Assembly (NCBI GenBank): GCA_964569425.1
Contig: CAZMVD010000007.1
Span: 1,477-65,476, forward strand
Reading direction: 5' to 3'
DNA: 64,000 nt
DNA from: an uncultured Phycisphaeraceae bacterium
GTDB taxonomy: Bacteria > Planctomycetota > Phycisphaerae > UBA1845
Shown: positions 1 to 64,000 of the stretch, one piece after another
Numbering within the stretch: position 1 is the stretch's first letter
How the letters are laid out: each line of letters starts with the position of its first letter
The notes under the pieces: model-generated
Database searches by the model: none
Seen by the model: the letters and a program-made list of their open reading frames with translations, nothing else
Told to the model about the DNA's origin: nothing
Translations under genes and position numbers: made by a program

Positions 1-123
1 CCTGCGGGGGAGTATACGGCCGTGATTCGGATACCGCAGGCCGACCCGCTGTTTCGATCGCGCATGACGCGTGAGACGCAGGACTTTGCGCAGCGGCTGC
101 AGGAGGGGGGGGGAACGCGATGA
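1..123 (+). CDS. 3' end of an upstream ORF cut by the window edge (possibly a minor pseudopilin)
   Basis: Frame is open from base 1 to TGA at 121-123 (...RLQEGGGTR*). ATGA overlap with the gspK-like start at 120. Function is guessed only from its position upstream of a gspK-like gene. Confidence 0.3.
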   Translation, partial: PAGEYTAVIRIPQADPLFRSRMTRETQDFAQRLQEGGGTR

Positions 124-1961
124 TCACGCGGCGCGGGGTCATTCTGCCGGTGGTTCTCTTCATTCTGCTGCTGGTGGGTCTGCTGGCGGCGATGTATTCG
201 TTTCGGGTTCACGCGGACGCATCGGCGCTATATTCGGTGAGTGCGCGGATGCAGACGCGGCTGGCGGCGGAGGCCGGGATCGACCGCGTCAAGCTGCTGC
301 TTCGGACGGCGCGCTACGACATGGGGCAGTGGTATCACAACCCCGATGAACTGCACCGGATTATCGTATGGGCGCACGACAGGGACGCGAATACCTGGGG
401 GACCAACGAGGAGCTGGGCGAGGGGGCGATGGTTTATCGGTTCAGCATTGTGGCGGACGATCCGACGGACGACGAGCGTTACGTGCGCTTCGGCATTACG
501 GATGAATCGGCGCGGCTGAACCTCAACCAGGCGACGGGCGAACAGTTGGTGGCCTTGATCCAGGCGGTTTTTCCGGAGGATCAGGGAATCAACGCGCGAG
601 AGATTGTGGCCGCGATTCTTGACTGGCGGGACAAGGACTCGGCGCCGAGTGGCGAGACCGGTGACACGGAAGGGGATTTCTATCGGGATCTTGAGAAGCC
701 CTACCGGGTGAAGAACGGGCCGTTCGACACGGTGGAGGAATTGCTGCTGGTGAAGGGAGTCACGGGGTATCTGTTGTACGGTGAGGATTATGATCGAAAC
801 GGGTTGCTGACTCCGAATGAAGACGACGGGGATCTTTCCTTTCCGCCGGACAATCAGGACGGCATTCTGAACCGCGGACTCTATCCGTATCTGACGGTGC
901 ACTCGCGGGAGGATGACGTGAGCAATGCCAATCGGCGGCGGGTGTATCTTTTTGGGGATGCGGCCACGCTGACGGCGGAACTGGCGGAGATTTTTCCGGA
1001 CGAGCCGGCGGTCGTTGATTTTATTGTCAGTGCTACGCGCAATCAGTCAGGCCAAGGCGGAGCGGGAGGCGGGGGCGGAAAATCGGGTGGCTCCGGTGGC
1101 GGGGGATCAAAGTCCGGTGGACGCGGTGCGGATGCGACGGTGCGCGACGGCGTTTCGCCCGCGGGCGCGCGAGCGGCGCTGGCTACCGTGCTGGCTCCCG
1201 GCGAGGACAAGGCGGCGGCGCGCCTGCAGCGCCGCGATGGTGCTCCGCCCCCCAAGGGTGGGGACCAGCCGAGCGGTGGCGACGGAACTTCTCCACCCCC
1301 AAACGACGGTGCCGCGCCGCCCCCGAGCGAATCCGAGGGCGACGTGCTGCATGGGGGCGACGAAGAAGACGACGAAGCCGATCCACAGGAGGACGGCCAG
1401 GAGCCGCCGGCAGAGGGAGAAGCCGGCGGCGGCGCGGGGCAGCGGATGAAGACGCCGGCGTCCTTACTGAAACCGCAGATGATCGGCGACGAAGAGCGTC
1501 CCAGCCCGTTGGGATTGGAGCATCTTCCGATTCTGTTGGACCGGACGACGGTGGTTTCTCCGAGTGAGCGGGGGATTTCGGGCCTGATCAACGTGAATAC
1601 GGCGCCGGCGGTTGTGTTGCGGATGCTGCCGGGGTTGTCGGAAGACCAGATTCGGATGATCATGGACATGCGCGCGGCGCTGGACGCCACGGAGAAGGCG
1701 ACGACCGCGTGGCTCCTGCAACACGAAGTCATGGATTTGACGGCCTTCGAGCGCATCGCCCCGCTGATTACGGCGCGCGGGCAGCAGTTCACGATTGAGG
1801 CGCTGGGTTACGGCGATCACATCGGGATGATTTCGCGTTTGCAGGTGGTGGTGGACATGGTTGGCCCGATTGCGCATACCATCTACTATCGGGATCTGAC
1901 GCAGCTAGGCGGGCGGTATCCGATTCGCGAAAAAGACCGGGAGGTGGTTCGTGGGAACTAG
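120..1961 (+). CDS. gspK: Type II secretion minor pseudopilin GspK-like protein with a large low-complexity insert
   Basis: N-terminal TM helix VILPVVLFILLLVGLLAAMY. GspK-type motifs FGITDESARLNLNQATGEQL, ILDWRDKDS, FDTVEELLLVKGV. C-terminal GLINVNTAPAVVLRMLPGLSEDQI helix-hairpin-helix-like segment. Confidence 0.8.
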   Translation: MITRRGVILPVVLFILLLVGLLAAMYSFRVHADASALYSVSARMQTRLAAEAGIDRVKLLLRTARYDMGQWYHNPDELHRIIVWAHDRDANTWGTNEELGEGAMVYRFSIVADDPTDDERYVRFGITDESARLNLNQATGEQLVALIQAVFPEDQGINAREIVAAILDWRDKDSAPSGETGDTEGDFYRDLEKPYRVKNGPFDTVEELLLVKGVTGYLLYGEDYDRNGLLTPNEDDGDLSFPPDNQDGILNRGLYPYLTVHSREDDVSNANRRRVYLFGDAATLTAELAEIFPDEPAVVDFIVSATRNQSGQGGAGGGGGKSGGSGGGGSKSGGRGADATVRDGVSPAGARAALATVLAPGEDKAAARLQRRDGAPPPKGGDQPSGGDGTSPPPNDGAAPPPSESEGDVLHGGDEEDDEADPQEDGQEPPAEGEAGGGAGQRMKTPASLLKPQMIGDEERPSPLGLEHLPILLDRTTVVSPSERGISGLINVNTAPAVVLRMLPGLSEDQIRMIMDMRAALDATEKATTAWLLQHEVMDLTAFERIAPLITARGQQFTIEALGYGDHIGMISRLQVVVDMVGPIAHTIYYRDLTQLGGRYPIREKDREVVRGN

Positions 1962-3564
1962 ACCCCGACAGCGCGACATCCTTGCCATCGACTGGGACAG
2001 CCGCACGCTGCGGATTGTGCATGCGCGCTACACCAAGCGCGGGGTGGACATTGATCGATTGCTTTCGGTGCCAATTCCGGCAGAGATCGATCCCGGGCAG
2101 CCAGCGCAAATGGGCGGGCACATCCGTCGGGCGCTGGACCAGGAGGGGATCACCACGCGACATGCGGTGGTGGATATTCCGCGCGATCAAGCCATTCTCA
2201 ATACACTGACTTTGCCCCTGGCGGTTCCGGAGGAACTGCCGGGTATCGTGCGCATTCAGATTGCCAAGGAGCTGCCATATTCGGTTTCCGATGCGGTGAT
2301 TGACTTTACGATCGGTCCGCAGGAGCCGGGTTCGGCGCTGGCTGAGGTGCTGGTGGCCGCGGTGCGGCGCGAGGTGCTGGAACAGTATGAGGCGACGTTC
2401 GCCGCGGCGGATCTGCGGCTCGATCGGATCGGACTTCGTCCGTATGCGAGCAAAGTGGCGGTGTGCGAGTTGCTGCGGCACGCGATGCCGGAGCGAGTGG
2501 TGTTCCTGGACGTGGGTCCGGCGCTGACGGAGATTTGCGTGTTGCGCCAGTCGTTTCTGGCATTTTCGCGCGCCGCGTCGGTGCACATACCCCGTCATGT
2601 CGGTGAAGGGACCACTCTGTCGCTGGTGCGTCCGGAGGAGCCGGGGGGACTTCACGATCCGGATCCGGTGACGGACATCACGCCGCCGGCGGTGGCGATG
2701 GCCAACGTGATTCAGTCGCTGGTGGTTGAGCTGACGCGTTCGCTCGAAGCGTACCGGGCGCGGGAGGCGGGTGCGGCGATCGATCACGTGATCATCGGCG
2801 GCGATCTGGGGGTGGAGGAACGGCTGGCGGAGGCGATCCATATTAGTTTGAGCATAACCACCGAGATTTACAACCCGGCGACGTCGTTTGGTTGGGAGCC
2901 GGACGAGGGGGCGGCGGCGTCGGCGTTTGCGGCGACGCTGGGTCTGGTGCTCACGCAGCTGCGGGAGGATGGGGGGCATTTCGACTTTCTGCATCCGAAG
3001 CGTGTGGAGTCGGTGGCGAAGAAGCGGCTGCGAAAGGCGCCGATTGTGGCGGGGGTTGCACTGCTTTTTGTGGCGGCGGGGGCGGTGGCGGTGGCGGGGA
3101 TCACCCGGCCGAGTCGGCTGGAGATGGCGCGGATTCTGGGGCAGATTGAGGCGCATCGCGCGGAGGAGAGCGACCGGCGGAAGTTTCTGGAGCTGGTGAA
3201 CGGCGCGGGCGGAATTGTGGAGTTTGATGAGCAGCAGCACATCTGGGTGGACGTGCTGCACGATGCGATGTCGGTGCTGCCGTCGCACGAGCATCTGGTG
3301 TGCGACCAGATCGACCTGAACCAGAAGGACGGGCGGATTACGCTGCGGACGCGAGCGCGGCAGCGCAGCGTGCCGCTCGACGCGATCGGGCAGCTAGAGG
3401 ATTTCCGCCGCGAGGGGCGGGACCGTCCGCGTTTCAAGGTGAGCATGGGCCCGCAGAACGAGAAGCCGGGCGAGAAATACCCGTTTCAACAGGATCTGCG
3501 TATCCAGATTCTGGACGATACGCAGCCGAAGCGATCGACGAGTCGGACAGCCGGGGGCGGATAG
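1951..3564 (+). CDS. GspL / PilM-PilN-like assembly protein (actin-like cytoplasmic domain, TM helix, periplasmic domain)
   Basis: GTG start overlaps the gspK end by 11 nt. PilM-like N-terminus ILAIDWDSRTLRIVHARY...AVVDIPRDQAILNTLTLP. TM helix APIVAGVALLFVAAGAVAVAGI at about residue 355, followed by a periplasmic region of about 160 aa. Confidence 0.7.
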   Translation: MGTRPRQRDILAIDWDSRTLRIVHARYTKRGVDIDRLLSVPIPAEIDPGQPAQMGGHIRRALDQEGITTRHAVVDIPRDQAILNTLTLPLAVPEELPGIVRIQIAKELPYSVSDAVIDFTIGPQEPGSALAEVLVAAVRREVLEQYEATFAAADLRLDRIGLRPYASKVAVCELLRHAMPERVVFLDVGPALTEICVLRQSFLAFSRAASVHIPRHVGEGTTLSLVRPEEPGGLHDPDPVTDITPPAVAMANVIQSLVVELTRSLEAYRAREAGAAIDHVIIGGDLGVEERLAEAIHISLSITTEIYNPATSFGWEPDEGAAASAFAATLGLVLTQLREDGGHFDFLHPKRVESVAKKRLRKAPIVAGVALLFVAAGAVAVAGITRPSRLEMARILGQIEAHRAEESDRRKFLELVNGAGGIVEFDEQQHIWVDVLHDAMSVLPSHEHLVCDQIDLNQKDGRITLRTRARQRSVPLDAIGQLEDFRREGRDRPRFKVSMGPQNEKPGEKYPFQQDLRIQILDDTQPKRSTSRTAGGG

Positions 3565-3617
3565 AGGGCATTGCCGGTTCGTGCGCGCCGTGGTGACGGC
3601 AGCGTGGCCGGCGACGA

Positions 3618-5303
3618 ATGAAACGAACGATGAACCGCCGAACGAAAATCCTGCTTGCGGCTTTCGGCACGCTGGTGGCCGGCGCTTTCGTTACGCGCGT
3701 GGTTTATCCCGCGTGGATCGAACCGCTGGTGACGATCGAGGAGCGCATCGCGTCGGCGCGCGAGACCCTTGAACAGTTGGAGGATCTGGAGGCGCGGGCG
3801 GAGCAGGCCAAACGTCAGTATCGCCGGTTGGCGGAACGGGCGGGGGCGATGGACCTGACTTCGGTGGCCAACAGCGTGCACGCGCGCTTGAATGACTTGA
3901 TTCTCAAGCATCGGCTGGAGGAGGCGAGCGTGGTTCCCAGTCGGGGCACCAGCGATCGCAAGACGGGTCTGGAGCGCATGCTTATTTCCGTGTCCGCCAC
4001 GGGCAGCCTGGAGGCGGCGTTGGGGTTTCTGCGCGACGCGGTGGAGTTGCCGCAGCTCCTGCGGGTCGGCAACGTGACGCTGTCGCCGACCCGATCGGGC
4101 AAGACGAGCAAGAAGCAGGAGCGTGTGACGGTTCGTATGCCCATCGAGGTGCTGGTGCTGCCGCAACAGAAGATGCTGGGCGAGCGGCTGGTCGCCGCTG
4201 ATTTTCATCAGCCGGAGACGGTGGTGCGGCATCAGGGGCGGGACTATTCGTCGATCTGGAAGCGAACGCCGTTTTCGGAGTTTGAGCCCTTGCCGCCGCT
4301 GGTGGCAAATGCGGGGCGCGAGGTCAATGTGGAGCAGGGCAAGCCGGCCTATCTGCAAGCCTCGGCGACCGGCGGCGACGGCAGATACACTTACACGTGG
4401 TCTCCGGCGGAAGGGATCAGTTCGACCTCGGGCGCGAAAGTGACGGTGGACACGGCGGAGGTGCGCACGCAGGTCTATTCGCTGACGGTGACCGACGAGA
4501 GCGAGAACAGCGCCACCGCCACCGTGAATGTGACCATTCGGGAGCCTGCACCGGTCGTGGTGCGGAACGATCCCCCTCCGCCTCCTCCTCCGCCGCCGGG
4601 TCCGAAGCGTTGGCCGGACAACAAGTTCATGCATTTGGCGATGGCGCTGATGCGGAGTGATTCGGCGAGCCAGCGACACGAGTTTATTGTGCAGAATACG
4701 CGGACCAATGAGCGGACCTATCACGCCCTGGGCGAGGAATTCGACGGCGGCGAGTTGGTATTTGTGCATCCGCGCGGGGGGTTGGTGCGTAGGCATGGAG
4801 AGTATTTCGTTTATCCGCTGGGCGGGAAGCTGGATCAGGATATGCCGGTGGATGCCGCGGCCCATTTTCCTGATCTGCAGCGGGTGGCGAGCGAGTTGCG
4901 GCTGGCGGAACAGCAAGCGCCGGCCGAGGTGCCGGAGGGCCCCGATGAGGCCGGGCTTGTTCCCGAAGCGGTTGGGACGGACGGGCCGGCGGCGGGGGTG
5001 ACCGAGGGGGGAGCCGCGGGGTCGCCGGGGGTGGATACGGGCGGCGCCGGCTCCGATGGCGCGCCACCGCAGGGGCCTGTGCCGAGTGAGGGGAGTAAGG
5101 ACCGTGCGGCGCGGCCCACCGGCTCGGCCAAGGCGACGCCGCAGGTCACCGAGGGTGCGACGCCTGCCGGGGAGACGCCGGATGCAGGCACGCGGGAGGC
5201 GCCGTCCACGGAGCCGAAGGCGGAAACCGGTGACGGTGAGGGCAAGAACACGACCCGGCCCGGGGCGCGCACGCCTACCCGGCGACGTCCCAGACCTCGA
5301 TAG
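3618..5303 (+). CDS. GspM/PilO-like bitopic membrane protein with an appended Ig-like domain, poly-Pro stretch and disordered tail
   Basis: N-terminal TM helix ILLAAFGTLVAGAFV, then coiled coil (RETLEQLEDLEARAEQAKRQYRRL), then a PilO/GspM-like alpha/beta segment (MLISVSATGSLEAALGFLRDAVELPQLLRVGNVTL). Then YTYTWSP...YSLTVTDESENSATATVNVTI, PPPPPPPPPGP and a Pro/Gly/Glu/Thr-rich tail. Confidence 0.6.
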   Translation: MKRTMNRRTKILLAAFGTLVAGAFVTRVVYPAWIEPLVTIEERIASARETLEQLEDLEARAEQAKRQYRRLAERAGAMDLTSVANSVHARLNDLILKHRLEEASVVPSRGTSDRKTGLERMLISVSATGSLEAALGFLRDAVELPQLLRVGNVTLSPTRSGKTSKKQERVTVRMPIEVLVLPQQKMLGERLVAADFHQPETVVRHQGRDYSSIWKRTPFSEFEPLPPLVANAGREVNVEQGKPAYLQASATGGDGRYTYTWSPAEGISSTSGAKVTVDTAEVRTQVYSLTVTDESENSATATVNVTIREPAPVVVRNDPPPPPPPPPGPKRWPDNKFMHLAMALMRSDSASQRHEFIVQNTRTNERTYHALGEEFDGGELVFVHPRGGLVRRHGEYFVYPLGGKLDQDMPVDAAAHFPDLQRVASELRLAEQQAPAEVPEGPDEAGLVPEAVGTDGPAAGVTEGGAAGSPGVDTGGAGSDGAPPQGPVPSEGSKDRAARPTGSAKATPQVTEGATPAGETPDAGTREAPSTEPKAETGDGEGKNTTRPGARTPTRRRPRPR

Positions 5304-5406
5304 AAGGCAGATCCCGATGTGGAACGACAGGAGGATTCGACGCGAGACTTGCGGCGTCGATTTGTGGCTTGTGCCGGACGATTCACCCAGACAGGGAAGA
5401 CCAATC

Positions 5407-7527
5407 ATGTTTCCAAGATCCGAGCGCATGTTCGCGAAGGCCGGCTCGATGTTTGCATTGCTGGTCGGGTTGATGGGGTTCGGTGCTTCGCCGCTGGTGG
5501 GCGTTGCGCAGGAGTCGCCCCCGACACCGCGACAGGCGCCGCGGGTCCGCAAGCAGGCGTCGCCGCCGCGGACCACGCCGCAGCCGAAGACGCCGTCGCC
5601 CGAGCCGGAACCTTCGAACGATGGTGCGGAGACTCCTGCGGAGCCGGTGCCGGATTCGCCGGACAAGGTTGTGATTCCGCCGGAAGTTCAGAAGAAGATC
5701 GATGAGATGCTGCAGGAGAAGCCCCAGCCTGCGGACGAGCCGGAACCGGCGGTCCAGCCCGCATCGAAGACACCGCAGCAGATTGCTGCGGAACGGGCCG
5801 AACAGCGACGGCAGGCGCGGTTGCGTGCGACAGGCCAGCAAGATGACCAGGCGACCACGCCGCCGCAGCCCGGCGCGCACCTGGCTCCGAATCCGTTTGC
5901 GGGGGGAGGGCAACCGTCGAGGCCTGGGACGCAGGCGCCGGGTAACAAGATCGAGATTCCGGCTTCGACCGAACGTGCGTCACCGCCGGAGCAGCGCAAG
6001 TATTCGTTCAGCATCAAGGACGCGGGGTATGACGTGCTGATCGAGGGCATAGCGCGCGAGACGGGGCTGGGGGTGATCGGCGAAGCGCCGCCCGACGGGA
6101 AGGTGACGTTCGTGACGGAAGAGCAACTGACATTCGATCAACTTCTGGACCGGGTGCGCATGTTGCTTTTCAACTACAAGCCGCTGGAACCGTACTGGCT
6201 GCTGCGCCGTACCACGCACCTGGAAGTCATCCGCGTGAATGACTATCTGCGGGTGATGCCCGCGGACCGGATGTTTCGGGGCGTTGCCGAGTTTCGGTCG
6301 GCCGCGCTGCCTCCGTCGGAATTGGTGCTGGTGATTTTCACACCGACCACCGGGGCGCTTTCGGAACTGAACCAAGTGCGCGATTTCATGCCGGATTATG
6401 TGCGCGTTACGCCGCTGGACGATCAGAATTCGGTGGCGATCTACGCGCTGGTGAGCGACGTGGAGAAGTACCTGTGGCTGGTGGACTTTTTCACGGGGCG
6501 CAAAGGCGACCCGCGCAAGCTGGAGATCATCGAGGTCAAGTTCATTACGCCGACGGAGGCGAACGAGAAGCTTATGTTGCTGATGTCGGCGGATGCGACC
6601 AAGCAGCCGGGACGTGCGGCTGCGATGCCGCGGGTGCGTCCCGGTGGGCCGAGCCCGTTGGACGGCATACCTGCGCCGGAGGTGAGCATCGTTCCCGAGG
6701 ATGCGCAGGGTGTTCTGATCGTGCGGGCGATGCAGGACAAAATCGACGAGATCAGGCGGTTGCTTCCTTATGTAGACGTGAACACGACGGTTAACTACCT
6801 GCCGGTGGTGATCCCGGTGCGGAATACCGATCCGCAGGCCTTGGTGGGCACGGTGCAGCAGATTCTGGGTGCGGGGGATCCTTCGACGGGGATGCCGGTT
6901 CCGGGGGGAGCGCGTCCCGTTCGGCCTCGTCGGGGCGGCCGGGCTCCGGCGGGCGCCGCTGCGTCGGTGTCGGCGGCGGACGTCACGCTGATACCGCATC
7001 CGTCCATTTCGGCGATCATCGCGACGGGTCCGGACGAGGCGGTGCAGCGGGTGCGCGAGCTGGTTCAGCTCTTTGACGTGAAGGGACAGGTGGGGCCGCT
7101 GCGGATCGCGCTGACCCATACCGATGCGGACACGGCGGTGTCGACGGTGACGCAGATCCTGCAGGGTGCGGTTCCGGGGACGACGACGCGCGGCGTTCCG
7201 ACGGGTGCCATATCGGTGTCACAGGTGGTGCCGGATCCTTCGGGTACGGCGATCTGGTTTACGGGATCGGAGAAGGATCTGGAGCTTGCGAAGCGGGTGC
7301 TGGCGGACATTGACGTGGCGGTGGAGCCGGCGCGGCTGCACATCGTACGGCTGGTGAACCAGCGGCCATCGTTTGTGGCGGCGATTCTTTCGCAGGTGGA
7401 CAGCGGGCAATTGAGTCCGTCGGCGACGCCGTCGCCCACCACGCGGGGGGGGGGGGCGGCGGCGACCGGTGGCGGCACCGGCGGGCCAGCCGGGTGGCGC
7501 AGCAGGGAAGTTTACGCCGGACGATGA
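5407..7527 (+). CDS. Barrel-less secretin N-domain array protein, 5' segment; probably one gene with 7469..14377
   Basis: ATG 5407 gives a signal peptide (MFAKAGSMFALLVGLMGFGASPLVGVAQE). The ORF-track start at 5056 would overlap the upstream gene by about 250 nt. Pro-rich spacer, N0/STN-like module (YSFSIKDAGYDVLIEGIARETGLGVIG..GKVTF..LTFDQLLDRVRMLL), then about 5 secretin N-domain-like units. The frame ends 70 nt after a G12 run. Confidence 0.7.
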   Translation: MFPRSERMFAKAGSMFALLVGLMGFGASPLVGVAQESPPTPRQAPRVRKQASPPRTTPQPKTPSPEPEPSNDGAETPAEPVPDSPDKVVIPPEVQKKIDEMLQEKPQPADEPEPAVQPASKTPQQIAAERAEQRRQARLRATGQQDDQATTPPQPGAHLAPNPFAGGGQPSRPGTQAPGNKIEIPASTERASPPEQRKYSFSIKDAGYDVLIEGIARETGLGVIGEAPPDGKVTFVTEEQLTFDQLLDRVRMLLFNYKPLEPYWLLRRTTHLEVIRVNDYLRVMPADRMFRGVAEFRSAALPPSELVLVIFTPTTGALSELNQVRDFMPDYVRVTPLDDQNSVAIYALVSDVEKYLWLVDFFTGRKGDPRKLEIIEVKFITPTEANEKLMLLMSADATKQPGRAAAMPRVRPGGPSPLDGIPAPEVSIVPEDAQGVLIVRAMQDKIDEIRRLLPYVDVNTTVNYLPVVIPVRNTDPQALVGTVQQILGAGDPSTGMPVPGGARPVRPRRGGRAPAGAAASVSAADVTLIPHPSISAIIATGPDEAVQRVRELVQLFDVKGQVGPLRIALTHTDADTAVSTVTQILQGAVPGTTTRGVPTGAISVSQVVPDPSGTAIWFTGSEKDLELAKRVLADIDVAVEPARLHIVRLVNQRPSFVAAILSQVDSGQLSPSATPSPTTRGGGAAATGGGTGGPAGWRSREVYAGR
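7445..7456 (+). repeat. G12 homopolymer tract at the frame break between ORFs 5407..7527 and 7469..14377
   Basis: Twelve consecutive G counted at 7445-7456, the longest G run I saw in the window. The upstream ORF is in frame 1 and the downstream ORF in frame 2, so a tract of 11 G (or 14) would fuse them. Confidence 0.95.
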
Positions 7528-10500
7528 GCAGGGTCGGCTGTACGTGCTGTGCACGGACTCGGAGTGGGAGGCGTACGGTAAGGTCATTTCGGATCTGGAG
7601 AATGAGACGGCGCTGCGCGAGTTTGTGCTCTTGCCGGTCAAGAACATTCCGGTGGACGAAGCGCTGAACAAGATCGCGGCGTTGATTCCTTTGAGTGCTG
7701 CCGGGGTGGCGACGGCGCCGGGGGTCGCCGGCAAGGAGGCGACCAAGATCCGCTGCGAGACGACGGCGGACGGAATCCTGGTCCTTGGGGCTAACGAGAC
7801 AGAGATTCAGTCGATGCGGGAGCTGCTGGCGGTGTTCGATCATGCCAGCGACATCGAAGAGCGGACGTTTGAGATCAAGTTCGCCGACCCGGCGGAGGTG
7901 AAAGCCGCGGTAGAGGCGTTGTTGACGGAGGGGCCGGCTACCACGACGCCGACTGCGGGGGCGCGGCGCGCGCGCGGCGCGGCGCCGCGTGATCCGTCGT
8001 TGGGCGCAGCGTCCACGGCGGCGCTGACCATCGTGCAGGTGGACACGCGGCTGATCGTCAAGGCGTCGCCGTCGGTCATGCAACAGGTCGCTGCTTACAT
8101 CGAACAGTTCGATGTCCGCGCCGACAAGCGGACGGTGCGGGTTTATGAGAATTTTCCGCCCGGAGCGGATATTGACGCCATCGCCAGCACGCTTTCGACG
8201 GTGTTGGGGGGGAGCAGTTCGCGCGGGGCGGCGGCGCCGCGGCCCACCGCTCGGCAACCGGGCAGTGCGCCGAGCGGTCCGGAGGGTCCGCAGTTCATCC
8301 CGCAGCCGGCGACGGGCAAGCTGATTGTCATTGCGCAGCCGTTCATGTTCGAGGAGATCGAAGAGCTGCTGAACATGCTGCGGAAGACGGAGGTGACCGA
8401 GCCCACTTTGGTGGAGTACGTGCCGATCAAATATGCCGATCCGACCGAGTTGGTGCAGAGCATTGAGCCGATTCTGACGGTCAAGGTTCGTAATCTCATC
8501 CGGTCGGGTGAAGTGACTGAGTCCATGGTTGAGGATCCGGCGGCGGGGGGCGTGCGGGCGCCGCGGGTTCGGGTTCCGGGGGCGGCCACATCAAACGACC
8601 GACCGTATCACCTTGCGGCGGATGTGCGTAACAAGCGCGTGGTGGTGGTGGCGACGCGGAAAATCATCGACGCGGCGAAGGAGTTGATCGGCGATTTCGA
8701 CACGCGGGCGGAAGTGCCCGGGGTGGTGTTCGAGTTTATCGAGGTCAAGCACGTGGATCCGGCGCAACTGGTGGAGCAACTGGATCCGTTGCTGGCGTTG
8801 AAGGTTCAAGAACTGGTGCGCGGGGGCGAACTTGCGGATGAGCCGGACGCCTCGGCCCCGGGGGGTGCGGCCAAGGGGGCGGTGCGCATGCCCGGCCGGC
8901 CGATCCTTGATTCGCGGCAGCGTTACCACATCGCGGCCGACGAGCGCAACCGGCGGATCGTGGTGGCGGCGGCGCAGCCGGTGGTGGATGAGGCGCGGTC
9001 GCTGGTGGCGATGTTCGACAAGCCGGACAGCAAGGACACGCGCATTGAGGTGCGCACCGTGGCGATGCAGCACGGGGATCCGGTGGAGGTGGCGGAGAAG
9101 ATCGAGCCGCTGCTGTCGATGAAGGTTCAGCAGTTGGTGTACGCGGGCGAGTTGGCGGAGGAGGGCGGCGTGACGGCAACGCCCGGCGCCGTAACCCCGG
9201 GGCGGCCGCTGAAAATGCCGCGGGCCGGGGGGGCCAGCAAGCGATACCACATGGAGCCGGACCAGCGGAACAAGCAGATTGTTATTGCGGCGCCGACGGC
9301 GGTGATCGACGAGGCGGTCAAGCTGATTGCGGAGTTTGATAAGCCGTCGGATGCGTCCAAGCTCGTTTTCGAAACCGTGGTGCTGCACAACGCCGACCCC
9401 AATGACATGGTCAAGACCATCAAGGAGATGATCGGCGCTCCACAGCGGGCGGTGACGACCCGACGACCGGGGGTGCCGGCCGCGCCGGTGCCGGAGGCGA
9501 TTCTGACTTCGTCGCTGGCCATCGCCGCGGCCCCCGGCGGGGGGGCGGTGGTGCTTCAGGGTCCGGCGGAAGAGGTGGCGCAGGCGAAGGAATGGGTGGG
9601 GCATCTCGATTCCATGGCGACCAGCGGTCGGCAGATCAAGATTTACGAGATCAAGTACGCCGACACCAAGACGCTGGTGGACATCATCATGAACGTGGTG
9701 GATAGCGCGAGCCGCGAGGCTCCGAAGCGCGGCGCGCTGCCTCGCGGGCTGGGCAAGGAGAGCGAGGAGGAGGACTTTTTTGAGACTTCGATCACCCGGA
9801 TCGGCAAGGATGTGTACATCAAGGCGGATTTGATCGCGGACACGATGGTGGTGGTGGCCGGTCCGGCGAAGATCACCGAGGTGGACGCGATCATCGCGCA
9901 GATGGACACCAAGGAGACGGAGGAGGTCACCAAGAAGCCGGTGGTGCCGCGTGAATACATCGACCTGCAATACGCGACGGCCAGGGACGCGGCGGACGCG
10001 CTGGATGCGATTCTGAAGGACCGATGGGAATCGAGCGAGGATCGTCCGAAGGTGACCACGGGGTTGTTCGGGGAGACGCTGATCGTGTCGCACCCGGACG
10101 AGTCGCGGCTGGCGGAAGTACGCGAGCTGGTGGCGACGCTGGTGGACAAGCCGGACCCGAAGAAGTTCCGTGAGACGCGGCGCATGATCACGTCGCCGTC
10201 GAACATTCCGCCGCGCGATCTGATCATGATGCTGCAACTCAACAATCCGGACATTGAGTTCGAGCTGATCGACGGTACGCCGCAGGACGAGGACAAGTTT
10301 ATTATCGAGCGGGTCAAGGCGCAGCCACCGCCGCCGGCGGTGAAGCCGCAGGCCGAGGGGCGGCGGCCGGCGCCGGCCGGTTCGCCCCAAGCGGACGCCG
10401 GTTCTGCGTTGATCCCTGCGCCGCTGCGCGTTGCGGCGACTGCGGTGTTGTGTGCGGCGCTGGCCCAGGTGCCGGAGGGGGCGGAGCCGGAAGGGGTACC

Positions 10501-13500
10501 TCCGCCGGAAGAGGAAGAAGAAATCGAACCGGAGCCGGAACTGAGTCAGGCGCAACTGGATGCGATGTTGCGGCAGGCACAGGAAGCGCTGATCCGGCAG
10601 GGAGTGCAGCCGAAGGAATCGCCCGAAAAGAAGAAAAGCGAAGGGGAGAAATCGGAAGAACAGGAGCGGTCGAAGTCCATCGGCAAGGAGTTCAAGGGTC
10701 AGAAGATCAAGGCGGTCATCGACACCAAGACCGGCGCGGTGACTCTGATCGGTCCCGAGGGTGTCGTGGAGCAGATCCCGGACTTGATCAAGGAGGTGGA
10801 GGAACAATTGAAGGACGCACCGGCGCCGCCGGATATCCGCATTTACCGCGTGCGCTACATCGACGTGTTCACGGCGCAGGACATTCTCGAAGAGATGTTC
10901 AACGCCACGCGTCAGCAGATGGCGCAGGTGCAGGCGGCGCAGCGGCAGGCGCAGCAGATGGCGATTCAGCAGCAGCGGGCGGCCCAACAGGCGGCTCAGC
11001 AGGCGGCCCGTCAGCAGGAGCGGGGTGGCGAGGGCCAACAGCCCGGGCGACAGCCGCAGCAGCCTCAGCCGGTGCCGATTCCCGAGTTGCCGGCCACTGC
11101 GGTGCGCGTGTATCCCAACCCGCGCGACCGCACGCTGATTCTGCGGGCGGATACCAATCAGTACCCGGCGATCGAGGAGTTGCTGGCGACCATCGACCAG
11201 CCCAAGCCGTATGACAATCTTTATCGCGTGATTCCGCTCAAGAAGCTCAACGCGACCGACGTGGAGGCGCTGCTGCGCGACTGGCTGGGACTAGACGAAT
11301 CGAAGGCACGGAGCGGGGCGCGCGGCCCGCGGGGCGCATCGCCTGAAGCGAGCGGCGCCGGCGGCCAACTGCCCAAGACCATCGTTCAGGAGACCAAGAC
11401 CGGTGTGGTCGAACTCGGGGTGGATCCGCAGGACATCAAAATCTCCAGCAACCTGGAGACCAACAGCATTCTGGTCATGGCTCCGCAAGCGGCGCTGGAT
11501 TACGTTGAAGAATTGATCGCGGACCTCGAGAGCCAGGACGTGGCGAAGCGTGAGTGGAAGAGCTATCAGCTTCAACATGCTGACGTGGAGGAGGTGGCCG
11601 ACTATCTGGCCACGCGCATCAACCAGGGTCGCCCCGGCGCAGGGGCGACGCGGGGCAAGGGTGCCCCCGGCGGGTCGGCGGATGGAGGCGGATCGCTTAA
11701 TACGGCGAGTTTCATTCCTTATCCGCGTCTGCAGATGCTTTCGGTGCAGGCCACGGCCGAGCAGATCGCGGAGGTCGATAAGTTGATCGTAGAGCTGGAT
11801 GTGCCGGCCGGGGGTGAGAACTTTCAGTCGGTGGTGCTTGCGCATGCCGACGCCAAGCTGGTGGCGGACACGTTGGATTCCATGTTCGGCGGCGGGGGTG
11901 GAGCGCGGGGGGCGCGAGGGGCGGCTCCCACGGCGTCCGCGGTGGCCAAGTTCATCGGCGAGGAGGGGGGGCGGGTGCTCTTTTTCAGCGCGCCGGAGCG
12001 GCTGCACGAGCGCATTCACGTGGTCATCAAGGATATCGAAGAGCAGTCGCAGGGGCGCGATCAACTACGGGTGATTCAATTGCAATATGCCCGCGCCAGC
12101 ATGGTGGCCGATGCGATCGATTCGGCCTATGGGGCCGGCCGGCGGACGGGGGCGGCGCGGGGCAAGGGGGCCGCGGGCGGCGGGGCGCGGGTCAGCGTGA
12201 CCGCCAGCGATGCGACGCGGCAGCTTTTCGTGATGACGGACGACGCGATGTTTGCGGAGGTGGAGTCGCTGGTGAAGTCGCTGGACACGGAGCGGGGCAT
12301 CGGCTTCGACTTTCGCATTTATCCGCTGAAGCACGCGGACGCGCGGGCGGTGTACACGACGATGAACAAGCTGATCACCGACTATCTGCGCCGGTTGCCG
12401 CCGCAGACGCCGATCGACCCGTTCAGCGTGGAGGTGGACGACAAGGCCAACGCGCTGGTGGTGCTGGGCAGCCCGACGATTTTCGGGTTTGTGGAGGATT
12501 CGCTGAAGACTATCGACACGCCGGCCAACGCGCCGAGCCCGCCGGGCGTACTGATGGTGGTGCTCAAGACGGCGGATGCCACGGAGGTGGCACAGAATAT
12601 CAATCGGTTGTGGAGCACCAAGATCAAGGAGGGCGAGGTGCCGCCCACGGCCGAGGCCAACCGCACGCTCAATATGGTCATCGTCCGCGGCACGCAGAAG
12701 CAGATTGACGACATTCGCAGCCAGGTGATCGACCCGCTGGAACAGCAGGCGGCGGCGCAACTTCTCACCGAGACCATCACCCTCAAACACGCGCTGGCCG
12801 AGGACGTGGCTGAGTCGCTGACTCGCATCTTCGACGACAAGCGCAAGGCGCTGCAGACCACGGGCGGGCGGGGGCCGGGCGGGGCGGCTTCGCCGCTGGA
12901 TCTGGCGGTGGTGGTTACGCCGCTGGTGAATACCAACCAGGTGGTGGTGCAGGCGAACGAGGCGAACCTGGGGTTCATCAAGGAGCGGATTGCGCAGCTC
13001 GATCTGCCGGAGTTTGCGGATACTGCGGTAACCACGACGAAGGTCTATGCGGCGGTCGCGGCCGATCCCAACGCGGTGGTGAACATGATCCGCGAGTGGA
13101 GCCGCACACAACAGCAGACCGCGGGCGCCAACCGCCGGATGTCGCAGAAGGACGTGATCGTCGCGGTGGCCGATCCGCTGACGCAGACGGTGATCGTCAC
13201 GGCGAGCGAGTCGAATCACCAGCGGGTCAAGGAGATGATCGACGGGCTGGACGCGGAAAGCGGCGAGGTGAAGCCGACGGTGCGGACGATCAAGATCAAG
13301 TACGCCGACGCATACGCGATTCAGGAGGCGATCGGCAAGCTGTTCCGCGGGGACGGGCGCAATCCGCGCGAGCAGGTCATTGCCACGGCCGATGCGAATT
13401 CCAACAGCGTGGTGGTTTCGGCGAGCAGCGACAACCAACGGCGGGTGGAGGAACTCATCGCCACGCTCGACGCGCCGGACGCGGCGCAGCGCGACGTGCA

Positions 13501-14377
13501 GGTGATCCGTTTGGAAAACGCCGACGCGGCGGCGGTGGCCAAGACGCTGGACGAGATCTTTGTGAAGTCCGCGCCAAAGTCGGCCGGGGCGCAGGCGCCG
13601 CCGATTTCGATTTCTGCGCTGGAGGGGTCGCGGGCGGTGGTGGTGAAGAGCAAGCCGGAGGATTTCACGCGGATCGAGGCGGCGGCGAAGGCGATGGACA
13701 GCCGTGACGCCCTGGCCGACGCGCCCAAGATCATCCTTCTCCAGCATGCCCGGGCCGATCAAATCGCGCACATGCTCCAGCAGACGTTTGAGCAGCAGCG
13801 GGGCGGCGGGCGGGCGAGCAAGTCGCCGCCGACGGTGGTGGCCAACGAGCAGATCAACGGTCTGGTGGTGCGGGCCGAGCCGGCGGACCTGGCGGGCATC
13901 GAGAGCCTGGTTGCGCAGCTCGACAGTGACAAGATTCCGCCGCAGTCGCGGTTCAAGGTTATTGAGCTGGACGCGGGTGTGAACCTGGCCGACCTGGCTG
14001 AAAAGGTAGAGCTGACTATCAACGAGGCGGCCAAGGCGCAGGTGCCGCCGGGCAGTCGGCAGGCGCCGCCGAGCATCACGGTCATGGCGGACGCACGGAC
14101 CGGCATGCTGATCGTGGGCGGGTCGCCCTCGTTGTTTGCTGATGCTGAGGAGATGGCCAGGACGATTGTAGATAAGGGACCGAAGGGCAACACGGTCACT
14201 TCGATCTTCAAGCCGCAGAACGTGGCGGTGGAGGATATTCAGCGGTTGATCGACCAGTTGACGAACCCGGAGGCCGCGAGTGAGAGCGGGCGGCGAAGTG
14301 GCAGCGGTAGCGGCACGCGCGGGGGCACGACACGTCCTACGAGTCGGCCAAGACCGCGTACGACCCCGCAGCGTTGA
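7469..14377 (+). CDS. Barrel-less secretin N-domain array protein, 3' segment (about 23 tandem N-domain units, central acidic/Lys and Gln-rich spacers, no secretin C-domain)
   Basis: 2302-aa ORF with no signal peptide of its own. Recurrent unit: beta-alpha (e.g. VEYVPIKYADPTELVQSIEPIL, IRIYRVRYIDVFTAQDILEEMF, VRTIKIKYADAYAIQEAIGKLF), a variable linker, then hxxDxRTNxLhV..xxhxxhxxLIxxLD (e.g. VIATADANSNSVVVSASSDNQRRVEELIATLD). Ends with a half unit (VTSIFKPQNVAVEDIQRLIDQL) and a Ser/Gly/Arg/Pro tail. Confidence 0.75.
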   Translation: MAAPAGQPGGAAGKFTPDDEQGRLYVLCTDSEWEAYGKVISDLENETALREFVLLPVKNIPVDEALNKIAALIPLSAAGVATAPGVAGKEATKIRCETTADGILVLGANETEIQSMRELLAVFDHASDIEERTFEIKFADPAEVKAAVEALLTEGPATTTPTAGARRARGAAPRDPSLGAASTAALTIVQVDTRLIVKASPSVMQQVAAYIEQFDVRADKRTVRVYENFPPGADIDAIASTLSTVLGGSSSRGAAAPRPTARQPGSAPSGPEGPQFIPQPATGKLIVIAQPFMFEEIEELLNMLRKTEVTEPTLVEYVPIKYADPTELVQSIEPILTVKVRNLIRSGEVTESMVEDPAAGGVRAPRVRVPGAATSNDRPYHLAADVRNKRVVVVATRKIIDAAKELIGDFDTRAEVPGVVFEFIEVKHVDPAQLVEQLDPLLALKVQELVRGGELADEPDASAPGGAAKGAVRMPGRPILDSRQRYHIAADERNRRIVVAAAQPVVDEARSLVAMFDKPDSKDTRIEVRTVAMQHGDPVEVAEKIEPLLSMKVQQLVYAGELAEEGGVTATPGAVTPGRPLKMPRAGGASKRYHMEPDQRNKQIVIAAPTAVIDEAVKLIAEFDKPSDASKLVFETVVLHNADPNDMVKTIKEMIGAPQRAVTTRRPGVPAAPVPEAILTSSLAIAAAPGGGAVVLQGPAEEVAQAKEWVGHLDSMATSGRQIKIYEIKYADTKTLVDIIMNVVDSASREAPKRGALPRGLGKESEEEDFFETSITRIGKDVYIKADLIADTMVVVAGPAKITEVDAIIAQMDTKETEEVTKKPVVPREYIDLQYATARDAADALDAILKDRWESSEDRPKVTTGLFGETLIVSHPDESRLAEVRELVATLVDKPDPKKFRETRRMITSPSNIPPRDLIMMLQLNNPDIEFELIDGTPQDEDKFIIERVKAQPPPPAVKPQAEGRRPAPAGSPQADAGSALIPAPLRVAATAVLCAALAQVPEGAEPEGVPPPEEEEEIEPEPELSQAQLDAMLRQAQEALIRQGVQPKESPEKKKSEGEKSEEQERSKSIGKEFKGQKIKAVIDTKTGAVTLIGPEGVVEQIPDLIKEVEEQLKDAPAPPDIRIYRVRYIDVFTAQDILEEMFNATRQQMAQVQAAQRQAQQMAIQQQRAAQQAAQQAARQQERGGEGQQPGRQPQQPQPVPIPELPATAVRVYPNPRDRTLILRADTNQYPAIEELLATIDQPKPYDNLYRVIPLKKLNATDVEALLRDWLGLDESKARSGARGPRGASPEASGAGGQLPKTIVQETKTGVVELGVDPQDIKISSNLETNSILVMAPQAALDYVEELIADLESQDVAKREWKSYQLQHADVEEVADYLATRINQGRPGAGATRGKGAPGGSADGGGSLNTASFIPYPRLQMLSVQATAEQIAEVDKLIVELDVPAGGENFQSVVLAHADAKLVADTLDSMFGGGGGARGARGAAPTASAVAKFIGEEGGRVLFFSAPERLHERIHVVIKDIEEQSQGRDQLRVIQLQYARASMVADAIDSAYGAGRRTGAARGKGAAGGGARVSVTASDATRQLFVMTDDAMFAEVESLVKSLDTERGIGFDFRIYPLKHADARAVYTTMNKLITDYLRRLPPQTPIDPFSVEVDDKANALVVLGSPTIFGFVEDSLKTIDTPANAPSPPGVLMVVLKTADATEVAQNINRLWSTKIKEGEVPPTAEANRTLNMVIVRGTQKQIDDIRSQVIDPLEQQAAAQLLTETITLKHALAEDVAESLTRIFDDKRKALQTTGGRGPGGAASPLDLAVVVTPLVNTNQVVVQANEANLGFIKERIAQLDLPEFADTAVTTTKVYAAVAADPNAVVNMIREWSRTQQQTAGANRRMSQKDVIVAVADPLTQTVIVTASESNHQRVKEMIDGLDAESGEVKPTVRTIKIKYADAYAIQEAIGKLFRGDGRNPREQVIATADANSNSVVVSASSDNQRRVEELIATLDAPDAAQRDVQVIRLENADAAAVAKTLDEIFVKSAPKSAGAQAPPISISALEGSRAVVVKSKPEDFTRIEAAAKAMDSRDALADAPKIILLQHARADQIAHMLQQTFEQQRGGGRASKSPPTVVANEQINGLVVRAEPADLAGIESLVAQLDSDKIPPQSRFKVIELDAGVNLADLAEKVELTINEAAKAQVPPGSRQAPPSITVMADARTGMLIVGGSPSLFADAEEMARTIVDKGPKGNTVTSIFKPQNVAVEDIQRLIDQLTNPEAASESGRRSGSGSGTRGGTTRPTSRPRPRTTPQR

Positions 14378-14404
14378 CACTACGCCGCCGCGTTGACGGG
14401 ACCG

Positions 14405-14623
14405 CTTCCCCCTTTCCAAGGGGGGATACAGGGGGGTTGGCATGGGCGGCGCGCCACCGCCTTCAGCGTTTCGGCAGCCGGGGGCGTTGGCCAAGCGCAG
14501 AGTTTTCGCCGTCGGCGCTGTTTCGCCTCCAGTGAATCGGCGCTGGAGGCGGTAGGTATCGCGCGAGGTCTTCGCGGGCGACGCAACCTCCCCCTGCCCC
14601 CTCCTTGGTAAGGAGGGGGGAAG
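14405..14623. repeat. MITE-like element: imperfect ~40-bp terminal inverted repeats, each containing a C5/G5 hairpin, around a structured core
   Basis: Left arm 14405-14440 cttccccctttccaaggggggatacaggggggttgg. The reverse complement of right arm 14585-14623 is cttcccccctccttaccaaggagggggcagggggaggttg. Internal 9-bp stem cgcctccag(14524-14532)/ctggaggcg(14543-14551). No credible ORF inside. Confidence 0.6.
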
Positions 14624-14949
14624 TGAGGCGGCGTCTTGGGAGCGCAACGTGGAGCGTCGAGCGCACCTGTACGGTGCGTATCGGCAAAGAACTTATCCCC
14701 ATGACTGAATCGCGGGCGTCCGCGCGGGCTGCCCTTGACGCTTCGCGTAAAGGGGAGCAAGCCCGCGGCGCGCGTCGATATTGGGATAGGTCCTGAAGTG
14801 CGTATTGGCGAAAAATCACAGCCCCCGTTCGGTGGGGCGGAGGGCGGGTATTTTTTCGGTTACCGGCGAGCGCCGGTCGGGTATCATACGGCGCGGCGAC
14901 CGTGTCGCGGGCCGGATCTGAGAGTCGGGCGAACCAGGGGACAGAACGG

Positions 14950-17900
14950 ATGAACGCGAAGCGAATGGAGACGCGATCGAGGAGTCCGCGCGGCCGCAGA
15001 ATGACATTGGCAGCCGCGTGGTGTATCGGGTTTGCCCTGACGGTTGGGTCGAGCCGCGCGCAGACTGAGCCCACCCCGCCGCCGCGGGAGCAGTCTCCGG
15101 CCGGGGAGCGGCCTGCGCAAGAAGACGAACGCCGCCAGCCCGTGCACGTGCCGGCTGCGCCGGCGCCCGATCGAGTGAGCGAGCTTATCGGCCGGTTGGA
15201 TCCGCAGACGCTGAGCCGGCTGGTGGGGGCGGATATCAAGGTCGAGTTCGTCGGCGGGCAGGTGATCCTTCAGGGGCCGGAAGAGGCGGTCAAGACGCTG
15301 GAGTTGATGATCAAGGCGCTCGACGCCGAGGTGGAAATGCCCGAGGTGCGGGTGGTGACGGTCAGCGAGCGCGACGCGAAGGAAATCGCACGCACGGTGC
15401 AGGAGGCACTGCGCATCGTATTGGATCGCGAGAATCAAAGAGAAGTAGAGCAGGTTACATTGACGGCGCTGACGTCCAACATCCTGCTGGTCTCGGCGCT
15501 TGCCGACGACATCGACTTCGTCCTTTCCGTCATCGATGATGTTGACTCGGTTCCTGATCCGTTGGGCAAGATCGAACTCATGCGCTTCGAGGTGAAGAAC
15601 CGCCGCGCCAGCGACGTGGCCAAGGAGCTGCAGAAGGTCTTTGAGCAATTCCAGAAGGCGCAGGGGATGCCGCTGGACAAGAGCAAGCTCCAAATCATTC
15701 CCAACAACGCCAACAACACCATTACGGTGACGGCGCGGGAAAACGAACGCGAAAAGATTGAGGCGCTGATCGCCAACATCGACGTGGCGCCGACGCCCGG
15801 CTGGGGCGAGGTCAAGCTGACCATTTATCCGCTGTTGCACAGCAAGTCCGCTGATCTGGCGAAGGTCATCGAGGACTTGCTCCAGGCGCAGGCCCGGCAG
15901 GGTCAGGCGCGTGAGGCGATGGAAGAGTTCATCTTCCGCCTGCGGATCAGCAAGGCCAGCCCCACCGGCGAACTGACCGAACTGCCGCCCATCGACCTGC
16001 AGAAGCCGACGCGGATCATTCCCGATGACGGCACCAACAGCCTGATCATCGCCACCGTCGAGGAAAACGTCGTTCCCATGGGTGAACTGATCCGCCTGCT
16101 CGACGGCGTGCCCACCGGCGAAGCGATTCATGCGCGGCTGTTTCCCCTGCGCTTTGCCGATGCCGAGACGGTGTCCGAGGCGCTCAAGAAGATGTTCGAC
16201 GAAGGAAAGACATTGCCAGAGGATCCGGACGGCAGCGCGCAGGACGCGGTTCCGGGTACGCCGACCGGCAAGGCGTTGGTGTACAACGTGTCGGTGGTGG
16301 CCGACGTGCGCACCAATACCATTATCATCGCGGGTCGGGACGAGCAGATTCACCTGGCCGAGACGGTGATCGGGCAGCTCGACCAGCCCGCGCGGGCGCT
16401 GAAATTCCCGCTGCGATTGGTGCCGCTGGACTATGCGGACGCGACGCGGGTGGGTCAGTTATTGACCGAGCTTTTCACGAAGCGTCTGGAGGCGGCCGAG
16501 GCGACCAACGCCGGGAAGGCGGCGGTGGAGCGGGAGCGGGTGTTTTTGAGCGTGGACATTCGCAGCAATTCGCTGATCGTCTCCGCGTCGGAGGAGAACT
16601 TCGACGAGATGGTGTCGATCGTTGACCAGTTGGACAGCCGGCCGACGAAGCTGTTCGACCAGATCCGCCTGGTGTTGTGCAATCGGATCTCCGCGGTCGA
16701 CGTGAAGACCAAAATCGACGAGTTGTGGAAGCGCAAGGCGGAACTGCGGCGCACGCAGGAACTGCTGGAAGATCTTCCGGTGGTGGTGGCGGACGAGCGC
16801 AGCAATGCGCTGGTGGTGGCGGCGAGCCTGGAGGACTATGAGGAGATCAAGCGGCTGGTGGATGCGCTGGAGGCGCAGCCGCTGATCGACGACACGCAAC
16901 TGTTCAAGCTGCAATATGCGGATGCCAACCTGCTGGCCGACATGCTTGACAAGCTGTTCGACGGCATCGCTTCCGCGTCTGAGACGTTCAAGAAGCCCAC
17001 GCTGCTGCCGGACGTGCGGACCAACGCCATCGTGGTGGCGGCGACGCGCGACGCCATGGAACGGGCGGCGGACCTGATCCGCCGGCTGGACGTGGAGGCC
17101 GGCCCGCAGTCGGCGCAGATCAAAGCGTATCCGCTCAACTACGGCTCGGCGGCGAAGATGGCACCGCGCATGCAGAAGCTGTTCGACGCGCGGGCGGAGG
17201 GTCAGGACGCGGCGCGCAGCACGCCGATTGTGATTCTGGCGGAGGAGTCGTCCAACACGCTGGTGAGCAGCGCTTCGCGCGACGATCACGACGTGATTGC
17301 CGAACTGCTTGGCGTGCTCGACAAGCCGTCCAACATCGCGCGGCAGTTTGAGATATTCCCGCTCAAGCGCGGCAAGGCGGCGCGGGTGGCGGAGAAGCTG
17401 GAGCAGCTTTTCGCCACGCAGGTGGAGGGCGGCTCGGGTCGGGCGGACGCCATCGCGGTGCAGGCGGACGAGCGCACCAACGCCATCATCGTCTGGGCTT
17501 CGCCGTCGGAGATGCTCAACATCGGCGAGGTGATTGCGCGGCTGGACACCGCGACGCCCGCGGTGGAGATGATGGTCAAGGTGATTCAGCTCAAGCAGGC
17601 GCTGGCGCAGGACTTTGCCACGCTGCTGGAGGAGACACTGGTGGGCGAGGGCGGGGGCGGGGACGATGAACGGGCGGTGATCGTTTCGTTTCTGGAGAAG
17701 GACGCGCAAGGGCGGGAGATCGAACGCAAGCTGCTGAAGCAGGACATCAAGATCAAGCCCGACCCGCGGACCAATTCGCTCATGGTGTTCGCGCCGGCGG
17801 ACAGCATGTCGATGCTGGAAGCGATGATCGTCGACTTCGACCGCATTCGCCCGATCCGTTCGGAGCTGCGGTTGTTTCCGCTGATCAACAGCGACGCGAA

Positions 17901-19446
17901 GACGATGGTGGAGAAACTGACCAACCTGTTCAAACCCACGGAAGGGGGGGAGGGCGAAACCGCGCGGCAGTTCAGTTTCGGTGGTGCGTTTTCCGACGTC
18001 GAGTTTGCCAGCGTGGGTCAGGAACTGCGTTTTGAAGCGGATGAGCGCACCAACACGATCATTGCGGCGGGGGCGGAAATCGACCTGCGGATGATCGAGG
18101 AACTGGTCCGCTATCTTGATGCGCAAGAGGCGGAAGACCGGATGACCGGGGTTTATCAGGCCAAGTTTCGGCCCGCGTCGGACATTGCCCAGGCGATCAA
18201 GGGGTTCAATGAGCAGGAGCAAAACGTTTTGGGGGAGGGGGACGACATGGAGGCGCGCCTGCGGCGACAGGAGCGGCAGGTTTCGGTGGAGGCGGTGGGC
18301 GACGTGGAGAAGGGGAGTAGCAGTCTGCTTTACGGCACGAGCCGCAAGAGTTACTCACGGACGATGGAGATGATCGAGCAGATCGATCGTCCCGAGCCGC
18401 AGGTGATGATATCGGTGCTGATCGCGGAGGTCACGCTGAGTAACAACGTGGAGCTGGGCATTGAGATCGCGGGCCAGGAGCTGGACTTTTCGCGTGGGGC
18501 GGTGGTGGGTCCCAACGGCGTGATTCAGGGCAGCGACTTCGACTGGATCAGCGGGACGGACCTGGGCGCCGCGGGCGTGGGGCTGGGTGGGTTCAACTTT
18601 ACGATTACGGGGGAGGATTTCAGTTTCCTGCTTCACGCCCTGCAGGCGGACAGCCGTCTGGAGGTGCTTTCCCGCCCGATCCTTATGGTTCGCAACGGCG
18701 AGGAGGGCAAGATCACGATCGCGGACGAGGTGCCGATTGTGGAGTCGTCGCAGCAGAGCGATACGGGATCGGTGCGGTCCAACATTACGCGGCAGGACGT
18801 GGGCATTGTGCTTACCGCCACGCCGCACATCAGCCCGGACGGTTACGTGACCATCAAATTGACGCAGGAAATCTCCAACATCAGCGGCGACACGCTGCAG
18901 CTTACCGAAGGCGTGACTTCGCCCATATTCTCGAAGCGCGAGGTGGATACGAACGTTACGGTGCGCGACGGGGAGACGGTGATCATCGGCGGACTGATTC
19001 AGTCGCGCGATTCGCAGGGAGAGAACAAGGTGCCGATCCTGGGCGATATTCCCTATCTGGGGGTGCTGTTTCGCTCGACCAGCGTGAGCAAGTCGCGTAC
19101 GGAGTTGATGGTGGTGCTGACGGTTGACGTGCTGCGGACCGACGCCGACGTGCGCGACATGTCGGTCACGGAACGCGATCGGTTCATGTTGCCTGATAAC
19201 ATTCTGCAATCACCGTTCATGCAGGGGTTACGCATTCTGCCGGAGGAGTCATCCCTGGGACCGGTGTCGCCGAAGGCGCGCCCGGGTTCGCCGGCAGCGC
19301 CGCGTCCTGTTGAACAGCCGGGTTCGCCTGCTGGTCGGCCGCGCATTTACGGGCCGGCAATTTCAAGGCCGGCCGCGGCGGATACGGTGCGCGCCCCGGT
19401 GTACGGTCCGCCCGTGGTGCGTAAGGAGCCGGAGTTACTGCCCTGA
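14950..19446 (+). CDS. gspD: Secretin (GspD/PilQ family) with about 12 N-domain units and a C-terminal beta-barrel secretin domain
   Basis: Signal peptide RRMTLAAAWCIGFALTVGSSRAQ (start could be 14950, 14965 or 15001). N-domain units such as ARLFPLRFADAETVSEALKKMF...VVADVRTNTIIIAGRDEQIHLAETVIGQLD. Secretin domain VMISVLIAEVTL...LEVLSRPILMVRNGEEGKITIADEVPIV...GIVLTATPHISPDGYVTIKL...VRDGETVIIGGLIQ...KVPILGDIPYLGVLFRS. Confidence 0.9.
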   Translation: MNAKRMETRSRSPRGRRMTLAAAWCIGFALTVGSSRAQTEPTPPPREQSPAGERPAQEDERRQPVHVPAAPAPDRVSELIGRLDPQTLSRLVGADIKVEFVGGQVILQGPEEAVKTLELMIKALDAEVEMPEVRVVTVSERDAKEIARTVQEALRIVLDRENQREVEQVTLTALTSNILLVSALADDIDFVLSVIDDVDSVPDPLGKIELMRFEVKNRRASDVAKELQKVFEQFQKAQGMPLDKSKLQIIPNNANNTITVTARENEREKIEALIANIDVAPTPGWGEVKLTIYPLLHSKSADLAKVIEDLLQAQARQGQAREAMEEFIFRLRISKASPTGELTELPPIDLQKPTRIIPDDGTNSLIIATVEENVVPMGELIRLLDGVPTGEAIHARLFPLRFADAETVSEALKKMFDEGKTLPEDPDGSAQDAVPGTPTGKALVYNVSVVADVRTNTIIIAGRDEQIHLAETVIGQLDQPARALKFPLRLVPLDYADATRVGQLLTELFTKRLEAAEATNAGKAAVERERVFLSVDIRSNSLIVSASEENFDEMVSIVDQLDSRPTKLFDQIRLVLCNRISAVDVKTKIDELWKRKAELRRTQELLEDLPVVVADERSNALVVAASLEDYEEIKRLVDALEAQPLIDDTQLFKLQYADANLLADMLDKLFDGIASASETFKKPTLLPDVRTNAIVVAATRDAMERAADLIRRLDVEAGPQSAQIKAYPLNYGSAAKMAPRMQKLFDARAEGQDAARSTPIVILAEESSNTLVSSASRDDHDVIAELLGVLDKPSNIARQFEIFPLKRGKAARVAEKLEQLFATQVEGGSGRADAIAVQADERTNAIIVWASPSEMLNIGEVIARLDTATPAVEMMVKVIQLKQALAQDFATLLEETLVGEGGGGDDERAVIVSFLEKDAQGREIERKLLKQDIKIKPDPRTNSLMVFAPADSMSMLEAMIVDFDRIRPIRSELRLFPLINSDAKTMVEKLTNLFKPTEGGEGETARQFSFGGAFSDVEFASVGQELRFEADERTNTIIAAGAEIDLRMIEELVRYLDAQEAEDRMTGVYQAKFRPASDIAQAIKGFNEQEQNVLGEGDDMEARLRRQERQVSVEAVGDVEKGSSSLLYGTSRKSYSRTMEMIEQIDRPEPQVMISVLIAEVTLSNNVELGIEIAGQELDFSRGAVVGPNGVIQGSDFDWISGTDLGAAGVGLGGFNFTITGEDFSFLLHALQADSRLEVLSRPILMVRNGEEGKITIADEVPIVESSQQSDTGSVRSNITRQDVGIVLTATPHISPDGYVTIKLTQEISNISGDTLQLTEGVTSPIFSKREVDTNVTVRDGETVIIGGLIQSRDSQGENKVPILGDIPYLGVLFRSTSVSKSRTELMVVLTVDVLRTDADVRDMSVTERDRFMLPDNILQSPFMQGLRILPEESSLGPVSPKARPGSPAAPRPVEQPGSPAGRPRIYGPAISRPAAADTVRAPVYGPPVVRKEPELLP

Positions 19447-19529
19447 TTGCGGCGCGGCAACTGCTTTGTTCCGATGCGCCCCCGGGCGCGTGCTTCGGGT
19501 TATCGGGGAATCGGGGGCACAGGCGGCGC

Positions 19530-20108
19530 ATGAACTGGTCCGACACCATGAAGTTGGGACATCGTCGTATTGGGCTGCTGGTCGGGGTCGCTGCGGGTTT
19601 GTTGTTGTCGACAGCCTGCGTCTCTTCGGACCCTGCGCGCGGCAAGTCCGGGGGGGCCGAGAGCCGGTCGCGCGCTTCGCGATCTTCGCGGCACGCGGAT
19701 TTGCCGGTGCGTCAGGTGGTCTGCATTTATGAACAGCGCCCGTGGTTAAACCTCGATGCATCGGGCGACCGAGACCCCGAAGGTCTGCGATACCGTGCCT
19801 TTCTCGATGCCGGCGCGACGCGCGGCGAATTGCGGAACGGGATGTTCCACGTCGAGCTGTATGTGGTCGAGCGGGATGCCACCGGGGCGATCGCCCGAAG
19901 ATTGGTCAGTGACTGGCACTTTCCCACCGAGGAGGTCAACACGGTTAATTCCGGGCTGCTGGGGCGCGGTTACCATATACAGCTTCGGTGGGCCACGAAG
20001 GCGGTTGCCGGCAAGGAGATCGAGATTATTACGGTCTTCGAGGATAGCGAGGGGCGAAAGACCCGTTCGGGCACCAAGCGTCTCAGGGTTCCCAGGTATA
20101 CCTCCTGA
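19530..20108 (+). CDS. Hypothetical lipoprotein downstream of the secretin
   Basis: Signal peptide with lipobox (RRIGLLVGVAAGLLLSTAC). 84 nt after the secretin stop. Its stop overlaps the next start (TGATG at 20106-20110). Confidence 0.6.
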   Translation: MNWSDTMKLGHRRIGLLVGVAAGLLLSTACVSSDPARGKSGGAESRSRASRSSRHADLPVRQVVCIYEQRPWLNLDASGDRDPEGLRYRAFLDAGATRGELRNGMFHVELYVVERDATGAIARRLVSDWHFPTEEVNTVNSGLLGRGYHIQLRWATKAVAGKEIEIITVFEDSEGRKTRSGTKRLRVPRYTS

Positions 20109-20965
20109 TGTCGGTGCGGCGCGATGTTGCCGAGTTTCCGCGCACGGCGCCGGCAACTCTTGGCGTGCTGATCTGGCTGCTGTTCGTGGCGGTTTCGTGC
20201 CATCGACCGCCCGAAGCCGTGGAAGCGCCATTGCCGGGATTGGGTGCGACGGCAGGCGGCCCATTGTTGTCGCCGGCCGGAACGGTGCGCGAGGTGCGCC
20301 GCCACCTCGCGGAGGACCGCCTGACGGAAGTTGAGAGGTTTCTGCTGCCCGGACAGCGCGGTGAAGTGATGGCGCTGCTTCGGGCGGTTCGAGGCGTGGC
20401 GGGCTCCAACGAATCGCTGCAATCGGCGGTTCGGGAGCGCATGGGTCGCGCTGCCGCGCGGCGGGTTGATCGTTCGCAGGTCGTCAATGCGGTGGGCGTT
20501 TTTTCGCGTGACGTGGCGGTGATCGATGAGCGCACCGACAATGGAACGGCGGTGGTGACGATCCAGGTTGCCGGCCGCCTGCCCCTTGAACCGGTCCGCC
20601 TGGTTCGCACGCCGCCGGGGTGGCTGATTCAGACGGATGCGCCCGTTGCCGGCCTGGCGGATGAGCTTCGTGCGCTGGGCAAAGTTCTGCAGGATTTGGC
20701 GCGCATGGTGCAAGACACAGAGATGACAGTCGAAGAACTGGAGCGTGAGCTGCGAGTGCGCGAGGCGGCGGTGGGCCGCCGCATTGCCACGTTGCTGGCG
20801 TCGCCCCCGTCGCCCCGTCCCAAATCCCCGGGACAATCTGGTCTCTGGTCGGCCCCATGCGGTTTCGCTAGCGGGAGCGGGATTTCGCCGATAAAATGGC
20901 ATTGGGCTCTGCCGTGTCGGCAAGCCATTTGCTGCCATGCTGGTTGCACGGGAGACCCTTATTGA
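20108..20965 (+). CDS. Hypothetical lipoprotein
   Basis: Lipobox LIWLLFVAVSC. Translationally coupled to the preceding lipoprotein gene. The body looks like ordinary globular protein sequence. Confidence 0.55.
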   Translation: MSVRRDVAEFPRTAPATLGVLIWLLFVAVSCHRPPEAVEAPLPGLGATAGGPLLSPAGTVREVRRHLAEDRLTEVERFLLPGQRGEVMALLRAVRGVAGSNESLQSAVRERMGRAAARRVDRSQVVNAVGVFSRDVAVIDERTDNGTAVVTIQVAGRLPLEPVRLVRTPPGWLIQTDAPVAGLADELRALGKVLQDLARMVQDTEMTVEELERELRVREAAVGRRIATLLASPPSPRPKSPGQSGLWSAPCGFASGSGISPIKWHWALPCRQAICCHAGCTGDPY

Positions 20966-22179
20966 CCCGCCGTGCCCTACCACCCGACCTGACCCTTATT
21001 GAGCGCCAGGAGGAAGTCGATGCCTTGAGCGCGCGGTGCCGGCGCGAGGGGCGCTTTGCCTTCGACACCGAGTTTGTGATGGAGGACCGCTACGAGTCGG
21101 AGGTCTGTCTGATCCAGTTGGCCGTTCAGGGCACTGTGGCGTTGATCGATCCGTTTCTCAAACTGGACCTGGCGCCGATCTGGGACATGGTCTGCGATCC
21201 GCAGGTGCAGGCAGTGGCCCACGCCGGTCAGGAGGACCTGGCCTTGTGCGTGCAGCACACGGGCCGTGTGCCGCACAACGTGTTCGACGTGCAGATCGCG
21301 GCGGGGCTGGCGGGCCTGGACTATCCGATGAGTCTTCAGCGGTTGGTGCAGAGCACGCTGCACGTTCGCCTGCACAAGTCCAAGACGTTGACCAATTGGC
21401 GGAAGCGTCCGCTGACCGGAGAGCAGGTTCGGTATGCGGCCGAGGATGTATCGTATCTGCTGGGGGTGCAGGACGAACTGGTCAAGCGGCTTACCCGCCT
21501 TGAGCGGCGGGACTGGGCGCAGGAGGAATTCCGCCGCTTCGAGGACATGACGGTTTACCGACGGGCGGAAGTCGACAAGGTACAGCGCATCAAGGGGGCG
21601 GGCTCGCTGAAGGGACAGCAGCTATCGGTGTTGCATCGTTTGTGGGCGTGGCGCGAGGAAGTCGCCCTGCGCATGAACCGTCCGGCGCGCATCGCTTTGA
21701 AGGATCATCTGATGGTGGAGATTGCGCGGCAGAGCCTGACCTCGTTCGCGGATATCCGAGACCTGCGCGGGGTCAACCTCAGCGATCGCGACGTGCATGC
21801 GCTGTGCGGGGTGGTCAAGGAGGCGCTGACCATCCCCGAAGAGGCATGGCCCAAGTCCAAGCCGCACGACGTGGAGACGCCCTGGGAATCGTCGCTGATC
21901 GCGCTCTGTACGGCGGTGATCCGCAGTTACTGCCTCGACCATGATCTGGCGTATTCGCTCGTGGCGACTCAGCGGTCGATCAAGGAGTTGATACGCCATC
22001 GCACGCAGGGCAAGCCGGCGCAGGAAAGCGACGTGGAACTCCTTTGCGGCTGGCGCCGGGAGACGGTGGGCGCGATGCTTGACGACGTGCTCGCAGGTCG
22101 TCGTGCGGTGCGCGTGGCGCCGGTCAATGGCGAACCAACCGTCCACGTGACGGTCGCGGAGCGCGGCGCGGGCGTGTGA
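20896..22179 (+). CDS. rnd: Ribonuclease D (DEDD 3'-5' exonuclease plus HRDC)
   Basis: FAFDTEFVMEDRYESEVCLIQLA, AHAGQEDLALC, WRKRPLTGEQVRYAAEDVSYL, then an HRDC-like region. The start is uncertain: ATG 20896 overlaps the upstream gene by 70 nt, and an in-frame TTG at 20962 gives a TTGA overlap instead. Confidence 0.85.
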   Translation: MALGSAVSASHLLPCWLHGRPLLTRRALPPDLTLIERQEEVDALSARCRREGRFAFDTEFVMEDRYESEVCLIQLAVQGTVALIDPFLKLDLAPIWDMVCDPQVQAVAHAGQEDLALCVQHTGRVPHNVFDVQIAAGLAGLDYPMSLQRLVQSTLHVRLHKSKTLTNWRKRPLTGEQVRYAAEDVSYLLGVQDELVKRLTRLERRDWAQEEFRRFEDMTVYRRAEVDKVQRIKGAGSLKGQQLSVLHRLWAWREEVALRMNRPARIALKDHLMVEIARQSLTSFADIRDLRGVNLSDRDVHALCGVVKEALTIPEEAWPKSKPHDVETPWESSLIALCTAVIRSYCLDHDLAYSLVATQRSIKELIRHRTQGKPAQESDVELLCGWRRETVGAMLDDVLAGRRAVRVAPVNGEPTVHVTVAERGAGV

Positions 22180-22207
22180 TCAAACCGTTTGGGTGTGGTC
22201 GGCCGGA

Positions 22208-22960
22208 TTACTCTTTGGCCAGGGCGGCGACCACTTCATCGCTCATGTCGCTGTTGGAATAGACGGCGTCTACGTCGTCGTGATCTTCGAGCGCGTCGAG
22301 GAGTCGCATGACTTTGCGCGCGTCTTCGACATTGAGCGAGATGGAGGTGGAGGAGACCATGGAGAGGTCGGCGGATTCGGTTTCGATTTCCGCATTGTTG
22401 ATGGCCTGGCGGACGCGTTCGAAGGACTCCGGGGTGCAGGTGATTTCGTGAATGTGCGCGGAGGAGGCGACGTCGTCGGCTCCGGCTTCGAGTGCCAGCT
22501 CCATGATACGATCTTCGCTCACTTTGTCGGCCGGGACGACGATGACGCCGCGCTGGCTGAACAGGTAGGCGACGCAGTTGGGAGAGCCGAGGTTTCCGCC
22601 GGCGCGTTCGAAGATCTTCTTGATTTCGCCGGCGGTGCGGTTTCGGTTGTCGGTCATGGCGCGGCACATGACGGCCACGCCGCCGGGTCCGTAGCCTTCG
22701 TAGATGATGTCCTCATAGGTTTCGCCGGCCAGTTCGCCGGTACCCTTCTTGATGGCTTTTTCGATGGTGTCCTTGGGCATGTTTTCGGCTTTGGCCTTGT
22801 CGATGGCCAGGCGAAGTCGAGGGTTGTCGGTGGGGTTGCCGCCGCCCATTTTGGCGCAGACGGTGATGGCGCGGGAGAGTTTGCTCCAGGCTTTGCCGCG
22901 TTTGGCGTCGAGGGCGGCCTTTTTATGCTTGATCGTCGACCATTTGGAGTGACCGGACAC
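22208..22960 (-). CDS. yebC: YebC/PmpR family DNA-binding transcriptional regulator
   Basis: MSGHSKWSTIKHKKAALDAKRGKAWSKLSRAITVCAKMGGGNPTDNPRLRLAIDKAKAENMPKDTIEKAIKKGTGE is the family hallmark. Confidence 0.95.
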   Translation of the reverse strand: MSGHSKWSTIKHKKAALDAKRGKAWSKLSRAITVCAKMGGGNPTDNPRLRLAIDKAKAENMPKDTIEKAIKKGTGELAGETYEDIIYEGYGPGGVAVMCRAMTDNRNRTAGEIKKIFERAGGNLGSPNCVAYLFSQRGVIVVPADKVSEDRIMELALEAGADDVASSAHIHEITCTPESFERVRQAINNAEIETESADLSMVSSTSISLNVEDARKVMRLLDALEDHDDVDAVYSNSDMSDEVVAALAKE

Positions 22961-23118
22961 GTTATTCTGCTCCTGGCGTTTCCGCAGTCTGTCGGGCGTT
23001 ACCCCGCGTTGGTATTTTCTGGCACTGACGGGTGGAAGCTATGGTCATTATCGATATCCGGAGGACCGGCGCGGGTTGGTGACCCGCGGCGCATGGCGTT
23101 TCGCGAAGCGCTGGGCGG

Positions 23119-26100
23119 CTATTGCGGGGCCGGCGGCGTGTCCGGCGGCGCGGGCGTTTTTTCCTCCGCCAGGGGGGCGACGGGCGGATCAGCGCTGCCG
23201 CCGGCTTTTTCGATTTTCTCCGGCGTCACATCGCGCACGCGGACGATATCGGCGGCACGAACTTCGTCTTTGGGAAGTTCGTTCACGTGGCGCACCGCGG
23301 CGCGCCAGTGTTGGAGCGCTTCCTCGCGTTCGCCGAGGCGCCAGCAGGCGTCGCCCAGGTGATCGAGCACCACTGGATCCTTGAACGATCGCTCGCGCGC
23401 CGCGCGGAGGAGCCATTTTTTGGCTTCTGCGAACTCACCCTTCTTGTACAACAACCATCCGTAGGTGTCGAGATAGGCTCCTTCGCGCGGGGCGCGGGAC
23501 ACGGCGTAGCGGATCATACGTTCGGCATCGGCCATGCGCATGCCACGGTCGATCCAGCCGTAGGCCACGTCGTTGTTGAGTCCGACATTGTCCGGTCGCA
23601 GGGCGTGGGCCTGGGCCATGGCTTCGGTGGAGCGGAGGTCTTCTCCCTGCGCCTGGTAGCAGAAGGCGAGCGACAGGTGGAGGCGAAGGCGGGTGTCGGG
23701 ATCCTGGGCGGTTTCGAGCCAGGTGAGGAGCATTTGCTCGGCATCGCGGAAGTGGCCGGCTTGTACGTGCGCCTGAGCCAGTTCGAGCCGCAACGCCATG
23801 AGCCGCTCGGCCAACGAATCCATGGTATAGGGTTCATTGGGCTGCCTGGCGAGGTCGGCGTCCCCCGGGGGTTCGAGGTGGGGGTTGGCGCGATCGCTGA
23901 GTCGCTGCAAGTGGGCGACCACCTGGTCGATCAGGGTTTCAATGAAGTCGACGGCGGCGTCAAAGCGACCGGCCAGCCGAAGGCGGACGGAGAGCAGATC
24001 CTGGAAAGTTTCGCGGTGGGGCGTGAGCAGCAGGGCATTGCGAATCAACTCGGTGATGTCGTCAATGCGCTGGGTTCCTTCCAGGGCGAAGACGAGCAGT
24101 GCGACGGGCTGATGATTGTCCGGATCTTCGGCGAGCCAGTCGAGGGCGATCTGCGCGGCGCGTTCGCGGCGGTCGGCGGCGACGAGCGCCTGCACCAGGT
24201 CGCTGCGCGGGCGGGTGTCGGCCGGATCGTCGCGGAGGAATCCTTCAAGGATGGCGACGACCTCGTCGTGCCGCTCCGCCTGTGTGAGCAGTTCCGCCAG
24301 GCGCGCCATCCAGGCCCGTTTGTCGCTGGTGGCTTCTTCGGCCCAGCGGCGCACCAGGGCGATGGCTTCTTCGAGCTGATCGGCGAGGCGCAGGGAATCG
24401 GCCCAGCGCAAGCGGTAGCGGGTGCGGACGGCGGGGTCGAGGTCGGCGCGTTCCGCCAGTTCACGTGACATGTTGATGGCACTATCGTAATCCTGGACCG
24501 TCCAGTAGAGTTCGATGAGACCGAGGCGCCAGGCGTTGCGGTTGGGTCGCCGCGGCAGCAGGTTCTTGAGCCGTTCGATCGCTTCTTCGTGGCGCAACAA
24601 CCCCTGGGCGGCCGTGATCACCCCCAGCGCCGCCTCTTCGTTGTCGGGCTCCAGTTCCGCCGCCCGGCGAAAAGCCTCGTACCTGTCGGCGACCTCGGTG
24701 ACCTGGTCGTAGCTGTCGGCGACGGCGAGCCAGGTGGCGGCATCGGGACGACTTTCGTTCATGGCGGCCAGCAGGGCGGCGCGATAGGTGGGGGGGTCGA
24801 TGCGCGGATACTGATCGAGAAACGCGACCGCCCGCGCCCGCGTGGTGGGGGTGACGGCGTTTTTGCGCAGCTCCTCGAACTGCTGAACTGCCGCGTCGTT
24901 TTTTCCTTCGCGCAGGTAGAGGTAGGCGAGCAATTCCCGCGCTTCTTCGTGGGCGGGCGCTTCGCCGAGGAGGGCGCGAAGCTGCCGTTGAGCGAGGAGC
25001 AGGCGTTCCGACCGCTGGTAGAGTCGGGCGAGCGCGAACATGGCCTGGGTGTTGTCGCGCTGCCGCTGGATGGCCGCTTTGTAATGCAACTCGGCCGGCT
25101 CAAACTGGTCGAGCCGTTCGTACGCAGCCCCAAGGATCAGTTCGAGCCGCGGATCATCGACGATGTCCGGCTCGGTGCGCGCTGCGGTGCGGAGCGCATC
25201 GGTCAAGCGATTGGTGCGCACATATACGTCGCCGAGCATGGCCCGCGCGGGGACTAGGGCGCCGTCGGTTTCCACGGCGCGCCGGAGCCAACGCTCCGCG
25301 GCATCCCAATGACCGGCACGCCAGGCGAGTCGGCCGCGCAGGTAGGAGGCGGTTGCCGATTCCGGCACGGGGGCGGGCTCGGTCAGCGCAGCGACCACAC
25401 TGGGGGAAGTTGCGAGTTCGTTGATTCGGTGCTCGAACAAGTCCATCTGTGCGGGCTGCGCGGCGATGCCCGCAGCGCAATGCTCGAGTGCCGCCGCCGC
25501 ATCATTGCGTTTCAACGTCAGATCGACCAGGTGGAGTCGGACCTGAGGCGATTCGCCTTCCTGGGCGAGGTGTTCCTGCAGGACGCGCTCCGCTTCTTGG
25601 CCTCGGCCTGCGTCGACCAGGGCATCGGACAATCGCAGCAGCAGGCCGGTCTGCCCGGGATGCGCCTCGCGAAGCCGGCGCAGATCGGTCAAGAGTCCTT
25701 CAGGGTCTGCCAGCCGCCGGTGGATTTCTGCGAACAGGTCCAATACTTCGTCGTTCACAGTGCCCATGGCACGGGCCACGGCGAGGGCCTGGGGGGCCTG
25801 ATCGGCGGCCAGCAGGAGTTGTGCATAGCGCAGATTCAGGTCCACCTTCTTCGGGTCGGCCGTTGCGGCCGGCGCCAACACCTCCGCCGCTTCCGCCGGT
25901 CGACCGAGTTTCTCCAGCAGGTCCGCACGTGCCAGTGCGATCGCCGCGCCCTGGCTCCGCCGCAGTGTGCCCAGTTCTCCGGTTGTTGATTCAGTGCTGA
26001 CGGCGCTTTGTTCGAACGCGTCGTATGCCGCGAGCGCCGCGGTCAGGTATCCTTCGGCGGCCAGAGCCTGGGCCAGGGCGTACTGGGAGAGGGCCATGAT

Positions 26101-26673
26101 CTCGTCGTGGCGTTCGTCGCCACGGCTGAGCAGCGCGCGGCGAAAGGCGGCAATGGCGCCGTTGCGGTCGCCGGCCGCCGACAGGACGCGCCCGTGCAGG
26201 TAATGAGCCTGGGCGTCGTCGGGTTTGAGTTCGAGCGTTCGGGTGGCGTGGCTTCGGGCGCGTTCCAGGTTTCCCGCCTGCCAATGCAATTGGGCGAGGG
26301 TGCGATGGATGGCGGGGTGATTGGGGTCGTAGCGCAGGGCCTTTTCGAGTTCGAGGGCCGCTTCGGTGAAGCGCTGCTCCGCGATTAGTTTCTGCGCGAC
26401 GGCGACCTGGGCGGCGGCCCGTTCGGAGAGTGGCTTGGGGGCCGCGGAGGGTGTGGGGGCCGAGACGGCGGGCTCGATGCTTTCCAGGGGCAGGTAGGCG
26501 CGCCGGGCATCCACGCCCGGCGCCAGGGGGGGCGACCCCGCGGGGGGGGCGGTTCGCGAACCGGTGGCGCAGCCCGCACTGCACGCCAGCATTCCCATGA
26601 CTATCAGAATGAGCGCAGCGCAAGCCGCTAGATGCCCGCGTGAAGGAAGGTGGATTGCCGAGGTTGGTGTCAT
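23119..26673 (-). CDS. Large TPR-repeat lipoprotein (1184 aa)
   Basis: Lipobox LILIVMGMLACSAGC. Many TPR-like helical pairs (e.g. RFTEAALELEKALRYDPNHPAIHRTLAQLHWQAGNLERA). ATG 26673 abuts the stop of the upstream gene. Confidence 0.8.
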   Translation of the reverse strand: MTPTSAIHLPSRGHLAACAALILIVMGMLACSAGCATGSRTAPPAGSPPLAPGVDARRAYLPLESIEPAVSAPTPSAAPKPLSERAAAQVAVAQKLIAEQRFTEAALELEKALRYDPNHPAIHRTLAQLHWQAGNLERARSHATRTLELKPDDAQAHYLHGRVLSAAGDRNGAIAAFRRALLSRGDERHDEIMALSQYALAQALAAEGYLTAALAAYDAFEQSAVSTESTTGELGTLRRSQGAAIALARADLLEKLGRPAEAAEVLAPAATADPKKVDLNLRYAQLLLAADQAPQALAVARAMGTVNDEVLDLFAEIHRRLADPEGLLTDLRRLREAHPGQTGLLLRLSDALVDAGRGQEAERVLQEHLAQEGESPQVRLHLVDLTLKRNDAAAALEHCAAGIAAQPAQMDLFEHRINELATSPSVVAALTEPAPVPESATASYLRGRLAWRAGHWDAAERWLRRAVETDGALVPARAMLGDVYVRTNRLTDALRTAARTEPDIVDDPRLELILGAAYERLDQFEPAELHYKAAIQRQRDNTQAMFALARLYQRSERLLLAQRQLRALLGEAPAHEEARELLAYLYLREGKNDAAVQQFEELRKNAVTPTTRARAVAFLDQYPRIDPPTYRAALLAAMNESRPDAATWLAVADSYDQVTEVADRYEAFRRAAELEPDNEEAALGVITAAQGLLRHEEAIERLKNLLPRRPNRNAWRLGLIELYWTVQDYDSAINMSRELAERADLDPAVRTRYRLRWADSLRLADQLEEAIALVRRWAEEATSDKRAWMARLAELLTQAERHDEVVAILEGFLRDDPADTRPRSDLVQALVAADRRERAAQIALDWLAEDPDNHQPVALLVFALEGTQRIDDITELIRNALLLTPHRETFQDLLSVRLRLAGRFDAAVDFIETLIDQVVAHLQRLSDRANPHLEPPGDADLARQPNEPYTMDSLAERLMALRLELAQAHVQAGHFRDAEQMLLTWLETAQDPDTRLRLHLSLAFCYQAQGEDLRSTEAMAQAHALRPDNVGLNNDVAYGWIDRGMRMADAERMIRYAVSRAPREGAYLDTYGWLLYKKGEFAEAKKWLLRAARERSFKDPVVLDHLGDACWRLGEREEALQHWRAAVRHVNELPKDEVRAADIVRVRDVTPEKIEKAGGSADPPVAPLAEEKTPAPPDTPPAPQ

Positions 26674-27354
26674 CTATGCGCCTTTCCGTGCTTTCTTGCG
26701 TGCGGGTCGCGCGCGGCCGGCGCGAGGTTTGGATCGTTCTTTGCGGGACCGCTTGCCGGGGGGGGCCGCGCGCATGACCAGGCAGAATTCCTTTGCGTCG
26801 GATGCGGCGACGTGCCTTTCCAGGAAGGCCTGAACTTCTGCGCGGGTGGCATCGGGATGAACCAACTCCGCCTCGCGAAGCGCCTTGAGCAGCCGATCGT
26901 CCACCGGGATGGCGTGTCCGCCGAGGCTCCAGAGGACGACGGAGGCTACCACGTAGGGATCGAGGGAACCGAGAGTTTCCAAGTACTGTCGTGCTTCGCG
27001 GCGCCCCAGTTTGGCGAGGCGATTGAGGGTCATGCGGTTTTCGCGCTGGTAGACGGCTTGCAGGGCGTCGTGCAATTGCTGAGTCTGGGCGATGCCGTCG
27101 GGCAAGGAATCGCCGATGAGGCTATGCAATTCGGACACCTGGGTCACGCGAATTTCGTTCCAGTCCACCATGTGGGAGAACAGCCGGTTGACGACCTTTT
27201 CGGAGGCATCGTCGCCGATGCGCACACCGAGCACGGCGACGGCCAGCCGGCGTAATGGATCGTCGGCATCGGGGATCGGAGGGGCCGGCGCCGAAGCGCG
27301 CGCCTGGTTAAACGCTTTTTTGAGGCGTGCGGCGTACGCGGTCCCCTGTTTCAT
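26674..27354 (-). CDS. Endonuclease III-like helix-hairpin-helix domain protein with a Lys/Arg-rich tail (function unknown)
   Basis: The layout WNEIRVTQVSELHSLIG...ARQYLETLGSLDPYVVASVVLWSLGGHAIPVDDRLLKALREAELV resembles the HhH-GPD fold. ATG 27354 (MKQGTAY) is preferred; an in-frame GTG at 27462 is the alternative. Confidence 0.45.
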   Translation of the reverse strand: MKQGTAYAARLKKAFNQARASAPAPPIPDADDPLRRLAVAVLGVRIGDDASEKVVNRLFSHMVDWNEIRVTQVSELHSLIGDSLPDGIAQTQQLHDALQAVYQRENRMTLNRLAKLGRREARQYLETLGSLDPYVVASVVLWSLGGHAIPVDDRLLKALREAELVHPDATRAEVQAFLERHVAASDAKEFCLVMRAAPPGKRSRKERSKPRAGRARPARKKARKGA

Positions 27355-27468
27355 GCTTTCGTTTCCGAACGGACCAGGTGGGCGAGCGCCCGCGAGCGTC
27401 CGCGCGCCGCGTAAGGGCCCCGCCACCAGTTGATCTTCTGCCGACGCGTGGGGCGTTACCACCGGCCG

Positions 27469-27945
27469 TCAGCGGTCGGCCACTTTCTCCGAATCGTCCT
27501 GCGGTGTTCCTTGTTCGGGTACGTTCCGATCCTCCTGCTCGGCGGCCGGCGCGGTCGCATCATCGGCGGGGGCGGCATCGGCAAACCACTCGGGATGCTC
27601 CCGGCGATTCTGGTCGAGCAAGGCCAGCGTCTGGCGCGCCCGCTTGGCGGACTCGTCGATGTCGAACCGGAGCACCGGACATTGTCGCAGCGAGAGCCCC
27701 TGCGCCACCTGGCGCTGGATGAAGCCGCCGGCATGGCGGATCGCGGTGATCGTGCGCCGTTCCGCGGCGTCATCGCCGAGCACGGAAAAATAGACCTTGG
27801 CGATGAGCAGGTCGGGAGTCACCTCGACGCGCGTGACCGTCGTCAACGGTGCGATGCGCGGGTCATGCAGCCGGCCGGCCACCGTTTCGCTGACGATTTC
27901 GTGCACCAGACTGGCCACGCGCTCCTTGCGGTACGGTCGCGTCAC
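27469..27945 (-). CDS. rbfA: Ribosome-binding factor A
   Basis: RVASLVHEIVSETVAGRLHDPRIAPLTTVTRVEVTPDLLIAKVYFSVLG...IRHAGGFIQRQVAQGLSLRQCPVLRF, and it sits downstream of infB. Confidence 0.9.
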   Translation of the reverse strand: MTRPYRKERVASLVHEIVSETVAGRLHDPRIAPLTTVTRVEVTPDLLIAKVYFSVLGDDAAERRTITAIRHAGGFIQRQVAQGLSLRQCPVLRFDIDESAKRARQTLALLDQNRREHPEWFADAAPADDATAPAAEQEDRNVPEQGTPQDDSEKVADR

Positions 27946-27966
27946 TTCGATTTCCCCGTTACGTTC

Positions 27967-28248
27967 CTAGCGCATTTCCCGCGAGTAATCCAACAAGGTC
28001 AGTCCTACGGCGCCGCGCATCAGGTCGATCATCCGATCGAACTGCGTGTGTATGGGGCGCGATTCGTTGCAGACCAAAGCGATGCCCAGTCGGGAGCGTT
28101 TGGGCAAATCGTTGAAGTCCACCTCGGCCACCGACACGTTGAACGACTGGTGCAGGCGCTGTTTGAGGCTCTGAAGCACACGGCGTTTGTCTTTCAGCGT
28201 TTGTGCCTCCCACAGGGCCAGCTCCACGGTCATTACGCCTACGATCAT
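27967..28248 (-). CDS. DUF503 (YlxP-like) protein
   Basis: MIVGVMTVELALWEAQTLKDKRRVLQSLKQRLHQSFNVSVAEVDFNDLPKRSRLGIALV is typical of DUF503, in the usual infB-rbfA position. Internal ATG 28248 chosen because the longer ORF overlaps the upstream gene. Confidence 0.8.
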   Translation of the reverse strand: MIVGVMTVELALWEAQTLKDKRRVLQSLKQRLHQSFNVSVAEVDFNDLPKRSRLGIALVCNESRPIHTQFDRMIDLMRGAVGLTLLDYSREMR

Positions 28249-28264
28249 GGTCGGCGCTGCCGGT

Positions 28265-29404
28265 TCACGGTTTTGTTTCGCGGATGACTCGGGCGGCAAA
28301 GGCGCCGTCCTCGAGGCCGATCTTAAACAGCCGGGTGCGTTGATCGGGGGTGACGTAGGGCACCACGCCGATCCGTTGCAGCGCCTGTACCACGAAGGGT
28401 TCATCGGCGTCGCGAACGCCATAGAAGCGCAGTTCGCTGCGCACGTGTTGTTCGTCAAAGGCGTAAGCCGGCTCGCGGGGGATGTAACTGGTCACCAGTT
28501 CCTCGATGGAGAAGGAGCCGTCCGTGCCCACCGCCAGGCGGGGGAGAAACAGTGCTCGCACCCCCAGAGAGCGTTTGTTGCGGACTTCCACCTGACGGTA
28601 CTGTCGCACGAGGTAGATCTGCTCGGCGGTTTCGTGAACGAACTCGTCGGCGGCGTCGTCGGGGACGAAATAATCCTGCATCAGCCGGCGGCGGGTGGCG
28701 TCATCTGCACCGGCGATTTTGCGTCGAAAGTCGAGGTAGCCGCGAAAGCCGGTCAGGCTGGGGTCGTTCCACGGGAACACCACTTCCACTACGTATTCCC
28801 CGTCGGGGAGGTGGGGAAAGCCGGCGGCGCCCTGGGGCTGCTGGCAGCCCGGCGCCTCGTGAATGCGCCCTTTGGCCGGCGCACGTGATGCCTCCACGCA
28901 ATAGAAGCTCGCTCCCGGCGGAGTGGAGTGAACGTACAGCCCGACGAGATAATCGCGGTTGATCAGGCCGGGGCGTACTTCCTGCGGGCGGTCGCGCGGG
29001 CCACCTCGCTGGGTGGGCGCGGGCTGAGGAGGCTGTGCGACGCCGGTGGTGACGCGGCGCGCGAGTCCGCCTTCCTGAAACAGCGGAATGACCCACATGC
29101 GTCCGACGACGATGACCACAATGATGAGCAGTGCCGCATAGCACAGGCGCAGAACAACCGAAAACGGATTGAATTCACCGGGCTTGCGCGCCCGGCGTTT
29201 GAACCACCCGCCGGAACGGGCCCGGCGCGGCGGGGGCAGCGCTTCTCCCTGGGGCTTGAGGTCGTTGAAGAGGAAGTCGAGGGTGTCGGATTTGTTCTCG
29301 GGCACGTTGGCGGGGCGCCCGCAGTAGGAGCAGCGCACCGCGCCCCCGGCATCCTCGTCCTTAGCCCGGACCGTGTGACCGCATTCCGCTTTGAACTCGA
29401 TCAT
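28265..29404 (-). CDS. Hypothetical membrane protein: N-terminal zinc-ribbon, one TM helix, PEGA-like extracytoplasmic region
   Basis: CGHTVRAKDEDAGGAVRCSYCG (C-H...C-x2-C). TM helix VVLRLCYAALLIIVVIVVG. GLYVHSTPPGASFYCV is PEGA-like. Lies 11 nt downstream of infB. Confidence 0.6.
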   Translation of the reverse strand: MIEFKAECGHTVRAKDEDAGGAVRCSYCGRPANVPENKSDTLDFLFNDLKPQGEALPPPRRARSGGWFKRRARKPGEFNPFSVVLRLCYAALLIIVVIVVGRMWVIPLFQEGGLARRVTTGVAQPPQPAPTQRGGPRDRPQEVRPGLINRDYLVGLYVHSTPPGASFYCVEASRAPAKGRIHEAPGCQQPQGAAGFPHLPDGEYVVEVVFPWNDPSLTGFRGYLDFRRKIAGADDATRRRLMQDYFVPDDAADEFVHETAEQIYLVRQYRQVEVRNKRSLGVRALFLPRLAVGTDGSFSIEELVTSYIPREPAYAFDEQHVRSELRFYGVRDADEPFVVQALQRIGVVPYVTPDQRTRLFKIGLEDGAFAARVIRETKP

Positions 29405-29414
29405 GATGCTGCCG

Positions 29415-32156
29415 CTACAAGGTTCGAGCCGTCTTGATGATTTCGTAACTCTCCATCACGTCGCCCACGTGAATGTCGTCGAACCCCTCCAGGCGGATGC
29501 CGCATTCCATGCCGGCGCGGACCTCGCGCACGTCGTCTTTGAAGCGTCGTAACGAACCGATTTTGGCGCCGTCGCGTACCACAATGCCGTCGCGGACCAG
29601 TTTGATCAGGTGGGCGCGCACGAGCAGGCCGTCGGTGACGTAGGAGCCGGCGATCACGCCGCCTTTCTTGCCGAGGCGAAAGACCTCGCGCACCTGGATG
29701 GTGGCGTGGGTTTCAATGTGTTCCTCCGGCGCCAGGAGCCCTTCCAGGGCCTTCTTGATTTCGTCGCACACGGTGTAGATCACGCGGTACGAGCGCACGT
29801 CCACCCCATGGGTATCGGCCAGCCGTTTGGCGCCCGATGAGGCGTCTACCCGGAATGCCACGACAATGCCGTCGCAGGTGGCGGCCAGGAGGATGTCACT
29901 GTCGTTCACCGGACCGACCGCGGCATGGCGGATGGAGAGGCGGACTTCGTCGGAGGGGATTTCGGAGAGGGACTGCTTGAGGGCGGCGACGCTGCCGTCG
30001 ACGTCGGCCTTGATGATGATGTTGAGTTCGGGCACTTCACTGGCGTCGCGCTGGCGCAGGATATCCTGCAAGGTGCGTACCTTGCGTGTTTCGAGTCGAC
30101 TGTTTTCCAGGCGGAAGCGCTTGGTTTCTTCCGCGATGTTTTTGGCGCGCTGGAGCGACTCGACCTGATAGGCGCGATCACCGGCCGTGGGCACGTCGTC
30201 CAGCCCCCAGACTTCCACGGGCGTGGCAGGGCCGGCCGCATCGACGCGCTGGCCATTGTGGCTGAGCAGCGCCCGAATTTTGCCGGCGGCGTTGCCGCAC
30301 ACGATGACATCGCCCACGCGGAGGGTTCCGTTCTGGACCAGCACGCGCACCACGGGGCCGACGCCGGTCTTGGTTTCCGCTTCGATGACCGTACCCGTTG
30401 CGGGGAGTGAGGGATCGGACTTGAGTTCCAGCAGGCTGCTCAAATCGGCGAGGTGCTCGACCAGTTCGGTGACCCCGCGCCCGGTGGTGGCCGACGTGGG
30501 GATGACGTCGACTTCACCGCCCCACTCGCTGGGGGAAAGGCCATGCTCGGCGAGCTGGCCGTAGATCTTCAACTTGTTTTGTTCGCCCAGGTCGATTTTG
30601 TTGAGGGCCACGACGATCGGCACTTTGGCCGCCTGGGCGTGGCGGATCGCCTCCACGGTCTGGGGCATCACGCCGTCATCGGCGGCTACGACGAGCACGA
30701 CGACGTCGGTAACCTGGGCTCCGCGAGCGCGCATTTCGGCGAACGCTTCGTGGCCGGGGGTATCGAGGAAGGTCACGGGTCCGCGTGCCGTTTCGACCTG
30801 GTAGAAACTGATGTGCTGGGTAATGCCGCCATCTTCCTCAGCGGCGACCCTGGCTTTGCGGATGGCGTCGAGCAAACTGGTCTTGCCGTGATCGACGTGC
30901 CCGAGCACGGTCACCACCGGGGGACGCGGCTGCAGATCGACCGGCGCACGATTCTCAAATTGTTCTTTCAGGTCGTCGAGCAGTGTCTTGGCGGGGACGA
31001 CGGTGAGTTCGAGGCCAAACTGCAAGGCCAGAAGTTGTGCAGTTTCCGTCGGAAGGGTCATGTTGATGTTGGGGATCAGTTTGAACTCGTCGCGCATGAC
31101 CTTGAAGAGCTGCATGAAGCTCAGGCCGGTTTCTCCGCAGAATTCCTTCAGTCGGATGGGTTCGTGGACGGTGGCCGTGGTCTTGGGGCCGGCGGAAACC
31201 GCCGAAGTTCCCGTGCCGCCGCCGGCGGTGCCCTGTCCGGCGCGGCGGCGGACGATCCGCCGACCGGTGGCTCCTTCGAGGCGTACCTGCCGCTCCAACA
31301 GGTCGCGGTCGCGCCATTCCGCGGTGCGGTCGCCCGGTTCACCGGCGCGGCCGGCGGCGCGTCGCGGACTGACCCGCCCGCGACGCCGATCGCCTCCGCG
31401 GCCCGGTGCGGGGGGACCTGCATCGCGTGCGGGAGCGCCAGGCTCTCCTGGAGGGGTCGCGCCCCTTTCCCGCGGGCCACGGCGTGGCGGACGGACATCG
31501 TGATCGGGCGCCTCATAGCGTACGACGCGCGGACCCTGCAACTTGGCGGGTGCGGGAACGTGCTGGGGGCCGGCCGGCGCCACGGGTTTGATCACCTTGG
31601 CCGCGGCGGCCTCGGTGTCATCGCCCTCGGGACTTTCGTCCGCCTCGACCGCCGCAGGCAGCGGCACCTGCTCGGCCGGTTCGGTTAGTTCCTCGACGCG
31701 CGGGGGGGGCGAATCCGCGGCCGGGGGCATCGGCGGCGGCGCGAGGACCGGCGCTTCCGGCAAGGCAGTCGTGGTCGGCCCTTCGGTCGGCGCTTCGACC
31801 GTTGGGGCTGGTACCAGGGGTTCGTGCCGGTCTTCCGGTGCTTCGGCGAGGGCGACATCGCCGTCGTCGCCGAGGGCGGCTTCGTCGTGACTTTCGTCTT
31901 CGCCGGTCCGGGCGGCTTTGCGTTTTCGAGGTTTGAGTCGGACCTTTTCCAGATCGACGCGTTTGGCGGTTTCGACGGCCACGGTGTGCGACCCTTCGCT
32001 GAACCATTCGAGAATGGTCGCCTGCAAGCCGGCGCTCAGGGTGGACATGTGGTTCTTGACCGAGTCGATGCCCTCCGCCTGGCACTTCTCGATGATGACT
32101 TTGCTGGGAACGTTCAGTTCCTTGGCCAGGATGTGAACGCGCATCTTCTCAGACAA
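29415..32156 (-). CDS. infB: Translation initiation factor IF-2
   Basis: GTPase motifs [32 protein letters not shown]-2 C-terminal domains. Pro/Ala/Arg-rich N-terminal extension. Confidence 0.97.
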
Positions 32157-32225
32157 CGGCAGTCTCCCTCAACCCGAAAGCCTGCCCTTCATCCGGGCAG
32201 GAGTTACTCGCCGCGCTCAGCGGCG

Positions 32226-33587
32226 TTACGTCGCGTCGCTCAACTCACCGATTCGCTCAGCGCCGCCCGCGTCGTCCGTAGCGGGGAGCGCGGGTTCTTC
32301 GGCGCTTGATTCCGTTTCGCCCTCCGGCGGCGTCGGTTCTGCGGATTGGCCCGGTTCTGCTGCGTCGGTCGCAGTCTCTTTCGCCAGTTTCGCCTGCGCG
32401 GCGGCCTCGGCGGCGGCTGCCTGTTTCGCGGCTTCTTCCTCGGCGGCGATGCGCTTCGCCTCGGAGGCGGCGATTTCGACGACGCGCGCGGCCAGTTGTT
32501 CCTCCATGCCCAGGTCCGCGGTCAGCGGTTCGGCGCCTACTTCCGCCAGATCGGAAAGCGAGACCACACCCATCGCGAGCATCTTGTCGAGCAGCACGTC
32601 CTCCACGCCTTCGATGGCGCCGATGGAACGTTCCAGATCGTCCACGCACTTGTCGTATTCCGCCGGGGTGAGGATATCGATATCCCACCCGGTCAATTGG
32701 GCTGCGAGGCGGACGTTCTGGCCGCGCTTGCCGATGGCCAGGGAAAGCTGCTCTTCGTCGACGATGACCCGCGCCCGCCCCAGTTCGAAGCACAGGAAAG
32801 TTTCTTTGACTTCGGCGGGTTTGAGGGCGTTGGAAATGAGCACCTGGGACGATTCGTTCCAACGTACGATGTCGATCTTCTCACCGCCCAGTTCGTCCAC
32901 GATGTTGCGGATGCGGCTGCCGCGCACGCCGACGCAAGCCCCGACGGCGTCCACTTTGGAGTCGATGGACGAGACCGCCACCTTGGTGCGGTAGCCGGCC
33001 TCGCGGGCGAGCGCGCGAATTTCGATGATTCGCTCCGCCACCTCAGGGACCTCCAACTCGAACAACTTGCGGATGTAGTCCGGGTGGGTCTGGGTGAGCA
33101 CGATCTTGACCTGGTTCTGCTCTTCGCGGACGTTCAGGATCATCGCACGGATGCGTTCGCCGGGGTGGTGCTGGTCGCCGGGAATCTGCTCGCTGCGGGG
33201 CAGGAACCCCTCCGCCCGGCCGAGGTTGACCGTGATCGCCCCGCCTTCGTAGCGCGTGACGGTGCCGGTGACGATGGTGCCGACGCGCTGGGAATATTCC
33301 TCGAAGATGGAGCTGCGCTCGTCTTCGCGGATTTTCTGGATCATGACCTGTTTGGCGGTCTGGGCGGCGATGCGGCCCAGGGTTTTCATGTCGATCGGGC
33401 TGCCGTCGACGGTGGCGGTGATGTCGCCGCTGATTCGGTCGATCAACACGACGATGTCGGCGGCCTCGTTATATGCTTTTCGTGCCGCCGAGAGCATCGC
33501 CGCTTCCAGGTCGTTGAGGACACTGTCTTTGGCGATGTTCTTATCGCGCGCGATGGAATCGACAAATCGCAGCAGTTCCGTATTCAT
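32226..33587 (-). CDS. nusA: Transcription termination/antitermination factor NusA
   Basis: MNTELLRFVDSIARDKNIAKDSVLNDLEAAML, S1 domain (GTIVTGTVTRYEGGAITVNLG), KH domains (VGACVGVRGSRIRNIVDELGGEKIDIV; AIGKRGQNVRLAAQLTGWDIDI). Confidence 0.97.
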   Translation of the reverse strand: MNTELLRFVDSIARDKNIAKDSVLNDLEAAMLSAARKAYNEAADIVVLIDRISGDITATVDGSPIDMKTLGRIAAQTAKQVMIQKIREDERSSIFEEYSQRVGTIVTGTVTRYEGGAITVNLGRAEGFLPRSEQIPGDQHHPGERIRAMILNVREEQNQVKIVLTQTHPDYIRKLFELEVPEVAERIIEIRALAREAGYRTKVAVSSIDSKVDAVGACVGVRGSRIRNIVDELGGEKIDIVRWNESSQVLISNALKPAEVKETFLCFELGRARVIVDEEQLSLAIGKRGQNVRLAAQLTGWDIDILTPAEYDKCVDDLERSIGAIEGVEDVLLDKMLAMGVVSLSDLAEVGAEPLTADLGMEEQLAARVVEIAASEAKRIAAEEEAAKQAAAAEAAAQAKLAKETATDAAEPGQSAEPTPPEGETESSAEEPALPATDDAGGAERIGELSDAT

Positions 33588-33653
33588 GAGTGCCCCGACT
33601 ACTCCTTGGTTCTGGACATCCTGTTGTCCGCCCGCCCGTACCGGCGGGCCCTC

Positions 33654-33687
33654 AAAAAAAAACGTGGGCGCCTCAAGCTAACCCACG
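33654..33687 (-). terminator. Putative intrinsic terminator upstream of the nusA leader
   Basis: On the minus strand: CGTGGG-13 nt loop-CCCACG followed by T9 (A9 at 33654-33662 on the plus strand). The stem is short, so this is tentative. Confidence 0.4.
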
Positions 33688-34136
33688 CGGAGCGATCCCA
33701 CACCACCACTGGATGATCCCACGGCGCTAGGGCATCGCGCTTCCCTCCCAAACGAGGGGCAGGACGTTCGCCCCGCGGGAACCCCGGCGCTGTGCGCAAT
33801 CACGCAGCACGGGCTGCGGCTCCGCGTATACCAACCAACAGGTTCACTGTGCCGGATCCTTCATACCACTTCCCGAAATCCATGTTGACGGGGTTACGGA
33901 GTACCGAATCCACGGCACGCCGCACTTACCCGCAGGTGCCTCGCTTCTTGTCCATAATCCCTTATCGGGGATGGCAGCCGTTTCCGCAAGACCGACTGAT
34001 TCGCGAGGTCGGAACGGATTATAAGTATCACTTCCCATCTGTCAAACCGGTCCATAACGACCCTGGCGGGTCAATCAACTCGAAGAACCACGCGTCCCGC
34101 GGCAAACTGGGCAAGAAGTCGGTTGGGTCCGAAGGG

Positions 34137-35441
34137 TTAGACCTTGGGGGGCTCGGTGCGGTGACCCGACAGGTCGCGGATCCCTTTGTCTCCGATGTCT
34201 CGTCTGAAGTAGGCGCCCTCAAACCGGATACGCTCCACGGCCTCGTAAGCGCGGCGCTTGGCTTCTGCAATATCGGCTCCCAAGGCGGTGACCGCCAGAA
34301 CCCTGCCTCCAGCGGAGAGCGTGACGTGCTCCACGCGCGTGGTGGCCGCGTGGAATACGTACACGTCCTTGAGTGCCGCGACGCTGTCCAGCCCTTCGAT
34401 CACCTTGCCAGATTCGTACTTGTCGGGATATCCGCGCGAAGCCATCACCACCGAGAGTGCCGCCTTGGGGCTCCAGCGTATTTCCGCGTCGGCCAATCTT
34501 CCGTCCACGACGGCTTCCAGGCAATCGGCCAGATCGGACTCCAGCCGGGGGAGCAGGGCCTGGGCCTCGGGGTCTCCGAACCGGCAGTTGAACTCGAGCA
34601 CTTTGGGACCACCCGGGGTGAGCATCAAACCCGCGTAGAGCAAACCGCGGTACTCTGCGCCGTCGTTGCGCAAGGCGTCAACGATGGGCACGAGAATTTC
34701 GCGTTCGACTCGTTGCAAGACGTCGGCAGAGGCCATGGGCGCCGGGCAGTAAGCGCCCATGCCGCCGGTGTTCGGTCCGGTGTCTCCTTCGCCGATGGCT
34801 TTGTGGTCCTGCGCCGATTCGAGCAGGTAAATGGTGTGGCCGTCCACCAGTGCAAAGACCGAGAGCTCCTGCCCGCGCAGCAGTTCCTCCACGACCACGG
34901 AATCTCCGGCGCGGCCGAACGAGTGATTGAGCATGATGCGCTCAAGCGCCAGGAGGCCATCGGCGGGATCCTCGCAAACGAAGACACCTTTCCCTGCGGC
35001 GAGGCCCGAGGCCTTGACCACAACGCCGGCGTCGCGTGTGGCCACGTACTCTCGTGCGTCGTCGTAGCGGTCGAATACGCGCCCCTCGGCGGTGGGTACA
35101 TGGGCGATTTTCATCAAGCGCTTGGCATACCCTTTGTCTCCCTCGATCCGCGCGGCCGCGGCGGTGGGACCAAAAGCGCGAAGGCCTGCGGCGTTGAATC
35201 GGTCGACGATGCCGGCGCAAAGTGGGGCTTCGGGGCCGACCACGGTCAGATCGGCGCCTATTTTCCGGGCGACGGTGACCAGGCCGGGTATGTCGTTGAC
35301 GTCGGCGGGGAGGTTCTCGGCCTGGTTCGCGGTACCGGCGTTGCCGGGCGCGCAGAAGACCTTTTGCACGCGTGCGGAGCGTGCGAGGCCGTGCACCAAA
35401 GCGTGTTCCCGCCCCCCTCCACCGATCACCAGCACGCGCAT
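34137..35441 (-). CDS. purD: Phosphoribosylamine-glycine ligase
   Basis: MRVLVIGGGGREHALVHGLARS...VFCAPGNAGTA, ATP-grasp core, FNCRFGDPEAQALL. Start moved to ATG 35441, the conserved N-terminus. Confidence 0.95.
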   Translation of the reverse strand: MRVLVIGGGGREHALVHGLARSARVQKVFCAPGNAGTANQAENLPADVNDIPGLVTVARKIGADLTVVGPEAPLCAGIVDRFNAAGLRAFGPTAAAARIEGDKGYAKRLMKIAHVPTAEGRVFDRYDDAREYVATRDAGVVVKASGLAAGKGVFVCEDPADGLLALERIMLNHSFGRAGDSVVVEELLRGQELSVFALVDGHTIYLLESAQDHKAIGEGDTGPNTGGMGAYCPAPMASADVLQRVEREILVPIVDALRNDGAEYRGLLYAGLMLTPGGPKVLEFNCRFGDPEAQALLPRLESDLADCLEAVVDGRLADAEIRWSPKAALSVVMASRGYPDKYESGKVIEGLDSVAALKDVYVFHAATTRVEHVTLSAGGRVLAVTALGADIAEAKRRAYEAVERIRFEGAYFRRDIGDKGIRDLSGHRTEPPKV

Positions 35442-35862
35442 CAGACGGCTCTCCAGCAGGTTCAGGCCCGAGAGATCGACGAAGTTCCCTGCGGGCAGTG
35501 AATTCTGCTTCGTGTAGTCGACTTGCGGCCCGACGGCAAGATGTGTGACGTGGGGGATCGAGGCGTTTACCAGCGGTTTACGGGCGCAGCGGCGTGAATT
35601 TGCGGATGGGAGGAAAGGATGTATATTGAGGCTGTCCAGACCGCCAGGCGAATCGAACAATTACCGGGGCGACATGGCGTGTATCGCTGTTCGCGAGGCG
35701 CGGCGCCCGGGTGGCGGCGTCATGGTGGTTTTGGCGGGTGCCGGTCGATTGGTGGGCTGGATGGTGCGTAGGGAATGTGGCGGCGCGGGCCAGGATCGCC
35801 GGGAAGACCGGCCGTGGTTGCGCGCCCGTTCGATGCGTTGAGTGACCCTCAGGGAGAGGCCG

Positions 35863-36321
35863 ATGGAACGGTGCGTTCAGTTTTCGATTTTTCTGGTGAA
35901 CAAGCCGGGGATGTTGTCGCAGATTTTCCGCGAGCTGGCGAAGGCGAAGATCAATATCGTCAACCTGGCGATGATGGACTCCATGGAGCATGGGGTTCTG
36001 CGGATGATTGTGGATGATGTGGCCTTGTGCCGACAGGTGATGCGGCTGGCCAACATTCCGATGACCGAGACGGAAGTGCTGGCGGTGGGGCTGCCGAACC
36101 GCCCGGGCGCTGCGGCGGAACTGTGCGACAAGCTTTCTGCGGCGCACATCAACATCGGGTATATGTACTGCACCAGCGGCATCAACGGTTCGAAGACGAT
36201 GGTGGTGCTCAAGGTGCCGGACATTAAGAAGGCGATCAAGGTACTGTCGGCGGTCAACAAGACGACGCGGCGGGACATGAAGATCAAGCTGCGCCGCCCG
36301 GCGGTGACCAATCGGCGATAG
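35863..36321 (+). CDS. ACT domain-containing protein
   Basis: Two ACT-like halves (VQFSIFLVNKPGMLSQIFRELAKAKINIVNL; LAVGLPNRPGAAAELCDKLSAAHINIGYMY). GGGAGAGG sits 3 nt before ATG 35863. Confidence 0.75.
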   Translation: MERCVQFSIFLVNKPGMLSQIFRELAKAKINIVNLAMMDSMEHGVLRMIVDDVALCRQVMRLANIPMTETEVLAVGLPNRPGAAAELCDKLSAAHINIGYMYCTSGINGSKTMVVLKVPDIKKAIKVLSAVNKTTRRDMKIKLRRPAVTNRR

Positions 36322-36408
36322 CACCAGCGGCGAATTCGTCCCATTCCGGCCACGAGAGGATTTTCGACTCGCCCAAGTACGGGAATCGACCTTCCTGCAC
36401 TGTTTGCC

Positions 36409-36810
36409 ATGTGTTACACCGTCGGGACATGCAATTATGCATCGACGTCGGATGTGTGGCGCCGCCGGGTGGGGCGTATCGCCTGCGCTTCGACTCTCCT
36501 CTTTCTCCTTGGTTGCAGCATCGCGGGATCGTGGAACCGCGTGGAAACAACGCCGCCGAACGGTGCGTTTCCGGTCGAATCGTTGACTCTGAGTCCTGAC
36601 GGGCGGTTTACCGCGACGGGATGGCGCAACGGTTCGCCGGCCACGCGTACCGGCACCTACCGTTGGAACGGGAGTACCCTGCGCCTGGAGATGGCCGAGG
36701 GCGGCACGGTGGAGTTTGGCGGTCGCCGCCGCAGCGACGGCGCGCTGCTGCTCATCGACCGGTCGAGCAGCGATCAGCCCCGTGCCGTGTTTAAGCCGCG
36801 GGAGAGATAG
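36409..36810 (+). CDS. Small hypothetical lipoprotein
   Basis: RRRVGRIACASTLLFLLGC lipobox, then a beta-rich segment of about 95 aa (LTLSPDGRFTATGW...GTYRWNGSTLRLEM). Exact start uncertain. Confidence 0.5.
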   Translation: MCYTVGTCNYASTSDVWRRRVGRIACASTLLFLLGCSIAGSWNRVETTPPNGAFPVESLTLSPDGRFTATGWRNGSPATRTGTYRWNGSTLRLEMAEGGTVEFGGRRRSDGALLLIDRSSSDQPRAVFKPRER

Positions 36811-36829
36811 GCGGCCGGTTTTTCACTTT

Positions 36830-37582
36830 GTGAGTGCTTTGCCACGCGATCTGCACGGTATCATCAACCTTCACAAGCCCGCGGGAATCACCTCGGCGAA
36901 GGCGCTGTATCGCGTGCGCTCATTGGTGGGCCAGCGCAGAAGCGGGCATGCGGGCACGCTCGATCCGGCGGCTTCGGGCGTGCTGGTGCTGTGTCTGGGG
37001 CGGGCGACGCGGCTGGTGGAGCGGGTGATGGACCAGCCGAAGGGGTATCGCGCCGTGGCACGGCTGGACGTGACCAGCGAGAGCTTCGACGCGGACCGGA
37101 CGATGACGCCGGTGGCGGTGGATGCGGTTCCTTCGGCGGAGGCGGTGGCGGCCGCGCTGGCGGGTTTTGAAGGGGCGATCGCACAAGTTCCGCCGCGGGT
37201 GAGCGCGATCAAAGTGGGAGGAGTTCCGGCGTATCGCCGAAGGGCGGACGATGCGGCGCTGGTGCTGGCGCCGCGAACGGTGCGCGTGTACTGGTTGGTC
37301 ATGCGGCGTTACGCCTGGCCCGAAGTGGAGTTCGAGATGGCGTGCGGGCGGGGGACTTATGTGCGGGCGCTGGCGCGCGATCTGGGGGAGCGACTGGGCA
37401 CCGGCGGTTGTTTGACGTCCCTGGTGCGGACCCGGGTGGGCCCCTTTTCGATTGAAGAGAGTGCCACGCTGGAGGCACTTCGTGAGGCGAGCGATCCGGC
37501 GGCCTGTCTGATTGAACTGGAACGGGCGATGGCGCTGCTCGACCCTGGGGCGATGACGATTCCGCCACGGCCGGTGGCATAG
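36830..37582 (+). CDS. truB: tRNA pseudouridine(55) synthase TruB
   Basis: LHGIINLHKPAGITSAKALYRVRSLVGQRRSGHAGTLDPAASGVLVLCLGRATRL, with the catalytic Asp in GTLDP. GTG 36830 chosen to avoid overlap with the upstream lipoprotein gene. Confidence 0.92.
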   Translation: MSALPRDLHGIINLHKPAGITSAKALYRVRSLVGQRRSGHAGTLDPAASGVLVLCLGRATRLVERVMDQPKGYRAVARLDVTSESFDADRTMTPVAVDAVPSAEAVAAALAGFEGAIAQVPPRVSAIKVGGVPAYRRRADDAALVLAPRTVRVYWLVMRRYAWPEVEFEMACGRGTYVRALARDLGERLGTGGCLTSLVRTRVGPFSIEESATLEALREASDPAACLIELERAMALLDPGAMTIPPRPVA

Positions 37583-37808
37583 CCATGGTGATCGCGAGTG
37601 TTCTTGCGTTTCCTTCCCGCTTGAGCGATTTGTGCGGGGCCGACTCGAGTCCGGCCTGGCAATCGGGCGGGTTCGACCGGCTCGACGATGTTGGTCGCCC
37701 TTGATCCGGGCACGGCGGGCCGCCTTGTGCGGCCGGACTCCGCAGTCTAGCATTTTCTCGTTCGTTTTCCTTCGAATTCAGTGTCCATTTTCTTGAGGAG
37801 TGCCATCC

Positions 37809-38228
37809 ATGGGACTGGTCAGAGAATTCAAAGAATTCGCGGTCAAGGGGAACATGATCGACATGGCCGTCGGCATTATCATCGGCGGCGCCTTTGGGAA
37901 GGTGGTCAGCTCGTTGGTGTCGGACATACTAATGCCGCCGTTGGGGCTGCTGATGGGGCGGATGGACTTTTCCGAGTACAAGATCGGGTTGATGTCCTCG
38001 GCGGTGAGCGGGGATGGAACAGCCCTACCGGCGGTCGATCTGCGTTTCGGGGTGTTTGTTAATGCGATGATCGACTTCACCATCGTGGCCTTTGCGGTTT
38101 TCCTGCTGGTGAAGGCGATCAACCGTCTGCGCCGTCAACAGGAAGCTGCCCCGCCGCCGCCTCCGCCGACTCCGGAGGAGGTGTTGGTGCTGCGCGATAT
38201 TCGCGACCTGTTGAAGGCCAAGGTCTGA
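37809..38228 (+). CDS. mscL: Large-conductance mechanosensitive channel
   Basis: [55 protein letters not shown] 8 nt upstream of ATG 37809. Confidence 0.95.
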
Positions 38229-38327
38229 GCGGCCGCGGCGGATACCGAACGGGGAAACTTGGTCCACCGGCGAGTAGCCGAGCTTTCCGCGGCGATGGCA
38301 TTCGGCTGCGGTTGCTACGCCGTACGA

Positions 38328-39443
38328 TCATTGGGCGTATTGCGTCATCCGCCTGACCACCAGTTGATCGCAATCAGCGGCCGAACGGGGGTTGACGGCC
38401 TTGAAGTCGGCGTGGTGGTTGTTCTGATAGTCCACGATGACCCATTCGCCGGCGCGGTCGCATAGCGCGACGTGAACGGCCCCAACGGCGCTGCTGCTCA
38501 TGATGTAATCGGCGAAGAGCGCATAGTCGGCGTCGGGCGGGTTTGCGCGAACGTAATCCCGAAAGGCACGTGCCATGTCCCACAATACCCTCTGCTCGTT
38601 CATGTTGCCTTGGATGTCGAACGACGGACCTTCGGCCGCTGCGACTGCCCGGGTGACGCCGGCCTGGGTCAGCAGGCGCGCCAATTGCACGGCCTGGTCC
38701 GCACGGCTCTCGCCGCCGGCGCGGACAGGAAAGACCACCAGGGTGGCGGTGGAAGCAGATTTCTGGAACGCCGCCTGGCGGTCATTCATGGCATCGCGTT
38801 CGGTCGTGTCCGGCACGCCGGTTTTCTTCTCCCAGTTCTGAGAGAGTTTTCCCGGTTTGCCGGTAGAGCGCTGTGGATCGCTGAGCCCGAGCACGGGACG
38901 CAAACGATCGACCAGCAGTACGCAGCAAGTCATGGGATCGCGCGGACCGATGCGCCTGAAGTCGGCATCGCCCCGGGACTGGCGGTCGTGCCAGGCGATC
39001 GACCCTTGCCGGTCGACGATCACGCTGCGGACTTCCGCGACACCCTGTCCCGGCGTGCCCAGGAATTCCGCGTACATCACGAAGTCGGTTGTGGGCGGAT
39101 GGGCGCGCACGAATTCCGCGAGTGAAGCGGCGGTTTGCGCCGGATCCGCCTGATCGGGGGGACGAAACTCGACCTCGCTCAGTTCGAGGTTGGTCATGCC
39201 GGAACGCTCCAGCAACATTCCGAGCGCCTCCGCGACCTGTGCGGACGCGTTGCCGACCAGTCCGACGGGCAGAATGGTCATCGAAGCGTTCTTTCCCGCG
39301 GCGCGTAATTGCCCGGCGAGCTCGTTCTCGGGGGCGGGCTGGGGCGACCCTTCTTTCCGGTCGCAAGCCGGGCCGACGAGCATCGCGCCCGCGATTGTCA
39401 CCAAGGCCGCCATCCAAGGTTTGTTCTTCGTGTTTTGTTTCAT
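38328..39443 (-). CDS. Hypothetical lipoprotein built from two homologous halves
   Basis: Lipobox TIAGAMLVGPAC. Halves align by eye (FVRAHPPTTDFVMYAEFL / YVRANPPDADYALFADYI; VIVDRQGSIAWHDRQSRGDADFRRIGPRDP / ALCDRAGEWVIVDYQNNHHADFKAVNPRSA). Confidence 0.65.
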   Translation of the reverse strand: MKQNTKNKPWMAALVTIAGAMLVGPACDRKEGSPQPAPENELAGQLRAAGKNASMTILPVGLVGNASAQVAEALGMLLERSGMTNLELSEVEFRPPDQADPAQTAASLAEFVRAHPPTTDFVMYAEFLGTPGQGVAEVRSVIVDRQGSIAWHDRQSRGDADFRRIGPRDPMTCCVLLVDRLRPVLGLSDPQRSTGKPGKLSQNWEKKTGVPDTTERDAMNDRQAAFQKSASTATLVVFPVRAGGESRADQAVQLARLLTQAGVTRAVAAAEGPSFDIQGNMNEQRVLWDMARAFRDYVRANPPDADYALFADYIMSSSAVGAVHVALCDRAGEWVIVDYQNNHHADFKAVNPRSAADCDQLVVRRMTQYAQ

Positions 39444-39473
39444 GGTTGTGTTCCTTCTGACTTAGGGGGTGGT

Positions 39474-39491
39474 TGTAAGTAAATACTTACA
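39474..39491. promoter_or_regulatory. 18-bp palindrome TGTAAGTAAATACTTACA; candidate TetR operator upstream of the lipoprotein gene
   Basis: 8+2+8 perfect inverted repeat, 31 nt upstream of ATG 39443, in the 63-nt gap after the tetR stop. A near-identical palindrome is at 40128-40145. Confidence 0.6.
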
Positions 39492-39506
39492 TTACACTGA
39501 AAAAAA

Positions 39507-40103
39507 CTAGTCCGGGGTCGTCCCCTCCAACAGCAATTGGCCCGCGTTGGCCATCATCTTTCTTCGCTGGGTGGGTGTCAGCAAGTTGAGTTCCTGCGCG
39601 ATGCCCGCCATGGTTCCCAGCCCGATCACGGCCCAGGCGCAGGATTCCACGCTCGGCTGCCGCTTTCCTCCGCCGGAGCGGCGATAGGCGGCGATGTGCC
39701 CGCTCACGAAGCGATAGAACCGGCCGTACATGTCACCTAGCGCCTGACGAATCGCCGGATCGGTGGTTTCGCTGAGTCCGGCGAATACCAGGCGTTGGAG
39801 CCCCGACTCGCCGTGGTGCTGGGCCTCGTAATGCAGCAGGCGCTCCGCGGGGGGGCGGCCGTCGCCCTTTCCCGCGAGCAGCCGTTCCCATGCGTGGGCA
39901 CTCCGTGCGTACACATGCTCAATCGCTGCGACGAACATCGCGCGCTTGTCGCGCCACAGGCGATACAGGACGTTCTCGCGGACGTTGCAGCGTTTGGCCA
40001 GAACGGCCGTTGTGGTGCGCCGATAGCCGAGATCGGCAAACGTTTGCGCTACGATGGCGATCAGTGTTCTCCGTCGTTCATCCGCCTGACTGGGCCGGGC
40101 CAT
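39507..40103 (-). CDS. TetR/AcrR family transcriptional regulator
   Basis: MARPSQADERRRTLIAIVAQTFADLGYRRTTTAVLAKRCNVRENVLYRLWRDKRAMF is a TetR HTH. ATG 40103 chosen because the upstream part of the ORF-track entry does not look like protein. Confidence 0.85.
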   Translation of the reverse strand: MARPSQADERRRTLIAIVAQTFADLGYRRTTTAVLAKRCNVRENVLYRLWRDKRAMFVAAIEHVYARSAHAWERLLAGKGDGRPPAERLLHYEAQHHGESGLQRLVFAGLSETTDPAIRQALGDMYGRFYRFVSGHIAAYRRSGGGKRQPSVESCAWAVIGLGTMAGIAQELNLLTPTQRRKMMANAGQLLLEGTTPD

Positions 40104-40127
40104 TGCCTGTTTCCATACTCGCCGTTT

Positions 40128-40145
40128 TGTAAGTAATTGCTTACA
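40128..40145. promoter_or_regulatory. 18-bp palindrome TGTAAGTAATTGCTTACA; candidate TetR auto-operator
   Basis: 9+9 inverted repeat with one mismatch, 25 nt upstream of the tetR ATG. On the minus strand a TATACT -10-like hexamer directly precedes it. Confidence 0.55.
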
Positions 40146-40493
40146 GTATATCACATTCGGGTGTTGTGTCTCGTGTAAAGCTGTCGAAAGGGGGCAGCTG
40201 ATCCGGGCGTTTCCTTCCTGAGGCGTGTTCCTGGTTTCGATAGAGGGGTGGTGCCGGTTGGAATGCCCCTGCGCTTGGCGGCAGTTGAATTTGTACTTGA
40301 TGGGCATTGGCCCAGAGTTGATTGAGGAAACTGTTTTAGGTATAATCTTACACGGTAAAGCGCTACCGAATCCGCGATACTCCGGTGTTGTCATCCAAGG
40401 ATAAACAACTCGCGGTCTATCGCGCAGAGGCACCTCGCAGCACATTGCCACGGTAGCTGTTGACAGCGTTCGTCTTTCGGGTCTTGGCGGACG

Positions 40494-42854
40494 ATGCAGG
40501 ACGATACTCACTCTTCACCCTTGAGCCCGGGATCTCTTGAGCAGGCGCTGCGCGCGCTCGAATCCGCAACGAATCAGCCGGACCCGGGACTGGAGATTCC
40601 CGGCTGCCGCATCATGCGCGAGCTGTATCGCGGGGGGCAGGGCGTGGTGTACCAGGCCATTCAAACGGCGACCGGGCGGGTGGTCGCGGTGAAGGTGCTC
40701 GTGCCGCGCGGCGCATCGGTGGAGAAGGCGCGGCGGCGCTTTCTCAAGGAAGGGCGGTTGATCGCCCAACTCAAGCACCCGTACATCGTGACCTTGTACG
40801 ATTCGGGCACCACGGCCGACGACCGTCTCTATTACGTCATGGAGTACATCGAAGGGACTACGCTCCGCACCTATGTGCGCGATAAGAAGCTCCCCCTCGA
40901 AGAGGTGCTGGTCCTGTTCGCCACCCTGTGCGATGCCGTCGAGGCGCTCCACACGCGCGGCATCGTGCACCGTGATCTCAAACCTTCCAACGTCCTGGTG
41001 GATTCCAGCGGACGCCTCGTGTTGATCGATCTGGGCCTGGCGGTGGCCCGGTCCGCCCCCATCGAGGCCACGCTGTCCCAGCCCGGCGACCTTTTGGGCA
41101 CACTCGCCTACATGTCGCCGGAACAGACCACCAACACCAGCCTCGAACTTGATGCCCGTTCCGATGTCTATGCCCTGGGCGTCATGCTGTTTGAGGCATT
41201 GACCGGCAATCATCCCTACTCCCTCCACGGCACCATTGAGAGGGTGGTGGAGCGCATTCGTGAATCCCAACCATTTCCCCTGACCGAAGCGTGGAGCCCG
41301 TCCGAAGGCGTTCACCACCATTCCAAAAATGGTGCGGGCAGTGTCTGTCCGTTGGACAAGGACATCGAGACAATCGTCCGCAAAGCGCTCGCGAAGGATC
41401 GTGCGCTTCGCTACGACTCGGCGGGCGAATTGTGTGCCGATCTTCGGCGCTACCTTGCTGGGGAGTCGATTGTCGCGCGTCCGCCGAGTGCGCTGAACTA
41501 TGTTACCTCGCACGTGCGGCGCCTGGCACGCCGCCACCCGCGGTCAGCGGTGCTACTAGCGGCACTGGTCGGTCTGGCGGTCAGCGCCGGACCGATGGAC
41601 GACTGGGTTCAGCGCGGGTTGCACGTTGATCGTGCCCTGTCGACATGGATGACGACGGCGCTGCTTGAACCCCCTTCCGCCGAGCGGCTCAGTCGGGTCG
41701 TGGTGGTGGGCATTACCGATGACACGGACGTGGCAGGGCTGGCAGAGCACACGGGGTTTGTCGATGTGTCGCCGGGCCAGGTGCGCAGTTGGCGCAGGCT
41801 GCACGGAGAAATCATGAAGCAACTGGTGCGGAGCGGTTGTCGCGCCGTGGTCTTTGACATCCTGTTTCGCCAGGAGTCGGAATTTGATGAGACACTGTTG
41901 GAAGGCGTGCATGCGCTCGCAGAACAGGGCATTCGCGTGATCATGGCCGTGGAGCCGTTCTGGTCAGGGGATCGCGGTCTGGATGCCCTGGCACCGGACC
42001 TTGCCGCCGCGGCGCGCTGGGGTTCGGTGGCCGCGAATTTCCGGCATTCGGAAGCGTGGTCGGTTCCCGTGGTGCTCGTGCGCGACGGCAAGGAGGTTCT
42101 GCGGTCCATGTCGCTGGAGACGCTCGCTGCTGTGCAGTTTCCATCGGGCGATTCGCGGGTGTTGTTTAATCCTGGTTCCGGGGCAGTGCTGGTGGTTGAG
42201 GAACGGTCGCCGACCGACGGCGTGTGGTGCCGCGTGCCCGGAAATCGGCACGTTGGTTCGCTTTTGACGCGCGACGTGCGGATGCCGAGCGATGAAGAAA
42301 GGCGCTATGGCGTCCGCGCGGGAGACGTGGTGGGGGATCTGCGACTGCCGCCGATCAGCGACGCAGCGATGGCGGCGTCTACCCTGGATTTTGGGGAGGT
42401 GCTGAGGGGCGACTCCACGGACCGGCACGATTCGTTCGCCGGTCGCGTCGTGGTGATCGGCAATCTGCGCAGCAATGCAGGGGACCGATTCCGTTATCCG
42501 GACGGCCGTACGGTGTCGGGCGTCTATGGGCAGGCGGTGGCCATTGACGCATTGCTGCGCGAAAGCTGGGTGCGGCTGTCGCCCTTTGCGGAGCGCTGGT
42601 CCCTGGGGCTGGTTGGGGCGCTGGTGGGGTTGTGCATTGCCCTTCGCGCCGGCGGACGGTGGGTTCGCGGCGGCGCAGTGCTCGCGATTGCGGCGGTCGG
42701 GTTTCTGCTCGTGGCGTGCGGTGCCTGCTACCTGGCTCAATGGGTTATCAATCCGGGGCGTATCGTCCTGGCAGCCGTGGTTACGTGTGTACTGGTCGCG
42801 GCATTGCGCCGCGCCTGTGGCCTTTCCTCTTTTCTTGCCAAGGAGAGACATTGA
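40494..42854 (+). CDS. Ser/Thr protein kinase fused to a CHASE2-like extracytoplasmic sensor and C-terminal TM bundle
   Basis: Hanks kinase motifs GGQGVVYQA, VAVKVL, HRDLKPSNVLV, DLGLA, YMSPEQ. TM helix AVLLAALVGLAVSAG, then about 330 aa periplasmic, then three C-terminal TM helices: the CHASE2 topology. Confidence 0.85.
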   Translation: MQDDTHSSPLSPGSLEQALRALESATNQPDPGLEIPGCRIMRELYRGGQGVVYQAIQTATGRVVAVKVLVPRGASVEKARRRFLKEGRLIAQLKHPYIVTLYDSGTTADDRLYYVMEYIEGTTLRTYVRDKKLPLEEVLVLFATLCDAVEALHTRGIVHRDLKPSNVLVDSSGRLVLIDLGLAVARSAPIEATLSQPGDLLGTLAYMSPEQTTNTSLELDARSDVYALGVMLFEALTGNHPYSLHGTIERVVERIRESQPFPLTEAWSPSEGVHHHSKNGAGSVCPLDKDIETIVRKALAKDRALRYDSAGELCADLRRYLAGESIVARPPSALNYVTSHVRRLARRHPRSAVLLAALVGLAVSAGPMDDWVQRGLHVDRALSTWMTTALLEPPSAERLSRVVVVGITDDTDVAGLAEHTGFVDVSPGQVRSWRRLHGEIMKQLVRSGCRAVVFDILFRQESEFDETLLEGVHALAEQGIRVIMAVEPFWSGDRGLDALAPDLAAAARWGSVAANFRHSEAWSVPVVLVRDGKEVLRSMSLETLAAVQFPSGDSRVLFNPGSGAVLVVEERSPTDGVWCRVPGNRHVGSLLTRDVRMPSDEERRYGVRAGDVVGDLRLPPISDAAMAASTLDFGEVLRGDSTDRHDSFAGRVVVIGNLRSNAGDRFRYPDGRTVSGVYGQAVAIDALLRESWVRLSPFAERWSLGLVGALVGLCIALRAGGRWVRGGAVLAIAAVGFLLVACGACYLAQWVINPGRIVLAAVVTCVLVAALRRACGLSSFLAKERH

Positions 42855-43549
42855 TGACGAAATCTGGTTTGATCGGCGCCGCGCTGGCCGCCGGGTTGGC
42901 CGCGGGCTGTGCAACAAACGGCAAGGACCACAAGTTCAATTCGGGGCCGTCGCTTCGATTGACCGGCGCGGTGGTTGAGGACACGTCAACGGCGACGCCT
43001 ACGTATCACTTTGTCGACCTTGAGGAGCCAGACGGCGAACGAGGCGGTACGGACGTGCCGCTGGAGATCAGGAGTTGGTACACGACGAACCAGAACCTCA
43101 AGGTTGCGGTCAAAGAGAGCGTGGGTGGAAAGTTTTATAACTATGAGGCGGTCGTCGGTCCGCAGAGCAAAACCGAGACCACGACGTTCCGCCTGGTCAG
43201 CGCCGACAAGGGCATAGAGATTGCCAGCGGCTGGGTTATTGCGTGGGGGACGCTGGCCAGGGCAGCGACCGAATGGGTGACGGCCGCATCGGAAGGTTCG
43301 ACGATCGCGCTGGAGCGCGTCAGCGGGACCACCGAACGGGTGTACTTTCTTCAGGGATTGAGAGCAACGGTTACCTGTGGATCGGCCAGCCCGGTTTATA
43401 TCACGTCACCAGGGTATTACGTGCAGTTGGATTACACCTATGGTACTACGGCGTGTACGGTCACGGGTCCGACCCCGATTGCCGGCTCTGCGGTGGAGCC
43501 GACGGTGAATCGGCTCAGCATGATCATGGATGTGGCAAACAAGCCATGA
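42854..43549 (+). CDS. Hypothetical lipoprotein, translationally coupled to the kinase
   Basis: ATG 42854 shares its A with the kinase TGA (TGATG). MTKSGLIGAALAAGLAAGC lipobox. Confidence 0.65.
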   Translation: MTKSGLIGAALAAGLAAGCATNGKDHKFNSGPSLRLTGAVVEDTSTATPTYHFVDLEEPDGERGGTDVPLEIRSWYTTNQNLKVAVKESVGGKFYNYEAVVGPQSKTETTTFRLVSADKGIEIASGWVIAWGTLARAATEWVTAASEGSTIALERVSGTTERVYFLQGLRATVTCGSASPVYITSPGYYVQLDYTYGTTACTVTGPTPIAGSAVEPTVNRLSMIMDVANKP

Positions 43550-43658
43550 CGCAACGTGCGCAGGCGCGTGAACGGGGTGCGAGGCGCACCGGACGCTGCC
43601 GCACCGAATCGGCGCAGGAAGTCGAAAGACCGGCGATAACGTTTCGGGTGTAACGCGG

Positions 43659-44894
43659 TCAGCGCGCGATCGTCCAGTTGGCCAATACGTTGTTGGCATT
43701 TCCTTCGGCATAGGTGCCGGTGATCTGGCCCGTTTGCGCGTTGGCCTGTCCGGTGTAAATGCCGCGGTTGAAGCCCTGGATTCGCTCCGGAGCGTCGTCG
43801 GTCATGTTGAGCACCCCATTCGCGTCGATCGTTCCGGTTAACGCAAAGTTGCCGGTGTTTGCCCAGGTGGACGTTCCAGTAACCTGGCCGTTTTGCGCGA
43901 TTGAGATTGCCACCGTGTGCGCGGCGTTGGCGGGGGTCTGCACGCCGCCCTGGTAGTTGCCGGCGAAGGCGGCGACGCCCTGCCCGCCGCCGCCACCGGG
44001 CACAAAGGGCGGAGGAAGTTCAAAACCCTGGATCGCCTGAGAGTTAAACAAGCTGATGATCTCATGCAGGTAGCGGCCGTGCACGCCGAAGTTGTTCGAT
44101 GCGGCCGCCGTGCGGTCCTGGGTTACTTGTCCATCGGCGCCGACCACAAGCACAATCTGCACAGTGCCGGCGTTGTTGGCGGCTACTACTTTGCCGCAAT
44201 GGACCATGGCCGAGCCGCTGGTTCCGGGGGTCGTCGGCGCCTGGTGCTGCAGCACGTCGGTATTCTGCGGCGTGACCACCTGGGTGGTATCGTGACTGCG
44301 AAAAGCGGTGACGGTGCCCGAAAGTGAGGTGGCCTGCGGAACGGTCTGACCGGGGACGATGGCGATGAATTCGTTCACATCGCCCGGAAACCCTGCGATC
44401 AGGATGCGGTCGCCCAGTTGCATGGTTTCCAATTCGGCAATGGTGGCGAGCGTGAGCGTTGTCGGGAGAACCTCCTGGGTGGTGAAAAGCCCCACGTCGG
44501 GCGATGCGAGCGGACTGCCGGTGTATTGGGGATGCGTGAGCGCGCGCAGCAGTTTGACGACGGTACCGGTGCCGGACTGCACCGCCACTACCTCTTCGAC
44601 GCGCAACCCGGTCAATCCGTTGAAGATTTCGGTAACGTGTGCGTTGGTGGCCAGCAGGCGCGGTCCCACCGCAAAGGCGGTGCCGAGCGTGGAGAAACCG
44701 ATGTCGTTCTCACCCGGACCGGTTCGCACTCTAATGGCGACCGCATAGGTCGCGGCGTTCATACGCGCAAATGCGGTTGCGTCGCTGGGGCAATCCTGGA
44801 ACAAACTGCCTCCACCGACCGGGGCGCAACCGGGCACGCTCCAGGAAACCACCGAAAAAGTAACCGCACCGAACAGAAAAGCCGCCTTGTGCAT
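43659..44894 (-). CDS. Secreted trypsin-like (S1 family) serine peptidase with a C-terminal extension
   Basis: Signal peptide. GTAFAVGPRLLATNAHV (His), GDRILIAGFPGD, TTPGTSGSAM (Ser). Gly-rich linker PGGGGGQG, then a domain of about 110 aa. Confidence 0.75.
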   Translation of the reverse strand: MHKAAFLFGAVTFSVVSWSVPGCAPVGGGSLFQDCPSDATAFARMNAATYAVAIRVRTGPGENDIGFSTLGTAFAVGPRLLATNAHVTEIFNGLTGLRVEEVVAVQSGTGTVVKLLRALTHPQYTGSPLASPDVGLFTTQEVLPTTLTLATIAELETMQLGDRILIAGFPGDVNEFIAIVPGQTVPQATSLSGTVTAFRSHDTTQVVTPQNTDVLQHQAPTTPGTSGSAMVHCGKVVAANNAGTVQIVLVVGADGQVTQDRTAAASNNFGVHGRYLHEIISLFNSQAIQGFELPPPFVPGGGGGQGVAAFAGNYQGGVQTPANAAHTVAISIAQNGQVTGTSTWANTGNFALTGTIDANGVLNMTDDAPERIQGFNRGIYTGQANAQTGQITGTYAEGNANNVLANWTIAR

Positions 44895-45094
44895 AGCCTA
44901 TTTGCTCCCGTTTCATTCGAGGCGTCGTTCCACTTGGACGACACCGTTTCACACGTCAGGTATTCGGTTCTTCGGCCCTTGGCGGGCAGATTCTAGCAAA
45001 GAGAATCGAGGACGTCATCCGGTCCCGGCGAGCTGTGGCGCGATCCGGGCTTCCCTTGGCCGGCAGACTGATTTCATGCCGCAATTGGGCGTAT

Positions 45095-45916
45095 TTACAT
45101 CTGATGCCTGATCGCCCACAGGTCTGGAAACACCGGGTGGAAGAGCGATTGCTTGAGGAACTCGACCCCGAGCGAGCCTCCGGTACCGTGCTTGCTGCCG
45201 ATCGTCCGCTCGACGAGCTTGATGTGCCGGTAGCGCCATTCCTGAAGCCCCTCATCGAAATCGGTCATCAATTCAAAGAGGATTGTCATGTTGGGCTTCG
45301 TGCGATACAGGCGCAGCAGGGCCTCCTGCACGGCGGGTTGCGGGATGATTGCTGCTTCGACGGGTCGAGCGCGAACGACGGGGGGGATGTTCGCCTCATG
45401 CACTTCCAGAAAGTCGTAAAACGCATCGACCACGCTCGGTTCGCGCAGGCGGCGCTCGATTTCCCCCCGCCGACTTGAGCCCGCCGGACAATGCTTGAGC
45501 ATTTCGGGCCGTTTGTAGCCCAGCAGGAACTCCAACTCCCGGAACTGTGCAGACTGAAAGCCGGAGGCGGTATCCAGCCGGTCGCGAAAGCTGCTGAACG
45601 ACATCGGCGTCATGGTTTCGAGGATGTCGATCTGTTCCACGAGCGTCTTCATTACGGTGCGGGCGCGTTTGAAGGTGTGCAGGGCGGCGAACAGATCCCC
45701 GGCCACGAAATCGCGTTTGATCTTGTCCAGTTCGTGCAACAGCAGCTTGAACCAGAGTTCGTAGGTCTGGTGAATGATGATGAACAGGGGTTCGTCGTGC
45801 TCCGGCGGATCGGAGTGAGCTTGCTGGAGACTCAGCAGGGCATCGAGCTGGAGATAATCCGCATAGGTGAGCGTCATGGTTATCGCATTCGAAGATGGTG
45901 CACGCGTTCCTGGCAC
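45095..45916 (-). CDS. kynA: Tryptophan 2,3-dioxygenase
   Basis: LTYADYLQLDALLSLQQ...HDEPLFIIIHQTYELWFKLLLHEL...GSKHGTGGSLGVEFL. The start may instead be the internal ATG at 45877 (MTLTYADYL). Confidence 0.9.
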   Translation of the reverse strand: MPGTRAPSSNAITMTLTYADYLQLDALLSLQQAHSDPPEHDEPLFIIIHQTYELWFKLLLHELDKIKRDFVAGDLFAALHTFKRARTVMKTLVEQIDILETMTPMSFSSFRDRLDTASGFQSAQFRELEFLLGYKRPEMLKHCPAGSSRRGEIERRLREPSVVDAFYDFLEVHEANIPPVVRARPVEAAIIPQPAVQEALLRLYRTKPNMTILFELMTDFDEGLQEWRYRHIKLVERTIGSKHGTGGSLGVEFLKQSLFHPVFPDLWAIRHQM

Positions 45917-45979
45917 CGCGTGGGCTTCATGGGCGCCTGCGCATTCCGAATTCCTGTACCGAACTTTACCATTCCTGGT

Positions 45980-47593
45980 TCACCCCCGACTGATGACCAG
46001 CACGGCTGCATCGTCATCCGCCTGGCTGCCGCCCAGGTGGGTGGTGTACGCCTGGGCGATGTTTGCCATCAGCGTCGCCGCCGGGGCAAACGCCGCGCGG
46101 TCCAGCAGAACCTCATGGAGCCGTTGATCTCCGAGCGCTTCACCTCCGACACTGGCCGCTTCGACCAACCCGTCTGTATGGCAGACCACTCGGAATCCCT
46201 CAGGTAATTCCACTCGGGTGGCGTCGTACAGGTAATCCGGGTCCACGCCGAGCACCAGCGAGGGTTGATCGAGCGTGACCAGACGACCGGGCGCTACCAG
46301 CAGCAGCGGCGGCATGCCTCCGGCGTTGACGTAGGCCAGTTTCCCGGCGGCAAGATCGATGGCCAGATAAAGGCATGGCAGCACCTGGCGCGCCGTGGAT
46401 GTGCCGATCGTCCGATTCAGTTGATTGATCAACGCAGCGGGGTCAAGCAGCACGTCGTCGGACACGGCCACGGCGGCGTGAATGGCAGTCCGCAGTGCCG
46501 CCGCCTGTACCAGTCCGGAGATGCCGTGTCCGCCGCCGTCGATGAGCACTGCGCAACAGCGCTGTTCGTCGAGGTGCAGCACGTCTCCCAGGTCGCCGCA
46601 TCGTGCCCGCCCGGCGAAGACGCGCAGTGCGACATCGAAGGTTTCGCTGGACTTGGGCGGCAGGGAGAGTGTGGCCTGAACGCGGCGCAACGTGCTCAGC
46701 CACGCCACCCCCTCGCGCCCAGCGGTACGGGTGAGCTTACGCGACGATTCTGCGATCATGGCACCGATCAGTGCCCCTGCCGCAGCGGTATATTGCAATG
46801 CCGTGGCGGCAAAGGGCTTTTTCGACGCCGCCCGATCGACATAAACGATTCCGATGACCTCACCGCGGTAGGTCAGGGGGGCGACGATGGCGGTTGTGGC
46901 ATAGCCGAGCTTGGTTCCCACTTGTGATGCGGTTTGAGGATATCGGCCTGATACTGCCTGAAGAATGGGCGCCAATACGAACCACTGACTCACGGGTGTC
47001 ATCGATCCGCCAGCGGGCCGGCGCAAGGCCCGATGGGCGAGGGGGCGCAGCTCCGTCTTGCTGTCGCCGCGAAGTGCAATCAGACCGCGTTCCGCCTGTA
47101 CGTCGAGCAGCAGTTGCCCGAGGGCGGTGTTGGCGATGTCCTCGGGCCGCACCATCAGCGACGGTTCTCCGGAAAGGCGGGAGAGTTGTTCCACCTGTGA
47201 TAGGGTGAGCGACAACGGTGCCTTGGTCTTGATCCATTCACAGTGCGGCGGCTCGGTCCGGTCGGGGGTCAGGAACTCGAGGTCGATGCGTTCCGGGGAC
47301 ACCGTGTCGTCGAGAAACTCCAGGACGCGGTCGCCCGCGCGGATGACGTCGCCGTGGGTTAACAGGGTTTCGGTGATCAGCTCGCCGTTGACGTACGACT
47401 TGTTGCGACTGCCGAGGTCGCGGACCCGAAACCGTCCGTCCGTCTCCATATCGATGCGCAGGTGCTCGCGCGAGATCATGTCGTCGTCGAAGCTGATCTG
47501 GCAGTTGGGGGCGCGTCCGAGAACGAAATGGTCGGTGTCCAGCGACCGGGTTTGCAACTGTCCGGCGTCATCGACATAGCGCAGCAGGGCCAT
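45980..47593 (-). CDS. FHA-GAF-PP2C (SpoIIE-type) serine phosphatase
   Basis: FHA: FVLGRAPNCQISFDDDMISREHLRIDMETDGRFRVRDLGSRNKSYVNG. Central GAF-like region. PP2C: CGDLGDVLHLDEQRCCAVLIDGGGHGISG...VCHTDGLVEA. Confidence 0.85.
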   Translation of the reverse strand: MALLRYVDDAGQLQTRSLDTDHFVLGRAPNCQISFDDDMISREHLRIDMETDGRFRVRDLGSRNKSYVNGELITETLLTHGDVIRAGDRVLEFLDDTVSPERIDLEFLTPDRTEPPHCEWIKTKAPLSLTLSQVEQLSRLSGEPSLMVRPEDIANTALGQLLLDVQAERGLIALRGDSKTELRPLAHRALRRPAGGSMTPVSQWFVLAPILQAVSGRYPQTASQVGTKLGYATTAIVAPLTYRGEVIGIVYVDRAASKKPFAATALQYTAAAGALIGAMIAESSRKLTRTAGREGVAWLSTLRRVQATLSLPPKSSETFDVALRVFAGRARCGDLGDVLHLDEQRCCAVLIDGGGHGISGLVQAAALRTAIHAAVAVSDDVLLDPAALINQLNRTIGTSTARQVLPCLYLAIDLAAGKLAYVNAGGMPPLLLVAPGRLVTLDQPSLVLGVDPDYLYDATRVELPEGFRVVCHTDGLVEAASVGGEALGDQRLHEVLLDRAAFAPAATLMANIAQAYTTHLGGSQADDDAAVLVISRG

Positions 47594-47858
47594 GCCCGGC
47601 CACTATATGGGGGCGCGACCCCCTGACAAGCTTGAGGGGGCGCATGTATTATGGGGTCGGGGCCCATAAGGTCTCGCGCGGCGCAAAGGGTCAGGATCAG
47701 GTTTGCGGGGCGCTGCCAATTTGAACTCAATAGAGATGAATGAGGTAATCAGGTTATCGGTCGAAGATTGACTATTTTAGCCAGACTCCGCAAGTTGCGA
47801 TTCGAGCCGTTAGTGCCCGCCAAACCAGAAGTTAGAGAGGATTCTCGGGGCCAGTCTA

Positions 47859-47887
47859 TTGACGGCTTTGAAAGGACTCGCTAGTAT
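47859..47887 (+). promoter_or_regulatory. Sigma70-like promoter candidate (TTGACG-17 nt-TAGTAT)
   Basis: TTGACG at 47859-47864, 17-nt spacer, TAGTAT at 47882-47887, about 70 nt upstream of the PEP-CTERM gene, in a visibly AT-richer intergenic region. Confidence 0.35.
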
Positions 47888-47958
47888 AGGGAAGAGTTGT
47901 CCGGGAGCTGTGCGCATCCCGGTCGTTCGGGCTCGTTTTTCGGGAAAGAGGCACTACG

Positions 47959-48603
47959 GTGGGGAAAGGTCCAGGTCAGTCGGTGTGCAAGCCCTTGCTC
48001 TCGGTCGCTGCGCTGGCGGTGTTCGTCGGGGCGGCGTCACCTTCCGCGTTGGGCAATATCGTTCTCGATTTTGAGTCGGCCGCGTCATCCACCAAGATGT
48101 ACGCGGGCGTTTCCAACGAGTATACGTCGTTCGGATTCAAACTCGAGAGTTCTGCTTTTGCCTCGTGGGGCACGTCCAGTTCGAACTATGCGGGGTCTAC
48201 CGCGTTGTTTAATCTTTTTGACAACGATACCACGGTACTCTCGCGGACGGACGGCGGAGTGTTCGACCTGTATTCCATCGATTTGAGTGAGGCCTTCCGT
48301 GGGGGGCGGTCCGCGTCTGTCGACTTTGTCGGCACTCGAGTGGATGGTACCCAGGTGGTGGAGTCTGTCGTGTTGGACGGGATCTTCGGGTTTGAATCGT
48401 TCAACTTCAACAGCCTGACGGGGGTTACTTCCGTTTTCTGGTCGCAGGGTTCGTCGTACCATCAGTTCGACAACGTGGCGCTGGGGTTGATGGGCGATCC
48501 GAGTCCCGGCGGGGTCGTACCTGTACCCGGGGCGTTTCTCCTGGGTGCCTTTGGTCTGACGCTGGCCGGCGTGATCAAGCGGCGGCAGTCCAAAACCGCC
48601 TGA
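47959..48603 (+). CDS. PEP-CTERM sorting-domain protein
   Basis: Signal peptide KPLLSVAALAVFVGAASPSALG. C-terminal VPVPGAFLLGAFGLTLAGVIKRRQ (PEP-like motif, TM helix, basic tail). Confidence 0.75.
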   Translation: MGKGPGQSVCKPLLSVAALAVFVGAASPSALGNIVLDFESAASSTKMYAGVSNEYTSFGFKLESSAFASWGTSSSNYAGSTALFNLFDNDTTVLSRTDGGVFDLYSIDLSEAFRGGRSASVDFVGTRVDGTQVVESVVLDGIFGFESFNFNSLTGVTSVFWSQGSSYHQFDNVALGLMGDPSPGGVVPVPGAFLLGAFGLTLAGVIKRRQSKTA

Positions 48604-48630
48604 GCCGCTCAGGAACTTTGAAGAACGTGT

Positions 48631-48663
48631 GGCCGCGGCCCTTTTGGGCCGCGGTTTTTTTTT
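48631..48663 (+). terminator. Intrinsic terminator
   Basis: GGCCGCGGCCC-TTTT-GGGCCGCGG followed by T9, 28 nt after the stop. Confidence 0.85.
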
Positions 48664-48826
48664 GCTCATTCCGAGTTTGGGGCCAAAGTCCCGCAAGGAA
48701 CGACTCTGATGACTACATACTGCTTTGAGGGGAAAGAACCGCTTTGAGTCAAGGCCGGTACAGGCCGGATTGCTTGTGGCCATGAGATTGGTTGGGTTCC
48801 TGTTGTCGGATTGAGGAGGAGAAGTC

Positions 48827-49390
48827 ATGCGATCAACTCTTGCGAAGATGGGGGTGATGGCCGGGGTAATGGCGTTTGCGACGGCTGCCCAGGCAGCCAT
48901 TGTGTCCTTTCATTTTCCCCTGGAGGGATCCCAGGAGGCAGTGCCCAACAACAGCAATTCGGCCGGGGCGGCCACGCTGCGGTATGACACCGTCAACCAG
49001 ACTTATGATCTGGATCTGTTCGTGGTCGGTATTCCGCTGTCGAACCTGGCGGCCGCGGGCGCCAACGGCACGCCGGTGCACTTTCACCGGGCGCCTCCGG
49101 GTGTGAACGGACCGATCGTCGTCGACGTCGGCTACTTCGGGACCTTTGTGAATGACGGGCTTGGCATTCGGTTGATGGTCTCGGACATTCTTTTTGGCGG
49201 CCCGCAGGGGGCGATCAACTCCGATCCGACGCAGAATGCCGCCGATTTGTTCGCGGGGAACTTATACCTCAACGTGCACACGCTTGATTTTCCGGGTGGG
49301 CAAATTCGCGGCCAGGTCGTACCTGAACCGCTGACCCTGTTTCTGGTCGGCGCCGGTGGCCTGGTTCTGTTTCGCCGGCGAGGCAAATAG
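48827..49390 (+). CDS. CHRD domain protein with PEP-CTERM anchor
   Basis: Signal peptide MGVMAGVMAFATAAQA. CHRD-like SNSAGAATLRYD...VHFHRAPPGVNGPIVV...NLYLNVHTLDFPGGQIRGQV. C-terminal VPEPLTLFLVGAGGLVLFRRRGK. GAGGAGGAG RBS. Confidence 0.8.
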   Translation: MRSTLAKMGVMAGVMAFATAAQAAIVSFHFPLEGSQEAVPNNSNSAGAATLRYDTVNQTYDLDLFVVGIPLSNLAAAGANGTPVHFHRAPPGVNGPIVVDVGYFGTFVNDGLGIRLMVSDILFGGPQGAINSDPTQNAADLFAGNLYLNVHTLDFPGGQIRGQVVPEPLTLFLVGAGGLVLFRRRGK

Positions 49391-49429
49391 CCTGTTTACC
49401 ATCCATATCCTGTGGGGACCTTTCGACGA

Positions 49430-49457
49430 GGGCGCCGGTCAGCCGGCGCCCTTTTTT
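49430..49457 (+). terminator. Intrinsic terminator
   Basis: GGGCGCCGG-TCAG-CCGGCGCCC followed by T6. Confidence 0.8.
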
Positions 49458-49651
49458 ATGGGTGGTTTCGGGAACCGGCGGAAACACGACCTGGCCGGGT
49501 CCGAGTCTCCGCGGGCTCAAGGCACTTTCGCCATGTGGCAATCGCCCATCTCTTGGTCCCGGGGAGCATTTGCGGCGCGCGGGACAAGTACCCGTTCGAG
49601 GCCGCAGTGCTGTCATTGCCAACGAATCCGGTAGAATCTCCGACCGTGACG

Positions 49652-50479
49652 ATGCCTGCCATGGTCGAGAGTCGCAATCGTGCGGATGAGGCGGTCGCGC
49701 TGATTCGCAGCGTCGTGCGCACCGTGGACGAAGTCGCGGGCGTGGACCGACTGTGGTCCGGCGGGCTCGTTCATCCCGGTGGGCCGCACTATCGGCTCCG
49801 CGGGACGCTGGTGCCGATCAGCATCGGCGAGGACGAGTGCCTGGCGTTGGCCCGGATCATCGAGCAGTTCCGTCCGCGACGCTGTTTTATCGTGGGCAAC
49901 GCATTCGGCGTCAGCAGCGTGGTGATCGCCAAGGTCATGGAACGGTGCGGCGGTGACGCGGTCATTACACTGGACAGCAAGAGCGAGGGCCATGGTGAGC
50001 GGTGCTATCGTGTGGCCGAGTCGCTTCGGCAGCGCATGAATGCCACGCTTCTGACCAACAAGGTCGGCTGGTCTCCGCGCGACGTGGGCGCGGCGGCGGG
50101 TGAGGGAACGTATGACCTGGTGTTCATCGACGGGGACCATTCGCACCCGCAGGTCACGCGCGATTTCGAGGGCGTGCAACGGCTGATCCATGAGCGGACG
50201 ATCGTGTGCTGGCACGACTACTGGGTGGACGGCGTGCCGCAGAGCGTGGCCGCGGCCGAGGCGGCGGGCTATTCCTGCCTGAAAGTGAATACGTCGTGCG
50301 AGATGGTGTTCGGCACGCGCAGCGCGGCGGTGTTTGACGAGCTGCGTGAGCTTTTTCCCGCGGGCGAGCCGCCGCGCCGGCGGGCGCGGTCGGTGGGGGT
50401 GTGGGGCCGGTTGGGGGCGAGTTTCCTGGCGTACCTGTTTGGGAGATGCTGCGGGCGCCGCCCGCGGGATCCCGTTTGA
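49652..50479 (+). CDS. Class I SAM-dependent methyltransferase-like protein
   Basis: CFIVGNAFGVSSVVIA (Gly-rich loop), VITLDS, YDLVFIDGDHSHPQVTRDF. ATG 49652 chosen because the ORF-track start lies inside the upstream terminator. Confidence 0.6.
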   Translation: MPAMVESRNRADEAVALIRSVVRTVDEVAGVDRLWSGGLVHPGGPHYRLRGTLVPISIGEDECLALARIIEQFRPRRCFIVGNAFGVSSVVIAKVMERCGGDAVITLDSKSEGHGERCYRVAESLRQRMNATLLTNKVGWSPRDVGAAAGEGTYDLVFIDGDHSHPQVTRDFEGVQRLIHERTIVCWHDYWVDGVPQSVAAAEAAGYSCLKVNTSCEMVFGTRSAAVFDELRELFPAGEPPRRRARSVGVWGRLGASFLAYLFGRCCGRRPRDPV

Positions 50480-50574
50480 ACTGGTGACAACCAGACGCCG
50501 GGGCCCGGCCCGGGACCTGGCGTGCAGGCGAAGTGGATCGATGCCGGTGCCAGGTTTTTGACGGCGATGAAACG

Positions 50575-51504
50575 ATGGAACGCGCGTATTACGTGGTGGA
50601 TGCCTTCACCAGTGAACCGTTCGGCGGCAACCCCGCGGCGGTGGTCCTCGATACGCAGGGGCTGAACGATGAGGGCATGCAGCGCATTGCGGCGGAGTTC
50701 AACCTCAGCGAGACGACCTTTGTGCTCCCGCCGGTGGAGGTCAATCCTGGGAGCGCTGAGCACCGCGTGCGCTTTCGCTGGTTTTCGCCATCGGTCGAGG
50801 TGCGCATGTGCGGGCATGCCACGCTGGCCGGTGTGCACGCCATGGTTGAGTCCGGGCGACTGCCGTTTTCCCCGAAAGCGGCGAGCGTCCAACTGGCCAT
50901 CGAAACGCGGTCCGGTGTGCTGCGGGCCTTCGTCGAGCGACTTCCCTCGGATTCTCGCGGCGTAGTGATCTGGCTGGACTTGATCGATCCGCGCCTGACG
51001 CCGCTATCGCTGGACCTGCCGGCGCTGGCCGAAGCGCTCCGATTGCCGCCCGATGCCATCGACGACGCCATGCCGCCGGTGCGCACGCAGGATGACGACG
51101 TGCTGGTTTTCGTACGTGACGTATCTCTGGTGAACGCGGCCAACCCGCGCTTTGAGCAACTGGCCGCCTTGATGGCCGAGAGCGCCGCGCGCGGGTTGAG
51201 CCTGGCCACGCGGTGCACGCTCACGCCTTCGGTACACCTGCAATCGCGTTTTTTTGCTCCCGGGGCGGGCATCGACGAGGACCCGGTGACCGGAAGTGTG
51301 CACGGTCCGCTGGCGGCGTACCTGGTCGCGCAGGGCCACGTCCCGCTCACCGACGGTCTGGCGGGCCTGCAATGCGTGCAGTCGAAGCCCGGCGGCCGGA
51401 CCGGGCTCATCTGGGCGCTGGTCCAGCCGCGTGCCGATGGAACTGCCGGCGTGCGCATCGGCGGGCGCACGGTCACCACGATGCGCGGCGTGCTGGTGGC
51501 GTGA
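50575..51504 (+). CDS. PhzF family isomerase
   Basis: YYVVDAFTSEPFGGNPAAVVLD...IAAEFNLSETTFVLPP...RWFSPSVEVRMCGHATLA...FFAPGAGIDEDPVTGS. Confidence 0.9.
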   Translation: MERAYYVVDAFTSEPFGGNPAAVVLDTQGLNDEGMQRIAAEFNLSETTFVLPPVEVNPGSAEHRVRFRWFSPSVEVRMCGHATLAGVHAMVESGRLPFSPKAASVQLAIETRSGVLRAFVERLPSDSRGVVIWLDLIDPRLTPLSLDLPALAEALRLPPDAIDDAMPPVRTQDDDVLVFVRDVSLVNAANPRFEQLAALMAESAARGLSLATRCTLTPSVHLQSRFFAPGAGIDEDPVTGSVHGPLAAYLVAQGHVPLTDGLAGLQCVQSKPGGRTGLIWALVQPRADGTAGVRIGGRTVTTMRGVLVA

Positions 51505-51583
51505 GCGGTACGACCCAAACTCATGAACCACGCCATGTGCCGGTTGGCGCCGCACGTCGATTCACTCATGAGGCGATGGGCCC

Positions 51584-52459
51584 ATGAACGGTCGTGTCGC
51601 GGCTATCGTCAATCCGATCTCGGGGCGGCGTAACATGCTGCCGGTGGTCCGCGAAGTTGGGCGCATCCTGCAACGAAACGGGACGTCACTGGATATTCAT
51701 GTCACGCAGGGCGCGGGCGAAGCGACCGGCTGCGCCGCGGGCCTGGCTCCGGGCACACAGGCGGTGCTCGTGGTGGGCGGCGATGGTACGGTCTGCGAGG
51801 TGATTAACGGGTTGATGGCGCGCCCGCTCCCCTTCGTGATCCTGCGCACCGGCACCGAGAATCTGCTGGCGCGCGAGCTGCGCATGCCCACGGAACCGCA
51901 CGACGTGGCGCACACGCTGCTGCGCGGCCGCCCGCGCCCGCTGGACGTGGGCGTGGTCAACGGGCGGCATTTCCTGGCGGTCACCGGTGTCGGCTTTGAT
52001 GCGGAGTGTGTTCATCGCCTGACGCGGGTGCGGCGCGGGCACATCACCCACGGCGATTATTTCTGGCCGGTGTGGCGCACCTTCTGGGCGCACCGTTTTC
52101 CCTTCTTGCGCGTGGAGGCCGACGGCGATACGGTTTTCGAGGGCCCGGGGCTGGCGCTGGTGGGGGTGATCGGGCAATACTCCATCGGCCTGCGGATGCT
52201 GGCCCACGCGCGCCCGGACGACGGCCTGCTGGATTTGTGCGTGATGCCCTGCGCGACGCGCGCCCAATTGCTGGGACATGCTTTCCGCGCCCTGCGCCGC
52301 CGACACGTGGAGCACCCGGGCGTGATCTACCGCCAGGGCCGGCACATCCGTATCACGTCGACCGAATCGGTGCTTGTCGAGATTGACGGCGACCAGGGCG
52401 GCCGACTCCCCATCGAGTGCACCATACTCCCCTCCGCCGCGCGTTACCTGGCCTCGTAA
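51584..52459 (+). CDS. Diacylglycerol/lipid kinase family protein (YegS/BmrU-like)
   Basis: AAIVNPISGRR...AVLVVGGDGTVCEVINGL...LRTGTENLLAREL...GVGFDAECV. Confidence 0.85.
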   Translation: MNGRVAAIVNPISGRRNMLPVVREVGRILQRNGTSLDIHVTQGAGEATGCAAGLAPGTQAVLVVGGDGTVCEVINGLMARPLPFVILRTGTENLLARELRMPTEPHDVAHTLLRGRPRPLDVGVVNGRHFLAVTGVGFDAECVHRLTRVRRGHITHGDYFWPVWRTFWAHRFPFLRVEADGDTVFEGPGLALVGVIGQYSIGLRMLAHARPDDGLLDLCVMPCATRAQLLGHAFRALRRRHVEHPGVIYRQGRHIRITSTESVLVEIDGDQGGRLPIECTILPSAARYLAS

Positions 52460-52953
52460 CTGGGATCATTACGTGTCGAAATGCTGCCACGCGGGTCGCC
52501 GCGTATGGCGCGCAGCCATAGCAGCCACTCCGCATACGCATAGGGTACCGCCATTTCGACGTGCATTCGTCGCAGTTGCGACAGGCTCGCCTCGGTGAAT
52601 GGCCCCTGCCACGCCTGGGCAGCGGGATCGCAGAAGAACACGCGGCAGCCCAGGGGTCGCCGGTCGCGCACATGGCACTGACCCGCGTACGCATGGGGGC
52701 ACGCATCCTCGGTCACGGGTGGGGGGCCATCTCCGGTGGCCAGGTAATAACTCACCTCCAGCGAAGTGACGTACAACCGATGGCCGAACTGGCCGAAGCG
52801 GCAGCACGCACCGCGGTTCCAGCAGGTGGCCGCCTGGCCGGCAATGGCCCGGTCCGCGTCGGCATAGAATTCGCGCATGGCCGCGACCACTTCGCGGCGC
52901 TCTGCGGCCTGTCGCACTTCATCTACCGGAAGCGATTCCCCCTGGCTGATCAT
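52444..52953 (-). CDS. YkgJ-family Cys-cluster (putative Zn/Fe-binding) protein
   Basis: CWNRGACCRF...CPHAYAGQCHVRDRRPLGCRVFFC cysteine pattern. Convergent with the kinase gene; the ends overlap by 16 nt. Confidence 0.55.
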   Translation of the reverse strand: MISQGESLPVDEVRQAAERREVVAAMREFYADADRAIAGQAATCWNRGACCRFGQFGHRLYVTSLEVSYYLATGDGPPPVTEDACPHAYAGQCHVRDRRPLGCRVFFCDPAAQAWQGPFTEASLSQLRRMHVEMAVPYAYAEWLLWLRAIRGDPRGSISTRNDPSYEAR

Positions 52954-53218
52954 GCCGGCAGTCTACCCGCCGGCCGGTGCACGAATCCAGCGTGTACCAG
53001 TGATTCGTCCTTCAGGATCGATCCGATGGCGCTGCGGGGGCAGCCCACGCGTGTGGAAAGGGGCATCCCCGGCGGCGCAAACTGATCGGATATCGCGTTT
53101 CGGGGGATCAAAATTGCTTGTTATGGGGCCTGGAATGGGGTATACTAAAGCATCGATTCACCCATGCTTGTTGGTACGCACTTGCGCCGCACGGCGCACC
53201 AAATGGGAGGATAAGACC

Positions 53219-54670
53219 ATGACCACGTCGTCGCTATCAAGAAGAGTGCTTATTGGATTGCTTTCAGCCATTGTGCTTGCCGCCTGGTCCGAAGGGACGA
53301 GCGCCACACCCCTTGTTGACCCTCCCGCTGCGTTTGGGCACGGCGCAGGCGTACCCGATGCAGGCGCCATGGTACTGGCGCCCGAGGCATGCTGCTTCGA
53401 CCCCACGGGATGCGTGAACGTCGAGCCGACGGACTGCACGAATGCCGGTGGTACGGCGATGGGCCCGGGAACCACTTGCGCCGGGTTGGGGGCCTTCTGC
53501 GCTTCGGCCGGGGCCTGTTGCCTGATGGGCGGCGGTTGTGACGACACGGTGTCACAGTTTATCTGCGAGGACGGCGGCGGCACGTTCCTCGGCGTGGGGG
53601 GAGCGTGTCTGGCCAATGAGGGTGCAGGCAATTCGTGCAGCGACGGTGTGGACAACGACTGCGACGGCGTGACAGACTGCGACGATCCTGATTGCGAAGG
53701 TACGGCTGCCTGTACAGGTGCCTGTTGCGCGCCGGACGGCAGCTGTACGGATGGAGACGACGAAACCGTCTGCGTCAACGGCGGCGGGCAGTATCAGGGC
53801 GACGGGACGAATTGCGGTTCGGTCTCCTGCCCACAGCCGCTGGGCGCGTGCTGCCTCACCAACCTGAGCTGCTTGAGCCTGACCGATGCCGATTGTGCCA
53901 ACGTGCCCAACAGCGGCTGGGCGGGGCCGCTAACCACCTGTGCTGATCCTTTCCCTGCGGCCGAGGTTCCCGGCGCCACCTGCTGCGACGGGCTGGACAA
54001 CGATTGCGACGGGCGGACCGATTTGGATGACGCGGATTGCGCCGGTGCGTTTTGTTCGAATCCGCCGGCGACGGCTCCTGTGCCGCACGATCGCAAGAAG
54101 AACCGCTACATTTCGTTTACGCCCAATAACGGCGCGGCGCCGGTGCGCTTTCAGGTGACCAAGCTCACCGCGCCCACGCCCGGCGTCATCGGCTGGGTGG
54201 GCAATCCGGACGGCAACGGCATCGCCAAGGTGGTGCCGACCATGCCCGCGCTGCGGGTCTGGAACGAGCCGGTGATTCATCTGGGCGATTGCGAGATCGT
54301 GCCCGTAGCGCAATACGAAATCCGCGCCAGCGAAGGCACGGGCTTTTCGCCACCGCTGCTGGTTTCGACGATTGATTTGCCCTTCGGCGCCAAGCCCTGG
54401 GGAGATACTGTCGGCGTTTTTACGGGCACCGAATGGACGCCGCCGAATGGCATTGTAGGCGTCAATGACTACTTAGCTGCTCTCCAGAAGTTTCAGAACC
54501 TGCCCTCGGCACCGCACCTGACGGTGTGCGACGTCCAGGCCGTGAGCACCACCGATCCTTGTCTCAACCGCCTTGTCGGCATCGCGGATGTTTTTCTGCT
54601 CTTGAAGGCATTCCAGGGCGAGGCGTATCCCTTCACCACCGACCCGACGGCGTGTCCGCCGTGTCCGTGA
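53219..54670 (+). CDS. Secreted Cys-rich repeat protein (four 'ACC' modules, two DNDCDG metal-binding-like motifs, dockerin-like C-terminus)
   Basis: GGGAGG RBS plus ATG 53219. Signal peptide VLIGLLSAIVLAAWSEGTSA. Repeats GACCxxxGxC...C...GG...C occur four times and CxDGxDNDCDGxTDxDDxDC twice. Confidence 0.75.
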   Translation: MTTSSLSRRVLIGLLSAIVLAAWSEGTSATPLVDPPAAFGHGAGVPDAGAMVLAPEACCFDPTGCVNVEPTDCTNAGGTAMGPGTTCAGLGAFCASAGACCLMGGGCDDTVSQFICEDGGGTFLGVGGACLANEGAGNSCSDGVDNDCDGVTDCDDPDCEGTAACTGACCAPDGSCTDGDDETVCVNGGGQYQGDGTNCGSVSCPQPLGACCLTNLSCLSLTDADCANVPNSGWAGPLTTCADPFPAAEVPGATCCDGLDNDCDGRTDLDDADCAGAFCSNPPATAPVPHDRKKNRYISFTPNNGAAPVRFQVTKLTAPTPGVIGWVGNPDGNGIAKVVPTMPALRVWNEPVIHLGDCEIVPVAQYEIRASEGTGFSPPLLVSTIDLPFGAKPWGDTVGVFTGTEWTPPNGIVGVNDYLAALQKFQNLPSAPHLTVCDVQAVSTTDPCLNRLVGIADVFLLLKAFQGEAYPFTTDPTACPPCP

Positions 54671-54981
54671 TTCCGGAGGGATCCAGGAAGCGGTTGATCG
54701 GGGGCGGCGGAAACCAGTCGGGTGACTCCGTGTCACGTCCGAGCAATCTGGTCTTGCTTTCCGTTCTGCGCGCCGGAGCCAGGAGCCGCGGCGCCGTGCT
54801 CTGGAGCTTGCGCGGCGCGGAATAAGCCAATCTCGGTCAGACCCTGCCGCAGACCCTTTCTTTCCATGGCGCCGGGCGAGAACTATACTGTTTCACGGGC
54901 TACGGTAAGAACGCCGGTGGCGAAGCGGGTAGTTCGCAGCGTCGTTCTCCAGCCGGCCGCCAGGGATACCACAAGCCATCC

Positions 54982-55959
54982 ATGACCCGTACACGCGACT
55001 ACTACGAGATTCTGGGCGTGAAGCGCGAAGCCACGCCCGACGAGATCAAACGCGCCTATCGCGCGCTCGCCAAGCAGTACCACCCCGACCGCAATCCGGA
55101 GGACTCCACCGCCGAGGCGAAGTTCAAGGAAGTCCAGCAGGCCTATGCCACGCTCAGCGACGCGAAAAAGCGGCAGGAGTATGACCACTTCGGCGCCGCC
55201 GGTGTGGGTGAGTGGCGCAGCGGCCCGCAGGGGCAGCGTGTCTACCAGTGGGGCGGAGGCTCCACGATCAACGCCGAAGAGCTGGAGGAGCTGCTTTCCG
55301 CCTTCGGCAGCGGCGGCGGCGAACGGCCGAGCATTTTTGAGCAGTTTTTCGGCGGGTCCCAGCGGAGATCGCGCTCCGGCCGGGCGGGGTCACGGGCCGC
55401 CCCGCCGCAACGCGGTCGCGACGAAGAGCGACCGGTCGAGCTTACGTTCGACCAGGCGGTGCACGGCGCCGTGGTCACGGTGCGCCTGCACAGCAGCGGC
55501 AACGGCCGAACGGAAACCTTGGATGTGAAGATTCCCGCGGGCGTAGAGGATGGTCAGCGAATCCGTCTCAAGGGCAAGGCGCACGCGGGCGCCGGCGGTG
55601 GCGAAGCGGGCGATCTATACCTGGTTTGTCGTATTCGGCCGCATTCGTACTTTCGGCGGCAGGGGGCGGACATCTACCTCGACGTGCCGGTCAGCGTGGT
55701 CGAGGCCGCGCTGGGCGCCAGGATTGAAGTTCCCACGTTGGACGGCCCTACGGTGGTGACGCTTCCGCCGGGCACGCCGAGCGAAACGAAGTTGCGTTTG
55801 AAAGGCAAGGGGGTTTCGCGCGGCGCGGGGGAGCGGGGCGATCAACTGGTGGTGATTCGCATCGTTCCGCCTCGGACGTTGACAGCGGAGCAGCGGGAAC
55901 TGTGGGAAAAGCTGCGTGCGGCAGATACGACGGATCCACGCCATGCCTGTGGTTGGTGA
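54982..55959 (+). CDS. cbpA: DnaJ-class J-domain protein without a zinc finger (CbpA-like)
   Basis: [34 protein letters not shown]. Gly-rich linker. C-terminal DnaJ substrate-binding domains ([10 protein letters not shown]...GDLYLV). No CxxCxGxG repeats. Confidence 0.85.
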
Positions 55960-56368
55960 TCAATCCAAGAACTCGGAAGTGCCGGCGCCGCCGACCGCCG
56001 AACAGAACCGCACGCGCATCGGCATCGCGCTGCTGGTGTTGGGGTTGGTGATGGTGCTCTGGGCGTGGGGTAGCTGGGTTTATCGTCTTTCCGCGCAAGA
56101 GCGGGCGGTGGCCACGGTCGTAGCACCAGAACCGATGGATCCGACGGAACAGCAGCTTAAGGCGGCCGGCGGGATGCGCCTGTTGTTGATGGTGGTGCTG
56201 GTGCTGACGGTGGCGGTGCTGGCCGGCAGCTACGCGGTGCGGCGCGCCGGGCGGCGGTTCCGCGCCGCGGCGGAGCGCGCCCGGGCCGCTCCCACGACGT
56301 ACGACGACGTGTGGTCGAGACATCGCGTCCCGCCGATTCCCGATGCATCGGATGACGATGAACCTTGA
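55943..56368 (+). CDS. Hypothetical two-TM membrane protein
   Basis: ATG 55943 overlaps the J-protein end by 17 nt. TM helices [21 protein letters not shown] and [20 protein letters not shown]. Confidence 0.5.
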
Positions 56369-57101
56369 GGGCACCACAGCGCTGGTGACCGGTAGCGCGC
56401 GGCGTGTGGGCCGGGCGATTGCGCTGGAATTGGGCCGCGGCGGTTGTGACGTCGTGGTGCACTATCGCCGATCGGGTGCGGAAGCGGACACGGTTGTTTC
56501 GGAGATTATGGCGCTGGGTCGCCGTTCCACGGCGCTGGCGGCCGACCTTGCCGACGCCGAACTGTGGCCCGGCCTGATCGAGCGCGCCGTTGCCGCGTTC
56601 GGACGGCTGGATATCCTGGTCAACAATGCTTCCGAGTTTCTCTGCGGCGGCGCGGACACGATCGGCGATTTCGACGTAGAACGCTGGGAACGCATGTTGC
56701 GTGTCAATTTGACGGCCGCCGCTGCGCTGTGCCATCATGCGGCACCGCATCTTGGGGCACGCGGCGCAGGGCGCATTGTCAACATCTCTGACATCAGTGC
56801 GCAGCGCCCCTGGCCGCAGCATATTGCCTATTGCGTTTCCAAGGCCGGGCTCGACGCGCTCACGGCCGCACTGGCGCGGGCGCTGGCCCCGAAGATCAAT
56901 GTCAACGCTGTGGCACCGGGCATCGCGGTGTTTCCGGAGAGCTACTCTCGCGCGCTGCGTGCGGAACTCACCGGACGTGTGCCGTTGGGGCGCGAAGGAT
57001 CCCCCGAGCACATCGCCCGCGCGGTGCGCTACCTGGTCGAGCACGGCGACTACATCACCGGTGAAGTACTCCGTATTGACGGCGGCCGTCACCTGACTTG
57101 A
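56358..57101 (+). CDS. SDR family oxidoreductase (pteridine reductase-like)
   Basis: ALVTGSARRVGRAIALEL, LVNNAS, YCVSKAGLDAL (YxxxK), ITGEVLRIDGG. Confidence 0.85.
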   Translation: MNLEGTTALVTGSARRVGRAIALELGRGGCDVVVHYRRSGAEADTVVSEIMALGRRSTALAADLADAELWPGLIERAVAAFGRLDILVNNASEFLCGGADTIGDFDVERWERMLRVNLTAAAALCHHAAPHLGARGAGRIVNISDISAQRPWPQHIAYCVSKAGLDALTAALARALAPKINVNAVAPGIAVFPESYSRALRAELTGRVPLGREGSPEHIARAVRYLVEHGDYITGEVLRIDGGRHLT

Positions 57102-57189
57102 ACCCTGGCGCCCTTTGATCTGCGGTCCGATGTGCGTACATTGACGCCCCAGGCGTGGTAACGGGTCCCGGGAAGGCCAGGAATGCAGC

Positions 57190-58977
57190 ATGACCAGCCC
57201 GCAGGCGATCGTCTTCGGCACACTCGTGCTGGCACTGCTGTTCTTCGCACACGGCAGGTGGCGCTATGACCTGGTTGCGTTGATGGCGCTGCTGACCTTG
57301 TGCGTGGCCGGCATTGTGCCCGCGGATCGGGCCTTTCTGGGCTTCGGGCACCCCGCGGTGGTTACTGTGGCCGCAGTGCTTGTCATATCCGCCGGCATGC
57401 GTACCGCGGGCGTGGTAGACGTTCTGGGCAACGTGCTGGCTCGCATTGGCAAACGCGAGATGGTGCAGGTCGTCGTGCTGACCGCGCTGGTTGCGCTTTG
57501 CTCCGGCTTTATGAACAACGTCGGCGCGCTGGCGATCCTGATGCCGGTGGCCATCCACATGGCCCGCAGTGCGGGTAGATCCCCCTCCTACCTGCTCATG
57601 CCGTTGGCCTTCGGGTCTTTGCTTGGCGGGCTGACCACGCTGATCGGCACGCCACCGAACATCATCATCGCCGCCGTTCGCGCTGACGCGGGTCACGCTC
57701 CGTTCGGGATGTTCGACTTCGCCTGGGTCGGCGCGGGCGCAGCGCTTGTCGGCGTCTTGTTCATCGGGCTGATCGGATGGCGCCTCATACCCCTGCGGCA
57801 GGGCGGCAGTTCCGTCGAGGCTCTCTTCGAAATCGACAAGTACACCGCCGAACTGCGCGTCGCTGACAAGTCCAAGGCCGCGGAATTGACGATTCGTCAA
57901 GTGGGGCAGGCGGTCGACGCCGACTGCGCCATCATCGGTCTCGCTCGGGGCAAGCGGCGGATTTCGATGCCCCACTCGAACCAGCACCTGACCACCGGTG
58001 ACATCATCCTCGTCGAAGGGGACGCCGAATCGATCAAGTCTCTGGCCGACGAAATGGAACTCGAACTGGTCGGCGACGACGAACTCCGCCAGGAATTGCT
58101 CAAGTCCGATGCTGTCGAAGTGATGGAGGCGATTGTCAAGCCCGAGTCGCTTGCGGAACGGCGCAGCGCCGGACGACTCAACCTGCGCCGCCGCTTCGGT
58201 GTGAACCTGCTGGGCGTTGCGCGCCAGGGCCAGCGGCTCAAACAGCGGCTCCGCGACGTCAGCTTCCGTGCCGGTGATATCCTCTTGCTTCAGGGCGACA
58301 GTCAGGCGCTCGGTCAGGCGGTTGCCGATCTCGGGTTGTTGCCGTTGGCGGTGCGTGGGCTCCAGATCGGGCGGCGGCCGCGCGTGTGGCTGGCGCTCGG
58401 GCTGTTTGCCGTCGCGTTGGCGTTCACCACGGCCGGCTGGTTGTCGGTGCAGATCGCCCTCGCCCTGTGTGCGACGGCGATGGTGTTGTTCAAGTTGCTG
58501 ACCCTTCGGGAAGCCTACCAGTCTGTGGATTGGTCGGTGATCGTGCTGCTGGGGGCGATGATTCCTGTGGGAGAGGCGATGGAATCGACCGGCGGCGCAC
58601 AGTTGGTGGCCGGCGGTCTGCACCGGTTGGCCGGCGATCCTCCTATTTCTTTCGGTATCGGCGCGCTGCTGGTCGTGACGTCGCTGTTGTCCAATGTGAT
58701 CAATAACGCCGCGGCCGCTGTGCTCATGGCGCCGATCGCCATGGGCGTCGCGACGGCGATGTCCGCCTCCGCCGACCCTTTTCTGATGGCCGTGGCGTTT
58801 GGCGCGTCCTCCGCGTTCTTGACACCCATCGGGCACCAGTCGAACACGCTGGTCATGGGGCCCGGAGGATATCACTTCAGTGACTACTTTCGATTGGGTT
58901 TGCCGGTTTCGCTGATTACTTGGATTGCAGGGCTCCCTTTGATACTTCTTTGCTGGCCGCCTTTTCCGTCACATTGA
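57190..58977 (+). CDS. SLC13/DASS-type permease with two internal TrkA-C domains
   Basis: Multiple TM helices flank two RCK-C-like segments (LRVADKSKAAELTIRQV...GDIILVEGD and VKPESLAERRSAGRLNLRRRFGVNLLGVARQG...GDILLLQGD). Confidence 0.8.
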   Translation: MTSPQAIVFGTLVLALLFFAHGRWRYDLVALMALLTLCVAGIVPADRAFLGFGHPAVVTVAAVLVISAGMRTAGVVDVLGNVLARIGKREMVQVVVLTALVALCSGFMNNVGALAILMPVAIHMARSAGRSPSYLLMPLAFGSLLGGLTTLIGTPPNIIIAAVRADAGHAPFGMFDFAWVGAGAALVGVLFIGLIGWRLIPLRQGGSSVEALFEIDKYTAELRVADKSKAAELTIRQVGQAVDADCAIIGLARGKRRISMPHSNQHLTTGDIILVEGDAESIKSLADEMELELVGDDELRQELLKSDAVEVMEAIVKPESLAERRSAGRLNLRRRFGVNLLGVARQGQRLKQRLRDVSFRAGDILLLQGDSQALGQAVADLGLLPLAVRGLQIGRRPRVWLALGLFAVALAFTTAGWLSVQIALALCATAMVLFKLLTLREAYQSVDWSVIVLLGAMIPVGEAMESTGGAQLVAGGLHRLAGDPPISFGIGALLVVTSLLSNVINNAAAAVLMAPIAMGVATAMSASADPFLMAVAFGASSAFLTPIGHQSNTLVMGPGGYHFSDYFRLGLPVSLITWIAGLPLILLCWPPFPSH

Positions 58978-59296
58978 CTTCGTCGGCCAGTGGATGCCCG
59001 GGCCCGCCCGTCTCGTGGGTTAATGCCGTTGCCAACAGTCGCTTGGTGCGGAAATACCGTTGCCAGCCGCGGAGTGCAATCACGGCACCGCCCAGCACGA
59101 ACGCCACGCCTGCCCCCCGAATCGACAACGATTCGAAGAACTTCACCAGCGATCCGCCGACCACGGCGAGTGCCAGCGCCGTCCGCCCGTACGCGAGCAA
59201 CGTACGTTCATTGGCCATCACCGTACGGTCGATCGCCAGGTAATCGCTCAGGGAGAGGCGCTGTCCGCGAAACCGACTATAGGGAGATCGATCCAT
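58916..59296 (-). CDS. DUF202 (YidH-like) membrane protein
   Basis: LAIDRTVMANERTLLAYGRTALALAVVG is the DUF202 hallmark. Three predicted TM helices. Confidence 0.8.
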   Translation of the reverse strand: MDRSPYSRFRGQRLSLSDYLAIDRTVMANERTLLAYGRTALALAVVGGSLVKFFESLSIRGAGVAFVLGGAVIALRGWQRYFRTKRLLATALTHETGGPGHPLADEVNVTEKAASKEVSKGALQSK

Positions 59297-59604
59297 GCAC
59301 CATCCACTCCGACCGTTCGACGGTTGCGAATCCTATCGTGACCGGCCGACAAGGTGAAATCTGCGTATGCCGATATCAGTTGGTAGTGCGACCTGGGGCC
59401 AATCCGCGGGGCATGCTCGGCCCGCCATTGTGATTCGTAGCGACCATGACCTGTTCGCCTTTGGAACTCAGCCTGTGCGAGTGTCGGAGCCCTTGGTCCC
59501 GGTACCTCGTCTTGCGGCGTTTCAGGTTAAACTCCCGGGAGCGTTCGTACGGTCTGCCTGGTCCTGTTTGCAGGCAGGTTCCGGCGGATATGCCCGGCGG
59601 GAAA

Positions 59605-61812
59605 CTACTCGTTGCGGGTAGCGGATCTTCGCTCGCCCAGGAGTCGGTCGGCGCCGACCAGCAGCAGCACCACGGCGAGCCCCGTGAAAGTCAACATGGC
59701 GAAGCCGTCGGACGCGGCCCACCCGCCCAGCCATTGCGGGCCGACGTTGAGGTGCTTGACCCAGTCGGGGCGCAGGCCGATCAGCGCGACGATGATGCCC
59801 GCGATGGTGCCACCGGCGATGTAGCCGGAAGAAAGCAGCACGCCGGAACTCATGTCGCCCTCGGCGGCGCCGCGCCGGCTCCAGCGATCGGCGAGCCAGC
59901 GGATCATGCCGCCGCAGAAAATCGGGGTGGACGACGAAAGGGGCAGGTACACGCCGACAGCGAAGGGCAGGGAGGGCACGCCGGCCAGTTCGAGCACCAC
60001 GGCAATGGCCACGCCGAGCAGCACCAGGCCCCAGGGAAGTTTCTGGGTGAGGATGCCGTCGACGATGAAGGCCATGAGCGCGGCCTTGGGGGCGCTGAAC
60101 TTTTAGACGGCGCTGCCGTCGTCGCGCTGCCTGAGTCGGCCGTTGATGCCGGGATCGACGAGGTAGCGGATTTCACCGGCGTCATCGACGAGGTACTTGC
60201 CGGCGGGGACGCCGGGGATCTGGCCGGCACGGGCCTGTAAGACGCGGTACGCCGCGGGGTCTTCCTCGGCGTAAGTCCCGCCGACGCGCTCGGGATCCTT
60301 GAGGAGCGTGGCGTCGATGGTGACGGCGGGCAGGTCCTTTTTGGAATAGACGGTCGCGGAGTTGTTGAGCAGCAGCAGCGTGACGCCGATGACCATGGCC
60401 GAGGTGAGGGCGCCGACGAGCAGGCCGATCTGCTGCGAGCGCGGCGTGGCGCCGACGAGGTAGCCGGTCTTGAGGGATTGGGCCACGGCGCCGCCGCTGG
60501 AAGAGGCGATGCACACAATGGCGGCAATGGTCAGCGCGGTGAGTCGATAGCCTTCGCCGGTCCAGCCGAGCAGCACGAAAATCAGGCAGGTGAGCAGCAG
60601 CGTGGCGACGGTCATGCCGGAGATGGGGTTGGAGGAGGAGCCGATCTCGCCGGTGAGCCGCGCGGAGACGGTGACAAAGAGAAACCCGAAGAGCACGATC
60701 AACCCGGCGCCGACGGGGTTCATGTTGAGCATGGGCGCCAGGGAGATGGCCAGAATCAGGCCGAGGGAGCCGAAGAGGACGATGCGCATCGAGAGATCGC
60801 GTTCGAAGCGGGAGGCGGTGGCGGCCAGGGCGCCCGCCTTGCGCGCGGCGATGTCGCGCAGGCCCGAGCCGATCGAGCCGAAGATCATCGGCAGGGAGCG
60901 GACCATGCTGATGATGCCGCCGGCGGCGACGGCGCCGGCGCCGATGAAGAGGACGTAGTCGTGCCAGATTTCGTCCAGGGTCATCTCACGGATGGGTTTG
61001 ACGGCGGGGAACACGGCTTCGGGAAGCGCTTCGCCGAAATAGACGATCATGGGAATGAGGACCAGCGAAGCAAGCACGCCGCCGCCGACCATGATGCAGG
61101 CGATGCGCGGGCCGATGACGTAGCCGACGCCGAGCAGCGCGGGCGAGGCTTCGAGCGCCACCGCGGCGCCCTTGAACTCGAACCCGCCGAACTTGAGCAG
61201 GCGGCTCGGAATCGACGGCCACAGGCGCAGCGCTTTTTCCAACAACAGGTAGAAGAACCCCAGCCCGAAGCCGGCAAAGACGGTCTTGGCGGAGGCACCG
61301 CCCTTTTCGCCGACGATGAGCACCTCGGCGCAGGCGAGACCCTCGGGATACATCAGACGTCCGTGCTGTTGCACGATGAACACGCGGCGGAGGGGGATCA
61401 TCATGAGCACGCCGAGCAGCCCGCCGAGGGTGGCGACGAGCATGACACGCGAAAGTTCGATGTTGTAGCCGAGGATGAGCAGTGCCGGCATGGTGACACC
61501 GACGCCGAAGGCGATGGATTCGCCGGCGGAGCCGGTGGTCTGGACCATGTTGTTTTCGAGGATGGTGGCGTTGCGTCCGAAGAGCGGCGTGAAGGCGCGG
61601 AACAGGGTGATGGAGAGCACGGCGATGGGGATCGAGGCCGAAACGGTCATGCCGACCTGGAGGACGAGGTAGGTGGACGATGCGCCGAAGACGATGCCCA
61701 GCAGCGCGCCGACGACGATAGGCGCCCAGCCGAACTCGGGCATGATGGTCGCGGCGGGGACGTAGGGCTTGTGGGGGGCGGGGGCGGGCGGGACTGCGGA
61801 GGGTTCGTGCAT
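59605..61812 (-). pseudogene. OPT-family oligopeptide transporter interrupted by one in-frame TAA (60103-60105)
   Basis: ORFs 60103..61812 and 59605..60075 are in the same frame (61812-60075=1737=3x579). Read-through gives ...[39 protein letters not shown], a continuous OPT-like sequence. Confidence 0.75.
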
Positions 61813-62001
61813 GCGAAACTCCTGTGCGTCTACAGGTGGGGGGAACCGATCCGTTGGCGTGGCAGTTTGCCGGGGCCGGGGTGGTTTCGCAAGGCATTCG
61901 GCGCAGGTTATTCAAACCGGCAAGGCGGGTTGACAATTTCCCGGGATTCGGTTCAGATACGCGGCTCGTTTGCCGGGGCCAAGCCCCATGGGAGAGCTTG
62001 A

Positions 62002-62319
62002 ATGTTTGCGATCATCAGTGACGGCGGAAACCAGTACAAGGTCGAAGAAGGTCTGGTGTTCGAGGTGCAGCGGCGGGACCTGCCGGAGGGCGCCACCAGC
62101 CTCGATTTCGACCGCATCCTGATGGTCGGCAACGTGGAGGGCGGCCCGAAGATCGGCACGCCGATCGTCGAAGGCGCCAAAGTCACCACCACGGTGGTGC
62201 AGGAGCTGAAGGGTGACAAGATCGTCATTCGCAAGTTCCGGCGGCGGAAGAACTATTCGCGCAAGCAGGGCCACCGGCAACAATACCTGCAACTCAAGGT
62301 CGAGAAGATCCACGTCTGA
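62002..62319 (+). CDS. rplU: 50S ribosomal protein L21
   Basis: MFAIISDGGNQYKVEEG...GDKIVIRKFRRRKNYSRKQGHRQQYLQLKVEKI. Confidence 0.97.
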   Translation: MFAIISDGGNQYKVEEGLVFEVQRRDLPEGATSLDFDRILMVGNVEGGPKIGTPIVEGAKVTTTVVQELKGDKIVIRKFRRRKNYSRKQGHRQQYLQLKVEKIHV

Positions 62320-62485
62320 CGCGGCCGCAAGGGCCGTTTGCTGAATGAGGAATGTGCCAGCGCACGTTCCGCAGACAGTTCGATCACGCCGGCACGGTAA
62401 TCAAGAACCCGCGGCACCGGCGGGCATCGTTCGCCATGAAACCAGGGGCGTTGACGGCACCGGGCGACTGACGGCCGGTGCGGGG

Positions 62486-62932
62486 CTATTTCGGGTCGGG
62501 CTCAGGTTGCGCTTCCGCCTGGGTGCGGGTTTCGATGGCACGGTCGAGCAGTTCCTGCTGTTCGGGGAGCTTGCGGGGCTGGAGGACGAAATGGCGGGCG
62601 TGCACGTCGTGGATTTTGCCGGGCCAGAGGACTTCCGCGAAGAAATCGAAGGGGATGACCTGGTACCATGGGGCCTTGATCTGCCAGTTGGTCTTGAGGG
62701 TTTCGTAGTCTTCGTGACGAATGACGACGTCGTAATCGCCGTACCAGAGGAAATCGACGGTCACTTCGCTGCGGCCGACTTCCTGGTCGTTGAGGAAGAC
62801 GAGGGCGTGAGGCGGCTCAGTGGTGATGGTCAACGTGCGGCGGACGCAGCCGGAGGCGGCGAGGGCGCAGAGCAGGCAGGCGGGCAAGGCGAGCCGGCGG
62901 AATAGTCTTGATGCGATCATGTGCTGGTGCAT
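62486..62932 (-). CDS. PEGA-domain lipoprotein
   Basis: Lipobox LLCALAASGC. TITTEPPHALVFLNDQEVGRSEVTVD is PEGA-like. ATG 62932 chosen because the longer ORF-track N-terminus is Pro/Ser/Thr junk. Confidence 0.65.
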   Translation of the reverse strand: MHQHMIASRLFRRLALPACLLCALAASGCVRRTLTITTEPPHALVFLNDQEVGRSEVTVDFLWYGDYDVVIRHEDYETLKTNWQIKAPWYQVIPFDFFAEVLWPGKIHDVHARHFVLQPRKLPEQQELLDRAIETRTQAEAQPEPDPK

Positions 62933-63107
62933 GGGGCTGCCCGGGATATCGTCATGCCCGCGGCCCAGCCGCAGGATACCGCGCTGACGGGGGGATAATA
63001 CCGGTGGGAGGGGAGTATTTGAAGGGGGGCGGCGAATGTCGAGTGGCGATTCAGGAATGGCGAGTGAAAAAACGATGGCGGCGAAACGAGTACGCCGCCA
63101 AGGAGGG

Positions 63108-63593
63108 TCAGTGTTCGTGGGGCAGGTCGAGGATTTCGGCGGTGAGGGTGTTGAGGTCGATGAGGGCGGCGGTGCAGCGGCCGGAGACCCAGCCGCAGCA
63201 TTCGCCGGGGTTGAGGAAAAGTTTGCCGTCGCGGGTTTCGAGGCCGGCCTGGTGAGTGTGGCCGGTGATGATGATGTCGGCGCGGGCGACATTGTCGGCG
63301 GTGCACCAGTCGATGAAGTGGTGGACGAGGATGGACCGGGCGGCGAGGGAGACAAATAGCGGGCCGTCCTGGAGCTGGGGGAGGAGGGTCTTGAGGCCGG
63401 CACGTTCGCCGTCGTTGTTGCCATAGGTGGCATAAAGGGGGCCGGGGTAGCGGAGCAGGCGGCGGACGGCGAAGGGGGCGACGAAATCGCCGGCGTGGAT
63501 GACGGCCTTGACGTGGCGGCGGTCGAACAGCTCGAGCGCGGCGTCGATCAGGGGGAGGCGGTCGTGAGTGTCCGCGAGGACGCCGATGAGCAC
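63108..63593 (-). CDS. YfcE/MJ0936-family metallophosphoesterase
   Basis: MLIGVLADTHD, IHAGDF, TYGNNDGE, IITGHTHQ, FLNPGE motifs. Confidence 0.88.
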   Translation of the reverse strand: MLIGVLADTHDRLPLIDAALELFDRRHVKAVIHAGDFVAPFAVRRLLRYPGPLYATYGNNDGERAGLKTLLPQLQDGPLFVSLAARSILVHHFIDWCTADNVARADIIITGHTHQAGLETRDGKLFLNPGECCGWVSGRCTAALIDLNTLTAEILDLPHEH

Positions 63594-63636
63594 TTTGATA
63601 TCTCCCGATTCAAAACGCCCGACGGGGTGGGCGCGG

Positions 63637-64000
63637 TCAGGCGCGGCCGAACATGTACTGATGCAGGTATTCGATGGTGGCCTGCTGGTCGGAGGTTTCG
63701 CTGGCGAGAATGTCTCCGATGGAGATGAGGCCGTAGAGGTGACCGTCCTCGACCACGGGCAGGTGGCGGATGCGCTTGGAGGTCATGACGGACTTGCATT
63801 CGGCGAGTCGGGTGTTTCGTCGGCAGCAGGCCATGGGGGAGGTCATGACGTCGCCGACGGGGGTGGCGGCGGCGTCTTTGCCGGCGGCGACGATGCGGCA
63901 GAGGATGTCACGTTCGGTGAAGATGCCGACGACGTTCGCACCGCTGGTGACGACGAGGGCGCCGATGCGGCGCTCGTTCATGATCTTGGCGGCGTCGAGG
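63637..64000 (-). CDS. CBS domain-containing protein (5' end beyond the window)
   Basis: RRIGALVV...VGIFTERDIL and IRHLPVVEDGHLYGLISIGDIL CBS motifs. The frame stays open upstream of the first ATG to base 64000 (..LDAAKIMNERR). Confidence 0.8.
   Translation of the reverse strand, partial: LDAAKIMNERRIGALVVTSGANVVGIFTERDILCRIVAAGKDAAATPVGDVMTSPMACCRRNTRLAECKSVMTSKRIRHLPVVEDGHLYGLISIGDILASETSDQQATIEYLHQYMFGRA

What the first reader, a model, noticed from the sequence alone, without database searches (positions are those of the whole stretch)
5407..19446. Two-gene 'mega-secretin': a ~3,000-aa barrel-less secretin N-domain array encoded just upstream of a 1,500-aa secretin
The product of 5407-14377 (two ORFs, see the G12 finding) has a signal peptide, a Pro-rich spacer and an N0/STN-like module. 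It then carries about 28 (by-eye count) divergent copies of the secretin N-domain unit: beta-alpha 'hxhxxLxxxDAxxhxxxLxxhh', a linker, then 'hxxDxRTNxLhVxAxxxxhxxhxxLIxxLD'. It ends with no secretin beta-barrel. The barrel (VLSRPILMVRNGEEGKITIADEVPIV, KVPILGDIPYLGVLFRS) is on the next gene, which has about 12 more units. Canonical GspD/PilQ carry about 3-4 N-domains on the same chain as the barrel. A separate N0-bearing N-domain polymer in the PilP/GspC position (after the GspL- and GspM-like genes) is not part of the T2SS/T4P models I know. It could stack into a very long periplasmic conduit or scaffold across an enlarged periplasm.
Basis: partly seen in the sequence, partly recalled or inferred. 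Interest (0 to 1): 0.85.

Follow-up and report, generated by a model that had tools for sequence, protein, structure and literature searches.

The report
Split giant type II secretin
A Phycisphaerae (Planctomycetota) type II secretion operon encodes its outer-membrane channel protein as two genes, a 2,989-residue chain of about 28 periplasmic ring domains with no pore and a 1,514-residue chain with 12 more domains plus the pore; together that is about seven times more ring domains than the largest characterised secretin I found in the literature.

Summary
The two ORFs at 5407-14377 are one gene broken by a +1 frameshift in a G12 run (7445-7456). A 92%-identical relative has an intact 2,992-aa ORF. 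The repaired 2,989-aa protein has a signal peptide, a Pro-rich spacer and an N0-N1-N2 module whose predicted fold matches XcpQ/GspD. Counting N1 and N2, it has about 28 Secretin_N units and no barrel. The next gene has 12 units plus a GspD-type barrel but no N0.

The array is not a GspC/PilP substitute. It is the N-terminal part of a split GspD. Giant barrel-bearing secretins of 4,100-5,500 aa exist among its relatives. One 4,642-aa example occupies the same operon slot, and read-through forms align colinearly with array plus secretin.

The gene pair recurs in about 23 Phycisphaerae/Planctomycetota species genomes. The gene boundary always cuts one unit in two. The array ends in beta1-alpha1 plus a basic tail. 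The secretin starts with a signal peptide, a spacer and beta2-beta3-alpha2. This suggests the chains join by re-forming that domain.

Co-assembly, ring stacking and channel length are inferred. Nine full-text searches found no description. I rate it a new variant of a known kind, interest 0.74.

The parts
120..1961 (+). GspK-like minor pseudopilin gene (613 aa) with an N-terminal hydrophobic segment and a long Gly/Ser/Pro/Glu-rich insert
   Evidence: Pfam T2SSK_1st E 2.5e-11, T2SSK and HHH_3. NCBIfam T2SS_GspK scores 90 bits, below the 130-bit cutoff. Hydropathy.
1951..3564 (+). GspL-like gene (537 aa): cytoplasmic PilM/actin-like domain, TM helix at aa 360-387, periplasmic C-terminal part
   Evidence: Pfam PilM_2 E 1.9e-21. 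NCBIfam pilM scores 87.5 bits, below cutoff. TM segment by hydropathy. Same position in L001-L004.
3618..5303 (+). GspM/PilO-like bitopic protein (561 aa): TM at aa 10-30, long helices, ferredoxin-like domain, PKD/Ig domain, Pro-rich linker, conserved six-strand beta domain (aa 338-400), disordered tail
   Evidence: AF2 model, mean pLDDT 73.6. Foldseek hit to PilO 3jc8_Oa, E 1e-5. NCBIfam GspM weak at 19.8 bits but aligned over aa 15-174 to nearly the whole model. Pfam PKD. 41 homologues found.
5407..14377 (+). Array gene: the N-terminal part of a split GspD. It gives 2,989 aa after removing one G and is read as two ORFs in this assembly (5407-7527 and 7469-14377).
   Evidence: P0001 is 92% identical over 100% of the query and is one 2,992-aa ORF. 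111 of 113 relatives of 2,300-3,600 aa lack a barrel.
5407..5511 (+). Sec-type signal peptide of the array (MFPRSERMFAKAGSMFALLVGLMGFGASPLVGVAQ)
   Evidence: Hydropathy peak at aa 8-35. Read by eye; no signal-peptide predictor was available.
5512..5991 (+). Pro/Glu/Gln/Ala-rich low-complexity spacer of about 160 aa between the signal peptide and N0
   Evidence: Sequence. Not covered by any domain hit.
5989..6816 (+). N0-N1-N2 module (aa 195-470): N0 at about aa 200-277, divergent N1-like unit at about aa 307-365, first HMM unit at aa 372-461
   Evidence: AF2 mean pLDDT 87.4. Foldseek against PDB: XcpQ N0-N1-N2 5mp2/4e9j E 3.6e-10, ETEC GspD 3ezj E 1e-8, PulD 6hcg TMq 0.57. Pfam itself finds no N0 here.
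6520..10159 (+). First block of Secretin_N units (aa 372-1584): 12 HMM units plus one degenerate unit at aa 736-817
   Evidence: Own iterated HMM. Degenerate unit scores 17.5 bits over HMM positions 5-71.
7445..7456 (+). G12 homopolymer that causes the +1 frameshift. It lies in the alpha1-beta2 loop of unit 4 (aa 644-735, nt 7336-7612).
   Evidence: The 93%-identical DNA of L001 reads GCGGGGGG here, 4 nt shorter and in frame. Repaired protein versus P0001.
10160..10534 (+). Conserved mid-array linker (aa 1585-1709): a small alpha/beta piece, a hydrophobic stretch of about 20 aa (family motif N-P-C-V-L-P-L-A-F...G-Q), then an acidic/Pro-rich spacer. Function unknown.
   Evidence: Largest inter-unit gap in nearly all family members examined. 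Hydropathy peak at aa 1664-1689.
10535..14167 (+). Second block of 14 Secretin_N units (aa 1710-2920). The first is weak and has a long charged loop; the next has a poly-Gln loop.
14189..14266 (+). C-terminal half unit of the array (beta1-alpha1, NTVTSIFKPQNVAVEDIQRLIDQLTN)
   Evidence: Matches only the beta1-alpha1 part of the unit HMM (from position 3), at 11.7 bits. An equivalent half unit is present in 23 of 25 array C-termini examined.
14267..14374 (+). Basic Ser/Gly/Arg/Thr/Pro-rich disordered tail of the array
   Evidence: Sequence. A basic low-complexity tail is present in nearly all relatives examined.
14378..14901 (.). 524-nt spacer between array and secretin genes, with a perfect 10-bp hairpin at 14597-14619. 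The last ~90 nt are nearly identical in L001.
   Evidence: No consensus promoter and no + strand terminator found. No Rfam hit.
14902..19446 (+). Barrel-bearing secretin gene (1,514 aa from the GTG; the real start may be an internal Met). GspD type, without N0.
   Evidence: Pfam. NCBIfam TIGR02517 GspD scores 623 bits against a 351-bit cutoff, with the best stretch on model positions 117-600. PDB sequence hits: GspD 5wq7 E 4.6e-42, PulD 6hcg E 7e-41, versus PilQ about 1e-25.
15001..15063 (+). Signal peptide of the secretin (MTLAAAWCIGFALTVGSSRAQ), followed by a Pro/Glu-rich spacer at 15064-15231
   Evidence: Sequence read by eye. The hydropathy scan did not reach its threshold here. The same layout occurs in the downstream ORFs of the other loci.
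15232..15333 (+). N-terminal half unit of the secretin (beta2-beta3-alpha2, DIKVEFVGGQVILQGPEEAVKTLELMIKALDAEV)
   Evidence: Matches only HMM positions 38-72, at 10.5 bits. A half unit is the first element in 24 of 25 secretin N-termini examined. Joined to the array half unit it gives one full-length hit over HMM positions 3-72, 22.3 bits.
15343..18399 (+). 12 Secretin_N units of the secretin chain (aa 148-1166)
   Evidence: Pfam finds 10 stretches.
18637..19134 (+). Secretin beta-barrel/gate domain (PF00263, aa 1246-1411; my own barrel HMM covers aa 1166-1427)
19530..20965 (+). Two predicted lipoprotein genes (19530-20108, lipobox LLSTAC; 20108-20965, lipobox FVAVSC). Candidate pilotin or accessory proteins; their membership in the system is uncertain.
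   Evidence: Sequences and conservation in L001. No Pfam or NCBIfam hit.

Best explanation
The locus encodes the secretin (GspD) of a Phycisphaerae type II secretion system. The secretin is gigantic and is split between two genes.

Gene 1 (5407-14377) is one gene. In this assembly it is broken by a +1 frameshift in a G12 run. The frameshift is most likely a homopolymer error or a slippage variant, not two real proteins.

Its 2,989-aa product is exported to the periplasm. It starts like any GspD with N0-N1-N2, continues to a total of about 28 Secretin_N (beta-alpha-beta-beta-alpha) units counting N1 and N2, and ends in the first half (beta1-alpha1) of one more unit plus a basic disordered tail.

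Gene 2 (14902-19446) has its own signal peptide and spacer. It then has the missing second half (beta2-beta3-alpha2), 12 full units and the outer-membrane barrel.

Proposed mechanism (inferred):
- Both chains oligomerise with the same symmetry.
- The array's N0 end docks on the inner-membrane platform (GspL-like, and the GspM-like protein with a C-terminal beta domain).
- The array's C-terminal end joins the periplasmic end of the barrel chain, plausibly by re-forming the bisected unit in trans.
- Together the two chains form one very long periplasmic channel or scaffold under the outer-membrane pore.

Shown here: domain content, the N0-N1-N2 fold, absence of a barrel in gene 1 and of N0 in gene 2, operon context, conservation of the pair, single-chain relatives, and the half-unit boundary.

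Inferred: co-assembly, trans-complementation, ring stacking, channel length and secretion function.
For: (1) One gene. The frameshift falls inside unit 4. P0001 (92% identical, 100% coverage) is a single 2,992-aa ORF. L001 DNA is 4 nt shorter at the run and in frame.

(2) Domain content. Pfam finds Secretin_N at E 3.9e-160 with no Secretin barrel in gene 1, and a barrel only in gene 2. The unit map leaves no room for a barrel. My barrel HMM is negative on the array.

(3) N-terminus. The AF2 model (pLDDT 87.4) matches XcpQ/GspD/PulD N0-N1-N2 (E 3.6e-10, probability 1.0).

(4) Operon. GspF, GspG, three minor pseudopilin-size genes, GspK, GspL-like, GspM-like, array and secretin occur in that order in L001 and L004.

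(5) Single-chain relatives. L003 has one 4,642-aa secretin with 49 units and a barrel at the same place in the operon. W_sec aligns colinearly to its C-terminus (28% identity over 1,348 columns, E 1e-105). Read-through forms P0085 and P0105 are colinear with array then secretin.

(6) Conservation. 32 loci in species-representative genomes are all Phycisphaerae or Planctomycetota MAGs (apart from two records titled only 'uncultured bacterium'). In about 23 of the 27 with downstream DNA, the array ORF is followed by a unit-rich ORF. Among 233 collected relatives, 111 of 113 proteins of 2,300-3,600 aa lack a barrel and 87 of 92 above 3,600 aa have one. 394 clusters at 50% identity reach E<=1e-30.

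(7) Boundary. A beta1-alpha1 half unit is present at 23 of 25 array C-termini. A beta2-beta3-alpha2 half unit is present at 24 of 25 secretin N-termini. The halves are as conserved as neighbouring full units (0.38 vs 0.41 and 0.49 vs 0.52 mean pairwise identity). A chimera of the two halves gives one full-length HMM hit.

(8) Gene 2 is GspD-type. TIGR02517 scores 623 bits against a 351-bit cutoff, with the best stretch on model positions 117-600. PDB GspD hits are at E 1e-42 versus about 1e-25 for PilQ.
Against: - No direct evidence that the two chains bind each other, form rings or stack.
- About 41 rings would be well over 100 nm if each is about 3-4 nm, scaling from Thermus PilQ (350 A for six rings plus the secretin domain, PMC5745081). 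No such structure has been reported, and Phycisphaerae are said to lack the endomembrane system of other planctomycetes (PMC12673574).
- The window copy is frameshifted as sequenced, so in this organism it could be inactive.
- No GspE, GspO or PDZ-type GspC is in the window or the fetched flanks.
- One complete MAG (CP070744.1) has the array followed by a 766-aa unit-only ORF with no barrel at the locus.
- The half-unit HMM scores are low (about 5-20 bits), and the unit HMM was trained on the family itself.
- The GspC-HR/PilP nature of the beta domain in the 3618-5303 product could not be shown.
Confidence: 0.72

Rival explanations
1. The array is an independent periplasmic protein built from secretin N-domains. 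It would act as a flexible tether, scaffold or substrate-handling platform for the T2SS. It would not form a coaxial stack of rings continuous with the barrel chain.
For: - Long disordered spacers sit at both N-termini.
- Many units have long loops.
- A conserved hydrophobic and acidic mid linker interrupts the array.
- A 40-ring stack would be implausibly long if rings are about 3-4 nm each (scaled from PMC5745081).
- The two genes are separated by 524 nt and may be expressed at different levels.
Against: - The N0-N1-N2 fold of a true GspD sits at the array's N-terminus, while the barrel chain has no N0.
- One continuous chain carrying a barrel fills the same operon slot, and 87 of 92 collected relatives above 3,600 aa carry one.
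- The boundary bisects a domain, and both halves stay conserved.
Confidence: 0.15
2. In this organism the array gene is truly inactivated, or switched OFF by slipped-strand mispairing in the G12 tract. The window would then show a pseudogene or a phase-variable locus rather than a working gene.
For: - G12 gives a +1 frame as sequenced.
- No 100%-identical array protein is in the 5.8-billion-protein collection, although the neighbouring gene's product from the same source is (P0121). This fits annotation as a pseudogene.
- Long G tracts are classic slippage sites (general knowledge).
- Other assemblies also carry interrupted copies (L021, L022, L031).
Against: - ORF2 stays open for 2,302 codons after the shift with all units intact. 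No decay is visible, which argues for a very recent event or an error.
- The close relative has no long tract there (G6), so a dedicated switch is not conserved.
- Homopolymer indels are a common assembly error.
- A G12 is not strongly unexpected on this G-rich strand (rough estimate about 0.3 per 64 kb from composition).
Confidence: 0.12
3. The array replaces GspC/PilP. This is the first reader's framing: a new N0-bearing polymer in the GspC position that links the inner-membrane platform to a conventional but long secretin.
For: - Gene order: it follows the GspL-like and GspM-like genes, where GspC or PilP-like genes can lie.
- No PDZ-type GspC is seen in the locus.
Against: - No HR or PDZ domain is present. 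Its N-terminus is GspD N0-N1-N2 by fold.
- The barrel gene itself lacks N0 and begins with half a unit.
- Single-chain forms show the array is the front part of GspD.
- The preceding gene has a conserved C-terminal beta domain that could supply the GspC-like contact. This is untested.
Confidence: 0.04
4. Assembly chimera or mis-join of repeats.
For: The gene is long and repetitive, in a metagenome-type contig with a homopolymer frameshift.
Against: - The same gene pair, with the same order of unique landmarks (N0 module, mid linker, poly-Gln unit, half-unit ends), occurs in dozens of independent assemblies, including complete MAG chromosomes.
- The units are divergent in sequence, not near-identical repeats.
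Confidence: 0.01

Closest known systems
T2SS secretin GspD (E. coli/Vibrio GspD, Klebsiella PulD, Pseudomonas XcpQ)
   Same: - Same barrel family: TIGR02517 above its cutoff, best PDB matches 5wq7, 6hcg and 5wq8.
- Same N0-N1-N2 fold at the N-terminus.
- Same kind of operon, with GspF, G, K, L and M-like genes.
   Different: - About 41 Secretin_N units instead of three (N1-N3).
- N0 and the barrel are on different polypeptides.
- There are long Pro-rich spacers after both signal peptides and a conserved hydrophobic/acidic mid linker.
- No GspC, GspE or GspO is at the locus.
Thermus thermophilus PilQ (six stacked N rings, 350 A long; PMC5745081, PMC4463427)
   Same: It is the precedent for extra beta-alpha-beta-beta-alpha N-domain rings that let a secretin span a wide periplasm.
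   Different: - It is a T4P/DNA-uptake secretin on a single 757-aa chain with six rings. The authors call it one of the largest characterised.
- Here there are about 41 units on two chains, or 49-61 units on one chain in relatives.
Mitochondrial T2SS-derived system of some protists: GspD plus separate GspDN1-3 (PMC8134430)
   Same: - The secretin gene is split. The barrel part and the Secretin_N part are separate polypeptides.
[quoted passage not shown]
- GspD and GspDN1 interact in yeast two-hybrid.
   Different: - That system is eukaryotic and mitochondrial, with single or half domains and highly diverged sequences.
- Here the system is bacterial and operon-encoded, with a 28-unit array that keeps N0 and a boundary that bisects one specific unit.
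Single-chain giant secretins of other Phycisphaerae (e.g. P0111, 4,642 aa, CP060234.1; up to 5,532 aa)
   Same: Same operon slot, same unit type and the same GspD barrel. These are the continuous equivalent of array plus secretin.
   Different: - One polypeptide, with a compact N0 directly after the signal peptide and 49-57 units without long loops.
- As far as I could find, these are also uncharacterised.
Legionella DotD and other stand-alone secretin-N0-like proteins (PMC2951367)
   Same: A secretin periplasmic-domain fold on a protein that has no barrel.
   Different: It is a single-domain lipoprotein of a type IVB system. It is not a repeat array and not part of a split GspD. I did not examine it further here.

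Membership tests
T2SS secretin GspD (applied to gene 2, 14902-19446) | C-terminal secretin beta-barrel/gate domain (PF00263; TIGR02517) | tested here: met
   PF00263 E 2e-47 at aa 1246-1411. TIGR02517 scores 623 bits against a 351-bit cutoff. GspD structures are the best PDB sequence matches.
T2SS secretin GspD (applied to gene 2, 14902-19446) | N0 domain at the N-terminus of the same chain | tested here: not met
   After the signal peptide and spacer, the first element is a beta2-beta3-alpha2 half unit. The best TIGR02517 stretch covers only model positions 117-600.
T2SS secretin GspD (applied to gene 2, 14902-19446) | Secretin_N (N1-N3 type) periplasmic domains | tested here: met
   10 Pfam stretches and 12 units with my own HMM. 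This far exceeds the usual three.
T2SS secretin GspD (applied to gene 1, the array, 5407-14377) | C-terminal secretin beta-barrel | tested here: not met
   No PF00263 hit at E<=0.01. My barrel HMM is negative. The unit map leaves only a 69-aa tail. The TIGR02517 score of 481 bits for ORF2 comes from 17 repeated matches to the N-domain part of the model, not from a barrel.
T2SS secretin GspD (applied to gene 1, the array, 5407-14377) | N0-N1-N2 periplasmic module | tested here: met
   AF2 model (pLDDT 87.4) against PDB: XcpQ N012, GspD N012 and PulD, E 3.6e-10 to 1.8e-07 over about 265 aligned columns. Pfam's N0 model does not detect it, but it weakly detects N0 in single-chain relatives (P0089 E 1.4e-5).
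T2SS secretin GspD (array + secretin taken together as one split protein) | The two chains assemble into one oligomeric channel | not testable with these tools
   Only indirect support: single-chain relatives, colinear read-through forms, and conserved complementary half units.
Type II secretion system (operon level) | Core genes GspD, E, F, G, minor pseudopilins, K, L, M, C and O | tested here: inconclusive
   - Present in the window: K-like, L-like, M-like and D.
- Present upstream in L001-L004: F, G and three genes of minor-pseudopilin size.
- Not found in the window or the flanks: E, O and PDZ-type C.
- The rest of the genome could not be searched.
   The array has a cleavable-type signal peptide and N0-N1-N2 followed by Secretin_N units. 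It has no HR or PDZ domain.
GspM / PilO (gene 3618-5303) | Bitopic protein: N-terminal TM, coiled helix, ferredoxin-like periplasmic domain | tested here: inconclusive
   TM at aa 10-30. The AF2 model shows helices plus an alpha/beta domain. Foldseek hits PilO 3jc8_Oa at E 1e-5. NCBIfam GspM scores only 19.8 bits against a 60-bit cutoff, though it aligns over nearly the whole model. The extra PKD and beta domains are not part of GspM.
Type IV pilus secretin PilQ | PilQ-type barrel (TIGR02515), usually with AMIN or beta-sandwich N-terminal domains | tested here: not met
   TIGR02515 scores 256 bits, below its 284-bit cutoff and far below the GspD score. No AMIN domain found.
Phase-variable contingency locus (G12 tract) | Homopolymer tract within the coding sequence whose length varies between cells or strains and switches the frame | not testable with these tools
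   The tract is present and out of frame. The one close relative has an interrupted G6. No reads are available.

The most novel reading that the evidence does not exclude
The two polypeptides are joined non-covalently by trans-complementation of one bisected Secretin_N domain: beta1-alpha1 from the array C-terminus plus beta2-beta3-alpha2 from the secretin N-terminus. The assembled homo-oligomers would form a single stack of about 41 rings, more than 100 nm long, from the inner-membrane platform to the outer-membrane pore. That would be by far the longest secretin conduit known. It would require a T2SS pseudopilus or piston mechanism that works over that distance, or a different mode of substrate passage.
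Probability: 0.3. Interest if true: 0.9.

Novelty: new variant of a known kind. Interest (0 to 1): 0.74.

Why it matters
Secretins are among the best-studied outer-membrane machines. The models for T2SS, T3SS, T4P and phage export assume about 2-6 periplasmic N-domain rings on the same chain as the barrel.

This locus belongs to a large uncharacterised family in Phycisphaerae (hundreds of clusters at 50% identity). In this family GspD carries about 40-60 such domains. In one lineage GspD is cut into a barrel-less 3,000-aa array and an N0-less 1,500-aa barrel chain, and the cut falls in the middle of a domain.

If the chains co-assemble, three things follow:
- It gives a natural example of a protein channel built by fragment complementation.
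- It sets a new upper bound for secretin length.
- It asks how a pseudopilus 'piston' could work through such a conduit, and what the envelope of these uncultured planctomycetes looks like.

It also has a practical use for annotation. Barrel-less 'GspD' hits above the TIGR02517 cutoff (ORF2, 481 bits) are not complete secretins, and homopolymer frameshifts in these giant genes are common in MAGs.

Tried and rejected
- Alignment A1 (33 sequences) was too diverse for the locus scan. I redid it with 11 closer sequences (A3).
- An exact look-up of P0121, to identify the window's source contig, found no record. The cluster listing gave no names. The source organism is therefore known only by its relatives, which are Phycisphaerae/Planctomycetota MAGs.
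- The whole-chain Foldseek search of the 3618-5303 model was dominated by Ig/PKD hits. A profile of its C-terminal beta domain found nothing among PDB sequences. Its GspC-HR/PilP likeness stays untested.
- One literature search was spoiled because 'secretin' also matched 'secreting'. The other eight found no description of giant or split secretins in Planctomycetota, and follow-up reading added none.
- Rfam on the whole window gave 0 hits.
- The promoter/terminator scan of the array-secretin spacer gave nothing usable on the + strand.
- A three-gene arrangement, with the array split again, was considered because L021 has an in-frame TAG and P0171 and P0271 end in the same loop. I rejected it as unproven. 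The part after the stop in L021 has no signal peptide, and low-complexity loops may simply break assemblies.
- A 'relic signal peptide' reading of the mid-array hydrophobic stretch was considered. No beta1-alpha1 half unit is detectable in front of it, so it is left unexplained.
- I treated the 'class B' single-chain forms (P0085, P0086, P0105) as read-through fusions of the pair, not as ancestral continuous genes. They keep the basic tail and an internal signal-peptide-like stretch, and P0086 also has a random-looking translated spacer.
- L003 and L004 did not appear in the script sandbox. Comparisons with L003 were done with protein comparison instead.

Full report
**Observation check.** The + strand carries long ORFs at 5056/5407-7527, 7469-14377 and 14902-19446.
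- Pfam finds Secretin_N (PF03958) in all three: E 1.3e-23 with 3 stretches, E 3.9e-160 with 16 stretches, and E 9.6e-113 with 10 stretches.
- The secretin barrel (PF00263, E 2e-47, aa 1246-1411) is found only in the third.
- The start at 5407 fits the N-termini of the closest homologues.

**One gene, not two.** A G12 run sits at 7445-7456.
- Removing one G joins the two ORFs into a 2,989-aa protein.
- The junction lies inside one unit. Unit 4 spans aa 644-735, with beta1-alpha1 in ORF1 and beta2-beta3-alpha2 in ORF2.
- The best database relative, P0001, is 92% identical over 100% of the repaired protein and is a single 2,992-aa ORF.
- Its DNA (L001, 93% identical locally) reads GCGGGGGG at this spot, 4 nt shorter and in frame.
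- The repaired window protein differs from P0001 there by one extra Gly.
- No 100%-identical array protein is in the 5.8-billion-protein collection, although the neighbouring gene's product is (P0121). This fits the source record treating the gene as frameshifted.
- ORF2 shows no decay. A homopolymer error or a recent slippage variant is therefore most likely. Without reads I cannot tell which.

**Anatomy of the array.** I built a unit HMM by iterating from one unit over 120 family proteins.
- It finds 26 contiguous units with 2-10 residue linkers.
- One further degenerate unit lies at aa 736-817 (17.5 bits, HMM positions 5-71).
- The uncovered pieces are aa 1-371, a conserved mid linker at aa 1585-1709, and a 69-aa tail.
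- The HMM was trained on the family, so the counts are self-consistent rather than independent. Pfam's own thresholds give 19 units in the array and 10 in the secretin.

**The N-terminal module.** An AF2 model of aa 195-470 used 33 homologous sequences and reached mean pLDDT 87.4. It shows N0, a divergent beta-alpha-beta-beta-alpha domain, and HMM unit 1.
- Foldseek against PDB returns XcpQ N0-N1-N2 (5mp2, 4e9j; E 3.6e-10), ETEC GspD N0-N1-N2 (3ezj) and PulD (6hcg, TMq 0.57), with about 265 aligned columns.
- The array therefore begins exactly like a T2SS GspD.

**The secretin.** It has a signal peptide, a spacer, a half unit, 12 units and the barrel.
- It is GspD-type. TIGR02517 scores 623 bits against a 351-bit cutoff, versus PilQ below its cutoff. 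The best PDB sequence matches are GspD and PulD.
- It has no N0.

**Context.**
- In the window, the upstream genes are GspK-like, GspL-like (PilM_2 domain plus a TM helix) and a 561-aa protein.
- The 561-aa protein has a GspM/PilO-like N-terminal part. NCBIfam GspM is weak but aligns over nearly the whole model, and Foldseek hits PilO at E 1e-5.
- It also has a PKD domain and a strongly conserved six-strand beta domain. I could not assign that beta domain.
- In the close relative L001 and in L004 the operon reads GspF, GspG, three genes of minor-pseudopilin size, GspK, GspL-like, GspM-like, array, secretin.
- No GspE, GspO or PDZ-type GspC is in the window or these flanks.

**It is a split GspD.** In the complete MAG chromosome CP060234.1 (L003) the same operon has one 4,642-aa gene, with 49 units and a barrel, where the window has two genes.
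- The window secretin aligns colinearly to its C-terminal 1,284 residues (28% identity, E 1e-105).
- Other single-chain proteins (P0085, P0105, P0086) are colinear with array followed by secretin.
- These keep the basic tail and an internal signal-peptide-like stretch at the junction. I read them as read-through fusions of the pair.

**Distribution.**
- Among 233 collected relatives, 111 of 113 proteins of 2,300-3,600 aa have no barrel (median 26 units).
- 87 of 92 proteins above 3,600 aa have a barrel (median 44 units, up to 57; the highest count, 61, is in P0176, which lacks one).
- An exhaustive profile search finds 394 clusters at 50% identity with E<=1e-30. Part of that score comes from the generic unit included in the profile.
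- A scan of one genome per species found 32 loci. All but two (titled only 'uncultured bacterium') are named Phycisphaerae or Planctomycetota MAGs.
- In about 23 of the 27 loci with downstream sequence, the array ORF (about 2,560-3,270 codons, stop to stop) is followed within a few hundred bases by a second ORF full of units.

**The boundary bisects a domain.**
- The array ends with NTVTSIFKPQNVAVEDIQRLIDQLTN, which matches only the beta1-alpha1 part of the unit model (aligned from position 3). A Ser/Gly/Arg-rich tail follows.
- After its signal peptide and spacer, the secretin starts with DIKVEFVGGQVILQGPEEAVKTLELMIKALD, which matches only positions 38-72 (beta2-beta3-alpha2).
- The same holds for 23 of 25 array ends and 24 of 25 secretin starts in the window and other loci.
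- The half units are about as conserved between species as the adjacent full units (0.38 vs 0.41 and 0.49 vs 0.52 mean pairwise identity).
- Joined together, the two window halves give one full-length hit (HMM positions 3-72, 22.3 bits).
- A half domain on each side is most simply explained by fission of a continuous gene within a long alpha1-beta2 loop. That both halves are retained suggests they still fold together.

**Mechanism (inferred).**
- Both chains are exported.
- The array N0 end contacts the inner-membrane platform, possibly through the beta domain of the GspM-like protein.
- Both chains oligomerise.
- The array C-terminus and the secretin N-terminus re-form the split unit, making one long periplasmic channel or scaffold under the barrel.
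- Scaling from Thermus PilQ (six rings plus the secretin domain in 350 A, PMC5745081) gives about 3-4 nm per ring. About 41 units would then exceed 100 nm. That is a reason for caution.
- The domains may not all stack. Phycisphaerae are also reported to lack the endomembrane system of other planctomycetes (PMC12673574).

**Comparison with what is known.**
- The barrel and N0-N1-N2 place the system in the GspD family. The array alone fails the barrel criterion and the barrel chain alone fails the N0 criterion. Only the pair satisfies the definition.
- Thermus PilQ, with six rings, is described as one of the largest characterised secretins (PMC5745081).
- A split GspD with separate Secretin_N polypeptides, including half-domain proteins, has been described only for the mitochondrial T2SS-like system of some protists (PMC8134430).
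- Nine full-text searches and follow-up reading found no description of giant or split secretins in Planctomycetota.
- Public records carry only automatic names such as 'secretin N-terminal domain-containing protein'.
- The library does not cover subscription-only papers, so prior description cannot be excluded.

**Verdict.** I rate it a new variant of a known kind. Interest is 0.74. The most novel surviving reading is trans-complementation joining the chains into a conduit of more than 100 nm, at probability about 0.3.

Noticed in passing
window 19530-20108 and 20108-20965 (+): Two predicted lipoproteins (lipoboxes LLSTAC and FVAVSC) lie directly after the secretin and are conserved in L001. 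Neither has a Pfam or NCBIfam hit. They are candidate pilotins or accessory proteins.
   Followed up: partly
window 10160-10534 (array aa 1585-1709): A conserved mid-array linker. It has a hydrophobic stretch of about 20 aa (family motif N-P-C-V-L-P-L-A-F...G-Q, degenerate in the window), then an acidic/Pro-rich spacer, then a beta-beta-alpha half unit. This layout resembles the start of the secretin gene. It could be a fossil gene boundary or a functional helix.
   Followed up: partly
L002 / L023 (CP070744.1), L002 19302-24388: In this complete MAG chromosome the 3,077-aa array is followed by a 766-aa Secretin_N-only ORF with no barrel, and the next gene is DUF4349. The barrel is missing from the locus.
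   Followed up: partly
L021 14072-14074; L022; L031: Other assemblies also carry interrupted arrays. L021 has an in-frame TAG in the poly-Gln loop of the unit after the mid linker. L022 and L031 are truncated at about 530 and 1,520 aa with no units downstream. L031 is a second locus in the same MAG as L007.
   Followed up: partly
window 14378-14901: The spacer between array and secretin is unusually long at 524 nt. It has a perfect 10-bp hairpin (14597-14619), also present with changes in L001. Its last ~90 nt are nearly identical in L001 and contain a T6 run followed by a TTACCG...TATCAT-like stretch. This might be a terminator plus a promoter.
   Followed up: partly
window 105-113: A second long homopolymer (G9) lies just upstream of the GspK-like start codon at 120. 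By analogy with L001 it falls inside the 3' end of the preceding minor-pseudopilin gene.
   Followed up: no
window 3618-5303: The GspM-like protein carries extra PKD and beta domains. The beta domain has the motif GDEFDGGELVFVHPRGG...YFVYPIG and is nearly invariant across 38 homologues. The protein ends in a disordered tail of about 130 aa.
   Followed up: partly
window 7469-14377 (ORF2): ORF2 scores above the curated cutoff of the GspD equivalog model TIGR02517 (481 vs 351 bits). The score comes purely from 17 repeated partial matches to the N-domain part of the model. This is an annotation trap for barrel-less arrays.
   Followed up: yes
window 20896-64000: The rest of the window looks like ordinary housekeeping: an RNase D-like gene, a 1,184-aa TPR protein (- strand), IF-2, NusA, a Ser/Thr kinase with CHASE2, an FHA-SpoIIE phosphatase, CitMHS and OPT transporters, and a DnaJ-like gene. 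There is no GspE and no Rfam hit.
   Followed up: partly

Follow-up and report, generated by a model that had tools for sequence, protein, structure and literature searches.

Slipped-strand mispairing at intragenic G/C runs of around 8–13 nucleotides (nt) is found in Campylobacter, Neisseria, Haemophilus, and Helicobacter; to our knowledge, C. jejuni does not carry mismatch repair of the MutS/MutL type. Programmed slippage or frameshifting is exemplified by Thermus dnaX with an A9 run, Shigella mxiE with a T9 run, and the +1 shift of prfB, and productive transcriptional slippage is, as far as we know, documented mainly for A/T runs. Poly-G/C contingency loci are treated, for example, in the work on PhasomeIt (PMC6321876). 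In Bifidobacterium breve UCC2003, the sortase-dependent pilus genes bbr_0113a/b and bbr_1889a/b carry intragenic tracts of G11 and G10, and a single-colony culture was found to contain 37% G11 and 59% G12, with polarity on the downstream genes (PMC9187656). Oligonucleotide controls in the same work showed omission of one base in ~5% and addition in ~1% (PMC9187656). G-tracts are also a known difficulty for Illumina chemistry and assembly (PMC9187656, PMC8808543), with indel errors being mainly a problem for tracts longer than 14 bp (PMC8808543).

A split Secretin_N array gene in a type II secretion-like operon

The window analyzed here is a 64,000-nt stretch from a metagenome draft of an uncultured planctomycete, and all coordinates are window positions. 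It contains a type II secretion (T2SS)-like operon with the following features:

120–1961, + strand: GspK-like gene, upstream in the operon
1951–3564, + strand: PilM_2/GspL-like gene, upstream in the operon
3618–5303, + strand: gene for a 561-aa protein with a PKD-like domain, upstream in the operon
5407–7527 (listed as 5056(5407)..7527), + strand: upstream ORF in frame 1, with a 706-aa product as assembled
7340–7600, + strand: interrupted Secretin_N unit, placed by a Pfam match on the fused sequence and alignment with 11 relatives
7445–7456, + strand: G12 homopolymer, for which the in-frame lengths are G11, G8, or G14
7469–14377, + strand: downstream ORF in frame 2, 2,302 aa from GTG 7469, continuing the same gene
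14902–19446, + strand: secretin gene with 10 Secretin_N matches and the PF00263 barrel, next in the operon

The tract consists of exactly 12 G with a C on each side and lies between the overlapping frame-1 and frame-2 ORFs, frame 2 being already open from 7415; the letters and the ORFs thus bear out the layout described in an earlier note on this DNA. Computational removal of one G yields a protein of 2,989 aa without an internal stop, in line with the fusion of ~2,990 aa anticipated there, and a G11 tract would encode R-G-G-G and then RRR (RGGGRRR). The upstream ORF starts with MFPRSERMFAKAGSMFALLVGLMGFGASPLVGVAQE, which by eye resembles a signal peptide, and continues with a Pro-rich spacer, three Secretin_N matches, and 23 out-of-frame residues (AAATGGGTGGPAGWRSREVYAGR) that end at a TGA stop at 7525–7527. 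The start of the downstream ORF, VAAPAGQPGGAAGKFTPDDE, is without a hydrophobic signal sequence, again judged by eye and in agreement with the earlier claim that this half has no signal peptide of its own. The matching half-unit peptides pointed out in the earlier note are likewise present, LHIVRLVNQRPSFVAAILSQVD in frame 1 upstream and FTPDDEQGRLYVLCTDSEWEAYGKVISDLE in frame 2 downstream. The fused (G11) protein would be marked by the junction-spanning peptide ...TTRGGGRRRPVAAPAGQPGGAAGK... and the out-of-frame tail of the upstream ORF by AAATGGGTGGPAGWR.

Both ORFs match Secretin_N in several stretches above the Pfam cut-off of 28.2 bits, the upstream ORF with 80.7 bits over 3 stretches and the downstream ORF with 520.8 bits over 16, and a T2SS-type secretin is their partner. 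The secretin C-terminal barrel (PF00263) was absent from both ORFs in the profile search, so the array protein is not a secretin proper, and a TIGR02517 score of 481 bits reflects 17 partial N-domain stretches. In the fused 118-aa junction, residues 23–109 match Secretin_N (PF03958) at profile positions 3–65 of 69 (E 5.9e-5), whereas neither half alone gives a match to the same profile, which places the tract in the loop that connects the first beta-alpha part to the second beta strand. The beta1-alpha1 part of the interrupted unit, LHIVRLVNQRPSFVAAILSQV, is read in frame 1 and the beta2-beta3-alpha2 part, KFTPDDEQGRLYVLCTDSEWEAYGKVISDLE, in frame 2. The break had been placed in a linker of the repeat array; it does split a single unit of that array, but Pfam locates it in a loop internal to the unit rather than between units. 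This variable, basic Gly/Arg loop tolerates length change in the alignment with 11 relatives.

Domain content and gene order establish that the split gene is predicted to encode one exported Secretin_N-repeat protein of ~2,990 aa, directly before the secretin in a type II secretion-like operon. The array-then-secretin order is the same in the relatives L013 and L014, and a literature search found no paper on planctomycete Secretin_N arrays of this kind. For annotation, both ORFs are best regarded as a single ~2,990-aa gene whose in-frame tract is G11, not as a truncated protein and an orphan array, and structural or functional readings of this "mega-secretin" system should rest on the fused protein.

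Tract length and reading frame in relatives

All 11 aligned relatives have one continuous frame across the junction, and their open frames span 2,457–3,381 aa where the contig contains the entire gene. A single ORF of ~3,000 aa in every aligned relative identifies G11 as the in-frame state and G12 as one base too many. Comparing tract length among relatives, as the earlier note had proposed, gave shorter runs, both in frame, in the two closest: G6 in L013 (P0003; contig with 88.8% nt identity; 2,992 aa) and G9 in L014 (P0004; 85.5%; 2,994 aa). The remaining aligned relatives have no G-run at the site. The G9 of L014 encodes RGGARRR, while the L013 tract, GCGGGGGG, encodes RGGRRR and is interrupted by a synonymous C, which stabilizes the run. 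The presence of G6 and G9 at the same spot indicates that the tract is young and its length still changing; the alignment establishes an apparent acquisition of the G-run in this loop by the species-level clade, with the longest version in the window. When the gene is aligned over 9 kb to its two closest orthologues, all other indels are multiples of three and the sole frame-breaking length difference maps to the tract, so the split is not a chance coincidence.

Searches beyond these genomes returned little. The exact flanks with a variable G gap had 0 matches in metagenome contigs and genome contigs, the collections searched contained no second assembly of the same strain, and a metagenome-contig search with the junction peptide recovered only one relative, a distant one with 36% identity.

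The earlier note had left a sequencing error, an on/off switch, and a frameshift site side by side. With the relatives in frame, a conserved programmed frameshift is excluded, and a conserved recoding site was rejected for the same reason, since all aligned relatives are single-frame and most are without the tract; an error or slippage is compatible with the data. There is a narrower version, in which G12 is real and fixed and full-length protein is made by transcriptional slippage or a +1 ribosomal shift of tRNA-Gly. A homopolymer would, on general grounds, permit perfect +1 re-pairing, and the constraint on the downstream frame is not relaxed. However, the two-frame layout is not shared even by the 89%-identical relative, and the codon directly after the run in frame 1 is GCG, neither a stop nor a rare codon, making recoding very improbable.

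Constraint downstream of the tract and the age of the break

On the branch leading to the window, the 2,280 codons 3' of the tract have accumulated 216 synonymous and 23 non-synonymous changes, corresponding to 0.125 synonymous changes per site and a dN/dS of 0.036 (~0.04). An established pseudogene, in which an old frameshift left 2,302 downstream codons to decay, would fit the sequence as assembled in being out of frame. Yet the window branch shows no elevation over the intact L013 branch (dN/dS 0.048), and the downstream 2,302 codons (6.9 kb) contain no stop or further frameshift. Neutrality over even 5% of the window branch would have added ~30 non-synonymous changes, more than the 23 seen in total, which excludes an old pseudogene. 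The "true pseudogene" that the earlier note had named as its refuting outcome was accordingly rejected as an old event, with an exception for the final few per cent of the branch, and we regard it as extremely improbable. The substitution counts demonstrate that the break would be evolutionarily instantaneous, occupying no more than a few per cent of the terminal branch that leads to the window, and that the gene, presumably functional, is under strong constraint in its lineage. Overall, the split stems either from slippage in the very recent past or from a miscalled tract length, and it is neither a decayed gene nor a programmed frameshift.

Replication slippage or length miscall

Frame switches were detected by a codon log-likelihood, as a GC3-phase test is too weak at 64% GC and missed the G12 site itself. 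They occurred at 13 of 613 runs of 6–8 nt (2.1%) compared with 38 of 2,208 random sites (1.7%), so that homopolymers in the assembly show no general excess. The sole other frame switch at a run of at least 9 nt (window 105–113) is a gene boundary, two G9 runs within coding sequence (contigs C2 and C19) are in frame, and the assembly has no other run of at least 10 nt inside confident coding sequence. The lack of excess switching and the in-frame G9 runs support a real variant and argue against a technical miscall.

The reading we favor is that G12 may be a real +1 variant of slipped-strand replication, modal or co-modal in the sampled population, and we consider the odds on it to be even. An 11–12 G run would be intrinsically hypermutable, and cells would flip between G11 (ON) and G10 or G12 (OFF), whether selected or not. 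In the OFF state, translation would stop at 7527 and leave an exported fragment of 706 aa. The remaining 6.8 kb would then go untranslated; at most, translation would resume at GTG 7469, and its product would lack a signal peptide. Polarity would probably also lower expression of the secretin gene at 14902. That the closest relatives have shorter G-runs at this position indicates that the slippage history there is real. Against this reading, MutS and MutL are both intact, which leaves some restraint on slippage.

Alternatively, essentially all cells could be G11 with an intact gene, the extra G having come from sequencing, error correction, or assembly. We find such a miscall quite conceivable, if somewhat short of even. 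An intact gene in every relative and strong constraint up to the present are what would be expected if nothing were broken, and strong long-term purifying selection makes it unlikely that an OFF allele would easily reach a majority, which favors a miscalled G11. In addition, G12 is the only out-of-frame tract of its length class in confident coding sequence, and G-tracts are troublesome for Illumina chemistry and assembly (PMC9187656, PMC8808543). N10 and N100 gaps in the scaffolded draft are taken as a sign of short-read data, and the draft includes G/C tracts of 25–37 nt next to gaps and at the end of a contig, whose lengths are not trustworthy and where the assembler evidently struggled. 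On the other hand, a consensus length is normally the modal read length, and the reported Illumina indel errors lie mainly beyond 14 bp (PMC8808543). A miscall would also need an added base, whereas omission was commoner than addition in the oligonucleotide controls (PMC9187656), which makes an apparent +1 less usual for technical stutter.

A two-colour poly-G artefact, by which long G/C tracts would denote unreliable data, was considered separately and dropped because G/C runs of at least 8 nt are near few gaps or ends. Among 40 gaps, only 2 have such a run within 40–60 nt, as do only 5 contig ends, contig C203 is the only one ending in a long G/C tract, and a G36 sits in a real-looking (GGGGATT)n region.

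Incidental variant or ON/OFF switch

Within the slippage reading, an incidental and unselected variant is the likelier possibility, though well short of even. Selection could instead maintain the tract as a reversible ON/OFF switch for the ~3,000-aa, putatively periplasmic array protein and, via polarity, the giant secretin. The resulting proposal, that a free-living, mismatch-repair-proficient planctomycete of the Phycisphaerae type uses a growing poly-G as a G11/G12 contingency switch, appears unlikely. It could be speculated that sub-populations would thereby shut a T2SS-like conduit, evading phages that exploit the channel or avoiding the expense of secreted public goods.

A hypermutable repeat within the coding sequence does set the frame here, and three related lineages have a G-run at corresponding codons, with lengths of 6, 9, and 12, in a loop tolerant of length change. 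The gene precedes an outer-membrane channel gene, in parallel to the first-gene G-tracts of the B. breve pilus operons (PMC9187656). The encoding is also improbable by codon use, as GGG accounts for 22% of the codons used for Gly and all-GGG triplets are 5-fold rarer than expected. However, the three lineages, diverged by 11–15%, offer two ON states (G6 and G9) and a single OFF state (G12), the L013 run is broken by its synonymous C, and no other aligned relative has the tract, so it is not retained in the wider clade. From the divergence, conservation of two GGG codons over so short a tree is estimated to match chance expectation. Moreover, the genome has no repertoire of intragenic tracts and avoids all-GGG glycine runs (GGG-GGG-GGG), with 2 observed against 11 expected, and it carries MutS and MutL.

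A real G12 would represent homopolymer ON/OFF variation in the secretion system of an environmental planctomycete, a kind of switch otherwise described almost entirely from host-associated bacteria, with the 706-aa fragment as the OFF product and the downstream secretin gene probably silenced. As a lesion, the break is an ordinary one.

Comparison with known systems

As in the contingency loci of Campylobacter, Neisseria, Haemophilus, and Helicobacter, the proposal for the planctomycete is frame-based ON/OFF control of an envelope-associated gene. Those bacteria have many tracts conserved among strains, whereas the planctomycete has a single intragenic run of at least 10 nt, and unlike C. jejuni it possesses MutS and MutL and avoids coding G-runs. 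With dnaX, mxiE, and prfB it shares two overlapping frames joined at a homopolymer, but its layout is not conserved, the run is of G and not A/T, and there is no stimulatory stop or rare codon. The single one-base break, the intact relatives, and the absence of secondary lesions resemble the homopolymer-frameshifted genes of drafts and metagenome-assembled genomes, although the tract is unusually long for such a case and the closest relatives bear shorter G-runs at the site.

For the B. breve pilus genes, by contrast, heterogeneity and its effect on the pilus were measured (PMC9187656). Their tracts recur across Bifidobacterium species, whereas the planctomycete run is found only in three close lineages, two of which have it in frame. 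The planctomycete gene encodes no pilin but a Secretin_N array belonging to a diderm T2SS-like system. In B. breve, also a high-GC bacterium, the downstream operon genes need the fusion through polarity, as would probably hold for the planctomycete secretin (PMC9187656). The reference tract length is uncertain there too, with G11 annotated and G12 the commoner length measured (PMC9187656). In both, a run of 10–12 G within the coding sequence splits the gene of an exported envelope structure into an "a" ORF that has the signal peptide and a "b" ORF that has neither such a peptide nor a start signal, and a change of one base fuses the two (PMC9187656).

Split of the array gene

Exactly 12 G residues, with C on either side, occupy window positions 7445-7456 and, as the earlier note claimed, split the gene encoding a Secretin_N repeat protein (the array gene) into two overlapping ORFs. 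The gene is part of an operon ordered GspK-like, PilM_2/GspL-like, 561-aa PKD-like-domain protein, array gene and secretin, an order identical in the two closest relative contigs, L013 and L014.

Features of the split gene and its downstream neighbour
5056 (longest start, ATG) or 5407 (plausible start, ATG) to TGA 7525-7527, + strand, frame 1: upstream ORF
7469 (GTG) to 14377, + strand, frame 2, open from 7415: downstream ORF
14902 (start), + strand: secretin gene, 1,514 aa, with 10 Secretin_N matches and PF00263

In the assembled frame 1, the protein reads ...TTRGGG followed by 23 foreign residues and a stop, giving a product of 706 aa. Computational deletion of a single G yields a stop-free protein of 2,989 aa, in agreement with the fusion of about 2,990 aa anticipated from one G fewer. 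The array gene likely starts at ATG 5407, which is followed by a sequence (MFPRSERMFAKAGSMFALLVGLMGFGASPLVGVAQE) resembling, by eye, a signal peptide. The 117 residues that the longest ORF adds in front (5056-5406) look non-coding: they are rich in Arg and Pro, and their codons run into the tail of the gene before it (3618-5303).

Pfam searches identified three Secretin_N matches in the upstream ORF and 16 in the downstream ORF, and no secretin barrel in either. A 118-aa fused junction piece matched Secretin_N at profile positions 3-65 of 69 (E 5.9e-5), while neither half matched when searched alone, placing the tract in an internal loop of a single unit. The proposed break "inside a repeat-unit linker" is therefore right in substance, with the wording corrected to an internal loop. 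Further along the downstream ORF, a non-repeat stretch rich in Pro, Glu, Lys and Gln (residues ~1240-1420) breaks the array; it includes a segment of hydrophobic residues (LIPAPLRVAATAVLCAALAQV) as well as a coiled-coil-like run of poly-Q/A, and a weak KH_SLS1_1 Pfam match (27.5 bits) lies nearby.

Reading frame and tract length in relatives

Using the fused 402-aa junction as query, matches were found in 29 of 31 related genomes. In the 11 aligned relatives, the match extends from residue 1-4 to 397-402 in a single open frame without stops; on complete contigs, these frames encode 2,457-3,381 aa. The tract-bearing loop varies in length, yet it is basic and Gly-rich in all of them (e.g., RRGKKG, GRTGGVRRARK, GEGGRRRVRRP). 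The fused reading RGGGRRRP shares this character, in contrast to the frame-1 continuation GGGAAATGGG. The programmed-frameshift reading falls at its defining requirement, conservation in orthologues, since those aligned do not share the two-frame layout. Recoding of a real G12 is very improbable. The options first raised (sequencing error, switch or frameshift site) narrow to a miscall and a slippage variant that is reversible and very recent.

The closest array proteins from the protein search, both from Logan assemblies, are P0003 (2,992 aa) and P0004 (2,994 aa), with 93% and 86% identity, respectively, to residues 1-500 of the downstream ORF; their genes share 88.8% and 85.5% nucleotide identity with the window gene. 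Homologues are labelled 'Planctomycetes' or 'Phycisphaerae bacterium' in their sources.

Tract codons in the three closest sequences
Window: ACG CGG GGG GGG GGG (G) CGG CGG CGA; G12
L013: ACG CGC GGG GGG CGG CGG CGT; RGGRRR; G6, interrupted by a synonymous C; in frame
L014: GGA CGG GGG GGG GCA AGG CGG CGA; RGGARRR; G9; in frame

Every other indel in the 9-kb three-way alignment is a multiple of three. Together, the single-frame relatives and the aligned tract codons give G11 as the in-frame length in the window. Judged from these alignments, the G-run is a young feature of the clade whose length has changed in real evolution.

Age of the break

Branch-specific changes were counted with L014 as third taxon, at codons where two sequences agree and the remaining one departs by a single base; downstream of the tract this covered 5,126 non-synonymous and 1,723 synonymous sites. 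Here, the window branch carries 216 synonymous and 23 non-synonymous changes (dN/dS about 0.036; synonymous rate 0.125 per site) and the intact L013 branch 217 and 31 (about 0.048), while dN/dS upstream of the tract is equally low. Neutrality over just 5% of the window branch would be expected to add ~30 non-synonymous changes, and no excess is present; the break thus occupies at most a few per cent of the terminal branch, is reversible, or is not real. This rules out an established pseudogene, and an old one is extremely unlikely.

Homopolymers in the draft genome

The draft (4.4 Mb, 229 contigs, 92% complete, 64% GC), in which the window is C7:1477-65476, contains N10 and N100 gaps, which suggest a scaffolded MAG built from short reads. 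A codon log-likelihood model trained on 886 long ORFs was used to call the coding frame 300 nt either side of each homopolymer.

Frame switches in the draft
Runs of 6-8 nt: 13/613 (2.1%)
Random positions (gene boundaries): 38/2,208 (1.7%)

Among runs of at least 9 nt, only two switched frame: the G12 site and window 105-113, a gene boundary at which a G9 precedes the GspK-like start codon (ATG) by 6 nt. As the rate at 6-8-nt runs is close to random and the in-CDS G9 runs at C2:55888 and C19:49426 are in frame, the draft has no general homopolymer-indel problem; G12 is the one run of at least 10 nt that lies in confident coding sequence, and the draft thus offers no internal control for runs that long.

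In the long ORFs, Gly-Gly-Gly is encoded by GGGGGGGGG (nine G's) twice vs 11 times expected from codon use, and our i.i.d. base-composition estimate suggests that G runs of 8-11 nt are depleted several-fold. Genes appear to be under selection against homopolymers. MutS and MutL are both present and intact. Several of the longest G-runs (G9-G16) lie directly 5' of ORF starts on the sense strand (window 105-113; C10:44086-44095; C1:110301-110310; C22:11094-11106; C48:22088-22103), with G10 abutting the ATG in two cases; candidate roles are SD-like elements and length switches in promoters or 5'-UTRs. Non-coding (GGGGATT)n and GGGGAATTGG-type repeats, which look G-quadruplex-prone, hold very long tracts (G36; G11CCCG15; G10, assembled as C10 on the + strand) at C3:20560-20900, C162:7560-7700 and C100:10260-10330; one adjoins an N10 gap, and their lengths are probably unreliable.

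Real variant or miscall

No second assembly of the strain was found in the genome, metagenome and protein collections searched. Consensus length usually equals modal read length, which speaks for a real G12. The same holds for the report that Illumina indels are troublesome mainly beyond 14 bp (PMC8808543), and for B. breve oligonucleotide controls, where one-base omission exceeded addition (about 5% vs 1%; PMC9187656), as the excess here is +1. Moreover, a one-colony B. breve culture contained 37% G11 and 59% G12 (PMC9187656), indicating that tracts of 11-12 G are highly unstable. A real slippage variant is our preferred reading, at about even odds; most of that weight goes to an incidental variant, and a selected switch is unlikely. 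A technical miscall of G11 is a serious possibility, short of probable: G-tracts disturb Illumina reads and assemblers (PMC9187656, PMC8808543), and the gene has been strongly constrained up to the present, so that OFF (out-of-frame) cells could have formed the majority at sampling only under weak or reversed selection.

Were G12 real, replication slippage would gain or lose one G. Translation would end at 7527, leaving an exported fragment of the N-terminal module and about three and a half N-domains, and the remaining 6.8 kb would go untranslated; restart at GTG 7469, 12 nt past the G-run, would produce a protein lacking a signal peptide. If the B. breve operons are a guide (PMC9187656), the untranslated mRNA may exert polarity on the secretin gene and would thereby close the whole outer-membrane conduit. 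Reversion to G11 would restore both array protein and conduit.

Comparison with known systems

The tract is real, young and hypermutable, and the array gene is not established as an evolved contingency locus. The tract does set the frame within coding sequence, with between-lineage states of G6 ON (in frame), G9 ON and G12 OFF in three lineages only; it is neither present in the remaining aligned relatives nor part of a genome-wide repertoire among the draft's runs. As a lesion the split is ordinary, with a modest likelihood of representing phase variation in an environmental bacterium. Its nearest documented parallel is found in B. breve pilus operons, whose first genes carry intragenic G-tracts (PMC9187656); next come Campylobacter and Neisseria with their poly-G contingency loci.

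Follow-up and report, generated by a model that had tools for sequence, protein, structure and literature searches.

Do an array of secretin N-domains and the secretin encoded directly after it form two proteins, or one protomer cut inside a single domain? Secretins are usually taken as single-chain protomers with few periplasmic domains. In the window, the 64-kb stretch of DNA from a Phycisphaerae-type bacterium analysed here, a forward-strand gene (5407 to 14377) encodes an array protein with a predicted signal peptide and about 27 Secretin_N units, lacking a secretin C-domain. As sequenced it is two open reading frames (5056 to 7527 and 7469 to 14377), scoring 83 and 521 bits against Secretin_N respectively; once one G of a G12 run is removed, it becomes a single gene of 2,989 aa, in which a custom HMM gives 26 unit matches. 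The secretin gene follows on the same strand (14950 to 19446, start ATG at 14950) and encodes 1,498 aa, with 369 bits for Secretin_N and 161.4 bits for the Secretin domain (PF00263, cut-off 27.5, residues 1230–1395). By Pfam, both proteins carry periplasmic-type N-domains of the Secretin_N family (PF03958). The first folded region of the array looks N0-like by eye, and Pfam gives no match there even at an E-value of 10; nor does Pfam find an N0 domain in the secretin reading frame itself.

Both the domain architecture and where in a unit the cut falls can be read directly. The folded part of the array protein closes with a half-unit, half A (14192 to 14260, forward strand), made of beta1 (TVTSIF) and alpha1 (VEDIQRLIDQLT), and the C-terminus reads ...GPKGN-TVTSIFKPQNVAVEDIQRLIDQLT. 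It is followed in the translation by a basic Ser/Gly/Arg/Pro tail of 38 residues and the stop codon at 14375–14377 (together 14261 to 14377); the array end is as the sequence-only reading of this DNA had described it, in coordinates and in sequence. After an intergenic gap of 572 nt (14378 to 14949) the secretin opens, on the forward strand, with a signal peptide predicted by eye (14950 to 15060; basic n-region, h-region MTLAAAWCIGFALTVGSS, cleavage between SRA and Q) and a Pro-rich spacer (15061 to 15168) that AF2 gives as disordered. Two short helices come next (DRVSELIGRL and PQTLSRLVG, 15169 to 15231, AF2 pLDDT 78–91), their motif conserved in orthologs, and then strand-strand-helix: half B (ADIKVEFVGGQVILQGPEEAVKTLELMIKALD, 15232 to 15324), assigned from a partial Pfam match and AF2 as beta2, beta3 and alpha2 of the split unit. 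The earlier claim that the secretin opens with the second half of a unit was right in that half B is there; it does not stand bare, the two conserved helices preceding it. The first complete unit begins VRVVTVSERDAKEIARTV..., and the remainder (15325 to 19446) holds about 12 complete Secretin_N units, the C-domain (approximately 18637–19134) and a Pro-rich C-terminal tail. More than 120 orthologs of the secretin (1,420–1,840 aa, all stand-alone) share the N-terminal motif, and in 113 of them the N-termini in the signal-peptide region are homologous.

Profile searches support a single domain divided between the two chains. The last 68 aa of the array protein alone gave no match to Pfam Secretin_N. 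The mature secretin N-terminus alone matched positions 18–66 of the 69-position profile with 16.1 bits, below the cut-off of 28.2 bits. When the two halves from the window were joined by a short linker, the match extended over positions 1–66 and rose above the cut-off (30.8 bits, E-value 3.5e-7). Joined halves from two other loci also exceeded it (L009, 29.7 bits; L019, with the linker deleted, 32.4 bits), and those from L048 gave a near-full-length match below it (22.7 bits). A custom half-unit HMM gave half B 10.3 bits, where the best of 1000 shuffles reached 6.3; half A was not significant against shuffles with this model. The conservation of both halves is a direct observation. Pairwise identity is 0.35 for half A and 0.34 for the complete neighbouring unit; for half B it is 0.48, against 0.46 for the units that follow. 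The linkers are unconserved (0.14–0.19): the array tail keeps its composition and not its sequence (0.19) and is disordered according to AF2, and the secretin spacer (0.14) is anywhere between 30 and 250 aa long in the orthologs. Conservation of the half-unit arrangement had been set beforehand as a condition for the idea, and no split locus lacks either half.

Structure prediction with AF2 used artificial cis chimeras, one of 403 aa and a minimal one of 161 aa without other strands. The alignment rows were the window chimera and exact substrings of database proteins; the paired rows are natural cis forms, so it is cis proteins that supply the pairing signal. With mixed alignments MAFFT slipped by one unit or put half A on the first helix of the secretin, so row sets were selected that brought both halves into correct register, and the final alignments were verified. 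Strand pairing was deduced from DSSP strand state together with pLDDT. In the 403-aa chimera half A forms a strand and a helix (pLDDT around 92) and half B scores 90–95. In the minimal chimera the array strand (residues 8–13) is retained with pLDDT of about 91, and its possible partners in this model are the strands of the secretin only. Over both chimeras half B is strand-strand-helix with pLDDT 89–95. The acceptor fold is incomplete: AF2 gives two strands at the secretin start, against three in every full unit. Foldseek comparison of the 403-aa model showed a resemblance to the N-domains of GspD, EpsD, XcpQ and InvG. The minimal model overlays Vibrio vulnificus EpsD over 153 columns with an rmsd of 2.1 Å, with a Foldseek E-value that is not significant because of the 75-aa linker.

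Conservation and structure prediction together suggest that the half-domains snap together and so rejoin both proteins. We think it probable that the two genes jointly encode one giant secretin protomer, cut inside one N-domain, whose halves dock in trans. Each protein would be exported by its own signal peptide, as predicted by eye. The secretin would form the outer-membrane channel with about 12 N-domain rings hanging into the periplasm, a stacking carried over from knowledge of GspD-type secretins. Its first domain would be incomplete, with two short helices and then beta2-beta3-alpha2, lacking beta1. The array protein (approximately 2,990 aa and 27 N-domains) would supply exactly the missing beta1-alpha1 at its end. 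To judge by the AF2 cis chimera, from which docking in trans is inferred, the array strand would join the open edge of the two-stranded sheet of the secretin and the helix would pack alongside, completing one Secretin_N fold and tying the array chain non-covalently to the secretin protomer. The basic tail and the Pro-rich spacer would act as flexible leashes. The outcome would be a continuous stack of around 40 domains, like that of single-chain relatives. Docking in trans, put forward in the sequence-only reading, has gained the conserved halves, the joined Pfam match and the cis chimera, and stands as a prediction.

The same data bear on a rival account, in which the split is a historical scar with no role in docking, and the two proteins are independent or meet via other surfaces. 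The strand-helix of the array would then be the remnant of a truncation, or would cap the last unit of the array itself, and the two helices of the secretin would close its first domain. MAFFT aligned the first of these helices with alpha1 of the array ends; since it resembles alpha1, the domain might close without the helix of the array. That the secretin carries its own alpha1-like helix favours the scar, as do the failure of profile methods to find half A alone and the lack of a visible partner for its strand in the 403-aa model. We nevertheless consider this account unlikely. Across 14 loci and some 37 protein clusters, half A is as well conserved as an entire domain; its strand is still predicted with confidence in the minimal construct, from which the preceding unit is left out; the joined halves reach the Pfam threshold; and both halves occur in order in fused relatives.

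A homolog search that used the C-terminal 499 aa of the array retrieved only short classical secretins and no true orthologs; array orthologs were therefore taken from a protein-representative search and from genome loci. The same junction design is found at 14 split loci, comparing both array ends and secretin starts, and approximately 37 array-only protein clusters end in half A and a basic tail. The junction split is, from these comparisons, ancient and conserved rather than recent, and recent pseudogenisation of the junction is ruled out by the conservation of both halves across loci and clusters. The question whether orthologous loci hold one reading frame or two has a double answer, as both occur. 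Against the 14 split loci there are four loci, and 13 protein clusters, in which the module lies within one in-frame reading frame of 4,000–5,000 aa. The order in these fused forms is half A, tail, a hydrophobic signal-peptide-like stretch, spacer and half B, and the units flanking the junction align colinearly between split and fused forms. Relatives with 27–33% identity are single reading frames of 3,500–5,600 aa with 25–55 units and the secretin domain; the more distant giant secretins are continuous and have neither the junction module nor an internal hydrophobic stretch at that place. Single-chain relatives with and without the module are both directly observed. The window pair, at 2,989 + 1,498 = 4,487 aa, falls within their size range.

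These comparisons support an ancestral single giant secretin, as had been proposed: single-chain relatives exist, the size matches and the cut lies in an alpha1-beta2 loop. Ancestral fission and docking in trans had been posed as alternatives; they are compatible, and both survive. It is possible, though we lean away from it, that the two-gene state is ancestral for the clade and that the module-bearing single reading frames are secondary re-fusions. The internal hydrophobic stretch would then be the decaying relic of a signal peptide rather than a pre-existing feature, which would account for a signal peptide in mid-protein. It has the look of a real signal peptide in one fused clade (basic n-region, AxA-type end) and is degenerate in another, and comparative genomics has established that, in general, adjacent genes fuse more often than genes split. 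In a neighbour-joining tree without support values, all module-bearing forms are one clade nested among continuous giants; that tree requires 3–4 fusions against 2 fissions, and fission takes only one stop codon once the start and signal peptide are in place. Re-fusion concerns history only and is compatible with docking in trans.

The mid-chain signal-peptide-like stretch of the single-chain relatives fits no simple export model, which counts against the main model, and raises a separate question about the export of giant proteins. We also entertain, as rather doubtful, the idea that the junction is a self-contained module that allows a giant secretin to be made as one polyprotein or from two genes, the internal signal peptide being functional. 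It would restart export, or signal peptidase would cut there with the split domain holding both chains together. One stop codon, gained or lost, would be enough for a lineage to toggle between the fused and the split form. On this idea, a weaker module copy within the array (around aa 1590–1800) would give a protomer from three export segments.

The gap between the genes contains a GC-rich hairpin (14597–14619) and two segments absent from L001, a locus 93% identical to that of the window. The sequence-only reading had placed a MITE-like element here. A MITE-shaped insert is indeed present (14688 to 14794, 107 nt), with imperfect 15-nt terminal inverted repeats, the arms 80% complementary, flanked by an 18-nt direct repeat (14674–14691 and 14798–14815); a second copy was not found in the 64-kb window, and metagenome contigs gave no exact 24-mer match to it. 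The gap of a second locus, L002, is unrelated in sequence to that of the window, and more distant orthologs likewise have unrelated gaps. A MITE can be dismissed as the cause of the split, as L001 is split without the insert and the distant gaps are unrelated; the 107-nt segment was inserted into a gap that was there before it. A sigma-70 scan of the gap showed no promoter-like site, a scan that is uninformative for this phylum.

The frameshift in the array gene lies at the G12 homopolymer (7445 to 7456, forward strand, +1), in the alpha1-beta2 loop of a unit, which confirms that it sits at the same position within a unit as the junction. In this sequence the array gene is interrupted there, which counts against a two-gene protomer and would suit a locus in decay, with the junction and the G12 run both lesions of a dying giant gene. 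We regard such decay as very improbable, and for the junction it is already largely refuted. The frameshift is in a run of 12 Gs, a classic site of sequencing error; the array ortholog of L001 is an intact single reading frame of 2,992 aa, reading GCGGGGGG at this site with its frame intact and 4 nt fewer across that stretch; and the junction design is kept in dozens of lineages with intact reading frames and signal peptides. The G12 break, a +1 homopolymer shift that L001 lacks, probably reflects an error or a lesion peculiar to this strain, and probably not a second designed break.

With type II GspD, PulD and XcpQ (and with InvG, PilQ and pIV) the window pair shares a C-terminal Secretin domain and tandem Secretin_N domains of the N1–N3 type. 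It differs from GspD-type secretins in having about 40 N-domains rather than 3–4, in a protomer divided over two genes by a cut inside one N-domain, in the lack of a Pfam-detected N0 and in the lack of adjacent ATPase or platform genes of T2SS, T4P or T3SS; none of the latter lies closer than 10 kb in the window or at L001 or L002. Single-chain giant secretins of Planctomycetota and Verrucomicrobiota (L025–L047, P0147–P0160 and others) have the same unit type and C-domain and a total length of 3,500–5,600 aa; L025–L047 and P0147–P0160 are, unlike the window pair, continuous and without the junction module. A literature search returned nothing on giant or split secretins. In chaperone-usher pili (Fim/Pap), a chain whose fold is incomplete, its sheet open at one edge, is completed by a strand from another chain. 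The likeness to donor-strand complementation is one of mechanism only: the pilus fold is Ig-like and the N-domain here beta-alpha-beta-beta-alpha, a strand and a helix would be donated, and the origin would be gene fission, not subunit polymerisation. Genes split within a domain, with two polypeptides that reassemble, include cyanobacterial rpoC1/rpoC2 and the reverse gyrase and AlaRS of Nanoarchaeum. Those cases are cytoplasmic, whereas here both parts need separate export, and the downstream part has a new predicted signal peptide at the cut. This lineage would then depart from the usual secretin, with a protomer of about 40 domains exported as two pieces and rejoined by a shared domain. It would be a natural case, in the cell envelope, of complementation through a split domain, with a defined interface of roughly 25 + 55 residues, and an assembly route for very long envelope-spanning conduits in the enlarged periplasms of Planctomycetota and Phycisphaerae.

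The neighbours of the secretin and array genes include a PKD-domain protein, a lipoprotein, RNase D and YebC, among others. Downstream of the secretin (19530 to 20108, forward strand) is a conserved lipoprotein with the lipobox LSTAC, 88% identical to the product of the gene that follows the secretin in L001, and 58% identical to its L002 counterpart. It matched no Pfam family and is a candidate pilotin; pilotin genes often follow the secretin in GspD-type loci, as this small gene does. Upstream (3618 to 5303, forward strand) a possible partner in the system is encoded, a conserved protein of 561 aa in which Pfam finds a PKD-like domain (K319L-like_PKD, 31.1 bits) and, weakly, a T2SSM-like N-terminus (E-value 0.067). 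L001 and L002 each have a gene of 558–578 aa in the equivalent position.

Three long ORFs lie on the forward strand (5056..7527, 7469..14377 and 14902..19446). One gene accounts for the first two, interrupted where 12 consecutive G (7445-7456) shift the frame by +1; deleting one G from the run gives a 2,989-aa array protein starting at ATG 5407. In L001, the locus of the nearest relative found (its secretin is 93% identical to that of the window), the array gene is one uninterrupted ORF of 2,992 aa with GCGGGGGG at the site of the run. Two origins are conceivable for the G run: an error in sequencing the homopolymer, or a slipped-strand (phase-variable) tract. Secretin_N is the sole Pfam family in the array protein (83 and 521 bits), in which Pfam detected no secretin C-domain; an HMM made from the window's own units counts 26 of them. 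From ATG 14950 the third ORF encodes 1,498 aa, with Pfam matches to Secretin_N (369 bits) and Secretin (161 bits, residues 1230-1395). Judged by domain content, the system is a secretin, but Pfam detected no N0 domain, and no T2SS, T4P or T3SS genes are linked among the neighbours in the window, L001 and L002 (another homologous locus). We found no description of giant or split secretins in the literature searched.

At its C-terminus the array protein reads GPKGN TVTSIF KPQNVA VEDIQRLIDQLT and then finishes in a basic Ser/Gly/Arg/Pro tail of 38 residues before the stop codon. The secretin begins with a signal peptide (assigned by eye), a Pro-rich spacer, DRVSELIGRL-DPQTLSRLVG and ADIKVEFVGGQVILQGPEEAVKTLELMIKALD, followed by its first complete unit. 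By itself the array end has no Pfam Secretin_N match, and the secretin start has a partial one (profile 18-66 of 69, 16.1 bits, cut-off 28.2). Joined by a short linker, the two ends clear the cut-off: they match the profile from 1 to 66 with 30.8 bits (E 3.5e-7). The joined halves of locus L009 (29.7 bits) and those of L019 with the linker deleted (32.4 bits) also exceed it; L048 gives a near-full-length match below it (22.7 bits). With a custom half-unit HMM, half B (β2-β3-α2, 15232-15324) scored above all 1000 shuffles and half A (β1-α1, 14192-14260) gave no significant score; half A is thus divergent in sequence. These results bear out the sequence-only description of both ends, the array protein terminating in a strand and helix plus tail and the secretin opening with the second half-unit. 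One feature has to be added to it: a pair of conserved short helices that comes before the second half.

Structures were predicted for cis chimeras of the window sequences, using alignment rows from natural single-ORF junctions (paired), array-only ends and secretin-only starts, with the register checked. A 403-aa chimera, in which the junction is preceded by the last full array unit and followed by two secretin units, has a mean pLDDT of 85.4. Half A is predicted as a strand (residues 80-85) and helix (residues 92-103) at pLDDT about 92, and the two helices and half B are at 90-95; the linker of 70 residues comes out as disordered (pLDDT 41-54). In a minimal 161-aa chimera of the two ends only, TVTSIF (residues 8-13) is still assigned as a strand by DSSP (pLDDT about 91), the following helix is at 88 and half B at 87-93. 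Since the only other strands are β2 and β3 of the secretin, strand content implies that the sheet of the minimal model must be three-stranded and shared by both ends, a pairing modelled in a cis construct with the pairing signal coming from cis relatives. The 403-aa model matches N-domains of GspD, XcpQ and InvG. The 161-aa model has no significant Foldseek match, because of its long linker; its alignment with V. vulnificus EpsD, also not significant, is a single one of 153 columns at 2.1 Å rmsd.

More than 120 proteins, all of 1,420-1,840 aa, are close relatives of the secretin; they come from metagenome-assembled genomes of Phycisphaerae and Planctomycetota, and all have the N-terminal motif DRVSELIxxLDPxxLxRLxGADVxVExVGxQVILxGPEEAVxxLELLIRxLD. 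The stand-alone secretins P0002-P0007, P0010 and P0011 (database proteins) are longer, at 1,817-1,843 aa, ~340 aa above the others (~1,500 aa). Scanning one genome for each species gave 79 loci, 14 of them split (secretin identity 33-93%), with an array gene of 2,600-3,050 aa preceding the secretin where the contig allows. The C-terminus of the array protein has one design in all 14: (E/K)MGPxG leads into a strand, next comes a helix of the pattern (E/D)DΦxxLIxxL, and the chain finishes in a basic Ser/Gly/Arg tail. When the last 350 aa of the array protein were searched against 1.8 billion cluster representatives, 409 proteins matched at E < 1e-30, and about 37 among the best 150 are array-only proteins with a matching C-terminus. 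The half-unit arrangement is conserved in orthologs. Across the split loci, mean pairwise identity is 0.35 for half A and 0.34 for the complete unit preceding it, 0.48 for half B and 0.46 for the two units following it, 0.33 for the two short helices, 0.19 for the basic tail and 0.14 for the spacer. By this measure both halves are retained like folded domains. At 11666-11671 of L016, a split locus, the frame stays open past the array stop into the secretin signal peptide, so that one stop codon alone divides the genes, either by chance or through recent fission.

Orthologous loci comprise both one-ORF and two-ORF forms. At 27-33% identity, the relatives have a single ORF of 3,500-5,600 aa, open from stop to stop, that encodes 25-55 units together with a secretin domain; most of them are continuous and featureless at the equivalent place. 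An in-frame junction is present in four loci (L019, L020, L021, L048) and in 13 cluster representatives, in the order half A, basic tail, hydrophobic stretch, spacer, helix, half B; the flanking units of split and fused forms can be aligned colinearly. In one fused clade the hydrophobic stretch resembles a true signal peptide (e.g. RRMTVAGTLPVFFAQVALGMAVAQT). Marks of a cleavable signal peptide (basic n-region, hydrophobic core, AxA-type end) occur mid-chain in L019 (aa 2660-2830), L020 (2585-2745), L021 (2530-2700), L048 (2975-3215) and the database proteins P0176, P0253, P0270 and P0280; in fused forms the stretch comes after about 2,900 exported residues. In a neighbour-joining tree built from the C-region of 112 secretin sequences (573 columns, drawn without support values), module-bearing forms, split and fused, are one clade nested among continuous giants, so the module seems to have arisen once. 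Fused lineages branch first within it, and the split forms are one large clade, with L041 apart. The split state may derive from two fissions, as parsimony favours, or be ancestral with several re-fusions, which the degenerate hydrophobic stretch of one fused clade fits.

The 572-nt intergenic gap aligns with that of L001 apart from two window-specific segments. One, 14688-14794 (107 nt), is MITE-like in shape, with 15-nt imperfect inverted termini and a flanking 18-nt direct repeat. These termini agree with the sequence-only reading of a MITE-like element. The window has no second copy of the segment, and a scan of metagenome contigs gave no exact 24-mer match. As a cause of the split the segment was rejected: L001 is split without it and the L002 gap is unrelated in sequence, which makes it a late passenger.

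We consider it fairly probable that the two proteins are exported separately, each with its own signal peptide, and dock by half-domain donation in trans. The secretin would assemble in the outer membrane and each array chain would complete the first domain of a protomer by donating β1-α1, restoring about 40 domains as in the single-chain relatives. The acidic, Pro-rich spacer and the basic tail would serve as flexible tethers. Donor-strand complementation is the docking principle of chaperone-usher pili, which the proposed docking would resemble by analogy. That the pair descends from, or is equivalent to, one giant secretin is a much firmer conclusion than docking; the evolutionary event resembles other cases of genes split within a domain.

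A second signal-peptide-like stretch, LIPAPLRVAATAVLCAALAQVPEG, lies within the array protein (about 10170-10800, aa about 1590-1800). After it come an acidic spacer, a helix and an element resembling half B, KIKAVIDTKTGAVTLIGPEGVVEQIPDLIKEVEEQL, which Pfam matches weakly (18.6 bits by itself, 20.1 bits when the strand-helix before it is attached). The array proteins P0191, P0248 and P0251 start right at this stretch, and the region may be a relic of a further junction. Directly after the secretin, 19530-20108 encodes a small lipoprotein (lipobox LSTAC) without a Pfam family, 88% and 58% identical to its L001 and L002 counterparts; where it lies and what type of protein it is make it a pilotin candidate. 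Upstream, 3618-5303 encodes a 561-aa protein, possibly an inner-membrane partner, that has a PKD-like domain and, at its N-terminus, a faint resemblance to T2SS-M (E 0.067); L001 and L002 also have an upstream gene of about this size.
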